64,000 bases of DNA, taken from Escherichia phage vB_EcoM-Ro121c4YLVW. The DNA is taken from the sequence record NC_052654.1; one strand, written 5' to 3'. The notes below the pieces were generated by a model, which saw only the letters and a list, made by a program, of their open reading frames with translations, was not told the origin of the DNA and did not search any database. The translations under genes and the position numbers were made by a program. How positions within the stretch are numbered: the first letter of the stretch is position 1; the number at the start of each line of letters is the position of its first letter. Shown piece after piece: positions 1 through 64,000 of the stretch.

Positions 1-1
1 A

Positions 2-904
2 GAAAAATATGATGGACGATTCAACCTTGGAGTAGTTTCTATCAATTTACCTCTGATTGCTGCGGAAGCGAGAAGTAAAGGAGAATCTTTCACCGACCTC
101 CTTAATAAACATATGGAGATAGCCTACGATGCTCACATGTTACGTGTAAACCGTATTAGGCATACCAAAGCATCTGAAAACCCTATTCTTTTCATGGAAG
201 GGGCTTTAGCGCGTTTAAATGCCAATGATGAAATTGGTGTTTTGTTTGAAGGTGGCTATGCTTCTATTAGTATTGGTTATGTAGGTCTTGCCGAAGCTTT
301 GGAAATCCTTTATCCAGAGGAAAAAGATAAAAAGGAACTAGGTAAAAACATTCTGCAACATATGAAAGATGTGTGTGCTGTGTTTAAAGAACGATCTAAG
401 TTGGCATTTAGTCTTTATGGAACTCCAGCAGAATCCTTGTGCTATAAATTTGCAACAGCTTTAAATGAAAAATATCCAGGTCTGGTAGAAAGAGACTATC
501 TTACTAATTCTTTTCATCAACCTGTATGGTTGGTAACAAATCCTTTTGAAAAATGGGATTATGAAGCAGGTTTTGCACAGATTAGCAATGGTGGTAACAT
601 AAGTTATGTCGAAACACCAAACTTAAAGAATAACTTAGAAGCTTTGGAGACTTTAGTAGACTACGCTTATGAACATATTCACTATTTTGGTATTAATCAG
701 CCCGTGGATCAATGCTTTAAGTGTGGTTTTCATGGAGAATTTAAGGCAACGGCTAAAGGGTTTGAGTGTCCTAATTGTGGCAACCATGAAGAAGAAACTA
801 TTTCTGTAGTTAGACGTGTATCAGGGTATCTTTCTGCCCCTAATTCACGGCCTTATAACAAAGGTAAAATGCAGGAAGTTTTGCAAAGGGAGAAACATCT
901 TTGA
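2..904 (+). CDS. nrdD: anaerobic ribonucleoside-triphosphate reductase NrdD, C-terminal part (5' end lies outside the window)
   Basis: Frame is open from the window edge (GRFNLGVVSINLP...). C-terminal Cys cluster CFKCG...CPNCG followed by glycyl-radical loop VRRVSGYL; nrdG follows immediately. Confidence 0.9.
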   Translation, partial: EKYDGRFNLGVVSINLPLIAAEARSKGESFTDLLNKHMEIAYDAHMLRVNRIRHTKASENPILFMEGALARLNANDEIGVLFEGGYASISIGYVGLAEALEILYPEEKDKKELGKNILQHMKDVCAVFKERSKLAFSLYGTPAESLCYKFATALNEKYPGLVERDYLTNSFHQPVWLVTNPFEKWDYEAGFAQISNGGNISYVETPNLKNNLEALETLVDYAYEHIHYFGINQPVDQCFKCGFHGEFKATAKGFECPNCGNHEEETISVVRRVSGYLSAPNSRPYNKGKMQEVLQREKHL

Positions 905-1371
905 ATTTTGCAGGATATGAACCTGTAGATCTTATTAATGGTGAGGGAGTTAGGTGCTCCCTCTGGGTTAGTGGTTGTAGCCACGGTTGTCGTGGCTGTT
1001 TTAACCAGAAAGCCTGGTCTTATTCTTATGGGAAACCGTTCACTAACGAAAATGTAGAGCAAGTTTTAAAAGATTTGTCAAGACCGTTTGTAAAAGGTTT
1101 AACAATTTTAGGAGGAGAACCATTAGATCCGCAGAATATTTACAATGTTAAAAACCTTATAGAAAAGGTTAGAGACGTTTATGGGTCAAGCAAAGATATA
1201 ATGGTGTATACAGGATATACTTTTGAGGAAGTGCCTTTGTATATTAAAAATCTTGTTGACATTATTGTAGACGGAAAGTATGAAATAAACAATCCAACCA
1301 CAAAACCTTTCAGAGGGTCAGATAATCAAAGATTATGGACCAAAACGGCGAGTGGTTGGCAATCAGATTAG
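901..1371 (+). CDS. nrdG: anaerobic ribonucleotide reductase activating protein (radical SAM)
   Basis: N-terminus MNFAGYEPVDLINGEGVRCSLWVSGCSHGCRGCFN matches the NrdG pattern with a CxxxCxxC radical-SAM cluster; TTG start overlaps the nrdD stop. Confidence 0.9.
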   Translation: MNFAGYEPVDLINGEGVRCSLWVSGCSHGCRGCFNQKAWSYSYGKPFTNENVEQVLKDLSRPFVKGLTILGGEPLDPQNIYNVKNLIEKVRDVYGSSKDIMVYTGYTFEEVPLYIKNLVDIIVDGKYEINNPTTKPFRGSDNQRLWTKTASGWQSD

Positions 1372-1384
1372 CGTAGGAGGTTTT

Positions 1385-1576
1385 ATGGTTACATATTTTG
1401 CTGTAGGAGATAGGGTAGGGACGGCAGGAGAACTTTTGAAGAACAGTGATCGGGACGTTAAGGACATTCTTGCAACCCTTGTGGATATTTTACAAAGAAA
1501 AGAGTTGCTTTCTGATCGAGATGTTGCTAAATTACTTGATATCGGAGGAGATGAACTTCAAAGACTTCCATTTTAA
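1385..1576 (+). CDS. hypothetical small protein (63 aa)
   Basis: ATG at 1385 preceded by TAGGAGG; the ORF track shows a longer GTG-initiated version from 1352. No recognisable motif. Confidence 0.4.
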   Translation: MVTYFAVGDRVGTAGELLKNSDRDVKDILATLVDILQRKELLSDRDVAKLLDIGGDELQRLPF

Positions 1577-1591
1577 GTGAGGAGATAAGTA

Positions 1592-2197
1592 ATGCAACAT
1601 AGTGTAGTAGTCAACATGCCGAATAGTGGGGATAAATCTTTTGGTGTCCCTGCTAAAAAAGTGTGGAAAGCCCATTTTCATCTTACTTTATCTAACGTTA
1701 GTTCTGAAGAGTTGATGAAAGCAGCTAAGATTATTGGTGCCAAATGCACAACAATTGATTTACATCGGGATACAAAGTCTCAACGTGATCGTATGTTAAC
1801 AAAGTATCAAAGCGATCTCGACACTACTTTAATGTTGCAGTGTGTAGAAAAACTTGAGAATGCAGGTTTCAATGTTGTTCGTTACAAACTGGAACGAATG
1901 TTTAAACATGTTGCCTGTGTTCTTTTCATGGATCTAAGTAAAGAAAATTACGGAGAAGTTCACATTAAGACTTCAGCAAGTGATCCCGAAGTAGAAACAA
2001 ACTTCTTCCGTATTTCTTCTAATGCTGAAGAAATTGATTACCGATTTTATAATGCTCGCTTATATTCCGCAGAAGATAAGTTGCGTTTCAATGAAGCGTA
2101 TGATATGCTCTTGAACAGTGGGATACAGATAAAAGGCTACCACATAGAACAAGTGGTAGTGGACAGTAATCTTAACTTAGACGCATGGTGGGCTTAA
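1592..2197 (+). CDS. hypothetical protein; weak hint of a 2H-phosphoesterase-like H-x-T motif
   Basis: ORF with RBS GAGGAG. Contains HFHLTL (H-x-T-x) and a degenerate second motif VHIKT; assignment is speculative. Confidence 0.5.
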   Translation: MQHSVVVNMPNSGDKSFGVPAKKVWKAHFHLTLSNVSSEELMKAAKIIGAKCTTIDLHRDTKSQRDRMLTKYQSDLDTTLMLQCVEKLENAGFNVVRYKLERMFKHVACVLFMDLSKENYGEVHIKTSASDPEVETNFFRISSNAEEIDYRFYNARLYSAEDKLRFNEAYDMLLNSGIQIKGYHIEQVVVDSNLNLDAWWA

Positions 2198-2198
2198 T

Positions 2199-2855
2199 AT
2201 GACTATTAAACATATCTCTTTTGATGTATGGAACACACTGATCACAGCAAACTCCAATTACGCAGACATGCGAGCCTGGACTATCGCAAAATATGGAGAT
2301 ATTACGGAAGTGGAAGCAAGAGCAGCTTATAAAAAGATCAAAAAGGAACTGGATAATGCAGCACTTCAAGGCAAAGCCGAGTGTGCAGCATACGCTTGGG
2401 AAAGACTTGGTTCTGAACTTGGGATAACGCCTTGGAAGTCTGCAAAGCTTCGTTTCGAGTGTGAACAGTGGTTCCTTAAGTTTCCACCACACGTAGCCGT
2501 GGATCTGCCGATGTACTTGCTGTATCTTTCGGGGCGTTATGATTTGAGTATTAAGAGCAATACCAACTTCATATCAGGGGATATCCTGCGTCGTGCTTGT
2601 AAGTTTGATAGTTGGAATTGTTTTGAGTTCACCCATTTCTCGGATGAAGCTTTACTTTGTAAACCAGATCCGCGATTCTTTGCTCGCACGCTCACGTATT
2701 CTCCGGTCCCTCTGTTAGGGCACGAAGTATTGCACGTAGGCGATAGTGAAGAATATGATGGAAAATGTGTTGACTTAGGATTTAACTTCTGTCATATTAA
2801 GAACCCTAACGACTTACTAGAGAAACTTAAAAGAGGAGAAATTGTAAATGCGTAA
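2199..2855 (+). CDS. HAD-superfamily hydrolase (family IA-like phosphatase)
   Basis: Motif I-like FDVWNTL near the N-terminus, motif III LCKPDPRFF, motif IV HVGDSEEYD. Confidence 0.65.
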   Translation: MTIKHISFDVWNTLITANSNYADMRAWTIAKYGDITEVEARAAYKKIKKELDNAALQGKAECAAYAWERLGSELGITPWKSAKLRFECEQWFLKFPPHVAVDLPMYLLYLSGRYDLSIKSNTNFISGDILRRACKFDSWNCFEFTHFSDEALLCKPDPRFFARTLTYSPVPLLGHEVLHVGDSEEYDGKCVDLGFNFCHIKNPNDLLEKLKRGEIVNA

Positions 2856-3675
2856 TCAAACTCAAATTTTTGCAAATAAATTTGATGACCTGGAAACTGC
2901 TACTTTTGATATCAAAGATTATTCAAAATTGAAATTTGGTAGTAACCAAGCTGCGCGTCGTATGGGTAAAGAATTGGCACTTCAGTTTTTTGCTCAAGTG
3001 GCAATGAAACATATTGGGGAACAATTTGTTATCATCCCTTCTCCTTATAACCATGTGCATAATGCTGCAACAATGATGACAGATCATTTTATTAATTACT
3101 TTAATATGTTGCAAGCACAATATGATCAAGGTCGTTCAGCAGAACTGGATATTATTCATCGTAAAGTTAGCTATATCAACGATTATGGTTTCTTGGATAA
3201 AGCTAGTCGTAAGAAACTTATTGATGGGGATACATTCTACTGCAACAAAGAATTCTGGGGTGATAAGAAGCTTGTGTTCATTGATGATGTAAATATCACC
3301 GGAACTCATGAAGACAAACTGATTGAGATTCTTGATGAAAATCAAGTTAAAAATGATGTTTACTTCTTGTATTTTGCAAAATATGAAGGTAATCAAGCAG
3401 ATACTGAAGCTAAACTGAATTTTAACTACATCAATACACCAGAAGCGTTTGTTAAAATGATTAATGAAGAACGTGATGCACAGTGCCTTGTTCGTCCTAT
3501 TAAGTATCTTATGGGCCAAAATCACGAAGACTTCAAAATCATTCTTAGCCAATTGCCACACTACTATGTAGAGCAACTTTTCTTTGGATGTTTGGGAGAA
3601 GGTTACAACCGAATTTCAAAGTATGCTGAAAACTTTGAATTCTTGGATCGTTACACAAAACAACATATTCTGTAA
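2848..3675 (+). CDS. phosphoribosyltransferase (PRTase) domain protein
   Basis: PRPP-binding signature KKLVFIDDVNITGTHEDK (hydrophobic-DD-x-TGxT); start overlaps the HAD gene stop, suggesting co-translation. Confidence 0.65.
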   Translation: MRNQTQIFANKFDDLETATFDIKDYSKLKFGSNQAARRMGKELALQFFAQVAMKHIGEQFVIIPSPYNHVHNAATMMTDHFINYFNMLQAQYDQGRSAELDIIHRKVSYINDYGFLDKASRKKLIDGDTFYCNKEFWGDKKLVFIDDVNITGTHEDKLIEILDENQVKNDVYFLYFAKYEGNQADTEAKLNFNYINTPEAFVKMINEERDAQCLVRPIKYLMGQNHEDFKIILSQLPHYYVEQLFFGCLGEGYNRISKYAENFEFLDRYTKQHIL

Positions 3676-3688
3676 TAAGGAGCTAAAA

Positions 3689-4162
3689 ATGCTTAAAATG
3701 AAAACAGGTAATCTTATTGATGCCGCTAAAGCAGGAGAAGTAACTGTTATTGCTCATTGTTGCAATTGTATGTGTAATATGGGAGCAGGAATTGCTCCGC
3801 AAATTAAACGAGCATTCCCTTATGCATATGCGGCAGATTTAGACACAATGGCTGGTGATCAAAGTAAGTTAGGTTCTTTTAGTTTAGGGGTGCCAGACGA
3901 ACAATCAGACCCTTTGGTATATAATCTATACGGACAATACCGTTACGGATACAATGCTAAAGGTCGTCAGTTGGACTATGATGCACTTTACGATGCACTA
4001 ATAGCTATGGCTAATGATTTGCTTCTCCGTGACCAAAAATGTAAGATCGGCTTACCTATGATTGGCGCTGGATATGCTGGAGGTAATTGGGCTATCATCC
4101 AAGTGATGATTGAAGAAACTTTAGTAAAAACAGGTCACGATGTGACTATTTATAAACTTTAA
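3689..4162 (+). CDS. macro domain protein, TARG1/OARD1-like (ADP-ribose or O-acetyl-ADP-ribose hydrolase family)
   Basis: VIAHCCNCMCNMGAGIAPQIKRAFP and C-terminal IGLPMIGAGYAGGNWAIIQVMIEETL...VTIYKL parallel the TARG1 pattern (HCISEDCRMGAGIA...PRIGCGLDRLQWENV...ITVYTL) as recalled from memory. ATG 3689 with AAGGAG RBS; the track ORF starts earlier at 3584. Confidence 0.75.
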   Translation: MLKMKTGNLIDAAKAGEVTVIAHCCNCMCNMGAGIAPQIKRAFPYAYAADLDTMAGDQSKLGSFSLGVPDEQSDPLVYNLYGQYRYGYNAKGRQLDYDALYDALIAMANDLLLRDQKCKIGLPMIGAGYAGGNWAIIQVMIEETLVKTGHDVTIYKL

Positions 4163-4174
4163 GAGGAGATTAGT

Positions 4175-4396
4175 ATGGGTGTTTTTGCAGGTATTGTTGC
4201 AGTGGTAAGCTTTTTTGTTATTGCTTTTATGCTTAGTTTGATTCCAGCTTGGTTACTGTTGCTGGCTTACAACTATGTTGCTGAAGTTATGGGTCATGCA
4301 GATATCACTGTCCCAGTAACCTTCTGGACCGTGGTTTGTGTTTCGTTTATTCTGGCGGTATTACGAGGAATCTTTTCCTCTCATTCAACAAAATAA
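4175..4396 (+). CDS. small hydrophobic membrane protein (2-3 TM segments)
   Basis: RBS AGAGGAG; sequence dominated by hydrophobic helices; sits directly upstream of the TerC gene. Confidence 0.5.
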   Translation: MGVFAGIVAVVSFFVIAFMLSLIPAWLLLLAYNYVAEVMGHADITVPVTFWTVVCVSFILAVLRGIFSSHSTK

Positions 4397-4399
4397 GTG

Positions 4400-4428
4400 T
4401 TGACATAGTTCTTAAAAAGAGTAAGATA
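4400..4428 (+). promoter_or_regulatory. sigma70-like promoter candidate (TTGACA, 16-17 nt spacer, TAAGAT/AAGATA)
   Basis: TTGACA at 4400-4405 with a -10-like hexamer at the right spacing, in the intergenic gap upstream of the TerC gene. Confidence 0.45.
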
Positions 4429-4475
4429 TATCACATGAAGCGGGGAATAGTTCCCCGCAAAGAGAGGAGAAAAGA

Positions 4476-5447
4476 ATGCAACTCGGTTTCCCAATTATTG
4501 ATGTAGTTGTTTTAGTTGGTATTTTGGCATTGTCTATTGGTATCGATTTCTTTGGTCATAAAGAGAATAAAGAAATTGGAATTAAATCTGCTTTGCTTTG
4601 GTCTGTTTTTTGGATTGCTTTAGCTTTAGGATATTACGCATTCATTTGGGTAGAGCATGGTAAAGAGTTTGCCGCACTTTTCCTAAGTGGATATGTGTTG
4701 GAAAAGAGTCTTTCTGTAGATAACCTAATGGTGTTCATGGCAATTTTTGCAAGCTTTGGAATTAAGAGCACACATCTCCAACATAAGATTTTACTTTGGG
4801 GTATTGCAGGTGCCATTGTCTTCCGAGGTGTTTTTGTTGCAGCAGGGACAGCTTTGTTTAACCTGCATTGGTCGGTCCAAGTGTTGTTCGGTCTGATTGT
4901 AGCTTGGTCTGCCGTTGCTATTATCAAAGGTGGTGACGAAGAAGATATTGATTACTCTAAACATTGGGCTGTTCGTTTAGTAGGTAAAGTTCTGCCTGTG
5001 CACAACGCACTGGATGGTGAAAAGTTCATTACCATTAAGAATGGTATTAAATATGCAACTCCTGCTCTTCTTTGTGTGTTTGTTATTGAGCTTACAGATA
5101 TTGTGTTCTCTTTTGATTCAGTTCCGGCTGTTATTGGTGTGACACAAGAACCTCTGCTAGTTTATTCTGCAATGCTGATGGCTGTTCTTGGTTTACGTGC
5201 ACTTTTCTTTGTGTTAAGTGTAGCTGTGAAATATCTGGTTCACTTAGAGAAAGCTGTTGCTGTGGTTCTGGTGTTTGTTGGTGCTAAACTTATGTATCAC
5301 CCGTTCGGTGAAACACTTCATGCCAAGTGGTCATTCCTCCCGCATGATATTTCCCCTAACGTAAGTCTGATGATTGTTCTAGGCACATTAGCTCTTGGTG
5401 TTATTGCAAGCTTTATCTTCCCTGAAAAAGAAGAAGCTGCTGTTTAA
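4476..5447 (+). CDS. terC: TerC/Alx-family integral membrane protein
   Basis: Strong resemblance to TerC/Alx signatures: LSGYVLEKSLSVDNLMVF and IKNGIKYATPALLCVFVIELTDIVFSFDSVPAVIGVTQEP; multiple TM helices; RBS GAGAGGAG. Confidence 0.9.
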   Translation: MQLGFPIIDVVVLVGILALSIGIDFFGHKENKEIGIKSALLWSVFWIALALGYYAFIWVEHGKEFAALFLSGYVLEKSLSVDNLMVFMAIFASFGIKSTHLQHKILLWGIAGAIVFRGVFVAAGTALFNLHWSVQVLFGLIVAWSAVAIIKGGDEEDIDYSKHWAVRLVGKVLPVHNALDGEKFITIKNGIKYATPALLCVFVIELTDIVFSFDSVPAVIGVTQEPLLVYSAMLMAVLGLRALFFVLSVAVKYLVHLEKAVAVVLVFVGAKLMYHPFGETLHAKWSFLPHDISPNVSLMIVLGTLALGVIASFIFPEKEEAAV

Positions 5448-5453
5448 TAGATG

Positions 5454-5478
5454 AGCCTCCTTCGGGAGGCTATTTTAT
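5454..5478 (+). terminator. rho-independent terminator after the TerC gene
   Basis: Hairpin AGCCTCC-TTCG-GGAGGCT followed by ATTTTAT. Confidence 0.7.
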
Positions 5479-5489
5479 AGGAGAGACTT

Positions 5490-5840
5490 ATGAGTAATTT
5501 TGATGAAATTCAAAAACTTGTTTGGGATTTACCTGATGATGTTGATTACGTTTCAGATTATCTTTCAAAAGTTTACCCTGGGGTAAGCGTTATGATTGTG
5601 ACCAAAGATCCAATTAATTTGCCTCCTAATGTGGTAGCTTGTTGTGGGAGTGGTTCAGGGGAAGTGGAGCCTGTATCCCGTTGGGAATTAACTAAAGCTG
5701 TTTCAAAACGAAACGGTGAAGTTTTGAATATTGATATCGAGCAAATATGGACTTCTCCAGCAGCTAAATGGAATGATCCGAATGGTTGGGACTTGTTCTT
5801 CTGGGATAATGAAACTGATGATGAGGTATTTTTAAAATGA
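5490..5840 (+). CDS. hypothetical protein
   Basis: ORF with RBS AGGAGAG; no recognisable motif. Confidence 0.5.
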   Translation: MSNFDEIQKLVWDLPDDVDYVSDYLSKVYPGVSVMIVTKDPINLPPNVVACCGSGSGEVEPVSRWELTKAVSKRNGEVLNIDIEQIWTSPAAKWNDPNGWDLFFWDNETDDEVFLK

Positions 5841-6082
5841 AATACTTGTTGGTTGTGTTTGAAAATATTTGTTTTGCAATAGGGTTGTTTGTTGTAATTT
5901 TTGTATTGACAAGCGTAATCAACGGCAGTAAAGTGAGTTTATACCGAGATGGAGAGCAACTTTATTGCTTCTCTGGAGATTTCAAACACAGATGTATTAA
6001 TAGCCAAAACGAGGAAAGCAAATATGAAAAAACTAGCCCTGATTTTAATTGGTTGTATCTTTTTAACAGCTTGCGAGGATGA
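5837..6082 (+). CDS. hypothetical small membrane protein (doubtful)
   Basis: ATG overlaps the previous stop; N-terminal TM helix. It overlaps the better-supported lipoprotein gene by about 59 nt and contains a promoter-like site, so it may be spurious. Confidence 0.3.
   Translation: MKYLLVVFENICFAIGLFVVIFVLTSVINGSKVSLYRDGEQLYCFSGDFKHRCINSQNEESKYEKTSPDFNWLYLFNSLRG
5906..5934 (+). promoter_or_regulatory. possible sigma70-like promoter upstream of the lipoprotein gene
   Basis: TTGACA, 17 nt spacer, TAAAGT; located about 90 nt upstream of the ATG at 6024. Could be a chance match. Confidence 0.3.
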
Positions 6083-6461
6083 AACAAATCCTGCACAATA
6101 CCAACAACCTCCTCAACAATACGCTCAACAAGGATCTGACGGAGATACAACTATTATCAACAATGGTGGCGGTTCTAGTAGTAGCGGTGTTGGTGAGTTT
6201 GCTACAGGTATGTTGTTAGGGCATATGATGAGTGGCGGTAGTAATCGTAGCAGTGGGGATTATAACGATAACAGAACGATTATTAATAAGCATTATAATA
6301 CACCTAAACCGAAAACTAATTTTTATAGTAAGCCTAAACAAGAGATAAAAACTTATGAAAAGCCGAGACAAACTTTTAAAACAAATAGTAGCTATACAAC
6401 TCGTAAATCTTACAATAGCCCTTTAAGTAAAAAGAGTTCATCTCGTAGCAAGCGACGTTAA
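6024..6461 (+). CDS. predicted lipoprotein with low-complexity Gly/Ser-rich and basic C-terminal region
   Basis: MKKLALILIGCIFLTAC: basic N-terminus, hydrophobic core and lipobox L-T-A-C; RBS GAGGAAAG. The track ORF starts further upstream at 5949. Confidence 0.65.
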   Translation: MKKLALILIGCIFLTACEDETNPAQYQQPPQQYAQQGSDGDTTIINNGGGSSSSGVGEFATGMLLGHMMSGGSNRSSGDYNDNRTIINKHYNTPKPKTNFYSKPKQEIKTYEKPRQTFKTNSSYTTRKSYNSPLSKKSSSRSKRR

Positions 6462-6475
6462 TAAGGAGAAAAACA

Positions 6476-7069
6476 ATGACAATTTCTATTCGTACTTCCA
6501 TCGTAGGTGTTAAAAGGTTGCCTAATGCTTTGCAAATCACACGCGCTTTGAGGGATACATTCTCTGCTGTGGACGAGCATAAGATGCTTGATAATCTTTC
6601 AAATTGGCCCTATTTCCATTATTTTAAAAATGAAGATGACGAGTTTATAGACGCTGTTTCTTATGGTTATGATTTCGGTAAGGAGGTTTCTGCTGAAGAA
6701 TTTGTAGCTATGGTGTTCCCAAACGGTTTGCCTACTCGCAGTAAACGTAAAAAAGGACCAAAAAACAAGAAACGTGCTACTAATAAAGCTACCATTTTCT
6801 TTACTGATGGCACACAATATACGATTAAAGATTTTGAAGAGGTATCTTATACAGCAGGTGGGAATCTTTCTTTCTACACCATCAAAAAACAAAACTCTAC
6901 GTTCAGCCATGTTTCTAACATGATTGAAATGTTAGTAGAAGATATTGAAAGCGTAGCTGTGTTAGGTATGCATAAAAGCTTTTTAATTACAAATATTTCA
7001 GATTTCAGTGCACGTTTATCTGGTCCTGATTTTGAAACCACGACCACGCATTTCACTTTTAAGGTGTAA
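6476..7069 (+). CDS. hypothetical protein
   Basis: ORF with strong RBS TAAGGAGA; no recognisable motif. Confidence 0.55.
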   Translation: MTISIRTSIVGVKRLPNALQITRALRDTFSAVDEHKMLDNLSNWPYFHYFKNEDDEFIDAVSYGYDFGKEVSAEEFVAMVFPNGLPTRSKRKKGPKNKKRATNKATIFFTDGTQYTIKDFEEVSYTAGGNLSFYTIKKQNSTFSHVSNMIEMLVEDIESVAVLGMHKSFLITNISDFSARLSGPDFETTTTHFTFKV

Positions 7070-7072
7070 GTT

Positions 7073-7663
7073 ATGTATACCGAGAGAGACTTGCAACTCT
7101 TGTGGTGGGAAGTGATGCAGGAAATAAAAGAAGATTTTCCTGTTTACTACAACATGTTACGTGAAGCAGGATATAAAGCTTGTGTTAGAAACAAAGTGAA
7201 TAACTCTTTCGGTTGGTGCAACTACCGAGATAAAATTGTTGTTGTAAATTGGCACTTGCATAAGAACTCTACAAGAGATATGATCGTGGATACAATGAAG
7301 CACGAAATTGCTCATGCTATTGATGGTTGTATGGGTAAGTTTAGTAGACACGGTGCTCATTGGCAAAAACTGGCAGCAGAGTTAGGGGCTAATCCTAAAG
7401 CCACTTCCAAAGAGCCGTTGAACCACGAATATAAATATGTTCTTGTTCTGGTAGATAGGTTTGCGACAAGATGTGTTAGAGGTTATAATCGTAAACCTAA
7501 TCGCATGTACCCAGGTAAGCAACCTAATATGTGGTTGAAATCAGATAAAGAAGGGACCGAAGGAAAATTATGGTTGTATAAATGGGACGATTGGGTTAAA
7601 GTAGCTAAAGAGTACGGTGTTTCACCATATATAAGAGATGCAGAAGAGGAGAATGAAGAATGA
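7073..7663 (+). CDS. SprT-like zinc metallopeptidase domain protein
   Basis: HExxH motif in MIVDTMKHEIAHAIDGCMGKFSRHGAHW, as in SprT/Spartan-type proteins. Confidence 0.55.
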   Translation: MYTERDLQLLWWEVMQEIKEDFPVYYNMLREAGYKACVRNKVNNSFGWCNYRDKIVVVNWHLHKNSTRDMIVDTMKHEIAHAIDGCMGKFSRHGAHWQKLAAELGANPKATSKEPLNHEYKYVLVLVDRFATRCVRGYNRKPNRMYPGKQPNMWLKSDKEGTEGKLWLYKWDDWVKVAKEYGVSPYIRDAEEENEE

Positions 7664-8772
7664 CAAGTCCATTTTTAAAAGCAGCTACTGGCGGTCAGAA
7701 GAAGCCTGAAATGAGCGTATTTGCTGCAACAACAGATGCAAGTAAATCTGTATTCGCTCCAAGCGTGTTAGATGCCAGTCCTGTTTATGCACCAGCGGCA
7801 CCGCAAGAAGTTCCAGTTTTGCCTTCTATGACCCGACAAGAGATCGAAGAGATTGGGGCAGAGGCAGGAACAACCTTGCGTTCCTTGAATGCCGAGGTAT
7901 TAAAACATCAACGTAGTAATCAAGGCGATCAGATGAGTGAACGACTCACAGCTTTGATTAAACAGGCAAAACAACTTGATCCAAACTCTATTAAACAAAG
8001 CAAGGGTATTACTAAACTCATTAAAAAAGTTATGGGTATGAAAGAAGATCTGTTTGGGGAGTTTGATAATGTTAATAACCGTATTGAAGAGTTGGTAAAA
8101 AACCTTCAAATGGATATTCGCAAAGAAGAAGATTCCTTGGTATATCTTGAAAAGCTACATCAAGCTATTGGACAATATGCTGCAAGTTTGAACCGAGATA
8201 TGCAGCTTCTAACAGCAACCTATGAAAAAGAAGAACAAGCTTTGGCTGCTCTTCCAGAAGATGCAGTAGAACAGCGACAAGTGATCCGAGATACTTTGGA
8301 TCTTCTGGAGATTCGTATTGCAGATTTAAAAGCATTGCGCCTACTGTGTGTCCAAATGGGACCGCGTGTACAAGGTATGCAAAAAGTTTCTGCAAGCTTA
8401 ATGCGATCTGCGCGTAACATAGTAAATAATGTTATTCCTGCTTACTCTGCTAACTTCTCAATGTATATCGAGAGCTTACGTCAAATGAAAGCAGCAGAGA
8501 CGCAGAATAACGTTCTTGATGAATTTAACCTGGCAATTAAACTGGGTAGCGATCTTGCCACACAGAATCAGATAGAAGCAGCAGCACTGGCTAACCGTCA
8601 AGTGTTGGATATTGAAACTCTGCGTCACGATCAGGAAAACTTGGTTAAGATGTTGGAAGAAACTAACCGCATCAATACGGAAGCCCGTGCTGCTCGTGTT
8701 GATTATATTAATGAAGTTCAATCTTTGGAAGACGGGATGGTAGCTGCTGTGAAACGAGGGCTTGGTAAATGA
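7660..8772 (+). CDS. alpha-helical coiled-coil protein; possibly TelA-like (unverified)
   Basis: ATG overlaps the SprT stop (ATGA). 370 aa, Ala/Gln/Leu/Glu-rich helical sequence with a disordered N-terminus. TelA-like call rests only on size, composition and Ter-gene context. Confidence 0.6.
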   Translation: MTSPFLKAATGGQKKPEMSVFAATTDASKSVFAPSVLDASPVYAPAAPQEVPVLPSMTRQEIEEIGAEAGTTLRSLNAEVLKHQRSNQGDQMSERLTALIKQAKQLDPNSIKQSKGITKLIKKVMGMKEDLFGEFDNVNNRIEELVKNLQMDIRKEEDSLVYLEKLHQAIGQYAASLNRDMQLLTATYEKEEQALAALPEDAVEQRQVIRDTLDLLEIRIADLKALRLLCVQMGPRVQGMQKVSASLMRSARNIVNNVIPAYSANFSMYIESLRQMKAAETQNNVLDEFNLAIKLGSDLATQNQIEAAALANRQVLDIETLRHDQENLVKMLEETNRINTEARAARVDYINEVQSLEDGMVAAVKRGLGK

Positions 8773-8966
8773 GAATCCGTATCTATATAATTGATGAGGA
8801 CATTGGTGTCCGTTATGATGACGAAAAACGATTCGCACCAATGGGAGGCATATATCCCCCAAGTGTTCTAGCAGTTTGTCGTGATTGTTATATTTATGAA
8901 GGTTGTCGTAACTTCCGTAAATTCCAACTCCTTGCAGATATTGACTTCAATGAGGAGGAGGAGTAA
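8769..8966 (+). CDS. hypothetical small protein
   Basis: ATG overlaps the previous stop; acidic C-terminus (NEEEE). Confidence 0.35.
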   Translation: MRIRIYIIDEDIGVRYDDEKRFAPMGGIYPPSVLAVCRDCYIYEGCRNFRKFQLLADIDFNEEEE

Positions 8967-9139
8967 TGAAAATATTACGAGTGAATATTGAAACTGCTTG
9001 GTGTGGATGCAATGAGGTTGTGGATATCGAAATTGAAGATGATATGTCTCAAGAGGATATAGAAGATCTTGCCCACGAAACCTTTCAGGACTATTGTAAT
9101 TACGGGTTTCATATTTTAGAGGAGGAAGAAGATGTTTAA
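8966..9139 (+). CDS. hypothetical small acidic protein (57 aa, not in ORF track)
   Basis: ATG preceded by GAGGAGGAGGAG; hand translation MKILRVNIETAWCGCNEVVDIEIEDD...ILEEEEDV. Confidence 0.4.
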   Translation: MKILRVNIETAWCGCNEVVDIEIEDDMSQEDIEDLAHETFQDYCNYGFHILEEEEDV

Positions 9140-9335
9140 CTACGATAACGATCCTAATATTATCCAGTTAACCCGACAAGAACTGATCACAATCATTGAA
9201 GATGCTTTTATTGATGGTTGGAATACACAAGATAATGACTGGGGTGGACCCGAAGCTTTTCTGGAACATCATAAAGCTTATGGAGAATTTTGTGAAACCA
9301 CTGTAGCTCTTGATAATCTGAAGGAGGGTTTGTAA
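9132..9335 (+). CDS. hypothetical small protein
   Basis: ATG with GAGGAGG RBS. Confidence 0.45.
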   Translation: MFNYDNDPNIIQLTRQELITIIEDAFIDGWNTQDNDWGGPEAFLEHHKAYGEFCETTVALDNLKEGL

Positions 9336-9898
9336 TGGGTTGTTTTAGTTTTTTGTGCAAAGAATCGGGCAAAGCTGCCCTTTCTACTTCTTTCGACGGA
9401 TCACCTTGCTACCTCTTTCTTTTGAAAGACGGTGTTGTTATTGAAGAGATGTATGGCAACTATGATAGTTATGGTTGTGTTTTCTCTGGAAAAGAGGATG
9501 AAAATGGCGTTCGTGAACGGTTCGAATGGGCTATGGATTGGGGTAAGGTTTGTGATTTAATGCATTCCTCAAATCCAAGGGACGGTATTGCTATGGTGCT
9601 GGAAGAGTACTTTACAGGTGAAATCCCTACAGAACAATCTGACGGAGATCCTAATCAAGGTTGGGGTGATGGTGAAGAAGATCCAGATTGTTTTTTCAGC
9701 ACAGAAAAGAATAAGTTTAAACGTGTTGACAACCCTTATCACAAAGTGCATAATACTCTCATTGAAACAGAAGATGACAAGATGGAAATTGAAGAAGATG
9801 ATCCTCTTGTAACACTTCCTATAAGTGAGTTACAAAAGATCACTAAGGAAGCTTACGATTTGGGCTTCAAAATTGGTAGAGGAGGTATGCGTGTTTAG
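9335..9898 (+). CDS. hypothetical protein
   Basis: ATG with AAGGAGGG RBS; acidic, no recognisable motif. Confidence 0.55.
   Translation: MGCFSFLCKESGKAALSTSFDGSPCYLFLLKDGVVIEEMYGNYDSYGCVFSGKEDENGVRERFEWAMDWGKVCDLMHSSNPRDGIAMVLEEYFTGEIPTEQSDGDPNQGWGDGEEDPDCFFSTEKNKFKRVDNPYHKVHNTLIETEDDKMEIEEDDPLVTLPISELQKITKEAYDLGFKIGRGGMRV
9726..9754 (+). promoter_or_regulatory. sigma70-like promoter candidate (TTGACA, 17 nt, CATAAT)
   Basis: Located inside the 3' end of the preceding ORF, about 140 nt upstream of the small-protein/vWA gene pair. Confidence 0.4.
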
Positions 9899-10169
9899 AT
9901 TCAATATTCAAGAAGAAAAAAGTCAGGATTTACCTATTGCTTTCGAAGATCTTGACGTAGGGGCCACATTCATGTATTATGATGCCTATGAAGACGCAGG
10001 GTTGGATACCTACCGTAACTTGGTGTTCATTAAAAATTCCACAAACAGTGCGATTTGTATTAATGGATCACTAGCACAACGAGGCTATACTCATTGCATC
10101 CCACCAGATACAAATATGGTGGAAGTAGATTTAGAAGTTACCAATATTACACTTAAGAAGGAGAAATAA
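9891..10169 (+). CDS. small conserved protein, paralog A (pairs with 11191..11460)
   Basis: GTG start after GGAGG. Shares the pattern ...DLDVG(A/D)TF.Y...(F/Y)(E/D)(D/E)(A/N)GLD...LEV.LTVT.ITLKK with the ORF at 11191. Confidence 0.55.
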   Translation: MFRFNIQEEKSQDLPIAFEDLDVGATFMYYDAYEDAGLDTYRNLVFIKNSTNSAICINGSLAQRGYTHCIPPDTNMVEVDLEVTNITLKKEK

Positions 10170-10170
10170 T

Positions 10171-10965
10171 ATGTCCGAGAAAATCAGCCTGAAAAAACGT
10201 CAAGAAAACCTTGCTTTCTCTCTGAAAAAGAATAAGAACCTGAATGAAGGTAAGATTGTTCTTCGTGTAGCATGTGCTCTAGATATTTCTGGTAGTATGC
10301 ATGGTCTATATTCTAGTGGGGTAGTGAGTGATTTTGTAGGTAAACTGCTTCCTTTTGGTATGCTGTTCGACGATAATCAACAAATTGATATGTGGGCCTT
10401 CAATACGAGTTCCCAAGAGCTTACTCCAGCAACAGCAGACGTTTACGATGACTATGTTGGTAAATGTATGCGTAATGTTCGTATCGGAGGTGGAACAAAT
10501 TACGCCCCTGTAATGGCAGATATCTACGATGAGTATTTTGGCACTGTTACCAAATATATTACCACTAAACAAGTGGTACAAGAGGAGGCTCCAAAGAAAG
10601 GCTTCTTTAATCGTCTGCTTGGTAAAACTGAAACAGTGTCTGTAGAGCGTGAAAAAGTTGTAGCTGTATCTGAACCAGGTGCTGACGTTACCCCTGGTGT
10701 TGTATTCTTCCAGACGGATGGTGAGAATGGTGATCCTAGTGCTGTTCGTCGTCTTATTGAAGAGAATAAGAATAAACCTATTTATTGGTTCATGGTTGGC
10801 GTTGGTAATGAGAAGTTTGGCTTCCTGAAAGAACTGGCAAATGCTTATGATAATGTTGGTTTTATTGGCATTAAAGATTTAGACTTGACAGATTCAGAGC
10901 TTTATGACAAACTCTTATCTGAAGAGTTCGGAGAGTGGGTTGTTAAAGTAGGTGCTAAAAAATGA
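10171..10965 (+). CDS. vWA domain protein, TerF/TerY-like
   Basis: MIDAS motif DISGSM, then GGTNY and TDGENGD; N-terminus MSEKISLKK resembles the TerD-family N-terminal motif. Confidence 0.8.
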   Translation: MSEKISLKKRQENLAFSLKKNKNLNEGKIVLRVACALDISGSMHGLYSSGVVSDFVGKLLPFGMLFDDNQQIDMWAFNTSSQELTPATADVYDDYVGKCMRNVRIGGGTNYAPVMADIYDEYFGTVTKYITTKQVVQEEAPKKGFFNRLLGKTETVSVEREKVVAVSEPGADVTPGVVFFQTDGENGDPSAVRRLIEENKNKPIYWFMVGVGNEKFGFLKELANAYDNVGFIGIKDLDLTDSELYDKLLSEEFGEWVVKVGAKK

Positions 10966-11210
10966 TCGACGAGCTTGCCTCTCAAGTCGTAGAAAATTAT
11001 TGGCGCGAGAGAGAAGCTTTCATTATGCGCAGTCTCAAAGAGTATTTCATTGGGACTGTGCGAATGGAAGATATTGTAAGTAGAGTAGAGATTCATGTAT
11101 GGCCCGATTATGAAGAATGGGTTGACAAAGAAAATGAAAATGCTATAATTCTTCGTATATACAAACCGGAGATAACATTAGGAGGAAGAAGTGTTAAACT
11201 TCGAAATTGA
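10962..11210 (+). CDS. hypothetical small protein
   Basis: ATG overlaps the vWA stop; contains an internal promoter-like site. Confidence 0.4.
   Translation: MIDELASQVVENYWREREAFIMRSLKEYFIGTVRMEDIVSRVEIHVWPDYEEWVDKENENAIILRIYKPEITLGGRSVKLRN
11122..11149 (+). promoter_or_regulatory. sigma70-like promoter candidate (TTGACA, 16 nt, TATAAT)
   Basis: Consensus -35 and perfect -10 hexamer, upstream of the paralog B and TerD genes. Confidence 0.5.
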
Positions 11211-11460
11211 TGAGCAAAAAGTAAATAAACGATGCCTTACCATTAAAGATTTGGATGTAGGAGATACTTTCGTCTATGAAAATGCATTTGACGAAAATGG
11301 TTTAGACCTTAGTGAAATCATTGTTTATTTAAAAGTAGATGATGGGGAAAATGATTATTCTGCTGTAGAACTAAACCATCATGCACAATTAGTATCAATC
11401 CAAAACACATCTAAGCTTTTGGAAGTAGAATTGACTGTAACTGGTATTACACTTAAATAA
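11191..11460 (+). CDS. small conserved protein, paralog B (pairs with 9891..10169)
   Basis: GTG start after GGAGGAAG; sequence parallels paralog A. Confidence 0.55.
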   Translation: MLNFEIDEQKVNKRCLTIKDLDVGDTFVYENAFDENGLDLSEIIVYLKVDDGENDYSAVELNHHAQLVSIQNTSKLLEVELTVTGITLK

Positions 11461-11475
11461 TAGAGGAGACAAAAG

Positions 11476-12078
11476 ATGACTGATAAAATTTCCCTGAAAA
11501 AAGGCTCTAGCGAAAAAATTTCCCTGAAGAAAGTTGCTCCGGCTCTGAAAGAACTGCGCCTGGAATTCTCTTGGAAATCTGATTCTAAACTGGATCTGGA
11601 TGTAAGTGCACTGGTTTGTCGTCATAATGCCGCTGGCAATCCTGAAATGCTGTCCGCACGTCATCTGGTTTGCTATGCTAACAAGTTTGATCCTGAACGT
11701 TCTACCTTCGCTGGTGACGATGTTCGTGATGGGACTGGCAGCATGGAGCAGATTGATATTACTCTGGCTAAAATCTCTCCTGATGCACAAGAGATTGCCT
11801 TTGTTCTGACCATTGATGATGATACAGGTCTGAAACGTTTTGGTCATGCTTCTGAAGGTATGCTTAAAATCTTCGACTCCGAGCGTAATGTGGAAATTCT
11901 GGATTTTGACTTCCTGGCTCCTGAAGTAGCTGGCAACACAATCTGCCACGTGGCTTCCCTGGTTCGTGAAGATGGAGAATGGAAGCTGAAAGCATATGGT
12001 GTAGGTAAAGCTGGTCTGGATATTTGCGATGTGGTGATGGCCTTCGGTGGTAAAAAAGAATGGTATGAATGTCCATAA
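11476..12078 (+). CDS. terD: TerD-domain protein
   Basis: Matches recalled TerD signatures: N-terminal ISLKK repeats, DLDVSALVC, GDDVRDGTGSMEQIDITL, IAFVLTIDDD, DGEWKLKAYGVGKAGL. Codon usage is strongly E. coli-optimal (CTG, CGT, GGT). Confidence 0.9.
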   Translation: MTDKISLKKGSSEKISLKKVAPALKELRLEFSWKSDSKLDLDVSALVCRHNAAGNPEMLSARHLVCYANKFDPERSTFAGDDVRDGTGSMEQIDITLAKISPDAQEIAFVLTIDDDTGLKRFGHASEGMLKIFDSERNVEILDFDFLAPEVAGNTICHVASLVREDGEWKLKAYGVGKAGLDICDVVMAFGGKKEWYECP

Positions 12079-12096
12079 TAATTAACAAATGATTTT

Positions 12097-12116
12097 GAGG
12101 GGGAGAAATCCCCCTC
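12097..12116 (+). other. GC-rich stem-loop (GAGGGGGAGAAATCCCCCTC) without a clear U-tract
   Basis: Perfect inverted repeat between the TerD and endolysin genes. Confidence 0.5.
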
Positions 12117-12145
12117 TTGCAATAAAGCCTCTATCGTGTTATACT
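12117..12145 (+). promoter_or_regulatory. sigma70-like promoter candidate (TTGCAA, 17 nt, TATACT)
   Basis: Immediately downstream of the stem-loop and about 30 nt upstream of the endolysin RBS. Confidence 0.5.
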
Positions 12146-12177
12146 AGAAGTTCGTTAACTTAAAAAGGAGGCAAAAT

Positions 12178-12699
12178 TTGCTGATAAAAAACTTTGTAAC
12201 AGTTGCGTTACTATCCTTAACTGCTTTTACATTTACACCTGTTGTGGCGAAAGCCGAAGCTGCAAACGTAAAAACCGCTAAAGTAGTTCACAAATGTACA
12301 AAGCAATATAATGATAAAATTCTATTAGCTTGTGCAATTTACGCAGAAGGTCGCGGTCTGGGTAAAAAAGGAATGAATGCCGTTGGGAATGTGGTAATCA
12401 ACAGAAGAAATGATGCCTACTTCCCTAACACAGTCAAGGGAGTCTTGTTCCAGAAAGGGCAATTCTCATATGCGAAAACTTTTAACGTGACAGAGAAAGA
12501 TAAGTGGCAGGAAGCAAAAGCAATAGCGGAGCGTTTACTTTATTTAGAGAAACATTTTCCTGAATTGCGGTCTGTTTTAGATGTTACTAAAGGTGCTCTA
12601 TACTTCAAGAAACGGAATATAAGGACACACTGGGAGCGTGATATGCGTCTTGTTTATCGAGATAAAGTGCATGGTTTCTATCTACCAAAGGGGAGTTAA
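12178..12699 (+). CDS. cell-wall hydrolase (SleB/Hydrolase_2-like) with N-terminal signal peptide; candidate secreted endolysin
   Basis: TTG start after AAAGGAGG; signal peptide with AKA-EA cleavage-like site; CAIYAEGRGLG...GNVVINRR...FQKGQFSYAKTF resembles SleB-type hydrolases. Confidence 0.7.
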   Translation: MLIKNFVTVALLSLTAFTFTPVVAKAEAANVKTAKVVHKCTKQYNDKILLACAIYAEGRGLGKKGMNAVGNVVINRRNDAYFPNTVKGVLFQKGQFSYAKTFNVTEKDKWQEAKAIAERLLYLEKHFPELRSVLDVTKGALYFKKRNIRTHWERDMRLVYRDKVHGFYLPKGS

Positions 12700-12700
12700 A

Positions 12701-12985
12701 ATGCAAGAAGATAATACTGTTGTTGTAGCAAGTTACCTGGTTGTCGGTCTTACCGAAGAGGACGTATACTACACCCGTAAACATTTGGAAGCATACACTA
12801 CTTTGTTTATGGAAGATGAAAAAGATGTAGATAAATATAGCATTGATATGATCAACGACAGTATTTATCCTTGTATGGTTCTTAAAGTAGATGCTGTGCT
12901 GTGGGAGCGTTTTGCAAGGACTCATGATGCTGTAGAATGCTCCGCAGTAATGTCTCAAAACAACATTTTAGGGGAGATTCACTGA
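12701..12985 (+). CDS. hypothetical protein
   Basis: ATG at 12701 just after the endolysin stop; the track version starts at 12638. Confidence 0.45.
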   Translation: MQEDNTVVVASYLVVGLTEEDVYYTRKHLEAYTTLFMEDEKDVDKYSIDMINDSIYPCMVLKVDAVLWERFARTHDAVECSAVMSQNNILGEIH

Positions 12986-13215
12986 TGGGAGAAGTCATTG
13001 AAGTAAATTTTCGCACTAAACAAAAAGTGCAAAAATATGTTGTTATTAAAAACATTTGCGTTGTCTGCTTCAATACTGTAATATACGATTCACGACGCGG
13101 AGAAAACGAAAATGAACCTTACATTGAAATTTCTAAGAACAAAGGTCAATGTATTTGTAAGAACTGTGCAGTAGCTATTAAGGAGGTTGTAAATGAAAAC
13201 GCTTGGGACCAATGA
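12985..13215 (+). CDS. small zinc-ribbon-like protein
   Basis: CxxC...CxxC spacing (CVVCF...CICKNC); ATG overlaps the previous stop. Confidence 0.45.
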   Translation: MGEVIEVNFRTKQKVQKYVVIKNICVVCFNTVIYDSRRGENENEPYIEISKNKGQCICKNCAVAIKEVVNENAWDQ

Positions 13216-13384
13216 AACTGGCGAGATCTCTCTTCAAGAAGTGACAAACGACAAGCTGATTAAACTACGGGATGTAGCTCGTGACCATCTCCAAGAATCT
13301 TTTAAAGAATATATGGAAGCACGAGATCGTGTCATCCAAATCCAACAAGAAATGATTAAACGTGGGATTGTAGCTGACAGTTAA
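13193..13384 (+). CDS. hypothetical small protein
   Basis: ATG with GGAGG RBS. Confidence 0.4.
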   Translation: MKTLGTNETGEISLQEVTNDKLIKLRDVARDHLQESFKEYMEARDRVIQIQQEMIKRGIVADS

Positions 13385-13400
13385 TATAACGGAGGGGAGA

Positions 13401-13964
13401 ATGATTTATTATATTACTCCCTATCTGACAGGAAATATCGGCAAGGCTATCAATGAAGCTATTGCCGTTCTTCCAGATGATAGTTGGGTGTGCTTAAGAG
13501 ATACCGATACAATGTTCCTCCTGCCTGATCAACCATCTATGCTTGAAGAGCTTGTTATGTCAAACCCGCCTTTTGATGTAATAGGTGCAACTTGTAACAG
13601 GTTAGGTAGTGGTTATCAGCTTTTCTCTAACCAAATTAACGATGATCCAGATATTCTAAACCATATAGAATATGCTAAGATTGCAAGAGAATATCATAAA
13701 GTGAGTGTTGAAGAAGTTCCTTTCGGAACACCTCTGGCAGGTTTCTTTTTGCTTTTTAGAAAATCATTGTGGAATGAAATTCCTTTCGAAGAAAAATCTA
13801 TCCAATTCGACCTAATTTTCTCTCGCACTTTACATGAAAAAGGAAAGAGGTTAGGATTGATGCGGGGAATGTATCTGTTTCACATTTACAGATTAGGTCA
13901 AACAAATCCTCAACGGTCTATACATCATTTATTACACTGTCACGATCACAGTAAAACTATCTAG
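13401..13964 (+). CDS. putative GT-A fold glycosyltransferase
   Basis: N-terminal beta-strand YYITPY followed by D-x-D-like LRDTDTMF; weak. Confidence 0.45.
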   Translation: MIYYITPYLTGNIGKAINEAIAVLPDDSWVCLRDTDTMFLLPDQPSMLEELVMSNPPFDVIGATCNRLGSGYQLFSNQINDDPDILNHIEYAKIAREYHKVSVEEVPFGTPLAGFFLLFRKSLWNEIPFEEKSIQFDLIFSRTLHEKGKRLGLMRGMYLFHIYRLGQTNPQRSIHHLLHCHDHSKTI

Positions 13965-13972
13965 GAGAGAAA

Positions 13973-14656
13973 ATGGAAAATATTAAAATCGGAGTGGGTG
14001 TTATCACTGTAGGTGTCCGTCCACTTAAAGACTATCTTGTAACAGATCCACATGCAGATTTTCGAGTATTCAACGATCCAGATCGTAAAGGTGTAGCTTA
14101 CGCCAGGAATGAACTTATGCACCAGTTTTATGAAGAAGGTTATGATTATTGGTTTATTTTTGACGACGATTGCTACCCAATCATGGAGGGATGGGAAACA
14201 TATTTTGTAGATCAAGCTGTCTCTGGAAGATGGGATTTCTTTGGTATGCCGGAGTATTTCAAAGATAAAGTTGTTGGGAGTAAAGGAGAAGTTATTCTCT
14301 GGGAACTTGCAATGTGTCAATTTGCAATGTATTCTCGTGCCGTTGTTGAGAAGATGGGTTATTTCCGCCCTTACACTCACGGCTATGGTTTTGAAGATGC
14401 TGAATGGGTACACCGTTTGAAAGCTGCTGGTTTGAATCAGGGTATTCAGGCAATACCTTGTCCACTTCGTATCATGGCTTATATCCACCCAGACGATGTT
14501 TTTGGAAACAATCCTATGCCTTTTGCTAATCTGACAAAAGAAGAGAAAGAAGCTGCTATTGGCATTAACTGGGAAGAATATAAAGCGTCTTTAGAAGATA
14601 TTAAAAATGGGAAAATCCGAATTTCTTATGAGGAGGCACTGGCACATGTCAAATAA
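13973..14656 (+). CDS. glycosyltransferase, GT-A fold (family 2-like)
   Basis: DxD motif FIFDDDCYP and downstream GFEDAEW; RBS AGGAGAG. Confidence 0.65.
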   Translation: MENIKIGVGVITVGVRPLKDYLVTDPHADFRVFNDPDRKGVAYARNELMHQFYEEGYDYWFIFDDDCYPIMEGWETYFVDQAVSGRWDFFGMPEYFKDKVVGSKGEVILWELAMCQFAMYSRAVVEKMGYFRPYTHGYGFEDAEWVHRLKAAGLNQGIQAIPCPLRIMAYIHPDDVFGNNPMPFANLTKEEKEAAIGINWEEYKASLEDIKNGKIRISYEEALAHVK

Positions 14657-15593
14657 AAAATGGACTAAACTGAAAATTGATGCAAAACCTCACAGTGGTT
14701 GTGATTATCATCGTATTGTTATACCATTTAACAACAATAATTTTCAGCCTAAGAAAGATGTTGTCGTGTTTAACCGTATTCATTCTAAAGGTGCAGAATA
14801 CGTTTTATCTTTGAAACGTCAAGGTGTTAAGATTGTTGTAGATTTAGATGATTTCTACCAACTTAATCCAGAACATTATTTAGCAAGTCTATACGAGTCA
14901 AACACTCATGCTATTGTAGCTATGGTTAAGCTTGCTGATGTGGTTATTGTGACTACGGAATATTTAGCATATAAGATCCGTCACTTAAATAGGAATGTTG
15001 TTGTGATCCGAAATGCACTTCCTTTTGATAGCGGACAATTCACTTTGTCAAATGATCGTTCATCCGGTACCCCTGTTGTATGGGCTGGCGGTGCTAGTCA
15101 CGAACCAGACTTACGACTAGTCTCTAATACTTTCGATGATGAACTTCTTACTATTGCGGGATATGAAGCATCACAAAGCATCACGGGACAAGAGTGGATT
15201 AAGATTCGCAGAAATTTACCAAATGCCAAATATAAAGCCGCCGTAAAAGATTTAGATAATTACATGAGTGTTTACGAAAGTCATGCTATTGCTATAGCTC
15301 CTTTGGTAGATAATGATTTTAATAATTGTAAAAGTAATCTCAAAATCCTGGAAGCTGGAGCAAAAGGTATTCCGATTGTTTGTTCTAAGGTATTACCTTA
15401 TTTTAACCCTGTAGATGCTCGCGCTGTTGCTTACGCAGAGAATAAAGCAGAATGGCATTACGAAATTGTTAAGCTTCTTCGCAATCCAAACTATCGGGAA
15501 GATCGTGGCTTGTTCTTGGCTGAACATGTTCGAACACATTATAATCTGGCAGATGCAAACGAGTTGCGACGCCAGGTTATTGAAAGTTTGTAG
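14646..15593 (+). CDS. glycosyltransferase, GT-B fold (GT4-like), paralog 1
   Basis: C-terminal KSNLKILEAGAKGIPIVCS resembles the GT-B E-x7-E region; ATG 14646 follows AGGAGG; paralogous to the next gene. Confidence 0.65.
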   Translation: MSNKKWTKLKIDAKPHSGCDYHRIVIPFNNNNFQPKKDVVVFNRIHSKGAEYVLSLKRQGVKIVVDLDDFYQLNPEHYLASLYESNTHAIVAMVKLADVVIVTTEYLAYKIRHLNRNVVVIRNALPFDSGQFTLSNDRSSGTPVVWAGGASHEPDLRLVSNTFDDELLTIAGYEASQSITGQEWIKIRRNLPNAKYKAAVKDLDNYMSVYESHAIAIAPLVDNDFNNCKSNLKILEAGAKGIPIVCSKVLPYFNPVDARAVAYAENKAEWHYEIVKLLRNPNYREDRGLFLAEHVRTHYNLADANELRRQVIESL

Positions 15594-15600
15594 GTGAAGT

Positions 15601-16545
15601 ATGGGACAAATAATTCTTGACAATCGTAACGGAATCAATTATAGTGTCTGCGATTTCCATAGGGTAGTGCTGCCTTACTCAAGGCAGTTCTCTTCACAAC
15701 CTAAACACAACGTTTTCGTTTTTAACGGAGTGCCAACAAAAGGTAAAGAGGGCTTTTTAGCCCTTAAAAACCTGGGCTTTAAAATGGTTATGGATTTGGA
15801 TGACTCTTTAGTTATTCCAAAAGGACACATGTTAGAAGGTATTTTTGAATCAGGTATTCGTGAACATTTAAAATGGTTTTTAGAGCACAGTGATCTTGTT
15901 ACAACTACGACACCTGCCTTGCAAGTTGAACTTTCACAATACAATGATAATGTGCACATAATCCCTAATGGACTTCCTTATGATGAAGGTCAATTTGTGT
16001 TGACCCGTGATCGCTACTCCAAAACTCCATTAGTCTGGGCTGGAAGTGAAACACATAAACAAGATTTGGCTATCTTGCCCGATTTTGGTAAAGATCTTAC
16101 AATATGTGGTTTTCGTAGGGATTCTGAAGTTTTAAGTAGTCGTGAATGGTCTGTAATTAGAGAAAATGTAGCACCAACTAGTGTTTATGAAGGTGTAAGA
16201 CCATATGCCAACTACATGGAATCTTACGATGGTCATCAAATCAGTCTTGCACCATTGGTCGATAACGTGTTTAATAATGCAAAAAGCAATCTTAAAATTC
16301 TTGAGGCAGGTGCTAAGGGTTTACCTTTAATCTGCTCTCCTCGTGAGAATTATCATACGCAAGAGTTTAAAGATTTGTTATTCTTTGCTGAAACACTTTC
16401 CGAGTGGAAAGATATTACGGAATACTTATTAAGTGCTCCCGATGTTTGCATGGAGAAAGGATTAGCATTAGCTAAGTATGTCAGGACTCATTATCACATT
16501 GATGTGTTGAATGAGCGTCGTAGACTTTTATTTGAGGAGCTATAA
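15601..16545 (+). CDS. glycosyltransferase, GT-B fold (GT4-like), paralog 2
   Basis: KSNLKILEAGAKGLPLICS and overall co-linear similarity to 14646..15593. Confidence 0.65.
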   Translation: MGQIILDNRNGINYSVCDFHRVVLPYSRQFSSQPKHNVFVFNGVPTKGKEGFLALKNLGFKMVMDLDDSLVIPKGHMLEGIFESGIREHLKWFLEHSDLVTTTTPALQVELSQYNDNVHIIPNGLPYDEGQFVLTRDRYSKTPLVWAGSETHKQDLAILPDFGKDLTICGFRRDSEVLSSREWSVIRENVAPTSVYEGVRPYANYMESYDGHQISLAPLVDNVFNNAKSNLKILEAGAKGLPLICSPRENYHTQEFKDLLFFAETLSEWKDITEYLLSAPDVCMEKGLALAKYVRTHYHIDVLNERRRLLFEEL

Positions 16546-16823
16546 TGATTAACACTTTTGATTTTGAATACACCACTCGTAACGGGAAAGCCTTGGTTGT
16601 GGAGGTGGATTACTATTATGAAGAACCTAATCCACTTTCTCGTGAAAGCGATTGGGATTACCACGGAGGGCTTTTAATTGACGGTATTCGTTTTTATGAA
16701 GGATCTACAGAAGTTTTTGAAAAAGATTTAAATGTAACTGTAGCAGAAATTGCTTTCCAATTTAGAAAGCACATGGAAGAACTAGAAGCAGAATATATGA
16801 TGGAGACTAACGAACCATTTTAA
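16545..16823 (+). CDS. hypothetical protein
   Basis: ATG overlaps the previous stop; RBS GAGGAG. Confidence 0.45.
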   Translation: MINTFDFEYTTRNGKALVVEVDYYYEEPNPLSRESDWDYHGGLLIDGIRFYEGSTEVFEKDLNVTVAEIAFQFRKHMEELEAEYMMETNEPF

Positions 16824-16835
16824 CAGGAGAACAAA

Positions 16836-18614
16836 GTGTCGCACATTATAACTAAATATGGATTTGATGTTGATCTTAGCAAGGAAGGGCATACAGGTTG
16901 TCCGCGCTGCATGAAAAATGGCAAGGATCGCTCTCGTAATAACCTGATGGTTTATGGATTAGATTCTAATGGAGAGCATAAAGGTGCTAAGTGCTTTGCG
17001 TGTGAATACACTATTCCTAGCGTAGAATGGTTACGAGAAAATGGTGAAGTTTTAGAAGAAGAGGAGGAGATTGTGGGTTCGGAATTTAATAAACAGATTC
17101 ATCGTAAAATTGTTCAAGAAACATCAACCAACCCACGTGGTTATCGAGGCATTAAAGAAAAAGTTTCATCTTTCTATGGTGTTCGTTATGAATACCGTCA
17201 GGAAGGGGATCAGATGGTAGTAGAAAGTTGTTTATATCCGACTACCATCGGTAAAGAATTGGTTGGTTTTAAGCGTCGTATTCATCCTAAAGATTTCAGT
17301 AAACCTATTGGTCAAGTAGGTAAAGATGTAGATCTTTTTGGACAAATTCGTTTTGCAGACCGTTCTCATACTGTGGTAATTACAGGTGGTGAACACGATG
17401 CTCTGGCAGCTTATCAAATGCTGTCTGAAAACTTGGACAACAAATATGAACTTCCAGCAGTAGTTAGTGGCACAACTGGTGAAACCAGTATGTATAAACA
17501 AGTTCAGGCACAATATCCTTTCTTTGAAAAATTTAAGAAGATTATTGTTTGCATGGATAATGACAAAGCAGGTAATGAGGCATTTGAAAATATTGTTAAG
17601 GTGCTACCTCGTAACAAAGTCTACCGTATGCAGATGGATCTTAAGGATGCCAATCAGTATCTGGAAGAAGGTCGTGCAAAGGATTTCGTAAAGGCTTTTT
17701 GGAGTGCTCGTCTATACACCCCAGCAGGTGTTTATGCTTCTAATGTCTTGTATGAAGCTGCATTAGAATGCTTGGAATCCAAGATGATTACCTTGCCTCC
17801 TTTTATGCGTGTTGCTGCAAATATGCTGGGTGGTGGTTTAGTAGAGGAAGAGATTACAGTCATCCTAGCAAAGACCAGTATCGGTAAAACTTTGATGGTG
17901 AACGAGATCACCAAACATATTATTGTTGCGCACCCAGAACATACCCTAGGTATTCTGTCATTGGAAGCAACTTATAAGAAATATTCTCGTAACCTGTTGT
18001 CCTCGTTCCTGCATATTCCTCTACATAGGAAAACACCGGAAGAGAAATTTCAAATCTTGGAAGAGAATAAAGAAAAAATCCTAGATTTTTACGAAAGAGA
18101 AGATGGATCACCACGTTTTTATGTGTGTGATGATCGTGGAGCAGATGTGGAGTCTATCAAAGAAAAAGTTTTGGAGATGATCATCTATTTTGGAGTAACA
18201 ATTCTTGTTATCGACCCTTATTCTGATTTGCTTTCTGGTATGGATGTTCAAGCCCAAGAAGAGTTAGCAACATGGTTGAAGCGTATCATGAAAGAGTATG
18301 CTATAACTATTATCGTCATCTCACACGTTAAGAAATCGGCTAATGGTGGCAATGAACACTTAACAGAGGACGATGCAATGGGTAGTAGTTTCTTGGCTAA
18401 AGGTGCTGGTATTACCTTGGCTTTGGAACGAGATAAAGCCGCTGAAGACCCTGTAGAACGCAATACGACTCATTGCTTTATCCTAAAAAACCGTGAGTTC
18501 TCGGAGACTGGTCCGGCAGGGCAGTTTTACTATGACATTAGAACTGCAACTCTGCATGACAAAGAGCAGTATTTCAACAACCCTGCTAATTTGCCTACGG
18601 ATAGCAACTATTAA
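16836..18614 (+). CDS. bifunctional DNA primase-helicase (T7 gp4-like)
   Basis: N-terminal Zn ribbon CPRC...CFAC; TOPRIM-like VVITGGEHDA...CMDNDKAGNEA; helicase Walker A AKTSIGKT and Walker B-like VLVIDPYSD. Confidence 0.9.
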   Translation: MSHIITKYGFDVDLSKEGHTGCPRCMKNGKDRSRNNLMVYGLDSNGEHKGAKCFACEYTIPSVEWLRENGEVLEEEEEIVGSEFNKQIHRKIVQETSTNPRGYRGIKEKVSSFYGVRYEYRQEGDQMVVESCLYPTTIGKELVGFKRRIHPKDFSKPIGQVGKDVDLFGQIRFADRSHTVVITGGEHDALAAYQMLSENLDNKYELPAVVSGTTGETSMYKQVQAQYPFFEKFKKIIVCMDNDKAGNEAFENIVKVLPRNKVYRMQMDLKDANQYLEEGRAKDFVKAFWSARLYTPAGVYASNVLYEAALECLESKMITLPPFMRVAANMLGGGLVEEEITVILAKTSIGKTLMVNEITKHIIVAHPEHTLGILSLEATYKKYSRNLLSSFLHIPLHRKTPEEKFQILEENKEKILDFYEREDGSPRFYVCDDRGADVESIKEKVLEMIIYFGVTILVIDPYSDLLSGMDVQAQEELATWLKRIMKEYAITIIVISHVKKSANGGNEHLTEDDAMGSSFLAKGAGITLALERDKAAEDPVERNTTHCFILKNREFSETGPAGQFYYDIRTATLHDKEQYFNNPANLPTDSNY

Positions 18615-18634
18615 GGGCTTCGGCCCTTTTATTA
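18613..18634 (+). terminator. rho-independent terminator after the primase-helicase gene
   Basis: AAGGGC-TTCG-GCCCTT followed by TTATT. Confidence 0.75.
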
Positions 18635-18644
18635 AAAATACCTG

Positions 18645-18673
18645 TTGACAACTTTGCGGAAGGGACTTATACT
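18645..18673 (+). promoter_or_regulatory. strong sigma70-like promoter candidate (TTGACA, 17 nt, TATACT)
   Basis: Near-consensus -35 and -10 hexamers in intergenic DNA just upstream of the gene at 18707. Confidence 0.6.
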
Positions 18674-18706
18674 TGTCTCATCAACCAAACAAGAGGAGAA
18701 GTAAAA

Positions 18707-19138
18707 ATGCGTATGACAATCGATTTGAATGCAAAAGTTAAAGCTGCTGGTGCTCTGGGTGCTGGTGTTATTAAACACAAACAAGCGTTGGCATTTGCCA
18801 TCCCACATATGATTGTTGAGGATCATCCTGAAGAGTTTGCTGTAAAAGTTGTTGAGAACAATGTTTCTGTTATTGAACATATCCCAACTGGACGTTCTTA
18901 CCGTGTTGTTTCTTCTAAAGGTTTCCGTTTCGATGTAAGCCCTTCTTTCACAAAAGGTGCTGGTCGTAGTAAAGTGGGTATTCTTTCTTACAAATATTAT
19001 ATCGATAAAGTTGCAGATGGTGTTGCATTCTGTCGTGTAAGTGAAGGTAAAGTAGATATCATCTTTAAAAATACTAAAAACATGGTTATTTCTGATGATG
19101 GTAAAGTTGACCTCACTATTGAGTTCGCTAACAACTAA
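18707..19138 (+). CDS. hypothetical protein, probably highly expressed
   Basis: Strong RBS AGAGGAGAAG; codon usage biased to GGT, CGT, GTT, CTG like the capsid and SSB genes; no recognisable domain. Confidence 0.6.
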   Translation: MRMTIDLNAKVKAAGALGAGVIKHKQALAFAIPHMIVEDHPEEFAVKVVENNVSVIEHIPTGRSYRVVSSKGFRFDVSPSFTKGAGRSKVGILSYKYYIDKVADGVAFCRVSEGKVDIIFKNTKNMVISDDGKVDLTIEFANN

Positions 19139-19147
19139 GGAGGACTA

Positions 19148-19942
19148 TTGAGCAAGTTGAACACACTTGATCAATATTACACTAACCCCGCTTATGCGGG
19201 GTTCTTATGTGATAAGATCAAAGAAATTTTTGGAGAGGAAGCTAACTACGTAGAACCATCTGCGGGAGAAGGAGCTTTCTCTTCTTGTTTTAAAAACATA
19301 ACTTCTTTTGATATTGACCCTAAGTTTGAAGATTGTATTGAGGCAGATTTTTTAGCTCAATCTGTTGAGTCTGTTGGTAGCGTAACTGCTTTTGTCGGTA
19401 ATCCTCCATTTGGAAAAAATGCTAGTCTTGCCATTAAATTCTTTAACCATTGTGCTGAAATGCTGGATAACGAAGGTGGTATTTGTTTTATCTTGCCTCG
19501 CACATTTCAAAAAATCTTTTTTGCACACAAACTAAATCCCCATATGCATCTTCTTTACGAAGAAGAATGTCCAAAAGGATCTTTTATTCTTCATGGAGAA
19601 CCTTGGGATGTTCCTTGTGTATTCCAGGTATGGATTAAACGCAACGAGAAGCGTTCTCCCGTTGTTTTAGGAGAGAATCGACTATTCGTATTAGGTAACA
19701 GTAAAGACTACGATATAGCTGTTAGGAGAGCGGGAGCAAGTGCAGGTAGAGTGTTATCAGAAGAAGATTCTTTATCTGAAGCATCTACCTATTTTTTAAA
19801 AGCCTTGACTTCTGATCTTAAAACGCGTATCATTGAGGCTTACCCGTTACTTAAAGCTGAAGCTAGTAAAACTGCGGGAGTAAGAAGTTTAAGTTTAAAA
19901 GAACTTCAGTGGGTTCTGGAGAACATTAGAAAGGAGGAATAG
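19148..19942 (+). CDS. N6-adenine DNA methyltransferase (orphan; gamma-class motif order)
   Basis: Motif I EPSAGEGAF precedes motif IV GNPPFG; TTG start after AAGGAGG. No restriction endonuclease gene is adjacent. Confidence 0.75.
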   Translation: MSKLNTLDQYYTNPAYAGFLCDKIKEIFGEEANYVEPSAGEGAFSSCFKNITSFDIDPKFEDCIEADFLAQSVESVGSVTAFVGNPPFGKNASLAIKFFNHCAEMLDNEGGICFILPRTFQKIFFAHKLNPHMHLLYEEECPKGSFILHGEPWDVPCVFQVWIKRNEKRSPVVLGENRLFVLGNSKDYDIAVRRAGASAGRVLSEEDSLSEASTYFLKALTSDLKTRIIEAYPLLKAEASKTAGVRSLSLKELQWVLENIRKEE

Positions 19943-22900
19943 TGAGTAAGTTTACATGGGATATTGAAGCAAACGGATTGTTGAATAATGACACTATTGA
20001 TTATTTAGCTAGTCCTTATCGTCTCAAAGACACATTTCAAATGCACTGTATTGTCTTAGAGAACCATGAAACAGGAGAAATAGTAGCTTTCCACGATGGC
20101 CCTAAATACATCTTTGATGGGCGTCCTTATGAAGAGTCAGATGGTAAATACACATATGTTCTTAAAGAGTATGTGGCGCAAGATTACACACATTTTCAAC
20201 TAAAAGATTTCCCAGACTTTATTAATCATGAAGGTTATTTTAAAGATAAGCCTGAATATCTGGTTGAAATGGCTGTGGCTCACAACGGTATCAACTACGA
20301 CTGGTTGGCTACAAAACTGTTTTATGGATTAGATTACAGTGTTAAATATAATACGTGGGGCAAAAATAAGGTAAAACTTATTGACTCCTTGATTTTGAGT
20401 AAAGTGTTAAACCCAGATCGAAAGATTGAGGGCAAATCAGGACATAGCTTGGCAGCACTTTCTCGAAAAGCAGGTGGTGATGTAAAAATAGATTTCCGTA
20501 AAGAGATTCCAGAAGAAGATCGATTTAAGACTTTTGCTGCGGATATGCTTTATTACTGTATCTATGACAACAAAGCCAATACGAGCGTATATAATTACCT
20601 TATGGAAGAATGGGGCGATTATGATAAATGGGAAGGTCCATTTGAACTTGAACAACGTGTAGCAGACATTATTACACGCCAGGAACACCGTGGGTTTGCT
20701 TTTAACATGAAGCAAGCAGAAGAGAACCTTGCTTTTTTGGATGCAGAAATGGAGCGTCTTCGTTTACTCGTTGAGCCTATTTTGCCACCTAAACCAGCAA
20801 CAAAAGGTTATCTTAAGGCTTTTATTCCACCTAAGTTGCAAATTAAAAAGAACTTAGAGCCAACTAACCATATGATCAATTTTGCTAAGAAACATGATGG
20901 TCATTTGGAAGAGAGGGATGGCGATTGGTGGTTAGTTATGTTGGGGAAAGAGTGGAAACTGCCAGTTGCAGCAGATGAGCCTCTATGTGATCCTAACATC
21001 CCTGCAACATTGAACGATACAACCCATATTAAAAACTGGCTCGTAGGATTAGGTTGGGTACCGTCTGAATATAAAGATAAAGACTTGACGCTTAAATCTG
21101 GCACCAAAATTAAAAAGAGCGAGGAAGAACTTCAGAAAGGTATTAGAGCTTACGTTGAGCAAACTCTATCTTCTAATTTTTGTCAGGATCGTTGTGATCA
21201 TCTGGAGTGCACACCGGAAACTTTGGAAAGGAAGATTCAAGAGCGTATAGCAAAAGGTAAAGGTCGCGGTCTTAAAGTATTGACTAACCCATGTTTTACC
21301 AAAGGTCAGGAAAAAGAAATTTGTCCTAACCTGCAAGCTTTGGGTGAGAAATTTCCTTATGCTACACAGATTGTAGAATACTTAACGTATAAGCATCGTA
21401 GGAACTCTATTTTAGGTGGCGGTGCTGATTGGGAAGAAGATGAAGAAGATCAAGAATACGATAAAGGTTTCTTAGCCGCAGTAAGGGCGGATGGGCGTAT
21501 TCCTACACCAGCCGCTACATGTGATGCTGCAACCTCTCGTATGAAACATAGATCTGTAGCTAATATTCCTCGTGTCACATCTTTGTTTGGATGGGAGATG
21601 CGTAACTTGTTTGGTGTAGAAGTTCCTAAATACTTCCAGATCGGTTATGACTTCGACTCTTTGGAAGCAAAGATTGAGTCGCATTACTGTGTGCCGATGG
21701 ATGCTCAAGCTTTGACTCGTAAAGGTTGGGTAGGATATCACGACCTGAAGGAAGGGGATGAGATTTTAGGGTACAATGCTGAAACAGGTATGAAAGAATG
21801 GACTAAAGTAAAAGGTAAGGTCTTCTATAAAAATAGTAAGACGTTTGAGATTAAAGGGAAATCACACACTTACCGTGCAACAGCAGATCACCGTTGGTAT
21901 GTTAATACCCGTAGTAAAGGGAATACTTATGTGCCTAAAGTCAGAACAACTGCCGAGCTTTGCACAGGAGATAATATTATTTGTAATGCTCCATTTAACA
22001 TGGAACAAGATCAGGTAAATAGTTTAACTTCTGTTCAACAAGGTAAATGGGATGTTCCGTGGGTAGAGCGTGTAGTTAATATGTCTCATGCCGAGCGTGT
22101 AGCTTTCTTGGAAGGTTTCTTGATTGCAGATGGTTACTGGCATGAACATAAACAAAAACCTGTTTGGCGTTGGGCGCAGAACCCAGGTGAACTTTTTGAA
22201 GCAGCTTTAACTGCCTCGTACCTGGTGCATGGAGGCAATATCTCTGTAGCTTTCAATACAAAAGAGCAGAAAGTAAAAGTGGCAACATTGACTAACCGCT
22301 CTCACATTCCTGTTCAAAGTTTGACTATTGAAGAGTGGGGTGTAGAGGATGTTTGGTGTCCACAAACAGAACTTGGTACGTGGGTCATGCGTCAGAAAGA
22401 CTGCATTACCATCACAGGAAACTGTTGGCGCTACGAACCGGAGCCTCATGAATACTGTAACGCTCTCTTGTTAGAGAAGCCTAACGATGTTCATACCATG
22501 ATGGCAAAACGTATTACAGATACTATTGGGCGTAAATTTGAACGTAGTCCGGCGAAATCTGTTAAATACGGGATCACTTATGGTGCACAAGCAGACAAGG
22601 TTGCTAAAACAATTGGTAGCGATAAATACACAGGGCAACTGGTGTTCGATGCTTTCTGGGAAGCTGCATTCCCACTGGCGCGTCTTAAAGAACGTTTAAA
22701 CGATTTCTGGGTTAAGACTGGTAAACAGTATGTTTTGGGTATTGACGGTCGTAAGGTTCCTACTCGTTCTGCTCACGCGATTCTTAACTCTCTGTTCCAA
22801 AGTGGTGGGGTTATCTGTGCTAAACGTGCAATGGTTATTTATGACGACATGATCGAAGAAGAAGGGCTAAGTGTTGACTTCTTTAAAGATGACTGGAAGA

Positions 22901-23274
22901 ATAAAGACTTCGTGCAACAAATGATTGCATATCACGATGAAGCCCAGCTTGAAGTTTCTCGTAACCTTGTAGAATTTAAATGGTTTTCACCTGAATCATT
23001 AGGTTGGAAGAAAGTAGACGATCCTGAAGAACAAAAGAAAATTGATAAAGAATGCCTTGCTAAAGTTGAAGAATGGAAACATAATAAGGAAAAAGAGACA
23101 GGGCAAATTTGGGCTAACATTCATGAATCTCCCAAAGGTGGATGGTTTACAGCCTATAGTCGGGCAGGTGAACTTGCTGCTTTAGCTGTTACTAAGGCTG
23201 GAGAATTTTACAATCTTAATGTTCAGCTTACTGCCGGATATGATGTGGGTAACTCCTGGGCGTCCTGTCACTAG
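19942..23274 (+). CDS. family A DNA polymerase with 3'-5' exonuclease domain, interrupted by an intein
   Basis: Exo I motif WDIEANGL; motif A region GYDFDSLEAKIESHY; motif B RSPAKSVKYGITYGA; about 245 extra residues lie between motifs A and B. Confidence 0.9.
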   Translation: MSKFTWDIEANGLLNNDTIDYLASPYRLKDTFQMHCIVLENHETGEIVAFHDGPKYIFDGRPYEESDGKYTYVLKEYVAQDYTHFQLKDFPDFINHEGYFKDKPEYLVEMAVAHNGINYDWLATKLFYGLDYSVKYNTWGKNKVKLIDSLILSKVLNPDRKIEGKSGHSLAALSRKAGGDVKIDFRKEIPEEDRFKTFAADMLYYCIYDNKANTSVYNYLMEEWGDYDKWEGPFELEQRVADIITRQEHRGFAFNMKQAEENLAFLDAEMERLRLLVEPILPPKPATKGYLKAFIPPKLQIKKNLEPTNHMINFAKKHDGHLEERDGDWWLVMLGKEWKLPVAADEPLCDPNIPATLNDTTHIKNWLVGLGWVPSEYKDKDLTLKSGTKIKKSEEELQKGIRAYVEQTLSSNFCQDRCDHLECTPETLERKIQERIAKGKGRGLKVLTNPCFTKGQEKEICPNLQALGEKFPYATQIVEYLTYKHRRNSILGGGADWEEDEEDQEYDKGFLAAVRADGRIPTPAATCDAATSRMKHRSVANIPRVTSLFGWEMRNLFGVEVPKYFQIGYDFDSLEAKIESHYCVPMDAQALTRKGWVGYHDLKEGDEILGYNAETGMKEWTKVKGKVFYKNSKTFEIKGKSHTYRATADHRWYVNTRSKGNTYVPKVRTTAELCTGDNIICNAPFNMEQDQVNSLTSVQQGKWDVPWVERVVNMSHAERVAFLEGFLIADGYWHEHKQKPVWRWAQNPGELFEAALTASYLVHGGNISVAFNTKEQKVKVATLTNRSHIPVQSLTIEEWGVEDVWCPQTELGTWVMRQKDCITITGNCWRYEPEPHEYCNALLLEKPNDVHTMMAKRITDTIGRKFERSPAKSVKYGITYGAQADKVAKTIGSDKYTGQLVFDAFWEAAFPLARLKERLNDFWVKTGKQYVLGIDGRKVPTRSAHAILNSLFQSGGVICAKRAMVIYDDMIEEEGLSVDFFKDDWKNKDFVQQMIAYHDEAQLEVSRNLVEFKWFSPESLGWKKVDDPEEQKKIDKECLAKVEEWKHNKEKETGQIWANIHESPKGGWFTAYSRAGELAALAVTKAGEFYNLNVQLTAGYDVGNSWASCH
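21688..22422 (+). mobile_element. intein (Hint domain with LAGLIDADG-like segment) inside the DNA polymerase gene
   Basis: Starts with Cys (CVPMDA, block A-like), TADH block B-like, LEGFLIADGYW endonuclease-like motif, ends ...ITITGN followed by +1 Cys. Flanking extein resumes in the T7-like GDIHT-equivalent region (NDVHT). Confidence 0.7.
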
Positions 23275-23292
23275 TTAACTCATTGTTTTATA

Positions 23293-23310
23293 AGGGGCTT
23301 CTGCCCCTTT
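23293..23310 (+). terminator. terminator-like hairpin after the DNA polymerase gene
   Basis: AGGGGC-TTCT-GCCCCT followed by a short T run, directly before the next RBS. Confidence 0.45.
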
Positions 23311-23322
23311 ATAGGAGGAGAT

Positions 23323-23514
23323 ATGCATTACGATTTAGATTGTCTTGGTATGCCTTATCTACCAGATGAATTTGAAGGTGAAGAAGAACGTGAATGGGAC
23401 GATGGGGATATCCGTTGTTGGTCTTGTGGTAAAGATATGTCCTATGAACAACATATGCACAATGATGGTTTCTGCATACATTGTTATAATGAAATTGATC
23501 TGGAGGAAGATTAA
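23323..23514 (+). CDS. small acidic Cys-rich (zinc-binding?) protein
   Basis: RBS AGGAGGAG; CWSCGK...CIHCYN; acidic termini. Confidence 0.45.
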   Translation: MHYDLDCLGMPYLPDEFEGEEEREWDDGDIRCWSCGKDMSYEQHMHNDGFCIHCYNEIDLEED

Positions 23515-23681
23515 TGGGAAATGGTATCATGATTTGCTATAAAATTGTGCGTATTGTCGGAGACGAAGTTATCACTCGGTATTTTATGATAGAGTCTCAA
23601 GCCGATGAGGTTTACAATGACTGGCTTGAAAAAGGTGGATACGATTTTGTATCTAAAGAAACTTTCCGTTTAGAAGTATAA
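23514..23681 (+). CDS. hypothetical small protein (55 aa, not in ORF track)
   Basis: ATG overlaps the previous stop (TAATG) after GGAGGAAG; hand translation MGNGIMICYKIVRIVGDEVITRYFMIESQADEVYNDWLEKGGYDFVSKETFRLEV. Confidence 0.35.
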   Translation: MGNGIMICYKIVRIVGDEVITRYFMIESQADEVYNDWLEKGGYDFVSKETFRLEV

Positions 23682-23691
23682 GGAGAAAACA

Positions 23692-23910
23692 ATGCGTAAA
23701 TTAGTGAGCTTTAATGTTTCAATTCTTGTTGATGAACAAAATGAAGATGTTATTAAAGGTCTTGCAAATAAGATTGCAGGTGGAATGACGGAAGCTGAAG
23801 TGTGGGAAGAATGTGCTCGACTTTATGAGGAAGGTGTTATTGAGGTCTTGGGGGATGAGATTAATATGGACGATGTTGTAAAAGTAACTGTGGAGCGTAT
23901 CCATGACTAA
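23692..23910 (+). CDS. hypothetical small protein
   Basis: RBS TAAGGAGAA. Confidence 0.45.
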   Translation: MRKLVSFNVSILVDEQNEDVIKGLANKIAGGMTEAEVWEECARLYEEGVIEVLGDEINMDDVVKVTVERIHD

Positions 23911-24496
23911 ATCAAAACAAATCAATATTGCCAAAGAAATTCTTACCGTATTAAAGATTGCTGATCCTAATTCTGTCTTGGCTGGCGGCGCTGTTCGTGA
24001 TTGGCGTATTCTTGATATTGCTGGACGTGATCTGGATTTTTACACGTCTCTTCCTGCACATCGATCAGAAGAGCAAATACAAGAATTGATTGCATCTGCT
24101 TTGATGGGAACTAATGTTCGTAAATTAGGAAACAAAGAGGCTTCTGACAATTATGAAGGTGTTACTGGTCTTAAACACGTTTTTGAGTTTGAACGTGATG
24201 GTCAGCTTTGCAACCTTATGATTATGGAACCAAGCGTAATGACAACCTTTCTAAATGAGTTTGATCTGTCCATCTGCCAGGCTGCATTTGATGGGAAGGA
24301 TTGTTATTACTCTAAAGATTTTGAAACAACTTTGGAAACAGGGATCTGCTTCTTGCACAAAGATGTTAGAGAAGATGCCAAACACGTTATTAAAATTGCT
24401 ACACGTTTCCCATATCTTCGTTTTGTGAAAGAGGTTAAGGTTCCACGTCCACCTCAAGTAGATACCAGATTGGAAGAAGATGATATTCCTTGGTAA
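23903..24496 (+). CDS. minimal Pol-beta-type nucleotidyltransferase (tRNA-NT/CCA-adding head-domain-like) with acidic SSB-tail-like C-terminus
   Basis: LAGGAVRDWRILDIAGRDLDFYT matches the GGxVRD...DxD NTase signature of CCA-adding enzymes; only 197 aa; C-terminus ...RLEEDDIPW resembles the SSB tail DDDIPF. Confidence 0.65.
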   Translation: MTKSKQINIAKEILTVLKIADPNSVLAGGAVRDWRILDIAGRDLDFYTSLPAHRSEEQIQELIASALMGTNVRKLGNKEASDNYEGVTGLKHVFEFERDGQLCNLMIMEPSVMTTFLNEFDLSICQAAFDGKDCYYSKDFETTLETGICFLHKDVREDAKHVIKIATRFPYLRFVKEVKVPRPPQVDTRLEEDDIPW

Positions 24497-24502
24497 TTAA
24501 AG

Positions 24503-24532
24503 CTTGACAATATTAAACATTTTATGATAGGA
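24503..24532 (+). promoter_or_regulatory. sigma70-like promoter candidate (TTGACA, 18 nt, TAGGAT)
   Basis: Intergenic TTGACA with a weak -10, upstream of the ORF at 24542. Confidence 0.35.
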
Positions 24533-24541
24533 TAGCATTCA

Positions 24542-24934
24542 ATGACTGAACGTTCTAAGATAGCTGTTGAAACTGTTTATGGAAACTACACCAGTTTGAC
24601 ACTAGTTGAGAAAAATGTTGTAGGTCTTGACAACTCTTTTTATTTTCAAATTTTGGTTATTCAAGGTGGAAACAAGAAGCTAACTGCTCGTGTCGAAACA
24701 TCTGAAATAATTGAAACCACTGTTACAAACAAAGAATTCATTTCACTGCAAGATACAATCCGAAACGTTATAGACGAAGAAGGCAAAGCTGCCACAATTA
24801 AACTCGGAGGTTTCCCAGTGCAAATAGTTCATTTTCCTAATGGTGAAATTGGAGTTGGAATAGGTAAAGGTAAATACCTGTTAGAGCAAGATGATATGGA
24901 AAGACTCCGCTCTTTCTGTGCAAAATTAATGTAA
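24542..24934 (+). CDS. hypothetical protein
   Basis: ORF between replication genes; no recognisable motif. Confidence 0.5.
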   Translation: MTERSKIAVETVYGNYTSLTLVEKNVVGLDNSFYFQILVIQGGNKKLTARVETSEIIETTVTNKEFISLQDTIRNVIDEEGKAATIKLGGFPVQIVHFPNGEIGVGIGKGKYLLEQDDMERLRSFCAKLM

Positions 24935-24950
24935 TGTAGAGGAGATAATA

Positions 24951-25838
24951 ATGTCCGTAATTAATACTGAAACTGATCGTAAAGGCAAAACCGTAACTTA
25001 TGCAACTGGTATCGTAGACTACGTTAAACTGGATAAATTCGCTGAACCTAAAACTTTTCATTGGGAAGGAAAAACGATTGTTTCAACTCACCGAGCCTCT
25101 CTTGTTCTGAAAGAGAAAGGTGCTAAACCAGATGAGAAAGGTGTTTGGATTTCTCTTGGTGACATTGAACTGAAAGAAGGTTATGAAAACCTGCAAGTCA
25201 AAGAAGGTGATAATTGGATCACTATTGAAAAAGGTGTAGAAGTAAGTATTGATATTGATCGCGTTGATAATAAAGGCGGTAAAACTTACTACAATACTAA
25301 AAAATCTCGTATTACAGTATTGTCTACCGATGGTGTTCAGAAGTCTAACAAATCTTCTGGTAATAAAGGTTCCAACGATGCTGCTCCTAAGCAGTCCTAT
25401 AAAAAACGTGATACTGTAGGTCTGGAAACTGGTCACGCAGTAAATGGTGCACTGGAACTGATTCGTAATGGTGTTAAAGGCGATGCTTTCGATATCGCTG
25501 GGGTTGTTCAATCTGCAACTGTCACGCTGAAATCTGAAATTGCTGAATCTCGTGGCGTTGATATTAATGATTATGATCTTGGGGCATCTGTTGGTCACGC
25601 TATTCTCAATGCTTGTAAAGACCATACCATTAAGACTGTCTCTGTAGAAGATCTGATTGATTCTGCTCGTAAAGTTCTGGCTCTGTCTGATAAAGTTGCT
25701 GCTGCCATTCGTGGTTCCGCAGAACAGCCTAAGAAAGAAGAGAAGAAAGAAGTTAAGAAACCTGAACCACAACCAGAACCAACTCCAAGTAATCAAGAAG
25801 AACCTCCAATGGACTTCGACGATGATATTCCATTCTGA
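24951..25838 (+). CDS. single-stranded DNA-binding protein
   Basis: Canonical acidic C-terminal tail PPMDFDDDIPF; strong RBS; highly biased (optimal) codon usage. Confidence 0.8.
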   Translation: MSVINTETDRKGKTVTYATGIVDYVKLDKFAEPKTFHWEGKTIVSTHRASLVLKEKGAKPDEKGVWISLGDIELKEGYENLQVKEGDNWITIEKGVEVSIDIDRVDNKGGKTYYNTKKSRITVLSTDGVQKSNKSSGNKGSNDAAPKQSYKKRDTVGLETGHAVNGALELIRNGVKGDAFDIAGVVQSATVTLKSEIAESRGVDINDYDLGASVGHAILNACKDHTIKTVSVEDLIDSARKVLALSDKVAAAIRGSAEQPKKEEKKEVKKPEPQPEPTPSNQEEPPMDFDDDIPF

Positions 25839-25870
25839 TCTTATTGATTTATAAAGAGTTTTTATAAAAG

Positions 25871-25900
25871 AAAAGGGAACCTTTGCGGGTTCCCTTTTTT
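25871..25900. terminator. bidirectional rho-independent terminator between convergent plus-strand and minus-strand modules
   Basis: AAAAGGGAACC-TTTGC-GGGTTCCCTTTTTT with A-tract upstream and T-tract downstream. Confidence 0.8.
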
Positions 25901-25901
25901 A

Positions 25902-28577
25902 TTAGTCGTAATATTTCAAACCTGTAATGAACTTCGATCCCCAATCCGCACTTGCGGCGGTGAACGTCAACATCCAAGTTGTAGCTGTACCAGTGAAGAC
26001 CTCTCGTTGCACAGTACCATCAGTGTGGTAAATGTCCACGCCAGTATGTCCATTCTTAGGAATAGTGAAGGTAACAGCACTGGTAGTGTCTCGTGCATAA
26101 GAACAAACAAATGGTGTCCCCGCCCAAACTGGATTTGTCATATCACCCATCTCAAGCTGTGGAACCCAAGCAATAAGACCTGCCGTACCATCTCCTGCGA
26201 AAGTGTCTGATCCACTTGCATTCAAAGCTATAATCTCATAGGTTATAGATGCTTGTTTGGCAACTGTCACTTTGTGTAGAATTACACGATACCAACCATT
26301 CCCCATATCGATTATGTTTGCATCTGCACCTGTAAATGTTCCAGCTACAAGATCATAAGTCCCTTCGTTAATCTCATCTCCTGAAGTCAATTTGAGTTTC
26401 ACTTTAGTGATCCCATCTGGCTTCAAGAATACGGATGCCGCCCAGTGCTTACCTGCTGTAATATCAGAAGCTGTATTCACTGCTGATAAAATATGTTGTC
26501 CTGAAGTTGTAGAAGGTGTTAACTTGTAAGTGTTAGCCGTAGTTCCAACCGGAGAGTTGATTGTTGATGCTGTGACTGTCAAGTTCGTCTTCAACCACGG
26601 GGAAGCTGTTGTCAAGTTATTGTTGATAAAGATATGTGTACGGTTGGCTGCTACAACACGTCTACCTTGTGGAGTTGTACCAACATATTCTAAAGGTGCT
26701 ACGGGAGCAGAACTCTCTGTAGGTACAAGGATATCTCCAGAAGCCCTGGCATAACGGTTACTCCTATTGACCTTTACATCCGTTGGAATAGTTTCTTGCG
26801 TCAAATCATAGTCCATCACAATCACCACAGCATTCACTGCGAGATAAGAACTATCTTCGGCAGTTACCACACCTTGATAAGTTGCTCTACAACCGATACG
26901 ACAATCACCATCAGCAACCGCTGTAATAACGCCTGTAACGGGGTCAACTGTTGCTACCGTAGGGTCATTAGAGAAATACTCAACAACCATACCAGGTAAG
27001 CTTGCTGCCCCTGTTGGCGTTATTTCTGCTACCATTGTTTGTGTTGTTCCTACTTCCATCGCAGATAAGCTAGGAGTGTAAACGCTCAATGTTGAAGCAT
27101 ATCCTCCAGAGGTATCTGATAAAGTTGTTCCTTCAGCGTTTAAGGCTGTCATACCTGCATCAAAACCACCTTCTGCATGGAAAGTCATTAAACCAGTAGA
27201 TGATATTGTCATGTTTGCAGGGGCAGAAGAAGTGTATTTAATATTGAAAAGTTTACCTCCTTCTGGGCTAACAGAATGTGTCAACTGTTTAGTTCCGCCT
27301 ACAATACAAATTCCTAAAGAATCTGTAGTTAAGCCAGTTGCCAGAATATCACCCGTAATCACGGAGCTTGCTATTGGTGTGAATTTATTATAGTTTAGAC
27401 CACTATTGAACAGATACGAGGCTTTCCCATCTTTCCAAATACCGGAATAATACATATCTCCATTATAAACGAAAAAGGTTCCTTGATAACCTAATTGGTT
27501 AGTAACATCCATATTCAGCGTATGAACGCTTGTGAGCTTGTTTATATCCCAAGAACCCACTCCTTCAGGTTTAACTGGTTTTCCCACCTGGAGTGGATCT
27601 CCGCTCGCAGAATCATACCCCAAACCTAAGTTTGCAGTGTAGTTCTTACCAATAGCCCACAAGGAATTATTGATCCCAACGAAAAAAGAGTGGCGGCTTG
27701 GTGGAAATTTCCATGTTGAAAAACCTGCTGCAAAGGTGTCCAGTTTAGTGTAGGTTGTTTCTGTATTAGACCTAACATACAAGTAGTTTACCGTACCCGT
27801 ACCACCGGAGGTATCTCCTACAACTATTGTCTGGGAAACTGTATTGATGTAATCTTTGACATACACTGTTTCAGTAGCGGATATCTTGGCATTGACAAAA
27901 GCTGTTGTTGTGTTATTATTACCTGCTAAACCTTTACTGGCTCCACAAACACGCAAGGTTCCCACATTGTTGACATAAGAACATTGGTTGTAACCTGCAT
28001 CAAAAGCAACTGCTGCGCTTGTTATCTGACGAGGAGTAGAAACTTCGTTAGTAGTGCTTGCACCTAAACTGCCTACTGTATTTTGACCCGATCCATAAAG
28101 AACACCACTATTCATTAACCAGAGAGTATTGTTATACCCTCCTTTAACCTCTTTAAGATTGGCTAAAGAAATAGTCCCTGTTATTACAGATGGAAAGCTG
28201 GTCCAAGTAGTTACACATGCATCCGTACCACCTGCTGCTATAGATCCTACCAACCCTGCTGTCAATCCTGAATATTGCCATCCCCCACTGTTAGTTTTAA
28301 TAACAAAACAACGATCTGCGGTAAACACATCTGCTACTACAGTAGAAGCTAAGTGGAAATTATTGAATCGTGCACTACGAGTTCCATCTGCAATCTCACC
28401 AAAAAGGTTTGCGCCTTGAGTAAACAATCTACCATCATTAAGCAAAATTGCTAAACTGCTATTAGAATTACCAGCATTATCTGGGTAATCTAAAGTGATT
28501 ACTTTTTTAACAATACCTGCTGGCAGAGGAACGACACCAGTGCTGGTCATAATAGTAAATATTGGAATTGGAAACAT
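25902..28577 (-). CDS. tail fibre / receptor-binding protein (large, Gly/Ser/Thr/Asn-rich)
   Basis: 891 aa, beta-rich low-complexity composition typical of fibres; last gene of the minus-strand tail module; RBS GGAGGG. Confidence 0.65.
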   Translation of the reverse strand: MFPIPIFTIMTSTGVVPLPAGIVKKVITLDYPDNAGNSNSSLAILLNDGRLFTQGANLFGEIADGTRSARFNNFHLASTVVADVFTADRCFVIKTNSGGWQYSGLTAGLVGSIAAGGTDACVTTWTSFPSVITGTISLANLKEVKGGYNNTLWLMNSGVLYGSGQNTVGSLGASTTNEVSTPRQITSAAVAFDAGYNQCSYVNNVGTLRVCGASKGLAGNNNTTTAFVNAKISATETVYVKDYINTVSQTIVVGDTSGGTGTVNYLYVRSNTETTYTKLDTFAAGFSTWKFPPSRHSFFVGINNSLWAIGKNYTANLGLGYDSASGDPLQVGKPVKPEGVGSWDINKLTSVHTLNMDVTNQLGYQGTFFVYNGDMYYSGIWKDGKASYLFNSGLNYNKFTPIASSVITGDILATGLTTDSLGICIVGGTKQLTHSVSPEGGKLFNIKYTSSAPANMTISSTGLMTFHAEGGFDAGMTALNAEGTTLSDTSGGYASTLSVYTPSLSAMEVGTTQTMVAEITPTGAASLPGMVVEYFSNDPTVATVDPVTGVITAVADGDCRIGCRATYQGVVTAEDSSYLAVNAVVIVMDYDLTQETIPTDVKVNRSNRYARASGDILVPTESSAPVAPLEYVGTTPQGRRVVAANRTHIFINNNLTTASPWLKTNLTVTASTINSPVGTTANTYKLTPSTTSGQHILSAVNTASDITAGKHWAASVFLKPDGITKVKLKLTSGDEINEGTYDLVAGTFTGADANIIDMGNGWYRVILHKVTVAKQASITYEIIALNASGSDTFAGDGTAGLIAWVPQLEMGDMTNPVWAGTPFVCSYARDTTSAVTFTIPKNGHTGVDIYHTDGTVQREVFTGTATTWMLTFTAASADWGSKFITGLKYYD

Positions 28578-28589
28578 TTAAACCCTCCA

Positions 28590-28616
28590 TAAAAAGAAAG
28601 CCCCTTTCGGGGCTTC
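28590..28616 (-). terminator. rho-independent terminator (minus strand) after the collagen-like fibre gene
   Basis: Hairpin AGCCCC-TTTC-GGGGCT with a U-tract on the minus strand. Confidence 0.65.
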
Positions 28617-28618
28617 TG

Positions 28619-30643
28619 TTATCGTGTTACAACAACCATGTCCACGATATCACCCACACCAGGATACGTTAATTGCAAAATTGTTACTGCGTTAGCAGTA
28701 GTTGCTATTTCTGTATCATTTAGTGCTCCATAAGACGCATCTAGTGTAACCGTGTGTCCCGTTGTATCTTGAATCAAATAAATCATTGCTGAAAACGCTT
28801 TAGGTTTTGTAGAGCCAGTGACACCAGGCCATGCTCCAACTGTCAGAGCGTCAGTTACTGTAACAACATACATATTGGAAGTTCCAGAAGGAGTCCAAGA
28901 TGCTCCAGAGTTGGCAGTAGTTGTTTCAAGTTCCATGAAACCTGCTGTAACTTTAGTTGGTGTTATAGCTTCCGTAGGATCTGATCCTGATATTTCGATC
29001 CAGTTTCCATCAGACCGACCATACGTCAAGCCGTCTTGAGGGGCTTCTGGTATACTAGGAAGAGTGCCTATAAGCGTCCACGTAGAAGAATCTGTTTTCT
29101 TAAACACTGCTCCAGTGGTAGTATTGAAGGCGTAATCATTGATAACACCGTCTCCTGTGACTGGATTAGTTGTTGCTACAAACCACTGTGCGCCATCCTT
29201 ACCGTTGGTCCCATCAGTACCGTTGGTTCCGTTTGTTCCAGGATCACCCTTATCTCCTTTATCCCCTTTTTCACCTTTGTCGCCTTTAATACTTCCCATG
29301 TCAACAAAAGATGCGGAATTGGTGTCTTGATCGTAGGTATAGATGTAAAGATTACTAGTGTCTTCAGTTAAGTAAGCATCACCATAGTTATTGTAAACAG
29401 GGAGAGCTTCACTGTTCGGAACATGACCTTTAGCTGTAATTGATGTTCCTCCAAGACTGCCAACATTCATCCATTCCGTAGCATCTTGGACCCAAACATA
29501 TAAATCATTATTAATTTTATATGCGTCACCTACTTCTCCAGTAGGAGGAAGTTCAGCTTCACTGTTCAGAACCCCGATAATCTCTAAGCCTGATCCTGTT
29601 GCACCCACTGGTCCTTGTGGACCTAGTTCACCTTGTGGACCTCGCTCTCCTTGATCACCCTTGTCTCCTTTTGGACCTTTAAGTGAGGCAATAAAATCTA
29701 CTTCTGTCCCTTCATTACCAGCATCCAGCCAACTTTGATATGCAGATTTCCCTTCATCTCCATCTGTTCCATCAAGACCGTCTTTACCTGCCTCACCTTG
29801 TGGACCTTGAGGACCAACAATATTACCCATGTTGACCCAAGCTGTCCCATTAGAGACATAAAGATTACCATTGATAGAATAAGCTTGGCTTACGTTTTCA
29901 GAGTTAGGTTGTGGTAAGTTACTTGTAGAAGGTAAATCCCCACGATAATCAAAACCGTTGGCGTTAACACCAGGTGCTCCCTGTGGCCCTGTAGGACCAA
30001 CATCACCTTTATCACCTTTTATAGAGGTAAGAAAGTCATAAACAGATCCTGTATTACCATCTGCCAACCATACCTCATAAGCTGATTTCCCTTCTGGTCC
30101 AAGAGAAGAAATAAGTTTCCAAACAGAACCATCCCAAGCGTAAATCACATCACCTACGATATAACCATCTCCTGCGATGTTACCTGTAGATGGTAGTTCA
30201 CTAGTGCTTGCTAATGATCCCTTAATATTAAGTTGAGCACCAGTATCTCCTTTCAAAGAAGCAAGCCACTGGGCTTCTGTTCCAACAAAACCATTATCAA
30301 GTGCGATCTGATAAGCCGATTTACCAGCTTCAGGTATTGCTTCTGACAAATCATTAATCTGTTGTTGCACTGCCGTAAACTTGGCATTGATAATTGCTAT
30401 ATCATCAGCGGTCCCAACATTTTGCCATGCAAGGGAAGAAATACCACCTGTGGTGGCTGGCGTAGAGTTTGCTGGAACTACTTTAGGAAAAGTTCCTTTC
30501 CATTGGTAATAATTCCCTTCTGCTGCTAACAGCAAAACTTCACGGGAATTACGTAATGTAAAACCTGCCTCAAAGCTGCGACGTTTTCGATAAGTAGCTT
30601 CTACCAGATCGGCTATCGCACTATTAGGTCTTGTTAAATTCAT
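28619..30643 (-). CDS. tail fibre protein with collagen-like G-X-Y repeats
   Basis: Several GXY runs, e.g. GDKGEKGDKGDKGDPGTNGTNGTDGTNGKDG and GPKGDKGDQGERGPQGELGPQGPVGATG. Confidence 0.75.
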   Translation of the reverse strand: MNLTRPNSAIADLVEATYRKRRSFEAGFTLRNSREVLLLAAEGNYYQWKGTFPKVVPANSTPATTGGISSLAWQNVGTADDIAIINAKFTAVQQQINDLSEAIPEAGKSAYQIALDNGFVGTEAQWLASLKGDTGAQLNIKGSLASTSELPSTGNIAGDGYIVGDVIYAWDGSVWKLISSLGPEGKSAYEVWLADGNTGSVYDFLTSIKGDKGDVGPTGPQGAPGVNANGFDYRGDLPSTSNLPQPNSENVSQAYSINGNLYVSNGTAWVNMGNIVGPQGPQGEAGKDGLDGTDGDEGKSAYQSWLDAGNEGTEVDFIASLKGPKGDKGDQGERGPQGELGPQGPVGATGSGLEIIGVLNSEAELPPTGEVGDAYKINNDLYVWVQDATEWMNVGSLGGTSITAKGHVPNSEALPVYNNYGDAYLTEDTSNLYIYTYDQDTNSASFVDMGSIKGDKGEKGDKGDKGDPGTNGTNGTDGTNGKDGAQWFVATTNPVTGDGVINDYAFNTTTGAVFKKTDSSTWTLIGTLPSIPEAPQDGLTYGRSDGNWIEISGSDPTEAITPTKVTAGFMELETTTANSGASWTPSGTSNMYVVTVTDALTVGAWPGVTGSTKPKAFSAMIYLIQDTTGHTVTLDASYGALNDTEIATTANAVTILQLTYPGVGDIVDMVVVTR
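29200..30020 (-). repeat. collagen-like triplet-repeat coding region (interrupted Gly-X-Y blocks)
   Basis: Four GXY blocks in the fibre protein; the nucleotide sequence shows short imperfect triplet periodicity. Confidence 0.6.
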
Positions 30644-30704
30644 TTATCTCTCCTATCATTAGACCATTCTATTGGAAGAAGAGGGGGAATCCCCCTCTAT
30701 TCCA

Positions 30705-33700
30705 TTAGGTTGTTGGCACATCTACTACTGGCGTTGGGCGAATAACCGCAGTATTACCTACAGAAACATTACTGGAATCATTAGGTATGGTTTTAATTCT
30801 AACTCCAGCACTTGTAGGCGTTACAATTGGATCTGCAATGTCTATTTTAACTGGGTTAGTCCACGTATCATTATCTTGATAAGGTGCACGAGTAATAACT
30901 GTGTCCAAATCTGCTCCACCTACGCCAGCACCAGGAATACGGATACGTGTCCCTGCTGACAGAGGGTAATGATACAACCAAGAAGCATTTGTTGCTGTCC
31001 CGTTAGGAGTCAAGTTCTGTGTCAGGAAGGTATCTCCTGCCTGTGTAGCTCGAATACCGAAAGCTGGGATATCTGGAATATATGCCCCACTTGTTGTTAC
31101 AAGGAAGAACGTATTATCCGCCTTGACTATCATATCACCTTTGTCAAACTCTTTCCCTGTTGGGAAATGCATTCCATCAATGTTTCGACTAGGATTAGGT
31201 TCTAAGTAATAAACTTTGCCCGTTGTCCCTACAATAGCTCCAATACCACCTGCGATATTGGTATACATATTAGCTTCAACATTACAGTTGACACGATGAA
31301 TATCCGAGTAACGGCAACGGCTCCACTGTGGACGACCAGTAACCATCGTCTTGCCATCTGGGTAACAGTTCACGTTAACCATTTCAAGAACAGATTTTTC
31401 TCTACGGAAGAATCCATCATAAAATGTCCCTGGACCAGATTCAGGTTGACCAACACAATCGAAGATATTACAGGTGATGTTAGACATTGAAAGCCAAGAA
31501 GCTATACCGAACAACTGCAATGCAGCGCAACGAATATTTTCAAAGCTAACTCTGTTTTCATAACCTGGCCCAGCGGAAACTCCTGCAAAAACACGCCCAG
31601 TTTTGGTGTGAATATTACGAACAGAATAGTTAAAGCATGGGTTTGAAGGTCTACCCTGTGCCGGAACTACCGGATTACCCTCTTCGTCCAGAACTGCGTT
31701 AGTTCCCCACTCCAAATAAATCATACGGATATTACTTGCAAGTGTGCTACCGTCTGTTTTAGGCTCTCCGTAAACACCGTCAATCGTAAAATCTTTACTT
31801 CCATACATTACAACTGCGCCAGTTGCCAAACCTGTCCCAACAGATACAGTCTGGTCTGGATCGCCATGAATGTTTTCGATAGAGATATTACGACCAACTT
31901 CTACGTGGACAATCTGACGACAACGTTTTGCAAAAACGTTACGAATTGTAATATTCTTGCAATATTGATCATCAGGGATTCCGTAACCATATGGTCCTTT
32001 ACCAGCTACACCGATACCGATACCCCAGTTGGACAGAGGAATAGGAGCGTTAGTCCCATCGATATTAGACAGGTAAATATTCTCAATCACACAACCATCG
32101 TCATAATGTTTATTGATGACGTTCAGTTCTATTGCATCACCTTGCATATCCATGAAGGTAAGGTTACGGAAGACACCACGTGTTACTGGTTCCCCTGTTC
32201 CTTGTTGAAGGATGCCATACAACCCGTTTTTAAAAGTACAATTATCAATTTCAAAAGTACCTGATATTGGGTTGCCTTGGAATACCAAGCTACCAACTTG
32301 ACCTGCGCGAGGAGCACCGTCCCACAAACAATCGAACATGCGCACAGCACCACCCCAATACATAACACGAGAGTTACGGAAAGTTGTGCCTTCTACTGTA
32401 GCATTTTGCACACGATAGTCGCGTTGACCACGGAACACACCCCCACGCAAAGTGATACCTTGAATATCAAAAGAGCTTGTCGTGAAAGTCATATCGCAAC
32501 CGTAAGCATCGAGAATCTTGCTTTTCGAAGCTTTTGCTGCTAACAGTGCCGCTTGGAAAGCTGCTTCTGGTGTGGTATATGTTGTTGTGTTGTTAGCAAA
32601 TTCTGACAAGTAGACAACATCGAATAAATCGTTGTATGTTCCACCACGAGGGGTTAACAGTCCTTCTGTATTGGTCAGAACCCATGCATTTGGACCTAAT
32701 CCACCGCTTGTCTCCAATGTATCGGAGGCCAAAATACTTTTTGGTAAACTTCCAGCCCAACGATAACGACCAGCACCACGTCCAATCGTCTGATTTTTAG
32801 CTGTCAGAGTTACGTTATTACCAAAGCTTGTAGGCAAATGAACAAACTGTCCACGTTCAACAGCTAGTGCAGAAAGATCTACAGACCCCCCAGAATAAGT
32901 CATTACTCCAGAAACAGACAAGGATGTTAAAGTTCCTGTGATGTTAGGAGGTAATGTGTAGGAAGACTGTGCTACTGGATCATACAGAGCTTTAATCCCT
33001 GTTAATGATTGACCTGCTGTTGCGTAAGCCACCTCATCATCTAACAAACCATATTTACGAGCAATAGTTTGCAGAGGGACTTTATCCATGCTTTCTGTTA
33101 GTTCTTCCGTTTTTGTTTCTAAACTAACAAGACGGTTCTCTAGATTAGGATCTGTATCTGCTGAAGCTACGATTTTACCAATATAAGCAAAAAGCTTGTT
33201 TGGTAGTCCTGTTGCAGGATCGTGTCCCAAAGGTTCAGATAAGATGATCTTACTATCTTCTATACGGAAAGCTTCCCCCAGAACCTGAATAACACCATTG
33301 ATCGTAACAATAGCACTATCAAAGATGTAAGGAGGACTAATTACTGTTTCATAACCCGTTGCACCAGAGTATACCCACGGGGTGACTTCTGTTGCTAATT
33401 GTTCTGTTTTCAGTCCCCACAATACCCAGTTGTTATCTCCTACTGGAGTCCCTTGCATAGGGATTGGGTTAACCAATGTAGCGTTAGGGGCATAGTAATA
33501 ACCGCTCAATACTCCATTCTGGAAATAACGAAGTTGGTTAAAAACTGTTTCGTTTGTGCCTTGCGCCCAATCCAATGGGCTTTTAAAGAAAAAGTTGTCA
33601 ACAAGGGCTTTTCTCAGGGTTGGTATCAACCCTGATTCTGTTTCAATACTCTCTGTAGCACTTCCATTAATAACATCATGGAGTTGGTTAGATGAGAAAA

Positions 33701-33758
33701 TAACCAGGTCTACGCCCTGTTCGAGAGACGTTGCTGGATATGTTGGGAATGTTGCCAT
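30705..33758 (-). CDS. tailspike protein with predicted right-handed beta-helix (pectate-lyase-like; candidate polysaccharide depolymerase)
   Basis: 1017 aa; repetitive N/G/T/V-rich beta-strand segments (e.g. NCTFKNGLYGILQQG...FRNLTFMDMQGDAIELNVI) typical of parallel beta-helix spikes. Confidence 0.7.
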   Translation of the reverse strand: MATFPTYPATSLEQGVDLVIFSSNQLHDVINGSATESIETESGLIPTLRKALVDNFFFKSPLDWAQGTNETVFNQLRYFQNGVLSGYYYAPNATLVNPIPMQGTPVGDNNWVLWGLKTEQLATEVTPWVYSGATGYETVISPPYIFDSAIVTINGVIQVLGEAFRIEDSKIILSEPLGHDPATGLPNKLFAYIGKIVASADTDPNLENRLVSLETKTEELTESMDKVPLQTIARKYGLLDDEVAYATAGQSLTGIKALYDPVAQSSYTLPPNITGTLTSLSVSGVMTYSGGSVDLSALAVERGQFVHLPTSFGNNVTLTAKNQTIGRGAGRYRWAGSLPKSILASDTLETSGGLGPNAWVLTNTEGLLTPRGGTYNDLFDVVYLSEFANNTTTYTTPEAAFQAALLAAKASKSKILDAYGCDMTFTTSSFDIQGITLRGGVFRGQRDYRVQNATVEGTTFRNSRVMYWGGAVRMFDCLWDGAPRAGQVGSLVFQGNPISGTFEIDNCTFKNGLYGILQQGTGEPVTRGVFRNLTFMDMQGDAIELNVINKHYDDGCVIENIYLSNIDGTNAPIPLSNWGIGIGVAGKGPYGYGIPDDQYCKNITIRNVFAKRCRQIVHVEVGRNISIENIHGDPDQTVSVGTGLATGAVVMYGSKDFTIDGVYGEPKTDGSTLASNIRMIYLEWGTNAVLDEEGNPVVPAQGRPSNPCFNYSVRNIHTKTGRVFAGVSAGPGYENRVSFENIRCAALQLFGIASWLSMSNITCNIFDCVGQPESGPGTFYDGFFRREKSVLEMVNVNCYPDGKTMVTGRPQWSRCRYSDIHRVNCNVEANMYTNIAGGIGAIVGTTGKVYYLEPNPSRNIDGMHFPTGKEFDKGDMIVKADNTFFLVTTSGAYIPDIPAFGIRATQAGDTFLTQNLTPNGTATNASWLYHYPLSAGTRIRIPGAGVGGADLDTVITRAPYQDNDTWTNPVKIDIADPIVTPTSAGVRIKTIPNDSSNVSVGNTAVIRPTPVVDVPTT

Positions 33759-33761
33759 TAA

Positions 33762-34097
33762 TTACCCCTTATTCTGTGTACGTTTAACTATGTCATCTAG
33801 CATCATTTGGATAGTCGCATTCTTGAGGTCCATAATCTTTTCAATTTTTTGCTCAAGGGTGTTATTATTTGCCATTAATGTAGAGTTAATTTGATTTAGC
33901 ATCTGGGTAAGTTCGGCTTTAGTTGCATAAGTTGATTCAACAAAGACCAACTTCTTCTCTAGCTCTCGACTTTTCTCCTCCATTTCCTCAAGATCAGAGC
34001 CGAATTTATCCATTTTTTGTTTGAAAAAGAACCAGATGACTCCGATTAAAGGGATTATTGCATCCTTTGCAAGTCCCCATGCTTCTTGAAATTCCAT
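33762..34097 (-). CDS. membrane-anchored coiled-coil protein
   Basis: N-terminal hydrophobic helix AIIPLIGVIWFFF followed by heptad-like charged sequence. Confidence 0.45.
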   Translation of the reverse strand: MEFQEAWGLAKDAIIPLIGVIWFFFKQKMDKFGSDLEEMEEKSRELEKKLVFVESTYATKAELTQMLNQINSTLMANNNTLEQKIEKIMDLKNATIQMMLDDIVKRTQNKG

Positions 34098-34106
34098 AGT
34101 GATCCC

Positions 34107-34652
34107 TTATTCTGTCGGTAATGTAGGCCAATCTATAGCGTAAGGATAGTCTTTTTGGAGCGGAACACGATTTAGTTTAACTACATAAACTTGAAGATTT
34201 TTAAGATAAGCTAATTCGTCTTCAGTAGCCATTTCTAAATCTTTAGCATACTGTAAAGGTGTTATAAGTGCTACCGCTGTTTCTTGTAAAGAGCGAATTT
34301 TTGCACTAGCTTGTGTCATCAACTCTTCACGGGAATACTCTTTATCCTTAAGAGTTAAGGTTTCTAAATCCAGAACCTTGTTCCTAATATCCTCAAAAGT
34401 ATCTATATTAAAGTCTACTTGTGCTATAGAAAGATCTTCAGGGCAAAGTAGTGTAGGATCAGTATTCCAAAACACAATACGATTTTGATCATCAAAAACG
34501 ACTTTCATTTTATCGTTATTGAATTCTGTGCTACGTAAATCATACCAATCGTAACCTTGATCGCAACGAAGAAAAAGAATGTTCTCTGCTTCTACCAATT
34601 CTTTTAGTTCAGGGTCTTCAGGAATATATTTTTTAAAGTTTGTAAATATCAT
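34107..34652 (-). CDS. tail fibre assembly chaperone (Tfa-like), putative
   Basis: 181 aa gene immediately downstream of a tail fibre gene, the typical Tfa position; call is by position and size. Confidence 0.5.
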   Translation of the reverse strand: MIFTNFKKYIPEDPELKELVEAENILFLRCDQGYDWYDLRSTEFNNDKMKVVFDDQNRIVFWNTDPTLLCPEDLSIAQVDFNIDTFEDIRNKVLDLETLTLKDKEYSREELMTQASAKIRSLQETAVALITPLQYAKDLEMATEDELAYLKNLQVYVVKLNRVPLQKDYPYAIDWPTLPTE

Positions 34653-35714
34653 TTAGCCTCCAATATCGTACCAGTTTCCGTTAACGTTGCGCTGGAGGCG
34701 TTTGAAGTAAACCCCACCGATGTTATCCGCAGAGCTACGTCCTGTTTCCTGTACGATAATACCAGAAAGAACATAACCAGAAGAACAGATATAAGTCCAA
34801 GAAACCTCGTTCCCTGGTGGATAATACACACCTTGGCTAGTATAACGAATATCTCTTACAAAGGTTCCGTTAGCATAGTTGTAGTTATTTGTAATCTGAC
34901 TTTGATGATTACTTTCTACATTGTTTATACGAGAAGAGAGGTTGTTGTTAACATTATTCAAGTTGTTTTGAACACTGTTAATATTCGTCTGCAATGTGTT
35001 CTGAAGGGAAGTCAAACGAGAGTTCAGATAATCTAAACGAACTAAAGCATTTCCGTTAGAAGTATCTTGTCCACTGTTCGATCTTGGATTATCTATTAGA
35101 ACATAACCTGCATCATATAAACGAACACCTGCCGATATACTACCTGTGCTAGGATTTCTACGATAGATGTAAAGCTGACCTCCGCTTTGATACTCGGCAG
35201 AAATCTCACCATTTGTTTGTCCTGCAAAGTTTTTGAAGAACAGTGTTGCAGGATCTGTTGTGGAAGTACCGTTAACATAAACATCGCCACCATAAATAGC
35301 ACCACCCGCATCACGTTTTACCAACACGTTTGGTGTTACTGTTGAACTAGTGGCATCTGTAATGTTTGCCGACAAGTGATTATGACTGTTATCTTGAACC
35401 TGGATAGATAAAGTAACTTCTTTGTTACCGTTCCAAGTAGCCTCACCCGTAGCATCACCTGCCATTGTAATCTTAGTTCCCACTAAAGGCAAGTAGGTAT
35501 TAGGTAAAGTTGGAAGAAAGTCATCCACCAAATAGCGAATCCATAAACCGATATTATTAAGAATCCAGTTCATTTCTTCGCAAGTCATGATTTGACCATA
35601 ATCCATACCAACTGTGCGGATGGTTTCTTTAGGTCTAATTTTGTTTGTGTTTAAAGTTCCTGGGAGCGTTACAGTTTGTGTAGCCCAGTCAGGATAATAT
35701 ATTGGCTTCGCCAT
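34653..35714 (-). CDS. tail fibre protein (gpH-like position)
   Basis: 353 aa, N/S/T/G-rich with a short heptad region (LNSRLTSLQNTLQTNINSVQNNLNNVNNNLSSRINNVE); follows baseplate-like genes. Confidence 0.6.
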   Translation of the reverse strand: MAKPIYYPDWATQTVTLPGTLNTNKIRPKETIRTVGMDYGQIMTCEEMNWILNNIGLWIRYLVDDFLPTLPNTYLPLVGTKITMAGDATGEATWNGNKEVTLSIQVQDNSHNHLSANITDATSSTVTPNVLVKRDAGGAIYGGDVYVNGTSTTDPATLFFKNFAGQTNGEISAEYQSGGQLYIYRRNPSTGSISAGVRLYDAGYVLIDNPRSNSGQDTSNGNALVRLDYLNSRLTSLQNTLQTNINSVQNNLNNVNNNLSSRINNVESNHQSQITNNYNYANGTFVRDIRYTSQGVYYPPGNEVSWTYICSSGYVLSGIIVQETGRSSADNIGGVYFKRLQRNVNGNWYDIGG

Positions 35715-35723
35715 TTAAACTCC

Positions 35724-36353
35724 TTAATCTATTTGCTTGAGAAGCGTACACATGCGTCCTGTTTCATCCCCAGTAGATTCCATGTACAGGGAACCTAAAC
35801 CACCAATACCATGAGGCGGTTTGGTAGCATAATAAGAACTAAAACCAAAAGCTGATCCTGCTTTTGCTCCAAGACGGTAGCTACTAATAATAGGGAAAAC
35901 ACTTAGCAACTGCTCTAAAGCTTGATCAGATTGAAGACACAGGTTGTAGAAAAACACATCAAAGGTTTTATTCAAACCTACGTAAGTATTAAGCGTTTCA
36001 CGCTCTGTTCCTGTGAAACGGGCGAAGATATCAATTATGTCACCACGAGTCCCCGATGAGGCTACGCGGTAAGCCCTGATTTTTAATATTGTTCTATACT
36101 CTTCATCATCAGAGCCATTACGTTCGATCCCCATTTCTTCCCCTAGAATATCTAAGTATTTGCCTGTGGCTGTAGAGATCAAGCGGTGTTTAGCAAGATA
36201 GATCATTGCCTGATCTATCTTTTGCTTTTCACTGGATACGATGTAGAGGAGCTTGACAATGTTAGGAGAAGATTTAAAATCTTCAATCAGAAGGTTTTTA
36301 ACATCTTCATTGATACTGGCCCAAGTTGTTACATGGTCAACACTCACTGCCAT
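35724..36353 (-). CDS. baseplate protein (P2 gpI-like position), putative
   Basis: Directly downstream of the baseplate J-like gene; call by position. Confidence 0.45.
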   Translation of the reverse strand: MAVSVDHVTTWASINEDVKNLLIEDFKSSPNIVKLLYIVSSEKQKIDQAMIYLAKHRLISTATGKYLDILGEEMGIERNGSDDEEYRTILKIRAYRVASSGTRGDIIDIFARFTGTERETLNTYVGLNKTFDVFFYNLCLQSDQALEQLLSVFPIISSYRLGAKAGSAFGFSSYYATKPPHGIGGLGSLYMESTGDETGRMCTLLKQID

Positions 36354-36355
36354 TT

Positions 36356-37843
36356 TTACACTCCATACTCGTAAGAAATGTTATCAAGGTCAAAAGAAGG
36401 GACAACATTATAAGCAGGAACTATATTATTCTCTGTATATTTACTGTCATCCTCAGTATTAAGTTTAACATAAACACGAAGAGAAGTCAAGCGTCCAAAA
36501 GCAAGTGCTGCATAAATAACACCTTTGATTTGATCGTTCGTTACTGAAGAACCTAATTCAAAGTAAGCTTGCAGGTTTTGTAAAGCTTCTACAATGTTTT
36601 GTTTTTCTGTTCCACTTAAAGTTGTTCCGTTGACAGTTTGATAAACAAGTTTTACGGAATACATAGCAGAAGCACCAGGAGAGAAGCGAATAATTTCTTG
36701 TCCTCCATCTTCTGTTGTAACTGTTATGTTAGTTGTTCCGTGTGTCAAAGTGTTGATTGGTTTGGTTTTATAGATAACATTTGCAATTTCTTCTGCACTG
36801 CCACCATAAACTATAGTCTGGAAAGTCATAGCTGGAGCGTGTTCTTGATCATGTAACGTAGGGTTATCATAAATCTTCACCTTAGTGACACCATCTGTAA
36901 GTAACAGAGCTTTCACAATAGCTGCTCGTGTCCCTGCGTTAGCTTCGTCAACGTTGTCATTGAAACGAGAGCGGAATTCTGCATCTGTCTCAACATCTCG
37001 ACCAGGAGAAAATGAATAGAAGTTACCACTGTCAAGATAACCTGTAAAGGTAGAAGATATCCCTGTAATAGACTCCACACCAACAGGATTGTATCCTTTC
37101 TCTGCTGCAACTACCGGAATCTCACTCCATTTGGTTCCAACCGGAACACTAGCATAAAATTTAATAGGAGTTACCAGCCCCACTGGAGTATCACTGGTTA
37201 AAGAAGTAAAACCAATTGATAAGTTACCTGAATCAGAAAATACAAGACTACGATCAGCTTCTGTTAAATTTGCCTTGATAAAAGTTTCAAGATCGGTTAT
37301 AAATGTAGAAGAACCAGGTGCAAGTGTTTTACTGTTTAGTCCTCCATCGACCGCACTTTGTGCATAAAAAGTAATATTCGGAACACCTGTAGCAGTTGCA
37401 TTAGCACGAGAGATTTGATAAGCTGCAATCTTAGCATTCAACATAGTTGGTGTGCTAACATAGTAGTTCATATCACTATCAGAGTTGAAGTAAATATCCG
37501 TGCCTAGCTCATAAGTCCAAGCTGCTTTGTTATTACTCTTAACATATGCATAACCTGTACTTGCTGCTGCACCTGCTCGATAGAAACCGCGTTTAGAAAA
37601 GATTTCATCAAGATAAATACCTTCTGCACCATCCAGTGTTTGAGTATTATAAACACCTTGCATACCTTCCCACAATGTGTAATCTGTGTATGCAATTATT
37701 CTAAACAGTTGTCCGATCACAGTATCTTCCGAAGTGGCTGCATCTGCACCAAATGTGTTTTTTACTGCTGTCATGTAGTTGTTTAAAACATCGTCAAAAG
37801 TCGGGATTACAAATCCCGCATCTGTCAAACCATATTCGTCCAT
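36356..37843 (-). CDS. baseplate wedge protein (gpJ/gp6-like), putative
   Basis: 495 aa; size and gene order (J-like, I-like, fibre, chaperone) resemble the P2-type baseplate-fibre module. Confidence 0.55.
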   Translation of the reverse strand: MDEYGLTDAGFVIPTFDDVLNNYMTAVKNTFGADAATSEDTVIGQLFRIIAYTDYTLWEGMQGVYNTQTLDGAEGIYLDEIFSKRGFYRAGAAASTGYAYVKSNNKAAWTYELGTDIYFNSDSDMNYYVSTPTMLNAKIAAYQISRANATATGVPNITFYAQSAVDGGLNSKTLAPGSSTFITDLETFIKANLTEADRSLVFSDSGNLSIGFTSLTSDTPVGLVTPIKFYASVPVGTKWSEIPVVAAEKGYNPVGVESITGISSTFTGYLDSGNFYSFSPGRDVETDAEFRSRFNDNVDEANAGTRAAIVKALLLTDGVTKVKIYDNPTLHDQEHAPAMTFQTIVYGGSAEEIANVIYKTKPINTLTHGTTNITVTTEDGGQEIIRFSPGASAMYSVKLVYQTVNGTTLSGTEKQNIVEALQNLQAYFELGSSVTNDQIKGVIYAALAFGRLTSLRVYVKLNTEDDSKYTENNIVPAYNVVPSFDLDNISYEYGV

Positions 37844-38085
37844 TAGTCATCCTCTTTGGTAGATTGTGATCTGCCCCAGCGTAAATCAATAAGATTTTTC
37901 ATGAGGCGAGAAGGAGTTATCATGAAAACAAAAGCCCAACCCATCCATTCAGGAATTTCTTTTTCTATTCCTAAAAAGATAAACATGCCTGTCATAACCG
38001 ACATGCCTACAGCGTTCCAGACTTTCGTAGAACTGACTTTATTATCAGGATATGTACAGAACATACCTATTAAAAATTTTCTCAT
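37843..38085 (-). CDS. small membrane protein (2 TM; holin-like)
   Basis: Two hydrophobic segments with a charged C-terminus (KEDD). Confidence 0.4.
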   Translation of the reverse strand: MRKFLIGMFCTYPDNKVSSTKVWNAVGMSVMTGMFIFLGIEKEIPEWMGWAFVFMITPSRLMKNLIDLRWGRSQSTKEDD

Positions 38086-38390
38086 AGTGCGTTCTCATTA
38101 CTTTTTAAATCACAAGATATAGCTAATTCCCCAAGGTCTACAGAACCCGCTGAATGCACAAGTACAGCAGCACTAAGACTAATGGCAGTAGTACCTGGGG
38201 CAATATCAGCAGGTAGGGAATACGCCCTTTGCGTCTCCTTATCATAGATAACCTTATACCCACCCAAATCCACACCAACTGAGAAGTAAACAACCTCAGA
38301 TTGTTTAACTCCAAAGTGACGGGCTACTGCTTGTTTATTGGTTAAGATTCCGGTTGAACCTTTACCACCTTGGGAGAACATTTCGTTCAT
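38082..38390 (-). CDS. hypothetical protein
   Basis: ATG with AAGAGG RBS. Confidence 0.45.
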   Translation of the reverse strand: MNEMFSQGGKGSTGILTNKQAVARHFGVKQSEVVYFSVGVDLGGYKVIYDKETQRAYSLPADIAPGTTAISLSAAVLVHSAGSVDLGELAISCDLKSNENAL

Positions 38391-38414
38391 AACAACCTCT
38401 TTGTTTTTCTAAGT

Positions 38415-38436
38415 AAGCCCCTCTTTGGAGGGGCTT
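38415..38436. other. GC-rich stem-loop in the 250-bp noncoding region
   Basis: AAGCCCCTC-TTTG-GAGGGGCTT; sits just upstream of the RBS of the gene at 38390 on the minus strand; no canonical U-tract. Confidence 0.45.
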
Positions 38437-38615
38437 GCAGTGGTAGTGACAACACTTTGAGTTAGTACGATAGTAACTAAAGACAAGATTAACCCTGCTA
38501 CGATATGTTTTCATCATTTTATCACATGGCGATGACATGCACTTGCAGGACATAGCTTGTGTGGATTGTGCTGAATGCAATTTTGGCCTATTGTCATCAG
38601 TAAGAAAGCATTCAT

Positions 38616-38640
38616 TCCCCCGCCGAAGCGGGGTTTTTGT
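38616..38640. other. GC-rich hairpin (CCCCGCCGAAGCGGGG) with plus-strand T-tract; terminator-like, orientation ambiguous
   Basis: Hairpin followed by TTTTTGTT on the plus strand, directly downstream of a minus-strand spike gene; core resembles the hairpin at 50051-50066. Confidence 0.4.
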
Positions 38641-40928
38641 TATATAACTGAAGTAACAACACCATTGATTGTTGCTTTTATCTGTGCAGTTGGATGAGGT
38701 CTAACATTAATGGTTCCTCTATTGCTTGATGCCCCAATGAATACATCATACCCTGAAGTTGCGTTGAAATCCGAGAACAGGCTAACCGGGCTTGCATTCT
38801 GAGTGGCAGGCACAGCAGATGATGTTCCATAACGCTTCAGGATACCTGGTGTTGCTAAGGATGATGCAGCATCGCGACGGCAAGTAACGTCAAGATCAAA
38901 TGTGTATCCATCAAACCCGTATTGTGTTGAATCCTGATAAAGTTTCATTACTTCTACTGTTGAACCTCCGACAGAAGAGTTATGGTTAAGTCCTGTGAAC
39001 TTCATTCTGGTAAATCGATTGTCCTGCGCAACTGTATCGAATGTCTTTTCAATTTTAAGGCTGCTTAAACCATATACACCGTTCAGAAGTATAGGGTTCT
39101 GAACACGCGTACTCATGCTTATATCAATAGTCGGCGCGTTATACAGGTCAATCCTGTCACCAATGGAACCTGAACGATCTTTGATATTTACGGCAATAGA
39201 AAATGTAGCATCATTATTATCAATTTTTATTGTCGATCTCTTATCTACCTCTATTGTCATAGATGGAGATGACTCTGCTACTGAAGTTCCTGTTATTGTC
39301 AAAGAACGTGGATATTTAGTTACATATATTTTTGCTTCTTCGCTATAGTTTCCCGCCACAAAGGTTGCCTGGCTGTCTCCTATGCGTATTTCACCAGTTT
39401 CAACAGTTGCAGCAATAACAGACGTTCCAATAATCGGAACCTCTACTTTAGTTCCGGAAGGGAAATCAGATGTCATTGCTCGATCAAGAGTAATGACGTT
39501 TCCCGATATTGCTGTAATTCTTCGAGTCTCAACACCGCCAGTCGAGTTTGTAAAAGCAATCTCAAACCAGGTATCAAAACCAGAGGCATCTGCAACAGTA
39601 ACAGTGTTGTCATTGATAGATGCTGGCGATGTTAGTGTGGTGCTCATACCCTCAATAGACAAAGTACATTGGGCTTTGTCACTACTACCAATGTAACCCA
39701 TCAACTTGATGGAGTTATTACGAACTCGAACACCGTATTTAGTAGCCGTCGAGCCGTTTTTTGTTCCCTGTGAGTGTCCATACCAATACATAACAAGATG
39801 TAAAAGATCGTAGTTGCTGATACGGTGATCAATTGATTTATTACGAACAGTAGCATAAGGCGCAGTATAGATAGCTCTGGCTGCTGCGCTGGCACCATTA
39901 TTAGAAATGTTGCCATTTACGGTGAACCCTTCGACGGTTTGGTGCCAGTGGAAACGGTCACGGTTCCTGTCACGCGGATCAATTCCGACATGGTGCAGTG
40001 AAATGTCAGATGACGTTGACATGATTATTGTTGCGTCATTTCCGGCACCGGAAAAAGTAAATCCTCGACGATCAACATCAAGGTTGATTGTATTTGATAG
40101 ATAACTTCCGGAAGGGAATGATAACTTAGATATTATACTGTTAGCCCTTGCAACCCTGTTTGCTTCATCTATAGCAACTGAGTTTTCATCTGCGTCTGCA
40201 CCGCCAAAACCGAATTCATCATACCCCATGCTCTCTCTTACAATTAAGTTGGCATTAAACCCGCCCGCTATTGGGATTGAGTATGTATCATCATTTTGTG
40301 TTGTTGATATTAACCATTCTGACTCAGATCTTATTCCATGTTTGTTTTTATATGTTTTTACAGTCATCCCTTCGCTGAATGTGGCACCATCCCCTGATGG
40401 CAGAATTCCAGATATTAACTCTGAAACGCTATTAAATATTATAGTTGTGTTTTTATTAACCCACAATCTCAAAGAAGCATCGCCAACACTAACCCACGCA
40501 CTAGGACCAACGCCACCAGTTGATGTAGGGGTTGATTTAGGTGGTACATCTTTAGGGAAACCAGACCCCCATGTGTAGCACTGAGCACCCGCTATGTACC
40601 AGACAGCATCAGTTACACTGCCCACTGTAGCCCCTTCTTCAAAACTACCATCAACAAGAGTTAACCCAGCCTCGGCAAGACTACGACGCCACTGTTCACG
40701 ATCATTAAGAAGATTGTTATTCAACTCTTCCTGAACAGTATTACCATTTGAGGATTGTATTAAATCTGCTCCATCTGTATCTTTCAACTGGGTGGCTAAA
40801 ACCACCCCAGTGTCAGTAAGAAAGTTGGAAACTGTGCTTTTAACAGTCTTATCAGGTTGGTCTAAAACCAGGTAATCAGAACCATTAACTTTTGATGTTT
40901 CGGGTAAATTAGTAATTGTAGTTGACAT
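38640..40928 (-). CDS. tailspike / receptor-binding protein
   Basis: 762 aa, beta-rich with N/G/S/T repeats. Confidence 0.6.
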   Translation of the reverse strand: MSTTITNLPETSKVNGSDYLVLDQPDKTVKSTVSNFLTDTGVVLATQLKDTDGADLIQSSNGNTVQEELNNNLLNDREQWRRSLAEAGLTLVDGSFEEGATVGSVTDAVWYIAGAQCYTWGSGFPKDVPPKSTPTSTGGVGPSAWVSVGDASLRLWVNKNTTIIFNSVSELISGILPSGDGATFSEGMTVKTYKNKHGIRSESEWLISTTQNDDTYSIPIAGGFNANLIVRESMGYDEFGFGGADADENSVAIDEANRVARANSIISKLSFPSGSYLSNTINLDVDRRGFTFSGAGNDATIIMSTSSDISLHHVGIDPRDRNRDRFHWHQTVEGFTVNGNISNNGASAAARAIYTAPYATVRNKSIDHRISNYDLLHLVMYWYGHSQGTKNGSTATKYGVRVRNNSIKLMGYIGSSDKAQCTLSIEGMSTTLTSPASINDNTVTVADASGFDTWFEIAFTNSTGGVETRRITAISGNVITLDRAMTSDFPSGTKVEVPIIGTSVIAATVETGEIRIGDSQATFVAGNYSEEAKIYVTKYPRSLTITGTSVAESSPSMTIEVDKRSTIKIDNNDATFSIAVNIKDRSGSIGDRIDLYNAPTIDISMSTRVQNPILLNGVYGLSSLKIEKTFDTVAQDNRFTRMKFTGLNHNSSVGGSTVEVMKLYQDSTQYGFDGYTFDLDVTCRRDAASSLATPGILKRYGTSSAVPATQNASPVSLFSDFNATSGYDVFIGASSNRGTINVRPHPTAQIKATINGVVTSVI

Positions 40929-40936
40929 TTTTACTC

Positions 40937-43090
40937 CTATATATAAAATTTTTGTGTTGTTACTAAATCTTCTCCAGATTTAGTAGCTAATGTAATTCCA
41001 CTTATGGTAGCAATCTCAACATTTGCTTGTTTAAGAGTGATATCTTGCAAATAACAATTCAAAGGCACATTACCCATATAGAAAACTTGGGATTGAGAAT
41101 TAACTACCGTGATGGAATCATGCATTATTTGAGGATAGGCCCATATATATTGTGTAAGCCCATTGAACTTATTGGCGTTCAACACTATATTACCTATAAT
41201 CATTTTCCAAAGATACGTGCGGTAGTTTGATTCAGGATCGAAGCCATACAAAGGTGCAAGAGTAGCATCTGGAACAAAACCCGAAAGATAGTGAATATCA
41301 GAATATTCAAAACCTAATTTTTCATGTGGTATGGTAATTGCATCGAATGCTTTCATCATTTTACCTTCCAGAAGCCAGTCGTAACACTCTGAACAGTAAA
41401 AATCAAAAGTTTCAGGAATGTAGTAATCAGACGGAAAGTTAACTTTCTCCATCAAACCGTTGCCAATAATTGACGGTAAGAACGGAAGCAATGTTACTTT
41501 AGCCCCTGGATAAGTTGCTCTGGTGTCTGTTGCAAACTTTGTAACTCTTAACCCTAGTTTACGAGACAAAAATGCATAGTATTCGTCAAATGGTGTTCCT
41601 GTTTTATAATTATCTATTGTTCCTGCATCTTGTGCAAATAAGCCTGTTTCTGTATTGAATGCCAGTTTGGTAGTGTAATCATATATACAAGGCATTTTAC
41701 TTGCTGTATTATACCACCACCAAGGTTCACCAATTTGAATGACGACTGGAATATTGTTAGCTTGAGAAATAGATGCTATTTTGTTAATAACATTTTGCAA
41801 ATATTCCATGCCTTCGTCAATAGTTGGAGACAACACGTAACTAGGAGGCTTATACCCTGTTGCTGCAAGAGCATCGTTCCAATCATGCTGGACCCATTCA
41901 ACAGGACAAACTGTGCTCATCAACTCAAAACTTAAAGAGTTCATTATTGTGTAACCCTTCTCGTTCGCTATAGAATGGAAACTATTTAGCCAAGCTTCTG
42001 TAGCTGGATTCAGGAAGACAGATCTATTTAAAGCCCAAGATGTTCCGTTCCATGAGAACTCATAATAGTGAGACATTCCGTTGTAATGGTTAATCATTCC
42101 ACGATAACCTAGTGCATATGTATTATAAATAACTCTCTCTGGAGTCAGGTTATACATATCATCATAAGATGTGCACATGCGAATATCATGTTCAGGCTGG
42201 ACAAGGTTGCTGACTTTCATCATACTGTAACCAGAAGTAGGTTCAAGAAGAGTGAAAGTAAACCAAGCCTCTTGACTGGCAATAGGTACAATCTCTTCTA
42301 TTTCTTCATACCTTGCTGTAATCAAAGAGAAGAAAATATTATCTACAGCACTCATATCCAAAGGAATATCATTATTAGGGCCAGAAAAGATATTACCAAA
42401 ATCTAACTTTATTGTGGCTGTTTTACCATCTTCTGAAATATCTGAAGCGTAGAATCCTAAACTGACATAATGAACACTTTTATCCAGGAGAGTTACAGTC
42501 AAAGTCGGCACCAAAGGTTCTTCTTTAAAACCTGGCATGTTTTGACTAATTTCCATTTTAAACCAAAGTTTCTCTGAACTTAAATCTGTGTGAGGCAAAT
42601 ACCCAACACCTTTATGGTCATATTTGTCAACTGTGCTCCAAATAACCCCTGCCAAACCTGCTGTTGTTCTGTTTACAAATCTTGCAGTAAAAGAGTCTCC
42701 ATGAGATACAATAGAACAACTTTCCGTTGCTTGAGAATCTATTGTCCAATACATAGGAGAGAACATTTTAACGTCTTTTGTAGTCCAAGTTATTGGAGTA
42801 GTATTTTCTTGGATAGTAGTTATAATACAATTGATGGTTGTTTCAACCATCATGTTATTTTGACTAATCCCTGAAACTTGGAGGGAGAAGTTAAGATCTA
42901 TTGAGTTCTTTGGTCGTTCAAATACTTCAACCACAATAGTAGCAGAATCAGCATCATCAGGGAACACAAGTGTTCCCGATTTTGCAATATAATCTCTACC
43001 AGCGACTGCTGTTCCGTCAACAGTCGTGTAGTTAAATGAACTCGCATTTACTCTCTTGTCTCGCGTGACAGTAAATATAGCTTGTTTCAT
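40937..43090 (-). CDS. tailspike / receptor-binding protein with N-terminal Calx-beta-like segment
   Basis: 717 aa; N-terminal DGTAVAGRDYIAKSGTLVF...TIVVEV resembles Calx-beta-type beta-sandwich motifs. Confidence 0.55.
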   Translation of the reverse strand: MKQAIFTVTRDKRVNASSFNYTTVDGTAVAGRDYIAKSGTLVFPDDADSATIVVEVFERPKNSIDLNFSLQVSGISQNNMMVETTINCIITTIQENTTPITWTTKDVKMFSPMYWTIDSQATESCSIVSHGDSFTARFVNRTTAGLAGVIWSTVDKYDHKGVGYLPHTDLSSEKLWFKMEISQNMPGFKEEPLVPTLTVTLLDKSVHYVSLGFYASDISEDGKTATIKLDFGNIFSGPNNDIPLDMSAVDNIFFSLITARYEEIEEIVPIASQEAWFTFTLLEPTSGYSMMKVSNLVQPEHDIRMCTSYDDMYNLTPERVIYNTYALGYRGMINHYNGMSHYYEFSWNGTSWALNRSVFLNPATEAWLNSFHSIANEKGYTIMNSLSFELMSTVCPVEWVQHDWNDALAATGYKPPSYVLSPTIDEGMEYLQNVINKIASISQANNIPVVIQIGEPWWWYNTASKMPCIYDYTTKLAFNTETGLFAQDAGTIDNYKTGTPFDEYYAFLSRKLGLRVTKFATDTRATYPGAKVTLLPFLPSIIGNGLMEKVNFPSDYYIPETFDFYCSECYDWLLEGKMMKAFDAITIPHEKLGFEYSDIHYLSGFVPDATLAPLYGFDPESNYRTYLWKMIIGNIVLNANKFNGLTQYIWAYPQIMHDSITVVNSQSQVFYMGNVPLNCYLQDITLKQANVEIATISGITLATKSGEDLVTTQKFYI

Positions 43091-43098
43091 TTTACCCC

Positions 43099-45975
43099 TT
43101 ACTCGGTAACGTCCACACTAATGTTTGCCATTGTCAAAACAGTAAGTGCAGGAATATTGCTCGAATCCAAAACAGGTAATGCATTTTGGGGATTAAGTTT
43201 TTTGTATAAAGCATACAACCCAAAACCACGTAACAACTCTCCAGCGTGGAAGCCAAAGAAGACTCCGTTATCACTGTCTGGTCTAGGAGCAGCACTCCAA
43301 CAACCATTCATAACGTGATTAGGACCAAGAACAATATAGTTTTCCTGAATAAGTTCAAAACAGCGGTCTGCTACTATTTTAATGTTAGGAATTTCTGAAT
43401 CATATCCAGCCATCCCCATTATAGCACATCCCGCCATAAAGAGCGCAGACATGTGACTTGTAAAATCATCTACAGGCGCAGCCACTTCTCCATTGGGATA
43501 AAATATTGTTGGTGTTCTTCCTTCGTTGTTATCTTGGAACCACTTCAGATAGTTGATCCAGTTTTTACAAACTGTTAAAAGTTTTTCAGGAACTTCTGCT
43601 CCTCGTTGTTTCAGTTCGTATACTGTATGACACGCACAGAAGAATGCTCGTGCTTCATAACCATCCCAAGCTTTATCGTTCCAATGATACATTGTGAACT
43701 CATTCTTGTTTCCGTATTTATGAGCATCCCAACGATCCCAAACATAAGCTTGTGCCATTGGCCCAGGCATCACAGGGGCAAACTTATTATAAAACCACAT
43801 TTGTGAATCATATAAAAAGTCTATACTGTTGTTCATACGAACCCAGTCAATATCTCTCCCTTTAAAACAATATAAGGATGGGTATTGATAACCTGGGTAA
43901 GGAATACCACGCCAACCGTCATATAATGCTGTGTTAGGATCACTAATATTGGAAAATGGAATGATTCCTGGAGTATAATTCAAACTGTCAAGTTTATAGT
44001 CCAGTATTGTACAATCTCCAAGTTTTGCTGTATAAGGATTTTCAGATGAAACTGTAACCCTGAAATACATTGTGTAATCATCGCCAGCGGCTGAAGAATA
44101 CAAAGATGGGATATCGTTAACGCAATAAAAGTCGATTGCCCCTGTCAAGCCATTTGCAGGTTCAGAATCCAATGCAATGTTGATCTGATCAACAGTAGTC
44201 AGGTTTATTGACGAAGGTTTTGTCTCTGTGTCATTGTGATTAGGTTGCCAAGTGCTTAATTTGAAATCAGCAGGACTTAAAGCTTTAGTAACCCATGCAG
44301 AATTTGTTTTTTCTAACATGGCCCACCATCTCCAACCTGCGGAATCCGTAATAGTGATGTTAAAATCATCTGCGTATGAACGATATGTAATAGATTTTAA
44401 ATTGGCTGTTTTAGTTGGTGTTAACCAAAACCCAACAGTAAAACCACCATCTGAATCCATATTAGCAGAAACTATCTGATCACTATTTGTCCCAGCAATA
44501 CCAGTTGCATATTTATATTGTATCACAGTATTGCTTCCCCAGTCAACAATAATTCTGGGTTCAGCAATAATATATACACCACCTCCAGGAGGTTCGGTGC
44601 GCATAAAACTAGATAAAGGTATATCCATCTTAGTCATATTAGCTGCACCAAGAGGTAAGCCACAACGATATGTCACTGTGTCTGTTTCACTCTTAGTTTT
44701 GCTTAATTCTAGCTCTGGACGGAAAAGAACACCTTCCCCTGCATCATCTACACCTTGAAACTCAATACGCAGTTTTGAATTCTGATCTACTCTGAACCAA
44801 ACTGCCTGTTGTTCTAGAGTTGTTTGTGCTGAAACATCTTGGCGAATTACTGTGTATCCTAATTCGTCACGAGAATATTTAGGTATTGCTGTAGATGGGT
44901 ATGAGTAATCATACGAGATACCATCTGTAAAAGGAATTATTGCTGTCGTAGATCTACGGAAGAATTTATCAAACATATCGATGTTTGAGTAGTCTTGACA
45001 CAACAATAAAGAAGATTGCCAGCAAAGCCAGTATTTTCTCTCTCCTGTGATCTGATACATCAAGTAGTTTGCATCACACCACCACGTTTCAGCATCGGAA
45101 GCATTATCTTGATAGCCTAACTCTACCGGAACGTTTACAGGACGGTTATGCCACATCTCATTACGCTTAAGCAGATATCCACCGTGTTCTACAGGATTGC
45201 ATGTAGCGTAGTTGAATTTATAGTCCCCGTTCACAGAAGCATTTTTAAGTTGCACTGTTCCATATTCTGCAAAGCTATGACCAGTAGATAAAATGTTACC
45301 ATCCCAATCAACTTTACGTCCTAGACGGTCTATAATCCATTCAACGTCCCACTGATCTCCATATTCTTTCCAGTTGGTTGAACCATCTGGGTTAGTTGCA
45401 TAAACTGTTGCGTTAACGGAGTTCCAACCAAGATTGCCATTGAAAGCAAACCAAGCTTTATCTAAGTATTCCCCCCAATGCGGTGCACCTTTAGGAATAA
45501 CAGTCCTTCCGTTAATCCAAGTCATCATGCTACCTTTGAACCCGCCGTGCGTAGGATACCCATCATCTGTGAGAGGGTAATGTGCTAAACGTGGTTCTTT
45601 ACCATTGATGATCCAGTTGGGACGATATTTAGCTGGAGGATCAGGAATAGGTTGGCCCCCGAAGAAGTGATCTATGTAGGCTTGCCAATACTTCTCGGCA
45701 GATTCAAGATATTTTTTATCCCCTGTAGCCAAATATGTATAAGCAAAACCAGTGATAAGCACAGATTGACCTTCGGTAGTAGCGTCACCGTTTGGTTGCC
45801 CTTCCTGCGCTGTCCAGTTAATAAAGTGTCTGTTGTTCGCCAATACGTTTTGTGGGTTGATAATGTAATGCTGAACCGTAGGATCTATGGTAAGCCCAGT
45901 ATTTCTTTCCAAAAACTGAACCAACCCTTCAATCAACTGAAACGTGTTGTCAATATTGTGCTTAACTTTTGACAT
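43099..45975 (-). CDS. tailspike-like protein with possible glycoside hydrolase domain
   Basis: 958 aa; aromatic-rich N-terminal half (many W/Y/H) suggesting a carbohydrate-active domain; no firm family assignment. Confidence 0.55.
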   Translation of the reverse strand: MSKVKHNIDNTFQLIEGLVQFLERNTGLTIDPTVQHYIINPQNVLANNRHFINWTAQEGQPNGDATTEGQSVLITGFAYTYLATGDKKYLESAEKYWQAYIDHFFGGQPIPDPPAKYRPNWIINGKEPRLAHYPLTDDGYPTHGGFKGSMMTWINGRTVIPKGAPHWGEYLDKAWFAFNGNLGWNSVNATVYATNPDGSTNWKEYGDQWDVEWIIDRLGRKVDWDGNILSTGHSFAEYGTVQLKNASVNGDYKFNYATCNPVEHGGYLLKRNEMWHNRPVNVPVELGYQDNASDAETWWCDANYLMYQITGERKYWLCWQSSLLLCQDYSNIDMFDKFFRRSTTAIIPFTDGISYDYSYPSTAIPKYSRDELGYTVIRQDVSAQTTLEQQAVWFRVDQNSKLRIEFQGVDDAGEGVLFRPELELSKTKSETDTVTYRCGLPLGAANMTKMDIPLSSFMRTEPPGGGVYIIAEPRIIVDWGSNTVIQYKYATGIAGTNSDQIVSANMDSDGGFTVGFWLTPTKTANLKSITYRSYADDFNITITDSAGWRWWAMLEKTNSAWVTKALSPADFKLSTWQPNHNDTETKPSSINLTTVDQINIALDSEPANGLTGAIDFYCVNDIPSLYSSAAGDDYTMYFRVTVSSENPYTAKLGDCTILDYKLDSLNYTPGIIPFSNISDPNTALYDGWRGIPYPGYQYPSLYCFKGRDIDWVRMNNSIDFLYDSQMWFYNKFAPVMPGPMAQAYVWDRWDAHKYGNKNEFTMYHWNDKAWDGYEARAFFCACHTVYELKQRGAEVPEKLLTVCKNWINYLKWFQDNNEGRTPTIFYPNGEVAAPVDDFTSHMSALFMAGCAIMGMAGYDSEIPNIKIVADRCFELIQENYIVLGPNHVMNGCWSAAPRPDSDNGVFFGFHAGELLRGFGLYALYKKLNPQNALPVLDSSNIPALTVLTMANISVDVTE

Positions 45976-46448
45976 TAAATAACTCCTGCTAAAACTAAGC
46001 TACCTGTCCAAGTTGCTCCATTATCATAACTGATAAACTCAAAAGTGTCTGTTGCACCTTGACGATAACTCAAAACTGGGGAACGACCAAAACTCCATTT
46101 TACAGAAGAAGGCCATACGACTTTATTTGCACCACTTCCTTGACGCAAAGCTAAAGTAAAGTTTAAAACTGCATTTGTTGCTACTGGAATATTAGTAAAA
46201 CTAATTGTGCACGTTGCAGAAGATAAAGTTGCTGAAAAATATTCTGCCGAACTAATATCTAATGCCAGGGTGCTAGTTACTGTTCCCCGTGCATTCAGAC
46301 GGTTTCTAGTTACCCCTGCACCACTCAACAACACTTTCAAAGAAGTTTTCTTTGTTATTCCAGCCTGATCTGTTACAAAGAAATCTGTATCAGACACAGA
46401 GGTTGTTTGTGTAAGATCAGAAATTTTGATCGTAGTTAAATCTGCCAT
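45975..46448 (-). CDS. tail/baseplate structural protein, putative
   Basis: ATG overlaps neighbouring gene; position within tail module. Confidence 0.45.
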   Translation of the reverse strand: MADLTTIKISDLTQTTSVSDTDFFVTDQAGITKKTSLKVLLSGAGVTRNRLNARGTVTSTLALDISSAEYFSATLSSATCTISFTNIPVATNAVLNFTLALRQGSGANKVVWPSSVKWSFGRSPVLSYRQGATDTFEFISYDNGATWTGSLVLAGVI

Positions 46449-47074
46449 TACTCTTCTACTCCTGTCATAGCTGTTATACCGAAATTATTGTTTGTAGCTA
46501 ATGCATCACCTTTTTCGTTAACCATGATTCTTTCCACTGCTGACTCTGTAGACCATTCATTCCACCAAGTAGAGTAGGTATCACGTGGCAAACCAACAAA
46601 GTTGATAAAGCGATAAAGTCTATTCGAATTCTCAACAATACTGTAAGCTTCACAAATGATCGCTGCATTGTCTTCACCAGCTTCAGGGTAAATAAACTCT
46701 TCAGAAGGTTGAGTATTGAATATAGATGTTACTGTATCTGCTCCTACTGTTACCATAACTGTCATTGAGTAATAACGTTGATCCATATCATAAGCAGATT
46801 TATAACTGTTTATTGTATCTATGTAAACGTTTTTGGCAATCTCTGCTAAAAATATTCTGTCTACAATATCTTTCTTTCTAGCAACACCAATAATCTCTTG
46901 TAAGTAAGGAACACCGAAGTTAGTATTTAAAAACCACTCCCCACGATACGTGTTCAGAGTTATCCCAAGAGTTTGTGCTGCAATTTCTGTTCTGGTTGTA
47001 GTGAGGACCAAATCCCCATCATCCATGATGAGGTCGTTGTTTGGCCCAAGTTTTAAGTCAAAAGGGATTCCCAT
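46448..47074 (-). CDS. baseplate protein, putative
   Basis: Translationally coupled within the baseplate block. Confidence 0.45.
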   Translation of the reverse strand: MGIPFDLKLGPNNDLIMDDGDLVLTTTRTEIAAQTLGITLNTYRGEWFLNTNFGVPYLQEIIGVARKKDIVDRIFLAEIAKNVYIDTINSYKSAYDMDQRYYSMTVMVTVGADTVTSIFNTQPSEEFIYPEAGEDNAAIICEAYSIVENSNRLYRFINFVGLPRDTYSTWWNEWSTESAVERIMVNEKGDALATNNNFGITAMTGVEE

Positions 47075-47075
47075 G

Positions 47076-47810
47076 TTAGGCTCCTGTTGGTTTTAAGGAC
47101 TCGGCACTTGAGTTACCGCTCTGAATGTTACGAACCGTGTGCGTGTGAGTATGGAATCCGATGCCATTACCATCTGTCATCAAACCGTTCTGATCTATTT
47201 TAAGACCATTGATATCTGCCACGCCGCCTTTGAAAGTTAAATTACCACCTTTTAGATCCAAAGTCCCTATGCCATCTGTAATAGTAATACCGGAGGTAGT
47301 AATATCTATTTTCATCCCTTGACTATTCCATATTGAAATATTACCTGTAGGGTCGAAAGAAGCGTACGTGTTTTTGTTATTAGAAATAACTACCTTTTCA
47401 GAATCTACAGCTTCTGTTGAATCTGTTCCTGTAGCTATTTTGGGAATAAAACAAATAGGGTATAATCCACAAGGCTGCATAAAAGTGGATGATGAAGAGG
47501 TTTCTCCACTAGTTTGCAGTGCATTAGAAGGATCTCTTTCAGAAAATATAACAGTTCCTAAATCGCCAGCTTTAATAGGGAATGAGATTCTTCCTGTCCC
47601 ACCCCCATTAACCATAAAAGGAACATCTTCAAAAGTAGGATAATCTATTTCATCTTCACTAGATCGTGTGTTTTTAACAATAGATTCTAAAGTGACAGTT
47701 TTAGCACCATAATTAACGCCAGTCACACGGACTGGCAGGGCTGTATGGACTTCTGCTAATTGTTCTGTCATTAAGCCACGCATTGCTGTGACAAAATTCA
47801 ATGCATCCAT
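47076..47810 (-). CDS. baseplate central spike protein (gpV/gp5-like) with His-rich apex motif
   Basis: C-terminal GIGFHTHTHTV resembles the HxH metal-binding apex of contractile-tail spikes; repetitive beta-strand sequence. Confidence 0.5.
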   Translation of the reverse strand: MDALNFVTAMRGLMTEQLAEVHTALPVRVTGVNYGAKTVTLESIVKNTRSSEDEIDYPTFEDVPFMVNGGGTGRISFPIKAGDLGTVIFSERDPSNALQTSGETSSSSTFMQPCGLYPICFIPKIATGTDSTEAVDSEKVVISNNKNTYASFDPTGNISIWNSQGMKIDITTSGITITDGIGTLDLKGGNLTFKGGVADINGLKIDQNGLMTDGNGIGFHTHTHTVRNIQSGNSSAESLKPTGA

Positions 47811-48820
47811 TATTTCTCCTTAGTCATTATTTCAGACACGGATACACATTCCACTTCAGTAACCCACTCTTTACCTTCTTTATCTCCGTTGTGAGAAACA
47901 GAAACTACTTTAAATGGACCATCATAATCTCGGCTTTTTAACCAGATTGTTTTTTCTGGTAATATTGCACCATTCATTTGGCATTTGAATTTAACACCAT
48001 CTGTAGGTTTCTTTGCCTTCTTAGAGGACTTGGTAACTTTTTTAGTAGGTTTTATATCGTTGTGGAATGGTTCTGGACTTCCTATCAGACCAGTTTCAGG
48101 GCTAATATAGGCGCTACGTGCACTAGACATTTGTGAACGAGGAGTGACATAAACAGATCCATCTTGTATTGACACATTGTGATCAATACTTTTACAAATA
48201 TGTTCTAGGTAATGTGAAGTGTTTCCACACATAGCTGTTGCTGAGGATAAGGTTTGATCATTATCTACGTGTATATTACCTTCTGTAGTTCCTAAATCCT
48301 TTACCAAATCTGTCACAACACGTTTGATTTTAGTTCCTTTTGGATAACTGCGGCTTGTTCTTGCTTCTGCAATGTTAATACCGCCATCCAAACAGTGTAA
48401 AGTGGTTTTCCTGTCTACCGAGTCAAAAGTGTCACTAACCCACTGGATAGTTCCTTTGAAGACCATAACCAACTCTTCACCTTCGTATCCTACCGCTAAA
48501 GCAACAGCCAAGTTATTTCGGATACCACGGTTTATATAGTTAACAGTATCATCCGAAAGGTTATAAACTACAATCTCTGCTTGGTTAGGATCTTTGTTAT
48601 TATCTTTCTTAATACTGAAGGTTATTTGATGGTCTTGCAACAAATACAAATTAGAAGAGGATTTTTCTGTTGTTCCTAACTTGGTATCCAAATCTACTGT
48701 AGATTTAAATGCCGAGTTCTTAGTTCTCTTCTGTATTGTGTTTGTGGCAGAACCAATTAATAATTTGTATGCCCTGTTTAAATTAGGGGCAGGAGCTTTT
48801 GTATACTCTCTTTCTGCCAT
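47810..48820 (-). CDS. baseplate hub / tail protein, putative
   Basis: 336 aa ORF coupled to the spike gene. Confidence 0.45.
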   Translation of the reverse strand: MAEREYTKAPAPNLNRAYKLLIGSATNTIQKRTKNSAFKSTVDLDTKLGTTEKSSSNLYLLQDHQITFSIKKDNNKDPNQAEIVVYNLSDDTVNYINRGIRNNLAVALAVGYEGEELVMVFKGTIQWVSDTFDSVDRKTTLHCLDGGINIAEARTSRSYPKGTKIKRVVTDLVKDLGTTEGNIHVDNDQTLSSATAMCGNTSHYLEHICKSIDHNVSIQDGSVYVTPRSQMSSARSAYISPETGLIGSPEPFHNDIKPTKKVTKSSKKAKKPTDGVKFKCQMNGAILPEKTIWLKSRDYDGPFKVVSVSHNGDKEGKEWVTEVECVSVSEIMTKEK

Positions 48821-48829
48821 ATTATCTCC

Positions 48830-49243
48830 TTACGCCTGATTAGGTTTGTTATCAATATAAACCAATACAAAACGTTTATCTCGACCTGTAGTTGTATACC
48901 CAGGACGACCATTAATCTTAACTGTATCTACTATATACAATTGACCATCTGGCACACTTTCAAGATATTTATAAGGTTTAAGAAGATCTAAACCATTTGT
49001 AACTTTGAAACTTATACTTGGATCATCTCCAGATAATCCTATCTGACATTGCCAAGACTCGTCCCTCGTGTTCCACCTTAAACGAATGTCATAATCAACT
49101 CCATCCAATGTAACTGTATATGTTTGATCAGGGTACTCTTCAGTTTTCAGATACCATGCAAAATAAGTAGAATGGTCCTCCAGATAAACTGCACTGTAGC
49201 CAGTATTACTTGTAGACCTTGTTGTTTTAGAATAAGTTGTCAC
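48830..49243 (-). CDS. tail structural protein, putative
   Basis: ORF in the tail module. Confidence 0.45.
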   Translation of the reverse strand: MTTYSKTTRSTSNTGYSAVYLEDHSTYFAWYLKTEEYPDQTYTVTLDGVDYDIRLRWNTRDESWQCQIGLSGDDPSISFKVTNGLDLLKPYKYLESVPDGQLYIVDTVKINGRPGYTTTGRDKRFVLVYIDNKPNQA

Positions 49244-49245
49244 TA

Positions 49246-49947
49246 TTAACCTCCGTTGTTTGTTGGGGTATTAGTAGCTTCAGCAGTTCTTACTGTAATA
49301 TCTGACTTAGGACCATTAGAAGCGACTTGACCTTTCACATCACCACCAGTTGACTTATTTGGTGCTGTTTTTACAGCAATAGCATTAGTAGTGGCCTTAG
49401 AGACTAGACGAATTTGTTCGAACTCTAAATCAAATTGCATAGCAAATTCAGATTTATAATCATAAGAGTAGCCTTTCAGAATAACATTTTCAAAAGTCCT
49501 GTGTTCTGTCAAAAGAACTATTGGTTGTCTTGACTCAAATATTTGATCTAGATATTCTATTGCTTGAGAAATCCTTGCCCCATTTACACCTGCACTGTAT
49601 AATTGATCTCGCATAAGCCGAATTGGTGTTTCGGTAATTATACCTGAAAGTTTAAATCTGTTGTTTTTTATTTGAACGTGGTCACTTACATCCGATCCTG
49701 ATTCTACTGGAAAACTTGTAACATCTGCCTCACGAGTTACACCTACTTCAGGGACCGAATCGAAAGTAATTGCTTTAAAGTTTTGAATGTATTGATCACT
49801 TGAACTATTATAAACACTTGCTAAAATGCAGAAACCATTATCACCCTTTACAGTAGATGCCGAGGTATTTTTATTCTCGGTAGAGTTGATTTCCTGTTCT
49901 GCCTTATAGACGGCTCTCACCGACTGTTGTGGAGTCATTGCTGCCAT
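49246..49947 (-). CDS. tail structural protein, putative
   Basis: ORF downstream of the tape measure gene; preceded by its own promoter-like site. Confidence 0.45.
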   Translation of the reverse strand: MAAMTPQQSVRAVYKAEQEINSTENKNTSASTVKGDNGFCILASVYNSSSDQYIQNFKAITFDSVPEVGVTREADVTSFPVESGSDVSDHVQIKNNRFKLSGIITETPIRLMRDQLYSAGVNGARISQAIEYLDQIFESRQPIVLLTEHRTFENVILKGYSYDYKSEFAMQFDLEFEQIRLVSKATTNAIAVKTAPNKSTGGDVKGQVASNGPKSDITVRTAEATNTPTNNGG

Positions 49948-49977
49948 GATAACCTCGTAGTAATGATAATGCCAAAA

Positions 49978-49996
49978 GGAAGATGCAAGATCTTCC
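49978..49996 (-). other. 5'-UTR stem-loop (GGAAGAT-loop-ATCTTCC) followed by UUUU
   Basis: Perfect 7-bp inverted repeat between the promoter-like site at 50007-50036 and the start codon at 49947. Confidence 0.4.
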
Positions 49997-50006
49997 CATA
50001 TTGATT

Positions 50007-50036
50007 ATTGTAACACATATAGAAACTTCGTGTCAA
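50007..50036 (-). promoter_or_regulatory. sigma70-like promoter candidate on minus strand (TTGACA, 18 nt, TACAAT)
   Basis: Reverse complement of 50031-50036 is TTGACA; reverse complement of 50007-50012 is TACAAT. Confidence 0.45.
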
Positions 50037-50042
50037 GGGAAA

Positions 50043-50066
50043 CGAAAAAACCCCGCCGAAGCGAGG
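50043..50066 (-). terminator. terminator hairpin after the tape measure gene
   Basis: Minus strand reads CCTCGCTTCGGCGGGG then TTTTTTCG; A/T runs on both sides, so it may act bidirectionally. Confidence 0.55.
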
Positions 50067-50073
50067 TATTTTA

Positions 50074-52062
50074 TTAACCACCAGTGTTAGATTGTCCACT
50101 TAGAGTTGAAAGAGACAAACGTTGGAAAATGCTATTTCCGCTATTTTGAATTCTTGCATCAAGAATATTTCCAAACTCTGAAGAAGGGCTGATCGTAACT
50201 TTGATAAGATCACTTGGTATTGCTACCGTATTCTCAACAACAGGTTGATTACGAGCCAAACTTACGTTAGGTGTATAGGCTGATTCACGTAAATCTTCAA
50301 GAGGATTACCAAATCCAAAAGCACGTGTCCTTGTTTGTTCTCCTCTCCACATACGACCAATGTCTTGTGTATCAATACCTGTTAAATTGTACAACCAATC
50401 TGCTACAGGATTGCTGTCTCCACTTTGCGTTGCCTCGTATGCTTTTTGTGCCATAGATTTATTAGGATCTGTGTTGTCTCCGAATGTATCTGGGAATGTT
50501 TCTTTAAGCCAATTGGTAAAAGATCCGAAACCATCTCCCAACTCTTTAGCAAAACCTCCTAATTGAACTGTTGTCTTACCGAGTTCTTCACCTAAATCTT
50601 TGGCAAACTGATCTAGCACTTTAACGTTATCCAACCAAGAATCATCTTTAGGTAAGGCTTTCACAAAACCCTCTAAGAAGTGGTTCTGCATACCTTGACC
50701 TACAAGCTGAACTGTTGCAGCAAAACGAGTAAACTCTTTAGAAGCATCTATTTGTTCTTGAGTTAATGTTGCACCTGTTCTTTGAAGCATTTTCAATACT
50801 TCATTATACCCTTCGCCGTTTTTACTAAACATACGTTGGTAGTGCATAAGGTCATCACCAAGGTTTTCAAGAAGTCGCCCGATTTGAGCAGAGTTCATAC
50901 CTCGACGCTCACCTTCATTAACAGTAGCCTGAATAAAAGCTAAAGGATCGTTCTGTAAAGGTTTAAGCTGTTCTGGATTCCATCCAAACAAGTTCATAAT
51001 GTCATTTATGCCATTATCACCGCCTTTCCACTTCCCTTCTTTTTCATTCCACTTTGCAGCTAAAACGGTATTACCAAGACGTTCACGAACGTCTTTAATA
51101 TTATCTATTGATTTAATAATATTTGCAGAGTCTACACCGTTCTGTTCACCCCAAGCCGTCATTGCCAAAATAGCGTTGGCGTTTGTCTGAACGTTTTCAG
51201 CACCACGGCTTACAAGTTTAATTCTTTCGTTAGTATTCATCAACGTGTTACCAACTACAGAACCACCTGCAAACAGACCAGCACCTATCAAAGAGGATGC
51301 AATCATACGTGGATTAAGACCTGCTGCACCTTCTTTTAATTGTCCGTATCTACGATCACGATCACGTTTCTGTTGAGCTAATTCACGCTTACGGTTGCGT
51401 TCTATATCTCTAAGTTCACGATTTCGCATACGTATACGCATTTTAGCTTCTGCTTCTAGCTCTCTACGAATACGGCGACGACCGCGAACCTCGTCTTCTA
51501 TTTCAGCATTCTTTTCACGATGAGATCTGCGTAAAGCATCCAACTGGTGAGCAAGAGCTTGGTTCATACGTTGAAGAGTTATTTCACCCTTTTTGTATTG
51601 CTCTACAGCTTTACCCATAACGTCCCTAGCTTCTTGCATAGCGCCAGGACTGGCTTTACTAAATGCTCTTGCTCTGTAGTTAAAGTTCTGCAAACGAAGA
51701 TTACCTAAATCTTCCCTACGTGCTGCTGCTTTAGCTTCGCGTTCAGCAGCTTTACGAGCTTTTTCTTCTTCTCTTCCTTGCGGGGTTTTAGGAGTTCTAG
51801 GTCTACCAGATCCTCCTACAGGAGCACCCGCTCCAGCGGGAGTAGGTGCTCGCATAGGTTTTTGACTTTGAGTTTGAGCTTTCTTAAGTTCACGCTCAAT
51901 CTCTTTCATTTGTTGTCTAAACTTGGTCATGTTCATAGTGGGTTGCATTTTATTTGCAAACTTCTGAACACTCAACACGGCATCTTTTGCTTCCTTGAGA
52001 CTGTTCTTGTCCACCTTAAACGTAACCACGTTACTAATTTTGGAGGCGTTAATTTCTAACAA
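50074..52062 (-). CDS. tail tape measure protein
   Basis: 662 aa, long Arg/Glu/Lys/Ala-rich coiled-coil region, Gly-rich hydrophobic segment (IASSLIGAGLFAGG); downstream of tube and chaperone genes. Confidence 0.8.
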   Translation of the reverse strand: MLEINASKISNVVTFKVDKNSLKEAKDAVLSVQKFANKMQPTMNMTKFRQQMKEIERELKKAQTQSQKPMRAPTPAGAGAPVGGSGRPRTPKTPQGREEEKARKAAEREAKAAARREDLGNLRLQNFNYRARAFSKASPGAMQEARDVMGKAVEQYKKGEITLQRMNQALAHQLDALRRSHREKNAEIEDEVRGRRRIRRELEAEAKMRIRMRNRELRDIERNRKRELAQQKRDRDRRYGQLKEGAAGLNPRMIASSLIGAGLFAGGSVVGNTLMNTNERIKLVSRGAENVQTNANAILAMTAWGEQNGVDSANIIKSIDNIKDVRERLGNTVLAAKWNEKEGKWKGGDNGINDIMNLFGWNPEQLKPLQNDPLAFIQATVNEGERRGMNSAQIGRLLENLGDDLMHYQRMFSKNGEGYNEVLKMLQRTGATLTQEQIDASKEFTRFAATVQLVGQGMQNHFLEGFVKALPKDDSWLDNVKVLDQFAKDLGEELGKTTVQLGGFAKELGDGFGSFTNWLKETFPDTFGDNTDPNKSMAQKAYEATQSGDSNPVADWLYNLTGIDTQDIGRMWRGEQTRTRAFGFGNPLEDLRESAYTPNVSLARNQPVVENTVAIPSDLIKVTISPSSEFGNILDARIQNSGNSIFQRLSLSTLSGQSNTGG

Positions 52063-52082
52063 AGTATGTTCCTCGTGTTGGA

Positions 52083-52442
52083 TTAAACAAGTTTCTTAAA
52101 CAAATCTGACATTTTATTTGTCTGGTTTTGATGTTTTCTCTTTATTGAAGTGTCTTTAACATACATGGCTTCAACATACTCTTCGTATGTTAAATACTCA
52201 TATAGTTTTAAAAGATAATCTACACCGTAGTTATCCAATGTTTTCAGTGTTTCCGAGGTATCTTTAACGACTTTGCAAAGAATAACCTCATACCACTTCA
52301 AAGTAAGGGTTTTCGTTGCTGTGTCGATAGCATGTTCAATCGCAGGTGTTAATTTGCTGCTAAACTCGTCATCGCCTGAAGCTGTGTGAACAGTTTTCCG
52401 AAACCTCGTTTGAAAAAAGGGCCGTAGTTTACCTCCAGAACT
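52083..52442 (-). other. -1 frame extension ORF of the tail assembly chaperone (programmed frameshift product, C-terminal part)
   Basis: The -1 frame is open from 52442 to the stop at 52083 and overlaps the 3' end of the chaperone ORF; slippery heptamer U UUU UUC at 52418..52412 on the minus strand. Confidence 0.6.
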
Positions 52443-52831
52443 TTAGCAGTAAGATCTAACACTAGTTCTGGGTGAGCCATAAATAATTCATCAAAATTTT
52501 CTGCAACGTTATAACCGTCTTGCGTATAAACCTCATCTAAAATTTTACGCAAAAAGACAGTTAAATTCTTTTCTTCCAAACCTGCAAAAAGTTGGATCAG
52601 TGCCATAGCAATACGTGACTCAAGGTCTTCGTCTGCCGACATTGTTGCTGTGCTATACATAGTCATAGGAACAACCAGAACACTACCCAATTCTGGAATC
52701 CTGTCAAACACTTTAGATGGACTCCACTTCATAATACGGAAAGTAACAGATCTGTTTCCATCTAACGGAATCTCAACTACTTCTTCTGGTCGAGCATATT
52801 TTTGAATTGTGTTATCTTGTTCTTGTGACAT
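52349..52831 (-). CDS. tail assembly chaperone (gpG-like), zero-frame product
   Basis: 160 aa acidic protein between tube and tape measure genes; contains the slippery site about 25 codons before its stop. Confidence 0.6.
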   Translation of the reverse strand: MSQEQDNTIQKYARPEEVVEIPLDGNRSVTFRIMKWSPSKVFDRIPELGSVLVVPMTMYSTATMSADEDLESRIAMALIQLFAGLEEKNLTVFLRKILDEVYTQDGYNVAENFDELFMAHPELVLDLTAKVLEVNYGPFFKRGFGKLFTQLQAMTSLAAN

Positions 52832-52845
52832 ATTTTCCTCTCTAA

Positions 52846-52870
52846 TGATAAAAAGGGCATTTCTGCCCTT
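52846..52870 (-). terminator. rho-independent terminator (minus strand) after the tail tube gene
   Basis: GGGCA-TTTC-TGCCC hairpin with a U-tract on the minus strand. Confidence 0.6.
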
Positions 52871-52876
52871 TATTTA

Positions 52877-53356
52877 TTATTGAATTGTCAGAGCAGAGAT
52901 TGAGTTAAGGGTGCTCAAACCTACACCAACTTCATTACGCAGAAGGCTTGCATCTTTAAGACCAATAACCCATTGGTTCTCTGTAATCATTTCGCCAATA
53001 GTATCTTCAGGCTGACTTTGAATCCATCCAATCGTGCTAATGTAATAGCCACGTGGGTCTTCCAAGTAAACACTGAATGCTACTTGACGAGTAGAATACA
53101 TTGTTTGTGCATATGTTGCAAGTACTTCGTTAGCTGGAGATGTGCGTTGCAAAGACATTGTGAGTGTTCCCAAACGGTTACGACTCAAAGCTAGTGAAAC
53201 GTCGCCATCAGTCCCTGAATAAGGGTTGATAATATCGTTAGATTTAGCAATAACGATTTTAGTATCAGCCGCAAAACCCCACGGTTCCCAACCACCTAAT
53301 GAAAGGATAACTTGAGATGGGTCGTAGGCCATTACGCCAGTAAGCATTTTATCCAT
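52877..53356 (-). CDS. tail tube protein, putative
   Basis: 159 aa gene immediately downstream of the sheath gene; strong RBS. Confidence 0.6.
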   Translation of the reverse strand: MDKMLTGVMAYDPSQVILSLGGWEPWGFAADTKIVIAKSNDIINPYSGTDGDVSLALSRNRLGTLTMSLQRTSPANEVLATYAQTMYSTRQVAFSVYLEDPRGYYISTIGWIQSQPEDTIGEMITENQWVIGLKDASLLRNEVGVGLSTLNSISALTIQ

Positions 53357-53381
53357 TATAGATCCTCTTTATTTTGATAAC

Positions 53382-53397
53382 GGGGGCTTAACCCCCG
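53382..53397. other. GC hairpin (GGGGGCTTAACCCCC) between sheath and tube genes
   Basis: Perfect inverted repeat; no clear U-tract in either orientation. Confidence 0.35.
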
Positions 53398-53402
53398 CCG
53401 TA

Positions 53403-54776
53403 TTAGTTTGCAGTACGGTTAGTCAGGACGTTGACCTGAACTTTAACGTAATGGAAGAAGCCAGCGTAAACATATTCAATCTTCATCCCATCAACCAGAC
53501 GAGCATTGATTTGCGCATCAGTCATATCGGCACGAGAAGGAATATAAACAATAGGTTTCAGATCGACACGCAAACCAGTCTCTTCAGAAGTAACAACTTC
53601 ATTAGCGATGGAACCGTTGAGGATACCTACTTGGATCGGGTTAGCCAGAACAGCTTGTCGAATCAAAGCCAGACCGTTTGAAGTAGCACGAACACCACCA
53701 CCCAGCATAGACTGTTGTTTAAACAGTGTAAACAGTGATTCTTCTGTGCGAGCTTTAAACCACAAAGCATGAACAACATAGTCAACAAAGAAACCGCTAA
53801 CCATCAATCCGTCACGATAGAACAGAGTTCCATGCTCTTTACGATAGATGTTACCGTTCTGTTGAACAATATTGTTTTCCGAAGTCTGATCCAGTTTCTC
53901 GATCTCTACACCTACCAGTGTTTTACCGTGAAGAGTAGTCAAACCAGGTTGACGAGAACAGATTGCACCAACAACTGCTGCTTCTGGGAATACAGAATCT
54001 GCATCGGTCATCCACAAAGCAAAGCAAGTGTTATTATAACCGAGGTCATTCAGTCGTTCCAGAACGTTGTCTTCTGCTTTCGTTTTAATTCCAGGTTCAG
54101 AGCTAGAGAAGAAGTAAACTTTATCATTCTCTTCTACCCATGCAGCCAAAGCTAGAACATCTTCTGTTTCATGGGAATCTGAAAGGGTCCAGAACCAGCT
54201 ACTATCAATATCATGCAGAGCAGCAATATCTTCCGTAATAGCATTAGCATAGACAGTTTCTTGAGTGAAACCTGTGCTGTCAATAGAACCAAACTTACCT
54301 TCTACTGGAGTGAAAGTCATTGCAGCGCCGTTGTTAGCTACTGTAAACAGTGGGCCATAAACAAGATCTGCATTGATCATTTCAGTCAGACCAACTACAA
54401 TCTCTTGTGCAGTTGCAGTGTCATCAGCAATGAATTTAAATTCTTTTTTCTTGGTACCATTTTTGATGGTAATTGTGTAAGTTGCACTATCTTCTACGAT
54501 TGGAGTTAGAGTAAAGTTTGTAACTTCACGCTTACCAACCATGACTTGATCTGGTGGGAACAAACCGTTAAACAGTTTGACTGCCATAATATACGCTGGA
54601 TCATTTAATCCATAACCTGCTTCCAAAAGTGCATCGGAAGAAGAGTAATATTGAATCGCTTCGCCAGTTACGTTCTGACCTGTAAGGATCAGAGGAATAT
54701 CGAACTGGGTTTCACGAATTGATGTAGCACCATACAGTAAAGTTACGGTTGCTACCTTTTCACGAAAAGTTGCCAT
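53403..54776 (-). CDS. tail sheath protein
   Basis: 457 aa; position upstream of tube, chaperone and tape measure; optimal-codon bias; sheath call by size and order. Confidence 0.7.
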   Translation of the reverse strand: MATFREKVATVTLLYGATSIRETQFDIPLILTGQNVTGEAIQYYSSSDALLEAGYGLNDPAYIMAVKLFNGLFPPDQVMVGKREVTNFTLTPIVEDSATYTITIKNGTKKKEFKFIADDTATAQEIVVGLTEMINADLVYGPLFTVANNGAAMTFTPVEGKFGSIDSTGFTQETVYANAITEDIAALHDIDSSWFWTLSDSHETEDVLALAAWVEENDKVYFFSSSEPGIKTKAEDNVLERLNDLGYNNTCFALWMTDADSVFPEAAVVGAICSRQPGLTTLHGKTLVGVEIEKLDQTSENNIVQQNGNIYRKEHGTLFYRDGLMVSGFFVDYVVHALWFKARTEESLFTLFKQQSMLGGGVRATSNGLALIRQAVLANPIQVGILNGSIANEVVTSEETGLRVDLKPIVYIPSRADMTDAQINARLVDGMKIEYVYAGFFHYVKVQVNVLTNRTAN

Positions 54777-54810
54777 TTATGCTCCTGTTAGAAACTTAAT
54801 TCCAATGAGT

Positions 54811-55470
54811 TTATTCGGTAGGGTTGTTAAATAATGATCCATTTTGATTAACTGACGAGTATTCGCCTGGAACCAAAGTAATTGCATAAACCCTGTTTAG
54901 AATTAAATCTAAAGGGATAGGATCATTGTAACTATCTCTGAATGAACGGATGTGCATGTTGATTGCTTCTATTGGTGTAGTAGCAATATCTTCAATACTC
55001 ATACGAGTGTTGAACGTCATAACCATACGCGCTCTTAATTCAGTCTTATCTCCGTCTACAATCGTATTGGCTTGAGCTATATTAGAGGCTCCTAAAAAAC
55101 CAAGACCTTTAGAATAGAGATGTTTGTATTTTAATTCCTCTGCACCACGGAGAGCAGCCAGAACATAGCTCATCAAAGTGGTAGGTCTTCCACGATAGGC
55201 TACAAGTTCAATCTCGTAGGTATTATCCATCTCGTAGGAATACATATCATTTTGAATAGAGCTTCGGTAAGACCAACCTCCAGAATCGCTGGAAGTGATA
55301 ATACGTAGTGCTAGGTAAGGAGTATCCGGTTTAATGAATGGCTTATCCATAACATAGACTGGCAACCCCACTAATTCTTGAAGGAAGCCACCTATATTTA
55401 AGTAGATGGCATTTTCGTATGCTTCTATTTGTTGGTAAATATTAGCCAAAGTTTCCTCCTTCTGTTCCAT
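54811..55470 (-). CDS. head-tail joining / tail completion protein, putative
   Basis: ATG with AGGAGGAA RBS; sits between capsid and sheath genes. Confidence 0.45.
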   Translation of the reverse strand: MEQKEETLANIYQQIEAYENAIYLNIGGFLQELVGLPVYVMDKPFIKPDTPYLALRIITSSDSGGWSYRSSIQNDMYSYEMDNTYEIELVAYRGRPTTLMSYVLAALRGAEELKYKHLYSKGLGFLGASNIAQANTIVDGDKTELRARMVMTFNTRMSIEDIATTPIEAINMHIRSFRDSYNDPIPLDLILNRVYAITLVPGEYSSVNQNGSLFNNPTE

Positions 55471-55891
55471 AAGACCAGGAGTTGTTTTGATCGTCTAATA
55501 TTGCAACACAGTGATGATGGACTAAGAAAGATGTTCTGGTCCAATCTTTAAGGGAATAAACAGAATACCATTTACCATCTATCAATATCTGATCTGATAA
55601 CTGTTCTGTTCCTTGTTGTAACCCCTTCATTTCTGTTTTAGTCCAGAAACTATATTGAGCCTTAGATCTGTAACCTTCAGGTAGTGCATTCAGTGTTTTA
55701 CCAGATATCGGTTGTAAGCTTGCCGCTTCAATAGTAAATGGTTCATATTCTACACTACTGTCTAAGTTAGCAATAACTGAATCAACTGCCTCTTTGTAGA
55801 TTCGTCTACGACCTTGGTATTCAGTTAGATCAAGGAGAGTAAATTGATCTAGTAACACTTGTATCTCCTTTTTAGTATACATCAAAAACAA
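55442..55891 (-). CDS. head-tail connector protein, putative
   Basis: ORF in the neck module. Confidence 0.45.
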   Translation of the reverse strand: MFLMYTKKEIQVLLDQFTLLDLTEYQGRRRIYKEAVDSVIANLDSSVEYEPFTIEAASLQPISGKTLNALPEGYRSKAQYSFWTKTEMKGLQQGTEQLSDQILIDGKWYSVYSLKDWTRTSFLVHHHCVAILDDQNNSWSYGTEGGNFG

Positions 55892-55903
55892 AGTTTATGC
55901 AAG

Positions 55904-56392
55904 TTATTTTTTAGACTTGCTTTTTGTGATTTTTGTTTCGATTGCATTTATCATGTGTGCCGTATCTATTAAGATATGATTAGAATAGTTGCCTTTATCT
56001 TGTCGTATCTTAATTGTCACAGGAGATAAAGGACGATAACGTTGCATTGCAATCGCTTGAGCTATTCCTTCTCTAGAGGCTCTCGCTATAGGCTCAAAAA
56101 CAGCTAACCCGACATTATTCATTAAGTAATTTGCAAACACCTGCTTCATCTTTTTAGCGATATTGTTCTGTGAGATAACAGCGCCATCTGTTATAAAAGG
56201 GCGAGCAGGTATGTTATTTGTTTCATTACCATATTGTTGAATAGCTGCTATTGCAGGAATAGTGAGATCTGATTCAGGATGCCTTTTGTTTGTTAAAAAA
56301 CCAGCTTCGATTTGAACTTGTTCAAGGTCCATCATCTTTTTGATAATGGTTTCCCAATCCGTATCATCACCTGGTAAGATCTCACTTTCCAT
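55904..56392 (-). CDS. head-tail connector protein, putative
   Basis: ORF in the neck module. Confidence 0.45.
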   Translation of the reverse strand: MESEILPGDDTDWETIIKKMMDLEQVQIEAGFLTNKRHPESDLTIPAIAAIQQYGNETNNIPARPFITDGAVISQNNIAKKMKQVFANYLMNNVGLAVFEPIARASREGIAQAIAMQRYRPLSPVTIKIRQDKGNYSNHILIDTAHMINAIETKITKSKSKK

Positions 56393-56940
56393 TATTTGTC
56401 CCTACGATAAAAAGAAACAGGTCCATAATTTCGCAAATAATTAACGTTGCGTGTATTACGATCAACACTTGCAACATTACCAAGACCATTTACAGAGTTA
56501 GGATCACTGTTTACTCGATCAATCTCACGAGCATCAACACCACCAATAAGAACTTTACTGGTTGCTCCTCGTCCTGCCGTGCACCCAGGAATGACCATAA
56601 GACCATTTAAATAGTTATGATAGATATCTTCCCACGGAGATTTATAAGTGACTTGACCGTTGTTAAATTTAACTTCAACTTCGACTTCACCCATCTTTTC
56701 TCTGCGGGACATAGCTCCTCCTGTTTGAGTACTGTTGTTAAGAACATCGTTGTTCCATAAATACTCTAAAACAGAAATCAAGCTGTTCCACAATACTGCA
56801 CACTTATCCTTATCTTCATTCCCTATAATATCAATCCAAGTTTGGATGATCTGAATCAGCATCGCATCTGGCAATACTTCTTGAGAAGGGTTATAAACAA
56901 GAATTCGGATCAGTGGTGCCAACTCTACCGCATTCAGCAT
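56392..56940 (-). CDS. head-tail connector / head completion protein, putative
   Basis: ORF in the neck module, coupled to the downstream gene. Confidence 0.45.
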   Translation of the reverse strand: MLNAVELAPLIRILVYNPSQEVLPDAMLIQIIQTWIDIIGNEDKDKCAVLWNSLISVLEYLWNNDVLNNSTQTGGAMSRREKMGEVEVEVKFNNGQVTYKSPWEDIYHNYLNGLMVIPGCTAGRGATSKVLIGGVDAREIDRVNSDPNSVNGLGNVASVDRNTRNVNYLRNYGPVSFYRRDK

Positions 56941-56949
56941 AAGCCCACC

Positions 56950-57294
56950 TTATTTTTTACGAAGGGAACGTTTTTTAGCTGGAGTGTCTACCGCTTCTAC
57001 TTTTAAAACTTCTTCTTTGATTTTTACAGGTGCATAGTCTTCGTAACTTACAAGATAGTAACCCATGTGTTCTTCACTTGCAAAAGGATGCACAAGAATA
57101 CCTGTTTCTTCTCTCAAACGCGTGAGGAAGTGAATGAAGTTTCCACCTAATGCAATACGACCATCTTTCAGATAGAAAGACATTGGTGGCGCAGATACTA
57201 ATGTTTTATCAGCATCAATCAGTGGTGAAAGCGATTCGAAATCACGAATCATTTCGTGATAACTAAAGTAACGTTTCAATTCTGGGTTTGACAT
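56950..57294 (-). CDS. hypothetical neck/head protein
   Basis: ATG at 57294 with GAGGAG RBS; the track ORF begins at a GTG at 57348 that would overlap the terminator hairpin. Confidence 0.45.
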   Translation of the reverse strand: MSNPELKRYFSYHEMIRDFESLSPLIDADKTLVSAPPMSFYLKDGRIALGGNFIHFLTRLREETGILVHPFASEEHMGYYLVSYEDYAPVKIKEEVLKVEAVDTPAKKRSLRKK

Positions 57295-57325
57295 ATCAAT
57301 CTCCTCGTTGTAAACTCTTATTGTA

Positions 57326-57358
57326 AACAGAAAAGGCTCGCCCATCACGGACGAGCCT
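57326..57358 (-). terminator. terminator-like hairpin (minus strand) after the major capsid gene
   Basis: Minus strand reads AGGCTCG-loop-CGAGCCT followed by TTTTCTGTTTAC. Confidence 0.5.
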
Positions 57359-57378
57359 CTAATCTTAACAGAGTTCTA

Positions 57379-58380
57379 TTAAGCCGTAGTCAGTTTAACT
57401 ACCAGTTCTGGACGGGTGTTAACTGCGAGCAGCGAGAATTCAGACTGAAGCTGAATAGTGCGGTGCTGGCTGATCATGAAGGTATACAGTTCACGAGCCT
57501 GGGTGTTAGCCAGTTCTGGAGTATCCGCAGGAGCGTAGTGCGCCTGGAACATACCTTCGATACCCATAGGCAGAACATATGCTTCACCAGCAGGGATGTT
57601 ACCGTGGATATCTTCAATGTAAGTTACACCATTCCATTCAAACACCTGAACATCCATGTTACCGCTAAGGCGGTCACGCAGAAGGTTAGGAGTTCCCTGG
57701 AAATACTGATATGCCTGGCGAACAAATGGAGAGTTAACCAGAGATGCGAAAAATTCACGAGAACACAGAGCTACGATACGAGTAGCGGTAGAGCCATCTT
57801 GTTTAGTATCGATGATGTAAGCACGAGCTTCTTGCTCGATAGTGGCTGCTGGAGAAACAGTGGTAGAAGCAAAGTCTACAGCAACAGATTTCTGGGTAGC
57901 ATTCCACTCGGTATACCAGTTGTATGCAGAGTTAGCTGCACCACCTACGCCGTTATAGGCACGACCCATAACTGCTTCTGCAAAGATTTTCTCTTTGGTT
58001 TTTGCTACGTCACGCAGAATCTGGGACATATAGCGGTTAACAACTTCAGCGTCTGTGCGCAGAGAGTCATTGATTCCTGCCATTGCAAAGCTACGGAAAG
58101 ATTGAATATCTTGAGCTTTGATGTTTTTATCCAGAGGGAAGAACGGAATGCGGAACGCTTTCAGTTCTGGATTTTTCATGGTCAGGAAGTTACGCTCACC
58201 ACCACGCTCACGAGCGGAGATCAGAGCATCTTCAGCTTTTTCTTTACCGATTTCAATAGCGGTAGTTGAATGATAGTCAACACTGAACAGATTCAGGCTG
58301 GCAATCAGTGTATCAGGGGAATCCTGAAGTTCGATCATAGGGCTGAAATCTACAACCTGATCTAAAATTACTGCTGGCAT
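57379..58380 (-). CDS. major capsid protein (lambda gpE-like family suggested)
   Basis: 333 aa; strongest optimal-codon bias in the window; ANTQARELYTF resembles a lambda E-type motif from memory; flanked by decoration and scaffold-like genes. Confidence 0.7.
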   Translation of the reverse strand: MPAVILDQVVDFSPMIELQDSPDTLIASLNLFSVDYHSTTAIEIGKEKAEDALISARERGGERNFLTMKNPELKAFRIPFFPLDKNIKAQDIQSFRSFAMAGINDSLRTDAEVVNRYMSQILRDVAKTKEKIFAEAVMGRAYNGVGGAANSAYNWYTEWNATQKSVAVDFASTTVSPAATIEQEARAYIIDTKQDGSTATRIVALCSREFFASLVNSPFVRQAYQYFQGTPNLLRDRLSGNMDVQVFEWNGVTYIEDIHGNIPAGEAYVLPMGIEGMFQAHYAPADTPELANTQARELYTFMISQHRTIQLQSEFSLLAVNTRPELVVKLTTA

Positions 58381-58401
58381 TATATTAATCTCCTATTAAA
58401 A

Positions 58402-58800
58402 TTAAGAAGTGAAAACGACTTTTTCGGTCAGTTTCAGATCATGTGTTTCCAGTGCTGCTACGCCAGCGTCATCTACCAGGGAGCCATCTTTGTAGTATAC
58501 TGCAAAGCGGTTCAGAGTAAGATCACGTACGCCAACAACTGCGGTGAAAGTGTCACCTACTGCTACATCGTCAATACCGAACAGAGCATCAGTCCAAATC
58601 AGAACTTTAGCAGCATCGGCAGCTTCAGCTTTAGCAGCTTCAGTGTTGTCAGCTTTCAGGATAGAACCAATTTTCATGGTTGCTGTTTTAACCAGGTTAA
58701 CTTCACGTACACAGTGTCCAAGGTCAGAGCTAAACACTCCACCCAGAACCAGGTGTCCGAATTCCTGGCGAGAGTTAGATAAAGTAATTCCTTTAGCCAT
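58402..58800 (-). CDS. head decoration protein (gpD-like), putative
   Basis: 132 aa gene immediately upstream of the capsid gene; high-expression codon usage; RBS AGGAGAT. Confidence 0.55.
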   Translation of the reverse strand: MAKGITLSNSRQEFGHLVLGGVFSSDLGHCVREVNLVKTATMKIGSILKADNTEAAKAEAADAAKVLIWTDALFGIDDVAVGDTFTAVVGVRDLTLNRFAVYYKDGSLVDDAGVAALETHDLKLTEKVVFTS

Positions 58801-58819
58801 TTAATTTAATCTCCTAAGA

Positions 58820-59935
58820 TTATTGTTTCTGGGCTTTTTTAAGTTCAGCAGCTTTCTGACTAATCAGTTCAGAAGAAGATTTAGCTACAGGTTGAGTATT
58901 GATCACATCAACACCACGTTCTGTTCCAAATTCTTTCTTAACTGCGTCCACTTCTGCACGTGCTTTTTCGAATGCTTTGACGATAGTTTCAGCGATATCT
59001 TTATTGTCTACCAGATATTTAACGAGAGCTTCAACTTTGTCTTCTTCTACGAAAGAATAGGATTTAACAACAGTTGTATATTCTTCTTCGATACGAGCTT
59101 GTTCAGCTTTACGAAGTTCTTCTGCTTCCTGTTCTGCCTTAGCGATTTTTTCCTGTGCTTCAAGTTCTGCGGCTGCACGTGCATCTGCGGCTGCTTTTTC
59201 TACAGCTTCAGCGATCTGTGCTTTCATCAGTTCTTGGAATTCAGCAGATTTCAGGAATTCTTCTTTGTTGATATTTTCCAAAGGGGTTTCTCCTTTATTG
59301 ATTCCAGTTGTGTTTGCAGATTTATCACCTGCGGGGTTAGCCTCTGCATCCACAGAGTTTGTATTAGCTTTAGCGTGAGCTTTCACTAAATAATCTTTAA
59401 CTTGACTTTGTTTCAAGGAACTCTTAACGAGATTACTCAAAGCATCGTCTAAAACGTCCTCAAAGAAATCAATGGAGATCATTACATCACCATCAACAAC
59501 TTGATAATCAGTAACACGAACAACAGGTTTAGCAACCTCTTCAACTTCAACATTCAGTCCGTCAACTTTAAAGCCAACAGAGAACATACCGTTATCTGAA
59601 CAGAAAATTGCAACGTTCGCATCGAAGTCAGCATCAATAACGTAAACCCAATCCCAACCAGCTTCAAATTTTTCACGCACTTTTTCAGAAATGCGATCCA
59701 TCACTTGTTGAATATAGCTTTTACGTAACTCTGTAACATCTTCTCCCATTTTAGTGAGAGCTTCTAACTTTTCAAAAGTTATGTCTGGAGATCCGTCTGA
59801 CTTAAATAAAAGGGGGGTATTGTAACCAGATGCCGCTCCACCTTGAAAATCAAAAGTGTAAGCAATATGAGCACCTAGTGACTCTTCCGTAGCTTTTCCA
59901 GAAAAGTCTACGTTAGTTAAATATGTATTTGCCAC
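58820..59935 (-). CDS. scaffolding protein, putative
   Basis: 371 aa with long Ala/Glu/Lys-rich coiled-coil C-terminal half; between portal and capsid genes. Confidence 0.55.
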   Translation of the reverse strand: MANTYLTNVDFSGKATEESLGAHIAYTFDFQGGAASGYNTPLLFKSDGSPDITFEKLEALTKMGEDVTELRKSYIQQVMDRISEKVREKFEAGWDWVYVIDADFDANVAIFCSDNGMFSVGFKVDGLNVEVEEVAKPVVRVTDYQVVDGDVMISIDFFEDVLDDALSNLVKSSLKQSQVKDYLVKAHAKANTNSVDAEANPAGDKSANTTGINKGETPLENINKEEFLKSAEFQELMKAQIAEAVEKAAADARAAAELEAQEKIAKAEQEAEELRKAEQARIEEEYTTVVKSYSFVEEDKVEALVKYLVDNKDIAETIVKAFEKARAEVDAVKKEFGTERGVDVINTQPVAKSSSELISQKAAELKKAQKQ

Positions 59936-59937
59936 GA

Positions 59938-60417
59938 TTAGTCCTTCTTGACTTTAACGCCCATTGCGCCTATACTCAAACCTTTAAGAACGCCGTCTTT
60001 ACGAGCTTGATATAATTCAGGGTCGTTGAATTGGATTTTAACGAGGGGAGTTCCTTCCACAACGAGTTCGTCACCAATGTAACAATCGACTTCATTTACC
60101 CAAGCTTTAATTGGAGAAAACTTATCGGTGTTCTTCATGTGACCAAGATTACCACTAATATTGGTAATATTCTCATTGAAGTTGTCAACCATCTTCCTGA
60201 TTTCCAAATCAGACATGCGCTCTCCGTGGAGATCGTCTTCTTCAGGTGGACAATACAAGACCTCAATAACCTGCATCTTTTCTTCATCAAATTTATTTTG
60301 TTTGACTAGAGTTTCAGGTTTTTGAGATGGTATAGAATCTTGTTGGGATTCAGAATTCTCTTTAAAACCAGCGAAGGTTTTGAAGAGTTCCCACAGTGTA
60401 TCTTTATTGAGTTCCAT
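59938..60417 (-). CDS. head morphogenesis protein (possibly prohead protease), putative
   Basis: 159 aa ORF between portal and scaffold; RBS AAGAGG. Confidence 0.4.
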   Translation of the reverse strand: MELNKDTLWELFKTFAGFKENSESQQDSIPSQKPETLVKQNKFDEEKMQVIEVLYCPPEEDDLHGERMSDLEIRKMVDNFNENITNISGNLGHMKNTDKFSPIKAWVNEVDCYIGDELVVEGTPLVKIQFNDPELYQARKDGVLKGLSIGAMGVKVKKD

Positions 60418-60453
60418 TTGAAACCTCTTAAAAACAGATATCCCATAAATCTT

Positions 60454-60482
60454 AGTCTACAGGATATTTGTTGTTTTGTCAA
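60454..60482 (-). promoter_or_regulatory. sigma70-like promoter candidate on minus strand (TTGACA, 17 nt, TAGACT) with A/T-rich upstream element
   Basis: Intergenic, between the portal stop and the downstream head gene. Confidence 0.45.
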
Positions 60483-60510
60483 TAGAAAAATTAAAAAATA
60501 TTAAATATTT

Positions 60511-62076
60511 TTAATTCGACAGGTTTTGTGCTGAAGGATCTAAAGCAGAAACAGTATCAGATGTTCCAGTTCCCGCTGTAGCTAAACCATCTCCTGATCG
60601 TGAAGTTTTATCAGGCATATAGTTATCCATGAATTCAAAGAATTTCTCTTTATTGGCAACAATATCGTCAGGGATGCGATATTCAAAACCAATTTTTTCA
60701 AGGAACTCGTTAATAACTTCTGGGGTTAAAGGTATTGCACCAGAGGCTACCAACTGCTGAATAGCTTTAGCATTTACTTCAATATCAGGATCACCCATTT
60801 CACCACTGACAAACTTAGGCATATCTTCATCAGAAAGGAAGATATTGTTTAGTCGTAGTGTTTGAGGGATCAGTTGAGAGTTTATAGCTTCTACAACAAT
60901 ATCTACATCTCGCTCAATAAAATGAGACAATAGTGTTTGTTTGTTGTCAGAAAGCGCAAAACTTCCTGCATCACCATCACCCATAATCAACACACCCGCA
61001 CCAAAGCGGTTATAAATATCTAGCTTGCGTTGTTTGATTAGTGCTTGAGTGTCAAACTGTTTACCCGTGCCATCAACACCTTGGAATACAAGATCGTATT
61101 GACGCATCACTGTGCCTTCATAAACGTCTGAAGGCAATACCATGTAGGCTTGCTCACCAGAGTGCAGGTTAGCGATGTTGGCTTGGAGAACTCGAAGAGA
61201 TTGTGCTTCATCCCCAGCAGGATCTAAAGATGCCCTGTTTAGAATGTCACTTGGAACCTTAAGAACTGGCATACCGCCTAAATCTTTAGATACCCCAATA
61301 ACCTCAAATTCCTGAATAAGAGATTTTTCACGCCAGCTACGATATACAGCTAAAAGCGGACTAACTCCTAGTGGGTTATTCTCTGTAATGTTACTACCAA
61401 CAAATAAAACTTTACTGAAAGGAATTTCTTTAATACCAGTTTCTAAAGTTGTATTACCTGGAGCTAACATCGTATTGGTGATATTCTGGTTAACAGATAG
61501 AATAGAACGTCCGTCTGCCGAATATGTAAAAGGTTGAGCCATGTGAAGAGTGTCTTGTGGTCTAAAAGCCAGTTTGGTCAATCGCCAATACCCAAAGTAA
61601 GGACTTTTAGGATCTTCATCCAACTCATAAACTTTCTCTGCGAATGCAAAACCATATTGCTTATATGTCAAAAGTGATCTAACATATTGACGTAGAGGGG
61701 CTTGCATATTGCGTAACATGTAATCAATAAACTTAGCAGCTTTTCTTGACTTTGCCGAGTTTACATTGTATTTTATCTTGAAATCAAAGAATGCTCTATC
61801 TACAAAGATATATGTAGCGTCAAGAGCAGTAGCTACATCAGGGTCTTCACCCATCTCTTTAAAAGTGCGAATACATTCTGGGAAACGAGTCTCATAAGGT
61901 TGCATGAAATTCGTAAATGCTTTGATTGAGTTTAATCCGATCGTTCCTATTTCAGGTGACAGGAGTAACGTTTTCTCTTTCTCTGCCTCTTTTGTTGGAG
62001 AGAGAGCAGCTTTATTTGCAGCACCTTTGTCCCAGTATTCTGACTTTTTAGTGTACGTTCTTTTTCCTGTTGACAC
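60511..62076 (-). CDS. portal protein
   Basis: 521 aa gene immediately downstream of the terminase large subunit; GTG start with GGAGG RBS. Confidence 0.7.
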   Translation of the reverse strand: MSTGKRTYTKKSEYWDKGAANKAALSPTKEAEKEKTLLLSPEIGTIGLNSIKAFTNFMQPYETRFPECIRTFKEMGEDPDVATALDATYIFVDRAFFDFKIKYNVNSAKSRKAAKFIDYMLRNMQAPLRQYVRSLLTYKQYGFAFAEKVYELDEDPKSPYFGYWRLTKLAFRPQDTLHMAQPFTYSADGRSILSVNQNITNTMLAPGNTTLETGIKEIPFSKVLFVGSNITENNPLGVSPLLAVYRSWREKSLIQEFEVIGVSKDLGGMPVLKVPSDILNRASLDPAGDEAQSLRVLQANIANLHSGEQAYMVLPSDVYEGTVMRQYDLVFQGVDGTGKQFDTQALIKQRKLDIYNRFGAGVLIMGDGDAGSFALSDNKQTLLSHFIERDVDIVVEAINSQLIPQTLRLNNIFLSDEDMPKFVSGEMGDPDIEVNAKAIQQLVASGAIPLTPEVINEFLEKIGFEYRIPDDIVANKEKFFEFMDNYMPDKTSRSGDGLATAGTGTSDTVSALDPSAQNLSN

Positions 62077-62145
62077 TTGTTCCTCCAGTCAGGTATAAAA
62101 TCGTTAAGGCAAGGCTGTATTATATACAACCTCACCTATCTAGTT

Positions 62146-62174
62146 ATAATACACTTTAAAGTGACTTTTGTCAA
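62146..62174 (-). promoter_or_regulatory. sigma70-like promoter candidate on minus strand (TTGACA, 17 nt, TATTAT)
   Basis: In the terminase-portal intergenic region. Confidence 0.45.
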
Positions 62175-62177
62175 CAA

Positions 62178-63947
62178 TTATCTTTTACGGACACTATACG
62201 GTTGGTGAAATCCGCTGTTCATTCTACTGTATCCTGTAGGAGCATTTGTTGTTGCAGGGATAGCTACTGCTTTGAAAGTATTCTCTTTTGACAGAGTATT
62301 GAAACAAGAAGCAGCAGCATCGGGAATGTCATCTTTAATAGTGGCTGTAGATCTTTCACCATTGAAAGATTCCAATTCTTTATAAAAGTGGGTTAAAGTT
62401 TCCACATTAGGGAAAGAATCTTCAACAATATAAACAAAACCGTTTTGACACGCACTACTAAAAGGCATAAAACGCTGAAGCTTTTTCTTGTTGCCTGGCA
62501 TAGCATCTGGTTTAACAACAAAACCCTCTAGAATAAGTTTCTTTGCAGACTCTGTATATTCTATTGTCCCAGCACCAGATGGGTCTTTAGGAAGAACTAC
62601 TGTAACTTCTGGTCCATCAATCTTACATTGATTTAGAATCAGGTTATCCCTTTCCCCAGGTAATCTTCGAAACCTTCCGAAAATTTTACTTTTCTCATCC
62701 ACAGCATCATAATCATAGTCACCAAAGATGTAGATATTACCATCTTGGTCTTTACCCATTTTGACAGATGTTGTATAGTCTGGATAACGATAAGTTTCTG
62801 TAGGAACTGAAACAGCTTTATCCCATGCTCGCATTAGTTTAAGATTATTAGGAACATCTTTATAAGATATCTTATGCAACCATTCACGTTGGAAGAAAGA
62901 CTCTTTCTGTATACGTGCAAACCAACAGCCGTCCAAGAGTTGTGCTCTTTTGATTGCTGTTTGTGATTTAAGCTGTGCTAAATAATTAGGGTTAAGCCTA
63001 ATCAATTCTGGGTTATCAAATATTGTCCCACCGATAAATACGAAAGTTTGTGGTTCAATAACAACTGTCTCCCCTGTATTAGGGTTTTCCATGAAACAGT
63101 TTTCTGGATATTTTTCTTTCAGTTCTTCAGGTGTGTCAGCAAAAACAGGTTCATCGTTAACAATGATGAAATATTTTTGTTTACCACACATATCTTCTCT
63201 AGGATAACCGCCCTCATCGAGATAAGGTAGTACCCAATTCAAAACCCAACTATCTGCATCGGGGTTACATGTGCACAACATGAAGCTTGTTTCTGATTCT
63301 GAACGCATACGTCCCAGAAGATAGAGCATTTCATACTGTGTGAAGTGGGTTAACTCGTCAAAACCTACCATTGAATACTGTGTACCCTGATGGTTTGTTT
63401 CTGCGGTTACGTTATCGTTTTCCAAATGGTCAAATTTGAGGGTTCCGCCGCCAGTGGCTTCAAAAATGATATCCATTGTACTTTCTTTTACGTGTGGTTG
63501 TAAAGGAAGATACAAACGTTTTGCTTCTGTAAACAGACCACCTGGTTTACGGTGAGCAGTGGTGTTCTTACGGAAAAGTATTCCACCAAACAAAGGGTCT
63601 TTGTAGGCGTATTTTAAAGCTTTCAGCAATAGCAGACGAGACTTGCCGCTATTCCCAGTAACGAAGCAGTGATCGCCACGTCTAAAGACAATATAGCTGC
63701 TTGGAGTCTCAAAACAATATTTCTTATCATCTGTTGAAATAACCTCGTGTATTTTTAAGTAAGTGCTCTTTTTACCAGGTATGTTAAAAGGAACACGTTT
63801 ACCGAATGGATTTTCTACATAACCTTGCAGGGGTTTTCCTATTTGCTGTAATGCAATAAGATCTCCTACAAGAATCTCGAAATGTTTCTTTGATTTCTTT
63901 TTCTTATAGAATACAAAACGGTGTTCCATACTAAGTTCTTGGAACAA
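62178..63947 (-). CDS. terminase large subunit
   Basis: Walker A-like VTGNSGKSR, Walker B MVGFDELTH, CTCNP motif, C-terminal nuclease motif LPKDPSGAG. Start uncertain (TTG 63947 or ATG 63929); upstream in-frame stop at 63963-63965. Confidence 0.85.
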   Translation of the reverse strand: MFQELSMEHRFVFYKKKKSKKHFEILVGDLIALQQIGKPLQGYVENPFGKRVPFNIPGKKSTYLKIHEVISTDDKKYCFETPSSYIVFRRGDHCFVTGNSGKSRLLLLKALKYAYKDPLFGGILFRKNTTAHRKPGGLFTEAKRLYLPLQPHVKESTMDIIFEATGGGTLKFDHLENDNVTAETNHQGTQYSMVGFDELTHFTQYEMLYLLGRMRSESETSFMLCTCNPDADSWVLNWVLPYLDEGGYPREDMCGKQKYFIIVNDEPVFADTPEELKEKYPENCFMENPNTGETVVIEPQTFVFIGGTIFDNPELIRLNPNYLAQLKSQTAIKRAQLLDGCWFARIQKESFFQREWLHKISYKDVPNNLKLMRAWDKAVSVPTETYRYPDYTTSVKMGKDQDGNIYIFGDYDYDAVDEKSKIFGRFRRLPGERDNLILNQCKIDGPEVTVVLPKDPSGAGTIEYTESAKKLILEGFVVKPDAMPGNKKKLQRFMPFSSACQNGFVYIVEDSFPNVETLTHFYKELESFNGERSTATIKDDIPDAAASCFNTLSKENTFKAVAIPATTNAPTGYSRMNSGFHQPYSVRKR

Positions 63948-64000
63948 TCCTACACCATTTGTTATTCTGTATAGATTATCTCCATTTAAATCGTATTCTA

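What the first reader, a model, noticed from the sequence alone, without database searches (positions are those of the whole stretch)
23903..24496. Minimal CCA-type nucleotidyltransferase carrying an SSB-like acidic C-terminal tail
The 197-aa ORF has the GGAVRD...DLD head-domain signature of tRNA nucleotidyltransferases but lacks the usual body and tail domains. It ends in EEDDIPW, closely resembling the DDDIPF tail of the phage SSB encoded 450 bp downstream. It could be an RNA or tRNA 3'-end repair or tagging enzyme recruited to SSB-binding partners, or a competitor for the SSB-tail interactome.
Basis: partly seen in the sequence, partly recalled or inferred. Interest (0 to 1): 0.6.

Follow-up and report, generated by a model that had tools for sequence, protein, structure and literature searches.

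The report
Phage mini-nucleotidyltransferase with SSB-like docking tail
A phAPEC8-type E. coli phage encodes a stripped-down CCA/poly(A)-type nucleotidyltransferase whose flexible C-terminus ends in DDIPW, a near copy of the DDDIPF docking peptide of SSB, which suggests the enzyme is delivered to proteins that bind the SSB tail rather than acting as an ordinary tRNA CCA-adding enzyme.

Summary
ORF 23903-24496 (+) encodes 197 aa with GGAVRD and DLD, and ends EEDDIPW. The 295-aa SSB-annotated protein 455 bp downstream ends EPPMDFDDDIPF, identical over 12 residues to E. coli SSB. The window is a Phapecoctavirus, where this gene is already annotated as a putative tRNA nucleotidyltransferase/poly(A) polymerase.

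A confident AlphaFold model (pLDDT 93) matches class II CCA-adding, CC-adding, A-adding and poly(A) enzymes. It covers only the head and the first neck helix; residues 177-197 are a low-confidence Pro-rich linker plus the acidic tip.

The protein belongs to a large phage family of about 200-aa nucleotidyltransferases. G28, G29, D43 and D45 are invariant in 141 diverse members. The family overlaps Pfam PF26128 (Gad2, an anti-Gabija protein).

Family genes lie mainly with T7-like primase-helicase and family A polymerase genes. RNA-repair genes are nearby in only 4 of 61 lineages. All 11 phAPEC8 tRNA genes encode CCA.

DDIPW is kept in every homolog of at least 59% identity despite a variable linker. 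IP[FWY] tips recur in seven family lineages, far above chance.

Best reading: an active 3'-end nucleotidyltransferase recruited through an SSB-tail mimic. Substrate and partner are unknown. It is a new variant of a known kind, of moderate interest.

The parts
23903..24496 (+). CDS of the 197-aa stand-alone class II nucleotidyltransferase (head domain, first neck helix, linker and acidic tip)
23984..24001 (+). Motif A, first part: G28-G29-A-V-R-D33
   Evidence: G28 and G29 are invariant; A30, R32, D33 and W34 are kept in at least 90% of 141 family members. The stretch aligns with GGAVRD of E. coli Cca and of PDB CCA-adding enzymes.
24029..24037 (+). Catalytic carboxylate pair D43-L-D45 (the DxD of motif A)
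   Evidence: Invariant in 141 of 141 sequences.
24185..24187 (+). E95, candidate third carboxylate on the central beta-strand
   Evidence: E in 82, N in 21 and D in 17 of 141 members. It lies in strand 90-98 of the model. The assignment is inferred.
24260..24283 (+). Motif B-like segment F120-D-L-S-I-C-Q-A127, with the RR of RRD lost
   Evidence: It lines up with RRDLTINA of E. coli Cca in a colinear but weak pairwise alignment. F120, S123, I124 and C125 are conserved in the family; position 121 is not.
24371..24412 (+). Motif D-like neck helix E157-D-A-K-H-V-I-K-I-A-T-R-F-P170
   Evidence: It lines up with EDPLRVLRVARFAARY of E. coli Cca. K164 is kept in 98% of members, H161 is H or Y, and F169 and P170 are conserved. 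E157 and D158 are not conserved across the family.
24431..24472 (+). Pro-rich, low-confidence linker (residues 177-190, EVKVPRPPQVDTRL)
   Evidence: Mean pLDDT is 77 for residues 181-190 and 54 for 191-197, with no secondary structure. Sequence and length vary among homologs.
24473..24493 (+). Acidic C-terminal tip EEDDIPW, resembling the SSB C-terminal peptide
   Evidence: DDIPW is conserved in all homologs of at least 59% identity. It is one of only two such ORF ends in the window. IP[FWY] tips are enriched across the family.
24504..24533 (+). Promoter-like site (TTGACA, 18-nt spacer, TAGGAT, with TG) between the NTase gene and the next gene
   Evidence: Consensus scan, 10 of 12 matches. This is a pattern match only.
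24542..24934 (+). Conserved 130-aa protein of unknown function (PHROG 16560), always found between the NTase and SSB genes
   Evidence: PHROG hit at E 1e-76. The same gene order occurs in phi92, KP13-26, phiWec190, PsgM04F, L008 and six IMG/VR lineages.
24951..25838 (+). 295-aa protein annotated as SSB, with the host-identical tail EPPMDFDDDIPF (nt 25800-25835)
   Evidence: The tail matches E. coli SSB chains 1eqq and 7f2n. NCBIfam NF006533 and PHROGs 18154 and 7364 match the tail only. The GenBank annotation is 'SSB'.
25871..25898 (.). GC-rich hairpin with flanking A and T runs between the convergent SSB and tail-protein genes (terminator-like)
   Evidence: Terminator scan and sequence.
19942..23274 (+). 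Upstream T7-like family A DNA polymerase gene (context); it carries an intein at nt 21688-22422
   Evidence: GenBank annotation. Comparison with the intein-less allele.
16836..18614 (+). T7 gp4-like primase-helicase gene (context)
   Evidence: PHROG 239 at E 2e-164.

Best explanation
The gene encodes a catalytically intact, stand-alone class II (CCA/poly(A)-type) nucleotidyltransferase core. It belongs to a large phage-borne family of about 200-aa proteins that usually lie in T7-like replication modules. In the Phapecoctavirus lineage the core is followed by a roughly 20-residue disordered, Pro-rich linker and the tip DDIPW.

Proposed mechanism: the tip acts as a short docking peptide that copies the SSB C-terminal peptide. 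Its terminal aromatic side chain and free carboxylate would enter the hydrophobic pocket, and its aspartates would contact the basic ridge, of proteins that normally receive the SSB tail. Candidates are the phage's own T7-like polymerase or primase-helicase, or host SSB-interacting proteins.

Docking would bring a template-independent 3'-end nucleotidyltransferase, which has no substrate-binding domain of its own, to SSB-coated ssDNA and replication intermediates. There it would add nucleotides to exposed 3'-OH ends of RNA or DNA. A counter-defence purpose is possible, by analogy with the family's relative Gad2.

Shown here: the fold, the invariant catalytic residues, the tail and its conservation, the family's size and its gene neighbourhood.

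Inferred: that the tail binds SSB-tail receptors, which receptor it binds, the substrate, and the purpose.
For: Fold and active site:
- G28, G29, D43 and D45 are invariant, and R32, D33, W34, Y84 and K164 are kept in at least 90% of 141 members sharing 22-83% identity.

Family:
- 1033 cluster representatives at E<=1e-3, most of them 175-230 aa.
- About half of the best profile hits carry a precomputed PF26128 'Gad2' hit. It is unmarked (E<=1e-5) for P0161 and is listed for P0009, which is 61% identical to the query.
- Gad2 is a phage nucleotidyltransferase-domain protein needed to overcome Gabija (bioRxiv 10.1101/2023.05.01.538930).

Tail:
- It is disordered and at the extreme C-terminus.
- DDIPW is conserved over a variable linker down to 59% identity.
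- It is unique in the window apart from SSB.
- IP[FWY] tips occur in 7 family lineages against 0.4 expected.
- The sister proteins P0118 and P0131 end NDIPW and SDDDF, two acidic tips that each end in an aromatic residue.
- In the same loci, 14 of the 16 non-NTase ORFs with this tip have acidic tails of the SSB kind (DDDIPF, GDDVPW, DKDIPW and similar), including W-ended ones. So DDIPW is a natural SSB-type tip.

Context:
- The local gene order is polymerase, three small ORFs, NTase, the 130-aa gene, then SSB.
- In 61 lineages, a primase-helicase gene lies within 10 kb in 38, a family A polymerase in 29 and a FEN-like exonuclease in 22.

Precedent:
- In T7, the acidic tails of both gp2.5 (SSB) and gp4 (helicase-primase) end in Phe and dock on the polymerase (PMC12339929; bioRxiv 10.64898/2026.02.22.705581).
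Against: - No binding was tested and no partner was identified.
- NTase tail and SSB tail do not co-vary. PsgM04F keeps DEDIPW on the NTase although its SSB has DDDIPF buried before a 15-residue extension. The Klebsiella phages keep a terminal DDDIPF on SSB but their NTases end AWDDL or AWDHL. The phi92 NTase ends EEFKI.
- Most family members (over 95% of lineages) have no such tip, so the enzyme's core job does not need it.
- The tip always ends in W whereas the SSBs end in F, so it may address a different pocket.
- Class II enzymes are known to act on RNA. Action on DNA 3' ends or primers is speculation.
- Lying in a replication module is weak evidence in phages, where many early and middle genes are interleaved.
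- The link to Gad2 rests on precomputed Pfam hits, some only 'weak' or 'faint'. The local Pfam copy gave no PF26128 hit.
Confidence: 0.42

Rival explanations
1. It is an RNA or tRNA 3'-end repair or tailing enzyme, a minimal CCA-adding or poly(A)-type enzyme that restores or extends damaged RNA 3' ends during infection, for example against tRNA-targeting defences. On this view the tail is secondary.
For: - The closest folds are class II tRNA nucleotidyltransferases.
- A motif D-like EDAKH...K...RF helix is present in this protein.
- Four of 61 family lineages have RNA-repair genes nearby. In L017 RtcB is two genes downstream. In L053 T4-type RNA ligase 1 and a kinase/phosphatase follow closely. 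In L021 and L055 they lie 3-9 kb away.
- Related small phage NTases and the SPbetaL7 Gad2 are toxic when expressed, as expected if they act on abundant cellular RNA (PMC7291057).
Against: - There is no body or tail domain to hold a tRNA, and the folded core ends near residue 176.
- The RR of motif B is lost, and the ED of motif D is not conserved in the family.
- The Pfam PolyA_pol score is below threshold (15.5 against 23 bits).
- All 11 phAPEC8 tRNA genes encode CCA, and E. coli has its own Cca.
- No RNA ligase or kinase was seen in the window or in the phAPEC8 annotation.
- 57 of 61 lineages have no RNA-repair neighbour, whereas replication genes are common.
- This view does not explain an SSB-type tip.
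Confidence: 0.2
2. It is a Gad2-type counter-defence enzyme. Its nucleotidyltransferase activity would neutralise a host nuclease/helicase immune system such as Gabija, and the tail would only fine-tune its localisation.
For: - PF26128 (Gad2) is precomputed on many family members, including P0009 at 61% identity and, unmarked (E<=1e-5), P0161.
- Gad2 is required for phage SPbetaL7 to resist Gabija and is predicted to be a nucleotidyltransferase.
- The catalytic residues are invariant.
Against: - Gad2 is 400 aa and comes from Bacillus SPbeta-like phages.
- No SPbeta-like phage was hit by tblastn with this protein or with P0161.
- The local Pfam copy returned no PF26128 hit.
- The Gad2 mechanism is itself unknown.
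- The gene is a conserved core part of the replication module across Stephanstirmvirinae, not a variable accessory gene as many anti-defence genes are.
Confidence: 0.15
3. It is a decoy or competitor. The tail would occupy SSB-tail pockets on host proteins such as Exo I, RecQ or PriA to inhibit them, with the enzyme domain incidental.
For: The tip closely resembles DDDIPF and sits on a flexible linker. The phage evidently exploits this interaction, since its SSB tail is identical to the host's.
Against: - Strict conservation of the catalytic GG and DxD residues shows selection on enzyme activity.
- The phage SSB, usually abundant, already presents the exact host tail, so a second competitor adds little.
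- Most family members lack the tip.
Confidence: 0.08
4. The tail is an intramolecular regulator, an acidic pseudo-substrate that folds back on the enzyme's own nucleic-acid-binding surface, or simply a lineage-specific acidic end. Its likeness to SSB would then be convergent.
For: - Related lineages end in other acidic-hydrophobic tips (DVFNF, MDEI, TDEI, AWDDL, EEFKI) rather than DDIPW.
- Acidic tails of SSBs are known to fold back on their own DNA-binding site; this is established knowledge for E. coli SSB, T7 gp2.5 and T4 gp32.
- Tail states do not co-vary with SSB tails.
Against: - Four of five residues are identical to the SSB tip, at the exact C-terminus.
- IP[FWY] ends recur in seven lineages.
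- In the same loci this ending is otherwise almost confined to proteins with SSB-like acidic tails.
Confidence: 0.1

Closest known systems
Class II tRNA nucleotidyltransferases and bacterial poly(A) polymerase (E. coli Cca and PcnB; A. aeolicus CC-adding and A-adding enzymes; T. maritima and B. stearothermophilus CCA-adding enzymes)
   Same: The same head-domain fold, and colinear motifs: motif A (GGAVRD...DxD), a motif B-like xFDLSICQA and a motif D-like EDAKH...K...RF helix.
   Different: It is half the size. It has no body or tail domains and no HD domain. The RR of motif B is lost, and in motif D the Arg is replaced by His and the motif is not conserved in the family. Pfam PF01743 scores below threshold.
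Stand-alone 'CCA-adding enzyme head domain' protein NP_344798.1 of Streptococcus pneumoniae (PDB 2la3, 191 aa)
   Different: Only 13% identity, a bacterial rather than phage protein, and no known function. Whether it has an SSB-like tail was not examined here.
Gad2 (Gabija anti-defence 2; Pfam PF26128)
   Same: A phage-encoded nucleotidyltransferase-domain protein. Many members of this family carry precomputed PF26128 hits, and both are toxic or potentially toxic on expression.
   Different: Gad2 is 400 aa and comes from Bacillus SPbeta-like phages.
The SSB C-terminal peptide (DDDIPF) as a docking hub, and the T7 precedent in which gp2.5 and gp4 share an acidic Phe-ended tail that docks on the polymerase
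   Same: An acidic run followed by I-P-aromatic at the free C-terminus after a disordered Pro-rich linker. The phage also has a T7-like polymerase and primase-helicase (PMC5872125 for the DDDIPF hexapeptide).
   Different: The carrier is an enzyme, not a DNA-binding protein. The terminal residue is always Trp, not Phe, and binding is untested.
Small phage nucleotidyltransferases of Autographiviridae (for example Klebsiella phage fHe-Kpn01 Gp22, 182 aa, toxic in E. coli)
   Same: About 170-200 aa, a CCA-enzyme-like head fold, and a position among replication genes.
   Different: Only 14-19% identity in structure-based matches. No SSB-like tip was noted, and the relationship is at fold level.
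MNT-like phage nucleotidyltransferases that make competitor cyclic dinucleotides against TIR-STING (Ho et al., bioRxiv 10.1101/2022.06.09.495361)
   Same: Small phage nucleotidyltransferases of the Pol-beta superfamily with a counter-defence role.
   Different: A different family. Their signature is GS-x-AY[GAN]T-x4-SDxD, whereas this protein has AGGAVRDW...DLDFY.

Membership tests
Class II tRNA nucleotidyltransferase / poly(A) polymerase superfamily (PF01743 head domain) | Motif A: GGxVRD followed by the catalytic DxD | tested here: met
   G28-G29-A-V-R-D33 and D43-L-D45 are present. G28, G29, D43 and D45 are invariant in 141 members, and the stretch aligns with CCA-adding enzymes in the PDB and with E. 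coli Cca.
Class II tRNA nucleotidyltransferase / poly(A) polymerase superfamily (PF01743 head domain) | Head-domain fold | tested here: met
Class II tRNA nucleotidyltransferase / poly(A) polymerase superfamily (PF01743 head domain) | Pfam gathering score for PF01743 | tested here: not met
   15.5 bits against a cut-off of 23 (E 0.023). Only 19 of 141 family members reach E<=0.01.
CCA-adding enzyme (functional class) | Motif B: RRD | tested here: not met
   The colinear segment is N-E-F-D-L-S-I-C (EFD in place of RRD). The family consensus has F at 120 and a variable residue at 121.
CCA-adding enzyme (functional class) | Motif D: EDxxR, the amino-acid template for CTP and ATP | tested here: inconclusive
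   The window protein has EDAKH, with H in place of R, on the matching helix. E157 and D158 are not conserved in the family; H161 is H in 58% and Y in 37% of members. The alignment is weak (score 35-58).
CCA-adding enzyme (functional class) | Body and tail domains that bind the tRNA acceptor and T arms | tested here: not met
   The protein is 197 aa. The fold ends near residue 176 and the rest is linker and tip. The matched structures are 370-460 aa.
CCA-adding enzyme (functional class) | Adds C, C and A to tRNA 3' ends | not testable with these tools
   This needs an enzyme assay. As context, all 11 phage tRNA genes already encode CCA.
Gad2 (Pfam PF26128) | Significant match to the PF26128 profile | tested here: inconclusive
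   Precomputed hits are listed for P0009 (61% identity) and for about half of the profile hits. The hit is unmarked (E<=1e-5) for P0161, 'weak' for P0118 and P0131, and 'faint' for P0016 and P0159. No hit is listed for P0001, which is 99% identical to the query. The local Pfam copy returned no PF26128 hit for any sequence.
Gad2 (Pfam PF26128) | About 400-aa architecture and inhibition of Gabija | not testable with these tools
   At 197 aa the length differs from Gad2's 400 aa. Anti-Gabija activity needs an infection assay.
SSB C-terminal docking peptide (DDDIPF type) | Acidic run, then I-P-aromatic, at the free C-terminus | tested here: met
   The protein ends E-E-D-D-I-P-W followed by the stop codon. 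The terminal residue is W instead of F. W-ended tips also occur on proteins with SSB-like acidic tails in other phages.
SSB C-terminal docking peptide (DDDIPF type) | Preceded by an intrinsically disordered linker | tested here: met
   Residues 177-197 have no secondary structure and pLDDT falls to 54. The linker is Pro-rich (PRPPQ) and varies among homologs.
SSB C-terminal docking peptide (DDDIPF type) | Binds SSB-interacting proteins | not testable with these tools
   This needs peptide-binding or pull-down assays.
Bacterial OB-fold SSB (for the neighbouring gene 24951-25838) | OB-fold ssDNA-binding domain | tested here: inconclusive
   Only the last 25-45 residues match SSB profiles or PDB chains. 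The body matches PHROG 4477 (unknown function), and no structure was predicted.
MNT-like phage cyclic-dinucleotide synthases (Ho et al.) | GS-x-AY[GAN]T-x4-SDxD catalytic signature | tested here: not met
   The sequence reads LAGGAVRDW...RDLDFY. The signature is quoted from the paper.

The most novel reading that the evidence does not exclude
A phage enzyme carries a mimic of the SSB tail so that host or phage proteins that normally grab SSB instead recruit a template-independent nucleotidyltransferase to ssDNA and replication intermediates. There it would tail exposed 3' ends and so blind end-sensing or SSB-sensing immune nucleases such as Gabija or OLD-type systems. This would give a mechanism for the uncharacterised Gad2-like nucleotidyltransferase family and would be the first case of an enzyme hijacking the SSB interaction hub by tail mimicry.
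Probability: 0.15. Interest if true: 0.8.

Novelty: new variant of a known kind. Interest (0 to 1): 0.5.

Why it matters
Small stand-alone CCA-type nucleotidyltransferases are very common in phages. This family alone has more than 1000 cluster representatives at 50% identity, yet none has a known substrate. One relative (Gad2) defeats the Gabija immune system by an unknown route, and others are toxic to bacteria.

An SSB-type docking tip on one clade gives a concrete handle for experiments. It predicts a binding partner that can be fished out with a 7-10-residue peptide, and through that partner the place where the enzyme works.

If confirmed, the set of proteins known to use the SSB C-terminal peptide code would grow from SSBs (and T7 gp4) to an enzyme. 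It could also explain how enzymes of this family find their substrates without a nucleic-acid-binding domain.

If the tail turns out to bind nothing, the gene remains an ordinary, already annotated phage nucleotidyltransferase.

Tried and rejected
- Sequence search of the single protein against the PDB gave only noise (PYL1 and similar). The family profile hit only about 40 residues of motif A.
- hhalign of the family profile against E. coli Cca aligned motif A only. I ran no further search on a class II profile.
- The first AF2 run with 13 sequences was poor (pLDDT 62) and was not used for fold search. The 141-sequence run was used instead.
- The afdb50 fold library was unavailable.
- Phage tRNA maturation was rejected as a rationale. 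The window has no tRNA genes, and the 11 phAPEC8 tRNA genes all encode CCA.
- Co-variation between NTase tip and SSB tip across Stephanstirmvirinae was looked for and not found.
- A link to DARNA, a defence activated by phage SSB-bound ssDNA, was rejected. DARNA cuts anticodon loops, not CCA ends.
- Identity with the MNT-like phage cGAMP-making nucleotidyltransferases was rejected on motif grounds.
- I could not obtain a Gad2 sequence. No accession is given in the preprint, tblastn with P0161 found no Bacillus phage, and no Gad2 structure appeared among the PDB matches.
- An Rfam scan of 22500-26500 found nothing credible.
- The minus-strand ORFs overlapping the gene (23719-23934 and 24251-24457) are short and were given no further weight.
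Full report
**What the window is.** Megablast of 23000-26000 finds 63 phage genomes covering the query at 95-99% identity, all phAPEC8-like E. coli myoviruses (Stephanstirmvirinae, genus Phapecoctavirus). In those records the ORF in question is annotated 'putative tRNA nucleotidyl transferase / poly(A) polymerase' or 'nucleotidyltransferase', and the downstream gene is annotated 'SSB'. So the gene and its broad family assignment are already in public annotation. The likeness of the two tails is the only part that might be new. I found no paper describing it, though the library searched is incomplete.

**Check of the observation.** ORF 23903..24496 (+) encodes 197 aa.
- It contains G28-G-A-V-R-D33 and D43-L-D45, and it ends E-E-D-D-I-P-W before TAA.
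- ORF 24951..25838 (295 aa) ends EPPMDFDDDIPF. These 12 residues are identical to the C-terminus of E. coli SSB in PDB entries 1eqq and 7f2n.
- In a six-frame scan of the whole window, these two are the only ORFs of at least 40 aa that end in an aromatic residue preceded by at least three acidic residues in the last eight.

**Fold.** With only 13 homologs the AlphaFold model was poor (pLDDT 62). With 141 family members it became confident (pLDDT 93.3, pTM 0.86).
- Residues 1-176 form an alpha/beta domain. Residues 177-197 have no secondary structure, and confidence falls to 54 at the end.
- Foldseek against all PDB chains gives the same picture (3wfr, 3h39, 5hc9; TM about 0.55 on the query).
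- 'Minimal CCA-type nucleotidyltransferase' is therefore a fair structural description.

**Motifs.** By sequence the link to the class II enzymes is thin.
- Pfam PolyA_pol scores 15.5 bits against a cut-off of 23. The family profile matches PDB CCA-adding enzymes only over the roughly 40 residues of motif A.
- A colinear pairwise alignment with E. coli Cca places F120-D-L-S-I-C-Q-A opposite R-R-D-L-T-I-N-A (motif B). It places E157-D-A-K-H-V-I-K-I-A-T-R-F opposite E-D-P-L-R-V-L-R-V-A-R-F-A-A-R-Y (motif D).
- The alignment scores are low. I treat it as an interpretation consistent with the fold matches, not as proof.

**Family and conservation.** A profile search of 1.84 billion cluster representatives returns 1033 proteins at E<=1e-3 and 329 at E<=1e-10. 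Nearly all are 175-230 aa, so the short architecture is a family trait, not a truncation.
- In an alignment of 141 members (22-83% identical to the query), G28, G29, D43 and D45 are invariant.
- Q6, A10, A27, A30, R32, D33, W34, Y84 and K164 are kept in at least 90% of members. E95, on the central strand, is E, D or N.
- The two arginines of motif B are absent, and the E-D of the motif D-like helix is not conserved across the family. The features that define CCA specificity are therefore not family features.
- BFVD structure matches show the same small fold in many phages: ICP1 ORF223, Autographiviridae such as Pectobacterium PP2 and Aeromonas phiAS7, and Caulobacter phages.

**Links to characterised proteins.** About half of the best profile hits carry a precomputed Pfam PF26128 hit, which the contig look-ups name 'Gad2'.
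- The hit is unmarked (E<=1e-5) for P0161, 'weak' for P0118 and P0131, and 'faint' for P0016 and P0159. It is listed for P0009, which is 61% identical to the query.
- Gad2 is the 400-aa protein of Bacillus phage SPbetaL7 that is needed to resist Gabija. It is predicted to be a nucleotidyltransferase and is toxic when expressed alone; its mechanism is not known.
- I could not compare sequences directly. The local Pfam copy gave no PF26128 hit, and no SPbeta-type phage appeared in tblastn.
- A 182-aa nucleotidyltransferase of Klebsiella phage fHe-Kpn01 (Gp22), modelled on the same CCA-adding enzymes, is toxic in E. coli.
- The MNT-like phage nucleotidyltransferases that make competitor cyclic dinucleotides are a different family with a different signature.

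**The tail within the close clade.** In the ten homologs of 59-99% identity the last five residues are D-D-I-P-W (once D-S-F-P-W). The 10-20 residues before them differ in sequence and length. That is how a short linear docking motif on a flexible linker usually looks.

**The tail beyond the close clade.** Here the picture is mixed.
- P0016, at 34% identity and in a syntenic contig, ends PDDIPW.
- The phi92-type NTases (37% identity) end EEFKI. Klebsiella Stephanstirmvirinae have a 45-residue extension ending AWDHL or AWDDL. Other lineages end DVFNF, MDEI or TDEI.
- In more distant members, IP[FWY] ends recur: P0118 NDIPW, P0159 DDGIPF, P0110 KPIPF, P0034/L042 ESIPY and L055 NNIPF.
- P0131, a sister of P0118, ends SDDDF.
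- Counting lineages, seven carry [ILVMF]-P-[FWY] at the C-terminus. The motif's rate per position inside the same 268 proteins is 0.0016, which predicts about 0.4 terminal occurrences (Poisson P about 5e-6 for six or more).

**Background for the tip.** In the 88 loci examined, 16 of 2203 non-NTase ORFs have this ending. Fourteen of them have acidic tails of the SSB kind (DDDIPF, DDDVPF, DDSIPF, GDDVPW, DKDIPW, GDDIPW). W-ended tips are thus a natural variant of this type of tail, and in these genomes the ending is almost a marker for it.

**Context in this phage.**
- The + strand carries four glycosyltransferase-like genes, a T7 gp4-like primase-helicase (16836-18614), two further genes, a T7-like family A polymerase (19942-23274) and three small ORFs.
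- These are followed by the NTase, a conserved 130-aa gene (PHROG 16560) and the SSB gene, after which come convergent tail genes.
- A sigma-70-like site (TTGACA, 18-nt spacer, TAGGAT) lies between the NTase and the 130-aa gene, and a hairpin follows SSB.
- The order polymerase, NTase, 130-aa gene, SSB is kept in phi92, KP13-26, phiWec190, PsgM04F, L008 and six IMG/VR lineages.

**Context across the family.** I called ORFs in 88 loci and grouped the NTases into 61 lineages at 80% identity.
- Within 10 kb there is a primase-helicase gene in 38 lineages, a family A polymerase in 29, a FEN-like 5'-3' exonuclease in 22 and a DNA ligase in 9.
- RNA-repair genes (T4-type RNA ligase 1 with a kinase/phosphatase, or RtcB) are nearby in 4.
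- Those four are real and two are tight: in L017 RtcB is two genes downstream, and in L053 the ligase and kinase follow within 400 bp. They keep an RNA-repair role alive as a rival, but they are a small minority.

**The tRNA argument.** The window has no tRNA genes. phAPEC8 has 11, and every one is followed by or ends in CCA. The phage does not need CCA synthesis to mature its own tRNAs, and the host has Cca. CCA repair after damage remains conceivable. However, the protein has no domain to hold a tRNA, and the CCA-specific motifs are not conserved.

**How it most likely works.** The enzyme core is under strong selection and has no evident substrate-binding module. In this clade its only extra element is a disordered linker ending in a near copy of the peptide through which SSB recruits its partners. 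DDDIPF is the conserved hexapeptide that engages many E. coli proteins (PMC5872125, PMC7145534).

The phage's replication genes are of the T7 type. In T7, the acidic Phe-ended tails of both the SSB (gp2.5) and the helicase-primase (gp4) dock on the polymerase, and a DTDF peptide mimicking the gp4 tail is seen bound in PDB 6P7E. A non-SSB protein that shares the SSB's tail to reach the same partner therefore has a direct precedent.

I conclude that tail-mediated recruitment to an SSB-tail receptor is the best-supported mechanism, and I give it about 0.4. It would place a 3'-end nucleotidyltransferase at replication intermediates. The receptor, the substrate (RNA primer, other RNA or DNA 3' end) and the purpose (replication chemistry or counter-defence of the Gad2 kind) are inferred, not shown.

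**Evidence against this reading.**
- Tail states of NTase and SSB do not co-vary.
- The NTase tip is always W while the SSBs are F.
- Most of the family lacks the tip.

**Rivals.**
- RNA or tRNA end repair: 0.2.
- A Gad2-type counter-defence enzyme for which the tail is secondary: 0.15.
- An intramolecular or convergent acidic tail: 0.1.
- A pure decoy for host SSB partners: 0.08. This one is disfavoured by the invariant active site and by the abundance of the phage SSB's own host-identical tail.

**Verdict.** The gene is a known, annotated kind. The SSB-type tip on it is a new variant worth a simple peptide-binding experiment.

Noticed in passing
window 21688-22422 (within the polymerase gene 19942-23274): The family A DNA polymerase carries a 245-residue intein (C583...N827, followed by Cys) with a LAGLIDADG-type motif (LEGFLIADG at residue 723). 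The flanks are 100% identical to the intein-less 865-aa allele of phAPEC8_ev052. The phi92 and L008 polymerases are also about 1100 aa, and one IMG/VR polymerase has an intein with an HNH domain.
   Followed up: partly
L002 6026-6973 (phi92 gp156), L015 3564-4517 (PsgM04F), L025 11026-11973: In some Stephanstirmvirinae the SSB-annotated protein does not end at DDDIPF. It continues with APIGLQYGRNFLHCF, which buries the canonical tip that normally needs a free C-terminus. The extension is identical in phi92, PsgM04F and an IMG/VR contig.
   Followed up: partly
window 13401-16545: Four consecutive glycosyltransferase-like genes (PHROGs 14179, 2456 and 7162 twice) lie just upstream of the primase-helicase gene. 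phAPEC8 also encodes dTDP-rhamnose pathway genes (gp166-169). Their target (DNA, virion or host surface) is unknown.
   Followed up: no
window 24542-24934: A 130-aa protein of unknown function (PHROG 16560) is always wedged between the NTase and SSB genes in every related lineage examined. It could be a partner of either.
   Followed up: partly
window 24951-25838: The 'SSB' matches SSB profiles only through its last 25-45 residues. Its body (PHROG 4477) has no recognised OB-fold signature by sequence. The 12-residue tail is identical to the host's.
   Followed up: partly
L006 1984-2664 (Vibrio phage 1.264.O); L044 727-1416; L045 7134-7805: Proteins of about 225-230 aa next to replication genes (the L006 one belongs to PHROG 862, unknown function) end in GDDIPW, GDDVPW or DKDIPW. 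These are probably an unrecognised SSB family with W-ended tips.
   Followed up: partly
L009 2-796: An exonuclease (PHROG 107) ends in a long acidic tail...EDDSDALDDFDDF. This is another replication enzyme with an acidic tail that ends in an aromatic residue, in the same contig as the NDIPW-ended NTase P0118.
   Followed up: no
L011 5513-7021 (phAPEC8 record coordinates 5513-7021): A 1.5-kb stretch has no annotated gene, no tRNA, and an AT-rich, repeat-like sequence.
   Followed up: no
window 19148-19942: The gene annotated 'DarB-like anti-restriction' matches a DNA methyltransferase PHROG weakly (PHROG 799, E 1e-10). It sits between the primase-helicase and polymerase genes.
   Followed up: no

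What the first reader, a model, noticed from the sequence alone, without database searches (positions are those of the whole stretch)
25902..45975. Large multivalent receptor-binding arsenal: at least six tail fibre or tailspike genes
The tail module contains three very large spike-like proteins (38640..45975), a predicted beta-helix spike (30705..33758), a collagen-like fibre (28619..30643), a further large fibre (25902..28577) and a P2-style fibre plus chaperone pair. This suggests a branched adsorption apparatus with several depolymerase specificities and broad or capsule-dependent host range.
Basis: inference. Interest (0 to 1): 0.5.

Follow-up and report, generated by a model that had tools for sequence, protein, structure and literature searches.

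The report
Known multi-fibre phage adsorption module
This stretch is the tail-fibre and tailspike gene block of a phAPEC8-like E. coli phage, a real but already well-described "Swiss-army-knife" host-recognition apparatus. In this isolate its one swappable spike most likely targets the O159 O-antigen.

Summary
The window is a Phapecoctavirus (phAPEC8-like, Stephanstirmvirinae). Region 25902-45975 is 98.5% identical over 100% of its length to phage vB_EcoM-P3322 and is gene-for-gene syntenic with phi92 gp140-gp152. phi92's "multivalent adsorption apparatus" was published in 2012 and imaged again by cryo-EM in 2026. A 2025 paper already lists six tail-fibre gene types for this subfamily.

The general interpretation holds, but several details do not:
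- Only one of the "three very large spike-like proteins" is a beta-helix tailspike (762 aa).
- The 958-aa protein is a conserved globular protein with an (alpha/alpha)6 glycosidase-like barrel.
- The 717-aa protein is a Calx-beta plus TIM-barrel relative of N4 sheath proteins gp64/gp65.
- The 891-aa "fibre" is an RCC1 propeller plus Ig protein of unknown virion location.

Within the genus every fibre gene is 97-100% conserved apart from the 762-aa spike (one exception: the 891-aa protein is 86% in ZCKP1). The spike's body is 73.5% identical to AV101 TSP4, an experimentally proven O159 O-antigen depolymerase. This isolate therefore carries an O-antigen spike where phi92 and phAPEC8 carry a capsule endosialidase.

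The one mildly unexplained feature is a conserved 102-aa orphan tailspike docking domain (38082-38390).

Verdict: ordinary and already known.

The parts
45975..46448 (-). 157-aa small fibre-like protein (phi92 gp140 position; 'TfpS3')
   Evidence: PHROG 9017 'tail fiber protein', E 2.7e-68. Same size and position as phi92 gp140. No PDB sequence hit. 99-100% conserved within the genus.
43099..45975 (-). 958-aa conserved tail protein with an (alpha/alpha)6 glycoside-hydrolase-like barrel and beta-sandwich insertions (phi92 gp141 position; 'TfpL')
40937..43090 (-). 717-aa Calx-beta + NCTSP_N + TIM-barrel protein, a homologue of N4 sheath subunits gp64/gp65 (phi92 gp142 position). It is the predicted glycan deacetylase-type receptor binder linked in the literature to the NGR glycan.
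   Evidence: Pfam PF23845 264.7 bits, PF23844 60.1 bits, PF03160 42.3 bits; all three cut-offs are 27. PDB N4 Gp64 9lc0_M E 2.2e-30 and N4 non-contractile sheath gp65 E 1.7e-12. Literature: PMC8594841 S5F, PMC8669472, PMC13434306. 98-100% conserved within the genus.
38640..40928 (-). 762-aa beta-helix tailspike in the exchangeable slot (phi92 gp143 position). It has a conserved docking N-terminus (residues 1-54/154) and an imported body (about 160-762) related to the O159-specific AV101 TSP4.
   Evidence: Pfam Tail_spike_N 54.4 bits. AF2 pLDDT 74; the top Foldseek PDB hits are all tailspike depolymerases, with 5w6h at E 3.5e-11. Body 73.5% identical to AV101 TSP4, 73.9% to LPST94 and 68.5% to ST31. 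The same body occurs behind P22 head-binding, T7 fibre and Calx-beta N-termini. Only P3322 shares the whole cassette. Residues 1-54 are 94% identical to phi92 gp143.
38391..38639 (-). 249-nt non-coding spacer with two GC-rich hairpins; a mosaic boundary zone of the cassette
   Evidence: Sequence. RNA fold -67.8 kcal/mol, z = -2.7. Homology with relatives resumes at different points inside it.
38082..38390 (-). 102-aa orphan tailspike N-terminal docking domain (CBA120/G7C type) with no spike body
   Evidence: PHROG 7992 positions 327-419, E 7e-62, plus many tailspike N-termini. 80-92% amino-acid identity to the N-termini of full-length spikes of Gamaleyavirus and Kuttervirus phages. Kept as an intact 101-102-codon ORF in P3322, TSP7_1, ZCKP1, BME3, PD06 and PaulScherrer; absent in phAPEC8, ESCO13 and phi92. 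The ORF plus 46 nt upstream is 80% identical in DNA to the 5' end of AV101 TSP1.
37843..38085 (-). 80-aa membrane protein (phi92 gp144 position); not a receptor binder
   Evidence: PHROG 1322; synteny.
36356..37843 (-). 495-aa baseplate wedge protein (gpJ-like; phi92 gp145), the docking platform for the fibres
   Evidence: PDB 21vq_h 'Phi92_gp145', E 5.3e-267, full length. Pfam Baseplate_J. Cryo-EM role from PMC13450770.
35724..36353 (-). 209-aa baseplate wedge protein (phi92 gp146)
   Evidence: PHROG 4056, E 6.8e-81. Synteny. PMC13450770.
34653..35714 (-). 353-aa short tail fibre (phi92 gp147, 'fibre III'; Mu GpS / P2 gpH type)
   Evidence: PHROG 4465, E 3.5e-108. PDB 'Short tail fiber' 9cuy_c, E 8.4e-23, C-terminal part. 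PMC13450770 assigns gp147 to fibre III. PMC8594841 relates it to Mu GpS.
34107..34652 (-). 181-aa tail fibre assembly chaperone (phi92 gp148)
   Evidence: Pfam Caudo_TAP 50.4 bits, cut-off 22.1. PHROG 136, E 6.6e-42. Directly abuts the fibre gene with a 0-nt gap.
33762..34097 (-). 111-aa membrane-anchored coiled-coil protein (phi92 gp149 position), labelled 'lipoprotein' in databases
   Evidence: PHROG 15210. The translation has no cysteine, so no lipobox.
30705..33758 (-). 1017-aa chimeric beta-helix tailspike: phi92 gp150-type anchor (1-215), inserted CBA120/G7C-type docking module (about 226-370), and a colanidase-like body (about 426-1000)
   Evidence: PDB phi92 gp150 6e0v, E 1.4e-79 over residues 426-1000; CBA120/G7C spike N-domains, E 1e-24 to 1e-30 over 226-399. 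BLASTP against phi92 gp150: 75% over 1-215 and 33% over 455-1002. 42% identity to the 102-aa ORF over residues 230-300. 100% conserved within the genus.
28619..30643 (-). 674-aa collagen-like fibre with an N-terminal Tail_spike_N docking domain (phi92 gp151 position; 'TfpM2')
   Evidence: Pfam Tail_spike_N 69.9 bits and Collagen 46.4 bits. Four G-X-Y runs. 60% identity to phi92 gp151 over residues 3-674. The C-terminus matches a tail fibre in 9cuy_g.
25902..28577 (-). 891-aa RCC1-propeller + Big_2 Ig protein with an exchangeable C-terminal third ('TfpM1'); virion location unknown
   Evidence: Pfam Big_2 41.2 bits and RCC1 24.3 bits, both above cut-off. PDB RcGTA head-spike fibre 6tb9, E 4e-14 over residues 580-831. 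The N-terminal 66% is conserved and the C-terminus is replaced in relatives. Absent from Justusliebigvirus. Flanked by terminator-like hairpins at 28616-28597 and 25898-25871.

Best explanation
The region is the baseplate-periphery and host-recognition module of a phAPEC8-like (Phapecoctavirus, Stephanstirmvirinae) E. coli myophage. It is the same apparatus described for phi92 as a multivalent 'Swiss-army-knife'.

**Shown by homology to solved or imaged phi92 parts**
- The 495-aa and 209-aa proteins form the six wedge heterotrimers.
- The 353-aa short fibre, folded with the 181-aa chaperone, is 'fibre III'. It hangs under the wedge and drives the rearrangement that triggers sheath contraction.
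- An L-shaped 'fibre I' sits on top of the wedge protein and carries the slot spike at its tip.

**Inferred**
- The 958-aa (alpha/alpha)6-barrel protein and the 717-aa N4 gp64/65-like protein form the proximal arm of fibre I. They also contribute glycan binding or processing; the NGR glycan is the candidate target.
- The 762-aa spike docks through its conserved first 54 or so residues and degrades an O-antigen, most likely O159 or a close chemotype.
- The 1017-aa colanidase-like spike and the 674-aa collagen fibre, both carrying Tail_spike_N docking domains, supply the branching 'fibre II' and further appendages. They clear colanic-acid-type exopolysaccharide or bind another glycan.
- The phage uses whichever surface glycan is present to reach the outer membrane. 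The short fibre then binds LPS core and the tail fires.

**Variation**
Variation between isolates is concentrated in one recombination slot (38082-40928). Its left arm is the spike's N-terminal codons. Its right arm is the spacer, the 102-aa ORF and the membrane-protein gene.
For: **Identity and synteny.** 98.5% identity over 100% of the region to P3322, and 98.3% over 86% to phAPEC8. Gene order matches phAPEC8 gp086-gp098 and phi92 gp140-gp152.

**Wedge and fibres.** The wedge protein equals the solved phi92 gp145, E 5e-267. Fibre assignments and the contraction trigger come from phi92 cryo-EM, PMC13450770.

**717 aa.** Pfam NCTSP domains lie far above cut-off, and the protein matches N4 gp64/gp65 in the PDB. 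The homologous predicted 'glycan deacetylase' receptor binder and NGR dependence of Vequintavirinae, phi92-like phages and N4 are described in PMC8594841 and PMC8669472.

**958 aa.** A confident model with a glycosidase-like barrel. Homologues fused to NCTSP domains argue for physical or functional coupling with the 717-aa protein.

**762 aa.** Tailspike fold. The body is 73.5% identical to AV101 TSP4, which was proven O159-specific (PMC10791037).

**1017 aa.** Matches the phi92 colanidase crystal structure, E 1e-79.

**One variable slot.** Per-gene identity table, cassette coverage and differing junctions. G+C is higher (0.42) over 26-34 kb and 38-40 kb than in the flanks (0.37-0.40), which is consistent with imported modules.
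Against: - No experiment on this phage exists in the data.
- In phi92 itself, the density for fibre I and fibre II was too poor to assign gp141, gp142, gp150 or gp151. None of the candidate models fitted fibre II. The placement of the 958-, 717-, 1017- and 674-aa proteins is therefore inference.
- The colanidase-like body is only 33% identical to phi92 gp150, so its substrate may differ.
- 73.5% identity to AV101 TSP4 does not guarantee the same O-serogroup.
- The 958-aa protein has no sequence match to any CAZy-type Pfam family, and its catalytic residues were not examined. It may bind glycan rather than cleave it, or be purely structural.
- NGR dependence was shown for Vequintavirinae and phi92-like phages, not for a Phapecoctavirus.
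Confidence: 0.85

Rival explanations
1. The effective arsenal is smaller. Only the 762-aa spike, the 1017-aa spike, the 674-aa fibre and the 353-aa short fibre bind receptors. The 958-aa and 717-aa proteins are non-enzymatic scaffold of the L-shaped fibre, and their glycosidase-like and TIM-barrel folds are structural relics.
For: Both are 98-100% conserved within the genus, and the 958-aa family is conserved end to end at 43-55% identity across very different hosts (Pseudomonas, Stenotrophomonas, Enterobacter, marine bacteria). That is unusual for a specificity determinant. In N4, gp64 is described as the minor structural subunit of the sheath. The 958-aa protein matches no CAZy-type Pfam family.
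Confidence: 0.3
2. The 891-aa protein (25902-28577) is not a tail fibre at all. It is a head or neck decoration, or a non-virion protein, so the reader's 'further large fibre' should be struck from the list.
For: Its only solved relative is the head-spike fibre of the Rhodobacter gene transfer agent, E 4e-14. It has Ig-like Big_2 and RCC1 propeller domains, which are common in capsid decoration proteins. It lacks the Tail_spike_N docking domain present in the 762-, 1017- and 674-aa proteins. It is bracketed by terminator-like hairpins, apart from the rest of the operon. The sister genus does without it.
Against: It lies at the end of the late tail operon on the same strand. It has a conserved N-terminal two-thirds and a swapped C-terminal third, the usual anatomy of a receptor binder. 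PHROG labels the family 'tail protein'. Even as a head fibre it could still bind host glycans, as the GTA head spike does.
Confidence: 0.3
3. One reading: six or more independent depolymerase spikes, each with its own capsule specificity, giving a capsule-dependent host range.
For: Relatives phi92 and phAPEC8 carry an endosialidase against K1/K92 capsule in the slot. Two beta-helix spikes are present here.
Against: Only two of the large proteins have a beta-helix spike fold. The slot spike here is related to an O-antigen (O159) depolymerase, not a capsule enzyme. All other components are invariant across isolates with different hosts. The short fibre and the collagen fibre show no enzymatic domain.
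Confidence: 0.07

Closest known systems
phi92 (Justusliebigvirus) multivalent adsorption apparatus (Schwarzer et al. 2012, J Virol 86:10384; cryo-EM in PMC13450770)
   Same: Exact gene order gp140-gp151: small fibre, 958-aa protein, roughly 717-aa protein, slot spike, membrane protein, two wedge proteins, short fibre, chaperone, small membrane protein, colanidase-type spike and coiled/collagen fibre. The wedge protein matches the solved gp145. The slot spike shares the 54-residue docking N-terminus.
   Different: - The slot holds an O-antigen-type spike rather than endosialidase gp143.
- The colanidase-type spike is 213 residues longer, with an inserted docking module, and only 33% identical in the body.
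- An 891-aa propeller/Ig protein replaces the small gp152/gp153.
- A 102-aa orphan docking-domain ORF is present (one search shows none in phi92).
phAPEC8 and other Phapecoctavirus isolates (closest: vB_EcoM-P3322, PV191315)
   Same: 97-100% amino-acid identity for every fibre, spike and baseplate gene outside the slot. P3322 is 98.5% identical across the whole region, including the cassette.
   Different: phAPEC8 has a 921-aa putative endosialidase in the slot and lacks the 102-aa ORF. ESCO13 has no slot spike at all. ZCKP1, TSP7_1 and SKA64 carry other spike bodies.
Ackermannviridae branched tailspike complex (CBA120 TSP1-4; AV101 TSP1-4)
   Same: - Several co-expressed spikes docked through conserved N-terminal modules (Tail_spike_N / D1-D2), with exchangeable bodies.
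- The 762-aa body is 73.5% identical to AV101 TSP4.
- The 102-aa ORF is 63-68% identical in protein to the TSP3/TSP4 docking domains, and 80% identical in DNA to the 5' end of TSP1.
   Different: - No T4 gp10-like branching (XD) domains were detected in any protein here.
- The spikes are spread through a P2/Mu-type wedge operon rather than forming a four-gene array.
- Only one position is exchangeable.
Phage N4 non-contractile sheath gp64/gp65 (PDB 9lc0, 9yf4)
   Same: The 717-aa protein has the NCTSP_N and NCTSP TIM-barrel domains and matches gp64 at E 2e-30. Phages carrying this module share dependence on the NGR glycan.
   Different: Here the module sits on a contractile-tailed phage's baseplate periphery, carries an extra N-terminal Calx-beta domain, and is one protein rather than a gp64-gp65 heterodimer wrapped around a podovirus tail tube.

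Membership tests
phi92/phAPEC8-type (Stephanstirmvirinae) adsorption module | Near-identical DNA to, and taxonomic placement with, described members | tested here: met
   98.5% identity over 100% coverage to P3322, and 98.3% over 86% to phAPEC8. 52 records cover at least 80% of the region.
phi92/phAPEC8-type (Stephanstirmvirinae) adsorption module | Gene order gp140-gp151 with P2/Mu-type wedge genes embedded between fibre genes | tested here: met
   ORF map against the phAPEC8 and phi92 annotations. The wedge protein equals PDB 21vq_h phi92 gp145.
phi92/phAPEC8-type (Stephanstirmvirinae) adsorption module | Several fibre sets physically present on each wedge, and a broad host range | not testable with these tools
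   Known only from phi92 cryo-EM and host-range work.
Beta-helix tailspike depolymerase (762-aa protein) | N-terminal particle-binding domain followed by a right-handed beta-helix body | tested here: met
   Pfam Tail_spike_N 54.4 bits, cut-off 25. In the AF2 model, the top 30 Foldseek PDB hits are all tailspikes or capsule depolymerases, the best at E 3.5e-11. The model is of moderate quality (pLDDT 74) and TM-scores are low because it is a monomer with flexible domains.
Beta-helix tailspike depolymerase (762-aa protein) | Specific cleavage of the O159 O-antigen, as shown for AV101 TSP4 | not testable with these tools
   Homology only: 73.5% identity over 600 residues. The AV101 TSP4 activity is reported in PMC10791037.
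Colanidase tailspike (phi92 gp150 family; 1017-aa protein) | Sequence homology across the catalytic beta-helix body | tested here: met
   PDB 6e0v, E 1.4e-79, residues 426-1000 against 95-623. Identity is only 33%.
Colanidase tailspike (phi92 gp150 family; 1017-aa protein) | Conserved catalytic residues and colanic acid cleavage | not tested
   Active-site residues were not mapped.
N4 gp64/gp65 'non-contractile tail sheath' family (717-aa protein) | NCTSP_N and NCTSP TIM-barrel domains above Pfam gathering scores | tested here: met
   PF23845 264.7 bits and PF23844 60.1 bits, both with cut-off 27. N4 Gp64 E 2.2e-30.
N4 gp64/gp65 'non-contractile tail sheath' family (717-aa protein) | Forms a sheath around a non-contractile tail tube | tested here: not met
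   The genome is a contractile-tailed myophage of the phi92 type. The protein shares the fold and family, but not the sheath role.
Collagen-like phage fibre (674-aa protein) | Runs of G-X-Y triplets | tested here: met
   Runs of 6, 8, 10 and 11 triplets. Pfam Collagen 46.4 bits, cut-off 27.2.
P2/Mu-type tail fibre plus assembly chaperone | Caudo_TAP chaperone gene immediately downstream of the fibre gene | tested here: met
   PF02413 50.4 bits, cut-off 22.1. 0-nt gap between the genes.
P2/Mu-type tail fibre plus assembly chaperone | The fibre itself homologous to P2 gpH / Mu GpS | tested here: inconclusive
   No Pfam hit. PHROG tail-fibre families only. One PDB hit to a 'short tail fiber' C-terminus. 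The Mu GpS relationship is asserted in PMC8594841 and was not re-tested.
(alpha/alpha)6-barrel glycoside hydrolases (958-aa protein) | (alpha/alpha)6 barrel fold | tested here: met
(alpha/alpha)6-barrel glycoside hydrolases (958-aa protein) | Sequence membership of a defined GH family, with catalytic acid/base residues | tested here: not met
Ackermannviridae-type branched TSP complex | T4 gp10-like XD branching domains on the larger spikes | tested here: inconclusive
   No such domain appeared in the Pfam, PHROG or PDB searches of any protein. No dedicated structural test was made.

The most novel reading that the evidence does not exclude
The 102-aa ORF (38082-38390) may not be a dead relic. 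It is a stand-alone copy of the tailspike docking domain, kept intact in at least two genera of Stephanstirmvirinae. It could be a functional part of the system in either of two ways:
- a small protein that caps or regulates a docking site on the branched fibre; or
- a maintained homology arm that lets the phage capture new spike bodies from G7C-like podophages and Ackermannviridae. Its DNA and protein are 80-92% identical to the 5' ends of their spike genes.
Probability: 0.25. Interest if true: 0.45.

Novelty: already known. Interest (0 to 1): 0.15.

Why it matters
It matters mainly as a correct annotation. The window is a phAPEC8-like phage whose host-recognition module follows the published phi92 blueprint.

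The practical value is the cleaned-up parts list:
- Only one slot (38082-40928) differs between isolates, so it is the place to look when predicting or engineering host range.
- In this isolate the slot spike points to O159-type E. coli rather than K1/K92-encapsulated strains.
- Two 'tail fibre' database labels are misleading. The 958-aa protein is a glycosidase-like barrel, and the 717-aa protein is an N4 gp64-like TIM barrel.

None of this changes current understanding of phage adsorption.

Tried and rejected
1. **dN/dS on the 102-aa ORF**. Close relatives differ by only 0-7 substitutions. The divergent copies (PaulScherrer, SKA64) are out of register or recombined at the 5' end. Values of about 0.45-0.55 are not interpretable, so the test is inconclusive.

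2. **Import of the cassette as an Ackermannviridae TSP4-spacer-TSP3 block.** This idea is only partly borne out. The end of the spike body and 23 nt after it match the AV101 TSP4 end (70%). The 102-aa ORF with 46 nt upstream matches the 5' end of AV101 TSP1 (80%). The roughly 180 nt between them have no AV101 match, so a single-block import is not shown.

3. **Sequence and profile searches of solved structures for the 958-aa family** found nothing. Only the fold comparison was informative.

4. **A shared C-terminal knob between the 157-aa and 674-aa proteins.** PMC13450770 relates phi92 gp140 and gp151 to the same head-spike protein, which suggested this. BLASTP found nothing significant.

5. 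**The Schwarzer 2012 paper** is not held in the library. Its content is cited only through other papers and the phi92 GenBank notes.

6. **Sigma-70 promoter scan.** 46 sites were found against 52 expected by chance, so it is uninformative.

7. **tRNA scan of the window:** none found.


Full report
**Observation.** They form a tight co-directional block, with gaps of -4 to 61 nt apart from one 249-nt spacer. ORFs of 674-1017 codons with PHROG matches of E = 0 to 1e-282 are not chance ORFs; the 762-aa spike matches tailspike families only through its N-terminal domain, best E 3e-23. The collagen claim is directly visible: the 674-aa protein has G-X-Y runs of 6, 8, 10 and 11 triplets and passes the Pfam Collagen threshold.

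**Identity of the genome.** Region 25902-45975 is 98.5% identical over its full length to Escherichia phage vB_EcoM-P3322. It is 98.3% identical over 86% to phAPEC8, the type phage of the genus Phapecoctavirus (Stephanstirmvirinae). 225 phage records match, and 52 of them cover at least 80%. The gene order equals phAPEC8 gp086-gp098 and phi92 gp140-gp152.

phi92 is the phage for which a 'multivalent adsorption apparatus' with several co-expressed fibres and spikes was described in 2012 (Schwarzer et al., J Virol 86:10384, cited; the paper itself is not held). A 2026 cryo-EM study re-examined it (PMC13450770). A 2025 comparative paper lists six tail-fibre gene types for the subfamily, with sizes 958, 890/891, 681, 353, 235 and 157 aa (PMC12695924). 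The headline of the finding is therefore a published fact for this lineage.

**What each gene is.**

*Wedge.* The 495-aa protein matches the solved phi92 gp145 end to end (E 5e-267). The 209-aa protein corresponds to gp146. In phi92 these form the six wedge heterotrimers onto which all fibres dock.

*Short fibre and chaperone.* The 353-aa protein and the abutting 181-aa Caudo_TAP chaperone correspond to gp147/gp148. gp147 is phi92 'fibre III', which hangs below the wedge and whose rearrangement triggers contraction. The BASEL study relates it to Mu GpS/GpU and to an LPS-core terminal receptor.

*Colanidase-type spike.* The 1017-aa protein matches the crystal structure of phi92 gp150 colanidase (6e0v, E 1.4e-79). 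It is a chimera of three parts:
- residues 1-215 are the gp150 anchor (75% identity)
- residues 226-370 are an inserted CBA120/G7C-type docking module, which phi92 lacks
- the beta-helix body is only 33% identical to gp150

'Colanic acid' is therefore a reasonable but unproven substrate.

*Collagen fibre.* The 674-aa protein starts with a Tail_spike_N docking domain and is 60% identical to phi92 gp151.

*The 'three very large spike-like proteins'.* Only the 762-aa protein is a tailspike. It has a Tail_spike_N domain, and its AF2 model (pLDDT 74) finds only tailspike depolymerases in the PDB (5w6h at E 3.5e-11).

The 717-aa protein is made of Calx-beta, NCTSP_N and an NCTSP TIM barrel (264.7 bits against a cut-off of 27). 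It matches phage N4 Gp64 (E 2e-30) and gp65, the two subunits of N4's non-contractile sheath. The BASEL work had already noted this homology as a conserved 'lateral tail fibre component with a sugar deacetylase domain'. Later work showed that N4, Vequintavirinae and phi92-like phages all depend on the NGR glycan.

*The 891-aa protein.* It consists of an RCC1-type propeller, a Big_2 Ig domain and a C-terminal part whose only solved relative is the head-spike fibre of the Rhodobacter gene transfer agent. Its N-terminal two-thirds are conserved and its C-terminal third is exchanged among relatives. It is missing from the phi92 genus and is flanked by terminator-like hairpins. It may well bind glycans, but nothing shows that it is a tail fibre.

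**Where the variation is.** Across six Phapecoctavirus genomes, every fibre, spike and baseplate gene is 97-100% identical in protein. There are two exceptions:
- the 762-aa spike, where only residues 1-54 to 1-154 are shared
- the 891-aa protein of ZCKP1, at 86% identity

Only P3322 shares the whole cassette. phAPEC8 and phi92 carry an endosialidase there, other isolates carry other bodies, and ESCO13 has none. The first 54 residues are 94% identical even to phi92 gp143, so they are the likely docking peptide.

The body (residues 160-762) recurs behind P22 head-binding, T7 fibre and Calx-beta N-termini in other phages. It is 73.5% identical to TSP4 of Agtrevirus AV101. AV101 TSP4 was shown by halo and infection-inhibition assays to recognise the E. 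coli O159 O-antigen, and its authors already noted a phapecoctavirus relative (PMC10791037). The best guess is therefore an O159-type O-antigen depolymerase. This isolate is not 'capsule-dependent' in the sense that phi92 is.

**How it most likely works.**

*Shown, by homology to imaged phi92 parts:* the wedge platform; the short fibre beneath it acting as the contraction trigger; and an L-shaped fibre above it bearing the slot spike.

*Inferred:* the 958-aa and 717-aa proteins build the arm of that fibre and handle a conserved glycan (NGR). The 1017-aa and 674-aa proteins, with their docking domains, form the branching second fibre. The spikes clear O-antigen and exopolysaccharide, so the short fibre can reach the LPS core.

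The phi92 cryo-EM could not assign gp141, gp142, gp150 or gp151 to density, so these placements remain open.

**The one unexplained item.** Between the spike and the membrane-protein gene lie a 249-nt spacer with two GC hairpins and a 102-aa ORF. The ORF is a stand-alone copy of the CBA120/G7C-type tailspike docking domain. Its first 92 residues are 80-92% identical to the N-termini of full-length spikes in Gamaleyavirus and Kuttervirus phages. The ORF plus 46 nt upstream is 80% identical in DNA to the 5' end of AV101 TSP1.

It is intact in P3322, TSP7_1, ZCKP1, BME3, PD06 and PaulScherrer, which span two genera. It is recombined at its 5' half in SKA64, and absent in phAPEC8, ESCO13 and phi92.

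Homology with relatives resumes at different window positions:
- 38637 (PD06)
- 38575 (TSP7_1)
- 38563 (ZCKP1)
- 38420 (BME3)
- 38278 (SKA64, inside the ORF)
- 38080 (phAPEC8 and ESCO13)

The spacer and ORF therefore form the right-hand mosaic boundary of the cassette. A dN/dS test was inconclusive. The most economical reading is a relic of a neighbouring spike gene that now serves, at least passively, as a homology arm. A functional capping protein is not excluded.

**Verdict.** The whole is an already known system in a phage nearly identical to deposited genomes. Interest is low.

Noticed in passing
window 38082-38390 (-) and spacer 38391-38639: A 102-aa ORF that is only the N-terminal docking domain of a CBA120/G7C-type tailspike. 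It is kept intact in two genera of Stephanstirmvirinae and is absent in the endosialidase carriers phAPEC8 and phi92 and in ESCO13. It sits at the right-hand mosaic boundary of the exchangeable spike cassette, and its stop overlaps the start of the next gene (ATGA).
   Followed up: partly
window 33762-34097 (-): The 111-aa protein labelled 'lipoprotein' in PHROG and RefSeq contains no cysteine, so it cannot have a lipobox. It looks like an N-terminal transmembrane helix followed by a coiled coil.
   Followed up: partly
window 30705-33758 (-), residues 226-370: The colanidase-type spike carries an internal copy of the tailspike docking module between its phi92-type anchor and its body. This looks as if a complete spike had been fused behind an existing anchor. 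phi92 gp150 lacks this insert.
   Followed up: partly
window 43099-45975 (-); homologues P0137-P0160, P0226: The 958-aa protein family is also found at about 53% identity in chromosomal contigs of E. coli and Enterobacter, up to 4.99 Mb long (prophages or tailocin-like loci?). In some phages it is fused to the NCTSP domains that here form the neighbouring 717-aa gene.
   Followed up: no
window 49246-49947 (-): The 233-aa ORF is annotated 'tail fiber protein' in the RefSeq records of phAPEC8 and phi92, and is probably the 235-aa 'TfpS2' of PMC12695924. It occupies the position of phi92 gp135, which cryo-EM identifies as the tail tube initiator. This is a likely database mislabel.
   Followed up: partly
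locus L012 (ESCO13) 12797-14860: ESCO13 has no spike gene in the variable slot. Its 717-aa homologue is 687 aa, matches only residues 1-683, and runs straight into the membrane-protein gene. The slot can therefore be empty.
   Followed up: no
window 25902-28577 (-), residues about 590-891: The C-terminal third of the 891-aa propeller/Ig protein is replaced by unrelated domains (DUF285 and others) in relatives such as tuntematon and phiWec190. It is a second, less obvious exchangeable module.
   Followed up: partly
window 26001-34000 and 38001-40000: G+C is 0.42 over the distal fibre genes and the spike cassette, against 0.37-0.40 in the flanking baseplate and replication genes. GC skew changes sign at about 25.9 kb, where the two transcription directions converge.
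   Followed up: no
window 1-64000: No tRNA gene was found in the whole 64-kb window.
   Followed up: no

What the first reader, a model, noticed from the sequence alone, without database searches (positions are those of the whole stretch)
38391..38640. 250-bp noncoding island in the tail module with two GC-rich hairpins and a possible extended -10 promoter
This is the largest gap in an otherwise tightly packed operon. It contains a 9-bp-stem hairpin directly upstream of an RBS, a second hairpin with a plus-strand T-tract opposite to the direction of local genes, and a TGnTAAAAT element on the minus strand around 38516..38524. It could hold an internal promoter, an RNA processing or stability element, or a small antisense RNA.
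Basis: seen in the sequence. Interest (0 to 1): 0.35.

Follow-up and report, generated by a model that had tools for sequence, protein, structure and literature searches.

The report
Mosaic intergenic spacer after a tailspike gene
The 250-base gap is real, but it is best read as an ordinary recombination seam downstream of a swappable phage tailspike gene, made of two terminator-type RNA hairpins plus a leftover piece of another phage's promoter and leader region.

Summary
The window is a Phapecoctavirus-like E. coli myophage, and the gap (38391-38639) lies between a 762-aa tailspike gene and a 102-aa gene that encodes a stand-alone tailspike anchor domain.

- **Hairpin 2 (38415-38436) plus the RBS:** this module is conserved upstream of homologous genes in three phage families. 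Its stem covaries and it is usually followed by a U-rich tail, so it is the upstream gene's intrinsic terminator. The U-tract is weakened in this window.
- **Hairpin 1 (38618-38633):** this is the recurrent CCCCGC-UUCG-GCGGGG hairpin found just after tailspike stop codons. It fits by position and type, though its sequence could not be compared, a published 20-nt predicted-terminator and recombination-hotspot motif. Here it has no sense-strand U-tract.
- **Middle segment B1 (38501-38633):** it is shared with BUCT618-like myophage contigs (probably temperate). There the same TGnTAAAAT block sits about 27 nt upstream of the baseplate-J gene and is preceded by a 19-codon upstream ORF.
- **In this window** the upstream ORF has lost its ATG, and the downstream SD and start are replaced by 64 nt of unknown origin (B2).

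The promoter may still fire. I found no support for an antisense RNA, a known RNA family or a protein gene. Interest is low.

The parts
38640..38642 (-). TAA stop codon of the 762-aa tailspike gene (38640..40928), which forms the upstream border of the island
   Evidence: Pfam Tail_spike_N
38618..38633 (-). Hairpin 1: CCCCGC-UUCG-GCGGGG, starting 6 nt after the stop codon. It is a terminator-type hairpin whose sense-strand U-tract is missing (GAAUGAAUG follows).
   Evidence: The same hairpin sequence recurs after tailspike genes in L032, L033, L036, L039 and L042 and, with a U-tract, at window 50050-50067. A published 'motif three' has the same position and type.
38634..38638 (+). T5 run on the plus strand, which is an A-tract upstream of hairpin 1 on the sense strand. 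It makes hairpin 1 a formal intrinsic terminator only for antisense transcription.
38501..38633 (-). Segment B1: hairpin 1, a relic upstream ORF and the extended -10 block. It is shared at about 90% identity with BUCT618-like myophage contigs, where it precedes the baseplate-J gene.
   Evidence: L061/L117, L077/L111, L119, L115
38522..38581 (-). Relic of a 19-codon upstream ORF (IAFSTIHTSYVLQVHVIAM*). The start codon is ATT here but ATG with an SD in most relatives (GTG in vB_Ec-G1).
38516..38524 (-). TGaTAAAAT extended -10-like element. The predicted start site, if it is active, is about 38509.
   Evidence: conserved at a fixed distance from the baseplate-J start in other phages
38437..38500 (-). 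Segment B2: 64 nt of unknown origin, found only in 17 phage records (Stephanstirmvirinae plus Gamaleyavirus U1G). It contains the start of a 25-codon TTG ORF (38409..38486) encoding a hydrophobic peptide, which is probably not a gene.
38415..38436 (-). Hairpin 2: AAGCCCCUC-CAAA-GAGGGGCUU. It is homologous to the intrinsic terminator that precedes this gene module in three phage families, and here its U-tract is degraded (ACUUAG follows).
38388..38411 (-). Conserved leader UAGAAAAACAAAGAGGUUGUUAUG, comprising SD AAGAGG (38396-38401) and the ATG (38388-38390) of the 102-aa tailspike-anchor-domain gene

Best explanation
The island is a mosaic seam left by repeated exchange of the tailspike gene upstream. 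It has four pieces. (i) Hairpin 1 is the GC-rich UUCG hairpin that normally terminates tailspike genes in these phages, and here it has lost its sense-strand U-tract. (ii) B1 is a piece of the intergenic region that lies between a variable tailspike gene and the baseplate-J gene in BUCT618-like myophages (probably temperate). It carries a now start-less 19-codon upstream ORF and an extended -10 block, and it is cut off just before that gene's SD and ATG. (iii) B2 is 64 nt of unknown origin. (iv) The resident module is hairpin 2 plus UAGAAAAACAAAGAGG plus ATG, which travels with the N-terminal tailspike-anchor coding sequence in Stephanstirmvirinae, Ackermannviridae and Schitoviridae.

In the present phage the two hairpins most likely act on the sense transcript as leaky terminators and 3'-end or inter-cistronic stabilisers. 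They would set the ratio of tailspike mRNA to downstream baseplate mRNA, and hairpin 2 frames the RBS of the next gene. The conserved hairpins and flanks also provide short homology for tailspike swapping. The relic promoter is optional, because many relatives do without B1 and B2.

Shown here: the anatomy, the homologies, the covariation and the modular distribution. Inferred: termination or stabilisation activity, co-transfer as a cassette flank, and the direction of transfer.
For: Modularity by blastn:
- 38391-~38441 is shared with Kuttervirus, Gamaleyavirus-like and Yersinia phages.
- ~38441-38575 is shared only with 17 records.
- 38576-38640 is shared only with P3322, PD06, PD114 and PD211.
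- Breakpoints differ between relatives (query positions 158, 173, 185, 247).

Most relatives have only a 50-73-nt gap that holds the hairpin, TTTTTT and the RBS (nieznany, BME3, anhysbys, heyday).

In my scan of the unique sequences printed from IMG/VR loci and fetched phages, nearly all (about 25 of 27) show a hairpin, a T-rich tail and TAGAAAAACAAAGAGG upstream of the ATG. On 19 of them, 5 of 7 stem pairs change on both sides, 93% of cells pair, and 0 of 500 shuffles reach this.

Hairpin 1's sequence recurs after other tailspike genes with a U-tract and at window 50050-50067.

A published study describes a 20-nt motif 0-19 nt downstream of RBP stop codons in Gamaleya-, Kutter- and Justusliebigviruses. 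It predicts that motif to be a terminator and proposes it as a recombination hotspot (PMC10408124).

B1 lies upstream of baseplate J in L061, L077, L111, L115 and L119. The -10/leader block is also present in BUCT618, L121, L122 and L123.

Other gaps in the same structural block have the same terminator-plus-RBS or terminator-plus-promoter grammar.
Against: There is no transcript data, so termination, stabilisation and promoter activity are all untested.

Hairpin 1 has no sense-strand U-tract and hairpin 2 has only ACUUAG after its 9-bp stem, so neither is a canonical terminator in this phage.

The B1/B2 core has been retained through several independent replacements of the upstream tailspike. 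That could mean it is useful rather than junk.

The origin of B2 is unexplained.

I could not see the published motif-three logo, so identity with hairpin 1 rests on position and type only.
Confidence: 0.62

Rival explanations
1. Active internal promoter. TGaTAAAAT (38516-38524, minus strand) is used by host sigma-70 RNA polymerase and starts transcripts near 38509. B2 and hairpin 2 would then form a leader of about 118 nt for the 102-aa gene and the downstream baseplate genes, topping up expression after the tailspike's hairpin. This is compatible with the mosaic origin and differs only in whether the relic still works.
For: - The extended -10 block is conserved at a fixed ~27 nt upstream of the baseplate-J ATG in all ten BUCT618-like sequences inspected, even though what lies upstream of it differs.
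- The variation within the block keeps the consensus: TGaTATAAT, TGaTAAAAT, TGgTAAAAT.
- The block is retained in all Phapecoctavirus variants across different upstream breakpoints.
- This phage clearly uses sigma-70-type promoters inside the structural block, for example TTGACA-18-TACAAT at 50036-50007 after a terminator, and TTGACA-17-TATTAT at 62174-62146.
Against: - There is no -35 element.
- TGNTAWAAT is not enriched in the window (14 observed against 10.3 expected).
- The whole block of about 35 nt is conserved in the other phages, so the -10 cannot be separated from a 5'-UTR or translational element.
- Relatives lacking B1 and B2 express the same genes without it.
- A promoter placed 90 nt upstream of a terminator-type hairpin is an odd arrangement.
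- Sequence identity among the Phapecoctavirus copies matches that of the flanking gene in most relatives, so in them it reflects recency, not selection.
Confidence: 0.3
2. Small sense-strand RNA or attenuator unit. A transcript of about 100 nt starts at the relic promoter and ends at hairpin 2. Alternatively, it is a leader whose 25-codon TTG ORF (38409..38486) reads through hairpin 2 and modulates termination or access to the RBS.
For: The geometry of promoter, about 100 nt, GC hairpin, then RBS resembles sRNA and attenuator layouts. The TTG ORF ends 6 nt after hairpin 2, and it stays in frame in P3322 despite the inverted loop.
Against: - There is no Rfam match.
- Hairpin 2 has almost no U-tract here.
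- 1-nt indels in the hairpin in ukendt and vB_Ec-G1 change the ORF's C-terminus and stop.
- There is no distant homologue at peptide level.
- There is too little sequence variation to test structure in B2.
Confidence: 0.06
3. Antisense (plus-strand) small RNA, or an antisense-transcription stop. Hairpin 1 with its plus-strand T5 terminates a plus-strand transcript that starts within B2.
For: Hairpin 1 followed by TTTTTG is the only canonical terminator call in the gap, and it is on the plus strand. An A-rich run upstream of the hairpin on the sense strand is kept in most relatives. A weak plus-strand promoter-like site, GTGACA-17-GATAGT, lies at 38446-38474.
Against: - The promoter-like site scores 9/12, a level found at or below chance frequency in the region (2 found against 3.8 expected).
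- The loop reads UUCG, the extra-stable tetraloop, on the sense strand, as it does in the hairpin-2 family and at 50050-50067. This points to function in the sense RNA.
- The A-tract is absent in L061, L119 and U1G.
- The weak Rfam hits on the plus strand (GadY, RsmY; E > 1) are terminator-only noise.
Confidence: 0.05
4. An unannotated small protein gene lies in the gap. Candidates are the 72-aa ORF 38362..38580, the 33-aa ORF 38514..38615, or the 19-codon upstream ORF.
For: The 19-20-codon upstream ORF is kept open, usually with an SD-like purine run and with a start codon (ATG; GTG in vB_Ec-G1), in all other aligned B1 carriers and in L123; EF1-1 is frame-broken, and the window and P3322 have ATT. 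vB_Ec-G1 has an annotated 147-aa CDS across the region.
Against: - In this window and in P3322 the upstream ORF starts with ATT and its SD is degraded.
- Variable columns fall 6/10/10 on codon positions 1/2/3, so there is no coding bias, and L123 rewrites the C-terminus.
- The vB_Ec-G1 CDS is a 26-nt-deletion fusion of a 52-aa phrog_5211 gene (intact in ZCKP1) with non-coding DNA.
- The 72-aa frame is broken by indels in relatives.
- There are no Pfam hits.
Confidence: 0.04

Closest known systems
Conserved non-coding 'motif three' downstream of receptor-binding-protein genes in Gamaleya-, Kutter- and Justusliebigviruses (Virol J 2023, PMC10408124)
   Same: It is a short GC-rich motif of about 20 nt that starts 0-19 nt after a tailspike stop codon, is predicted to be a terminator, and is proposed as a recombination hotspot for tailspike swapping. 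Hairpin 1 starts 6 nt after the stop, and its sequence recurs after other tailspike genes in Kuttervirus-size contigs.
   Different: I could not read the published logo, so sequence identity is inferred. In this window the hairpin has no sense-strand U-tract, and it is followed by about 180 nt of extra DNA before the next gene.
Rho-independent (intrinsic) terminators and inter-cistronic stabiliser hairpins of phage late operons
   Same: Both hairpins have a GC-rich stem and a tetraloop (UUCG on the sense strand for hairpin 1). Both sit between cistrons. The hairpin-2 family covaries and usually has a U-rich tail.
   Different: In this window both lack a proper U-tract on the coding strand, so at most leaky termination or RNA stabilisation is expected.
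Extended -10 (TGnTATAAT) sigma-70 promoters
   Same: TGaTAAAAT matches TGn plus 5 of 6 positions of the -10 hexamer. The homologous block lies at promoter-like distance from the baseplate-J gene in BUCT618-like phages.
   Different: There is no -35 element and no transcript-start evidence. Here the block is detached from its original gene and sits upstream of a terminator-type hairpin.
Mosaic junctions and 'boundary sequences' at module borders in phage genomes
   Same: Different relatives break homology at different points in the gap. Conserved flanks bracket a hypervariable receptor-binding gene, and pieces are shared across unrelated phage families, including virulent phages and a 38-kb phage group that is probably temperate.
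   Different: There is nothing unusual beyond the particular donor group identified here.

Membership tests
Intrinsic (Rho-independent) terminator | Stable GC-rich stem-loop in the transcript | tested here: met
   Hairpin 1 folds at -13.7 kcal/mol (z = -3.2) and hairpin 2 at -16.7 kcal/mol (z = -4.5) on the sense strand.
Intrinsic (Rho-independent) terminator | U-rich tract immediately 3' of the stem on the transcribed (minus) strand | tested here: not met
   Hairpin 1 is followed by GAAUGAAUG and hairpin 2 by ACUUAGAAAAA. Only the plus strand of hairpin 1 has T5. Homologues of hairpin 2 in relatives do have UUUUUU or UUUCUU.
Intrinsic (Rho-independent) terminator | Structure rather than sequence conserved (compensatory changes) | tested here: met
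   For the hairpin-2 family, 5 of 7 pairs change on both sides, 93% of cells pair, and 0 of 500 shuffles reach this. The alignment was anchored on predicted loops, so it leans towards the structure. Hairpin 1 was not tested because there is too little variation.
RBP-downstream 'motif three' (PMC10408124) | About 20 nt, non-coding, starting 0-19 nt downstream of an RBP stop codon | tested here: met
   Hairpin 1 spans 38618-38633 and the stop codon 38640-38642, a 6-nt offset.
RBP-downstream 'motif three' (PMC10408124) | Sequence match to the published consensus | not testable with these tools
   The logo and alignment are images that are not held as text.
Sigma-70 extended -10 promoter | TG at -15/-14 plus a -10 hexamer close to TATAAT | tested here: met
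   TGATAAAAT lies at 38516-38524(-). The motif count in the window is not above chance.
Sigma-70 extended -10 promoter | Conserved position relative to a downstream gene in homologues | tested here: inconclusive
   This is met in BUCT618-like contigs, where the block lies about 27 nt upstream of the baseplate-J ATG. In the window the gene start is replaced by B2, and the whole block is conserved, not just the -10.
Sigma-70 extended -10 promoter | Mapped transcription start | not testable with these tools
   No transcriptome for Stephanstirmvirinae turned up in the two literature searches I ran.
Known structured RNA or sRNA family | Match to an Rfam covariance model or a tRNA/tmRNA | tested here: not met
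   The best Rfam E-value is 0.88 and every hit is far below its gathering score. ARAGORN finds nothing.
Small protein-coding gene or upstream ORF | Start codon with SD, conserved frame, and codon-position substitution bias | tested here: not met
   In the window the 19-codon ORF starts with ATT and has a degraded SD. Variable columns fall 6/10/10 by codon position. The frames of the 72-aa and 25-aa ORFs shift in relatives.

The most novel reading that the evidence does not exclude
The retained B1/B2 core (38405-38545) is a working regulatory cassette rather than a scar. Under this reading an extended -10 promoter captured from a BUCT618-like myophage (probably temperate) drives a leader of about 118 nt. 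The leader's 25-codon hydrophobic upstream ORF and hairpin 2 would tune expression of the tailspike-anchor and baseplate genes, or would yield a ~100-nt phage sRNA. This would explain why the core survives every tailspike replacement in this lineage and was even carried into a Gamaleyavirus (U1G).
Probability: 0.12. Interest if true: 0.4.

Novelty: new member of a known kind. Interest (0 to 1): 0.18.

Why it matters
This is mainly a clean worked example of how tailspike (host-range) cassettes move. The exchangeable gene is bracketed by a conserved anchor-coding 5' end and by short conserved non-coding hairpins, and pieces of a donor's downstream regulatory region can hitch-hike across the virulent/temperate divide and across families. 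That is useful for annotating these gaps, for example for not calling the vB_Ec-G1 147-aa fusion ORF. It is also useful for designing homology arms when engineering tailspikes in Phapecoctavirus- and Kuttervirus-type therapeutic phages. It does not reveal a new mechanism.

Tried and rejected
- **Rfam at permissive E-values and ARAGORN:** no credible RNA family.
- **Pseudogene idea:** I tested whether the gap is the 3' remnant of the small XhlA-like/phrog_5211 membrane-protein gene seen in ZCKP1 and vB_Ec-G1. Only a 6-residue KHKVAG/KHIVAG match turned up, at E = 0.3. The alignment shows that gene simply lies upstream of the B1 core in those phages, so I rejected the idea.
- **Peptide search:** tblastn of the hydrophobic frame-0 peptide against all phage records found only the same 17 near-identical records.
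- **Paralogous copies:** blastn-short of the gap against the window found none. The only resemblance is the terminator at 50050-50067.
- **E. coli genomes:** no match either for the gap or for the BUCT618 block, so no E. coli prophage source was identified.
- **Exact-pattern scans:**
  - The 18-mer AGCAGGGTTAATCTTGTC hit 21 gut-phage contigs, but only as a 21-nt coincidence inside an unrelated gene.
  - The five hits to species-representative genomes were 21-27-nt chance matches in unrelated MAGs.
- **Conservation as evidence of selection:** the core is 95-100% identical among relatives, and so is the flanking gene in most of them. The exceptions (ukendt, U1G) are mosaics, so the comparison is uninformative.
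- **Codon-position test on the 19-codon upstream ORF:** no bias.

Full report
**What the window is.** Megablast of 38000-39000 finds 185 phage records. The best is Escherichia phage vB_EcoM-P3322 (98% over the full kilobase), of the genus Phapecoctavirus in the subfamily Stephanstirmvirinae, with genomes of about 150 kb.

All genes around the finding are on the minus strand:
- a 762-aa tailspike at 38640..40928, with a Pfam Tail_spike_N domain;
- the gap;
- a 102-aa ORF at 38082..38390;
- an 80-aa membrane protein (phrog_1322);
- a 495-aa baseplate-J-like protein.

Residues 1-93 of the 102-aa product match residues 1-94 of the CBA120 tailspike 4oj5 (E = 4e-49). They also match the N-termini of 4qnl, 5w6f and 5w6h. 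The ORF is therefore a stand-alone tailspike anchor domain.

**Checking the observation.** The gap is 249 nt (38391-38639).
- **Hairpin 2:** AAGCCCCTC/GAGGGGCTT at 38415-38436, 9 bp, perfect, with a 4-nt loop. It folds at -16.7 kcal/mol, z = -4.5. It ends 24 nt before the ATG, and SD AAGAGG lies at 38396-38401.
- **Hairpin 1:** CCCCGC-N4-GCGGGG at 38618-38633, starting 6 nt after the tailspike stop codon. It has T5 only on the plus strand and folds at -13.7 kcal/mol, z = -3.2.
- **TGATAAAAT:** at 38516-38524 on the minus strand. The bare motif is not enriched in the window (14 matches against 10.3 +/- 2.8 expected).

The gap is non-coding in practice. The 72-aa TTG ORF (38362..38580) overlaps the next gene, and 1-nt indels in close relatives shift its frame. 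None of the relatives whose annotation I inspected places a CDS there except vB_Ec-G1. It is the largest non-coding gap in the structural block, because the longer interval 52063-52348 holds a 72-aa ORF.

**Hairpin 2 is a conserved terminator-plus-RBS module.** Many Stephanstirmvirinae have only 50-73 nt between the upstream gene and the 102-aa gene. That short gap consists of a GC hairpin, then TTTTTT, then AGAAAAACAAAGAGG and the ATG. Examples are nieznany (CCCCTC-TTCG-GAGGGG-TTTTTT), BME3 and anhysbys (CCCCGC-TT[T/C]G-GCGGGG plus a T-rich tail), and Kuttervirus heyday.

I retrieved 37 IMG/VR loci that encode homologues of the 102-aa module. They come from contigs of about 150-160 kb (Ackermannviridae-size), about 70 kb (Schitoviridae-size) and other sizes. 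Nearly all of those that share the MNE... start show the same layout, but with different stem sequences: CCCCTC/GAGGGG, CCCCGC/GCGGGG, AAAGGGTCAC/GTGACCTTT, CCCCATC/GATGGGG, CCCTCC/GGAGGG and GCGGGGC/GCCCTGC.

On 19 distinct sequences, 5 of 7 stem pairs carry changes on both sides and 93% of cells pair. No shuffle out of 500 reaches this, and every slid control is far lower. One caveat applies: I anchored the alignment on predicted loops.

The element is therefore an RNA hairpin that is selected as a structure. It is normally followed by a U-rich tail, which makes it the intrinsic terminator of the upstream gene sitting directly in front of the next RBS. In this window the tail is degraded. 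Three former tail bases (CUU) now extend the stem, and ACUUAG follows.

**Hairpin 1 is the recurrent tailspike-end hairpin.**
- AAAAACCCCGCTTCGGCGGGG followed by a T-rich run occurs after other tailspike genes in Kuttervirus-size contigs (L032, L033, L036, L039, L042).
- A near-copy with a full U-tract is a sense-strand terminator at window 50050-50067.
- The other tail-fibre and tailspike genes in the window are also followed by such hairpins, at 28597-28616 and around 30650.

A published comparison of tailspike genes describes a 20-nt non-coding 'motif three'. It starts 0-19 nt after the stop codon in all the Gamaleya-, Kutter- and Justusliebigvirus RBP genes in that data set. The authors predict it to be a terminator and propose it as a recombination hotspot for exchanging receptor-binding domains (PMC10408124). 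Hairpin 1 fits that description in position and kind. I could not see the logo, so sequence identity is inferred.

In this window hairpin 1 has an A-run before it and no U-run after it on the sense strand. Formally, then, it is a terminator only for antisense transcription. However, its loop reads UUCG on the sense strand, as it does in the hairpin-2 family and at 50050. From this I infer that it evolved as a sense-RNA hairpin and lost its U-tract where the downstream DNA was replaced.

**The middle of the gap is modular and partly foreign.** A sensitive blastn search of the gap alone gives three zones:
- 38391-~38441 is shared with several families.
- ~38441-38575 is shared with only 17 records. 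These are a subset of Phapecoctavirus and Justusliebigvirus phages plus the 73-kb Gamaleyavirus U1G.
- 38576-38640 is shared only with P3322, PD06, PD114 and PD211.

Homology breaks at different points in different relatives. Aligning eleven gaps shows that all keep an almost invariant core: CAAGCGCATGTCATCGCCATGTGATAAAATGATGAAAACATATCG, then B2, then hairpin 2. What lies upstream of that core varies:
- hairpin 1 directly (TSP7_1, W22, U1G, ukendt);
- a diverged version with a 12-nt indel (the window, P3322, PD06);
- a 52-aa phrog_5211 gene (ZCKP1, vB_Ec-G1);
- unrelated sequence (EF1-1).

**Exact-pattern scans show where B1 also occurs.** Scans of IMG/VR and of the metagenome collection found that 38501-38633 (B1) is also present at 88-91% identity in contigs of 5-48 kb (L061/L117, L077/L111, L119, L115). 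These contigs carry P2-type baseplate genes. Their only relative among isolated phages is the 38-kb Escherichia phage BUCT618, at 86% over baseplate J. In them B1 lies between a variable tailspike or tail-fibre gene and the baseplate-J gene, in this order:
- a hairpin (in L061, L077/L111 and L119, but not L115);
- a 19-codon ORF with an SD (MAFSTIHINYGLQAHVIAM, MDFITIHTNYVLQAHVIAM, MIYRTIQTSYGRQAHVIAM);
- TGTGATAAAATGATGAAAACAT(T)ATCGGGGGTGGA;
- the ATG of baseplate J.

BUCT618, L121 and L122 lack the small ORF but keep (G/A)TGATATAAT(G/A)ATTAAAAATTACCGGGGG before the ATG. L123 has TGgTAAAAT and a rewritten ORF C-terminus.

The extended -10-like block is thus conserved about 27 nt upstream of a start codon in ten sequences, while what lies upstream of it differs completely. 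This is the best evidence that it is a promoter, or at least a functional 5' leader, in those phages.

In the window, homology stops at 38501, just before the SD and ATG of baseplate J. The 64 nt that follow (B2, 38437-38500) have no other relative at either DNA or peptide level. The small ORF has ATT in place of ATG and AATAGG in place of AAGAGG, in both the window and P3322.

**Is anything in B1 or B2 selected here?** I could not show it.
- Identity of the core among Phapecoctavirus copies (95-100%) is matched by the adjacent gene (98-100%) in most pairs.
- In the two pairs where the gene is much more diverged (ukendt 87%, U1G 70%), the pattern is that of a mosaic with a recent shared 5' piece.
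- Variable columns in the small ORF fall 6/10/10 on codon positions 1/2/3.
- B2 has almost no variation with which to test a structure.
- Whole-gap folding is more stable than shuffled sequence on both strands (z = -3.1 and -3.8). Most of that excess probably comes from the two hairpins, but I did not fold the gap without them.

**Most likely working model.** The island is a seam produced by repeated tailspike replacement. The hairpins are sense-strand RNA hairpins, and here they are leaky. They probably punctuate or stabilise the tailspike message and frame the RBS of the anchor-domain gene, and their conserved sequences offer micro-homology for exchange. B1 is a hitch-hiking piece of a BUCT618-like phage's tailspike-to-baseplate-J intergenic region.

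Its promoter-like box may still work. This phage uses sigma-70-type promoters inside its structural block, for instance a terminator followed by TTGACA-18-TACAAT at 49948-50073. It is not needed, however, because relatives with only hairpin plus RBS exist.

Confidence is 0.62 for 'mosaic seam with terminator-type hairpins; no dedicated new element'. It is about 0.3 that the promoter is active, which does not exclude the main reading. It is 0.04-0.06 each for a sense sRNA or attenuator, an antisense RNA, or a small protein.

**Novelty.** The hairpins belong to a known and already published kind. The link of the middle segment to BUCT618-like myophages, and the small ORF plus -10 block conserved there, are modest new details. 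No new mechanism is indicated.

Noticed in passing
window 38415-38436 vs L001 (P3322) and L004 (vB_Ec-G1): The 4-nt loop of hairpin 2 is CAAA in the window and most relatives, but it is the reverse complement TTTG in P3322 and vB_Ec-G1, with identical stems. This looks like loop inversion by intra-hairpin template switching. Ukendt and vB_Ec-G1 also carry 1-nt indels in the stem.
   Followed up: partly
window 38082-38390 (-): The 102-aa ORF is a free-standing copy of the N-terminal anchor domain of Kuttervirus and Gamaleyavirus tailspikes (PDB 4oj5 residues 1-94 at E = 4e-49; also 4qnl, 5w6f, 5w6h). It is conserved as a separate short gene in the Stephanstirmvirinae I looked at, and phage U1G has a 107-aa version.
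   Followed up: partly
L004 1497-1940 (vB_Ec-G1, protein XKC19818.1): The annotated 147-aa 'hypothetical protein' is probably an artefact. A 26-nt deletion relative to ZCKP1, flanked by a short TGGGC repeat (AAGTGGGC / AAATGGGC), removes the stop of a phrog_5211-type small gene (52 aa in ZCKP1; a longer N-terminus in vB_Ec-G1) and fuses it to the non-coding B1/B2 sequence.
   Followed up: yes
L061 8590-8646, L077, L111, L115, L119, L123 (BUCT618-like contigs): A 19-20-codon ORF, usually with an SD-like purine run, is kept open just upstream of an extended -10-like block and the baseplate-J gene. Its peptide sequence is only loosely conserved, so it may be a leader peptide or may simply be tolerated.
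   Followed up: partly
window 49948-50073 (-): This 126-nt intergenic island holds a canonical terminator (ACCTCGCTTCGGCGGGG+TTTTTT), then a near-consensus sigma-70 promoter (TTGACA-18-TACAAT with TG), then another hairpin and an RBS. Further near-consensus promoters lie at 62146-62174 and 60454-60482. The structural block therefore appears to be read by host sigma-70 polymerase in several units.
   Followed up: no
window 52063-52348 (-): The 286-nt interval between the 662-aa tape-measure-like gene and the 160-aa gene upstream of it contains a 72-aa TTG ORF (52083..52301). This may be an unannotated gene or the frameshift extension of a tail-assembly chaperone.
   Followed up: no
L003 3392-3971 (phage ukendt): In ukendt the same gap is 580 nt. 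It has a degraded hairpin 1 (CCCCGACTCGGCGGAG) and about 330 nt of extra unannotated DNA with no convincing ORF, which is further mosaic filler at the same seam.
   Followed up: no
L005 2674-3246 (Gamaleyavirus U1G): A 73-kb Schitoviridae phage carries the whole hairpin 1, B1, B2, hairpin 2 and 5' gene module at about 96% identity to Phapecoctavirus. This indicates recent transfer of the module between unrelated virulent phage families.
   Followed up: partly
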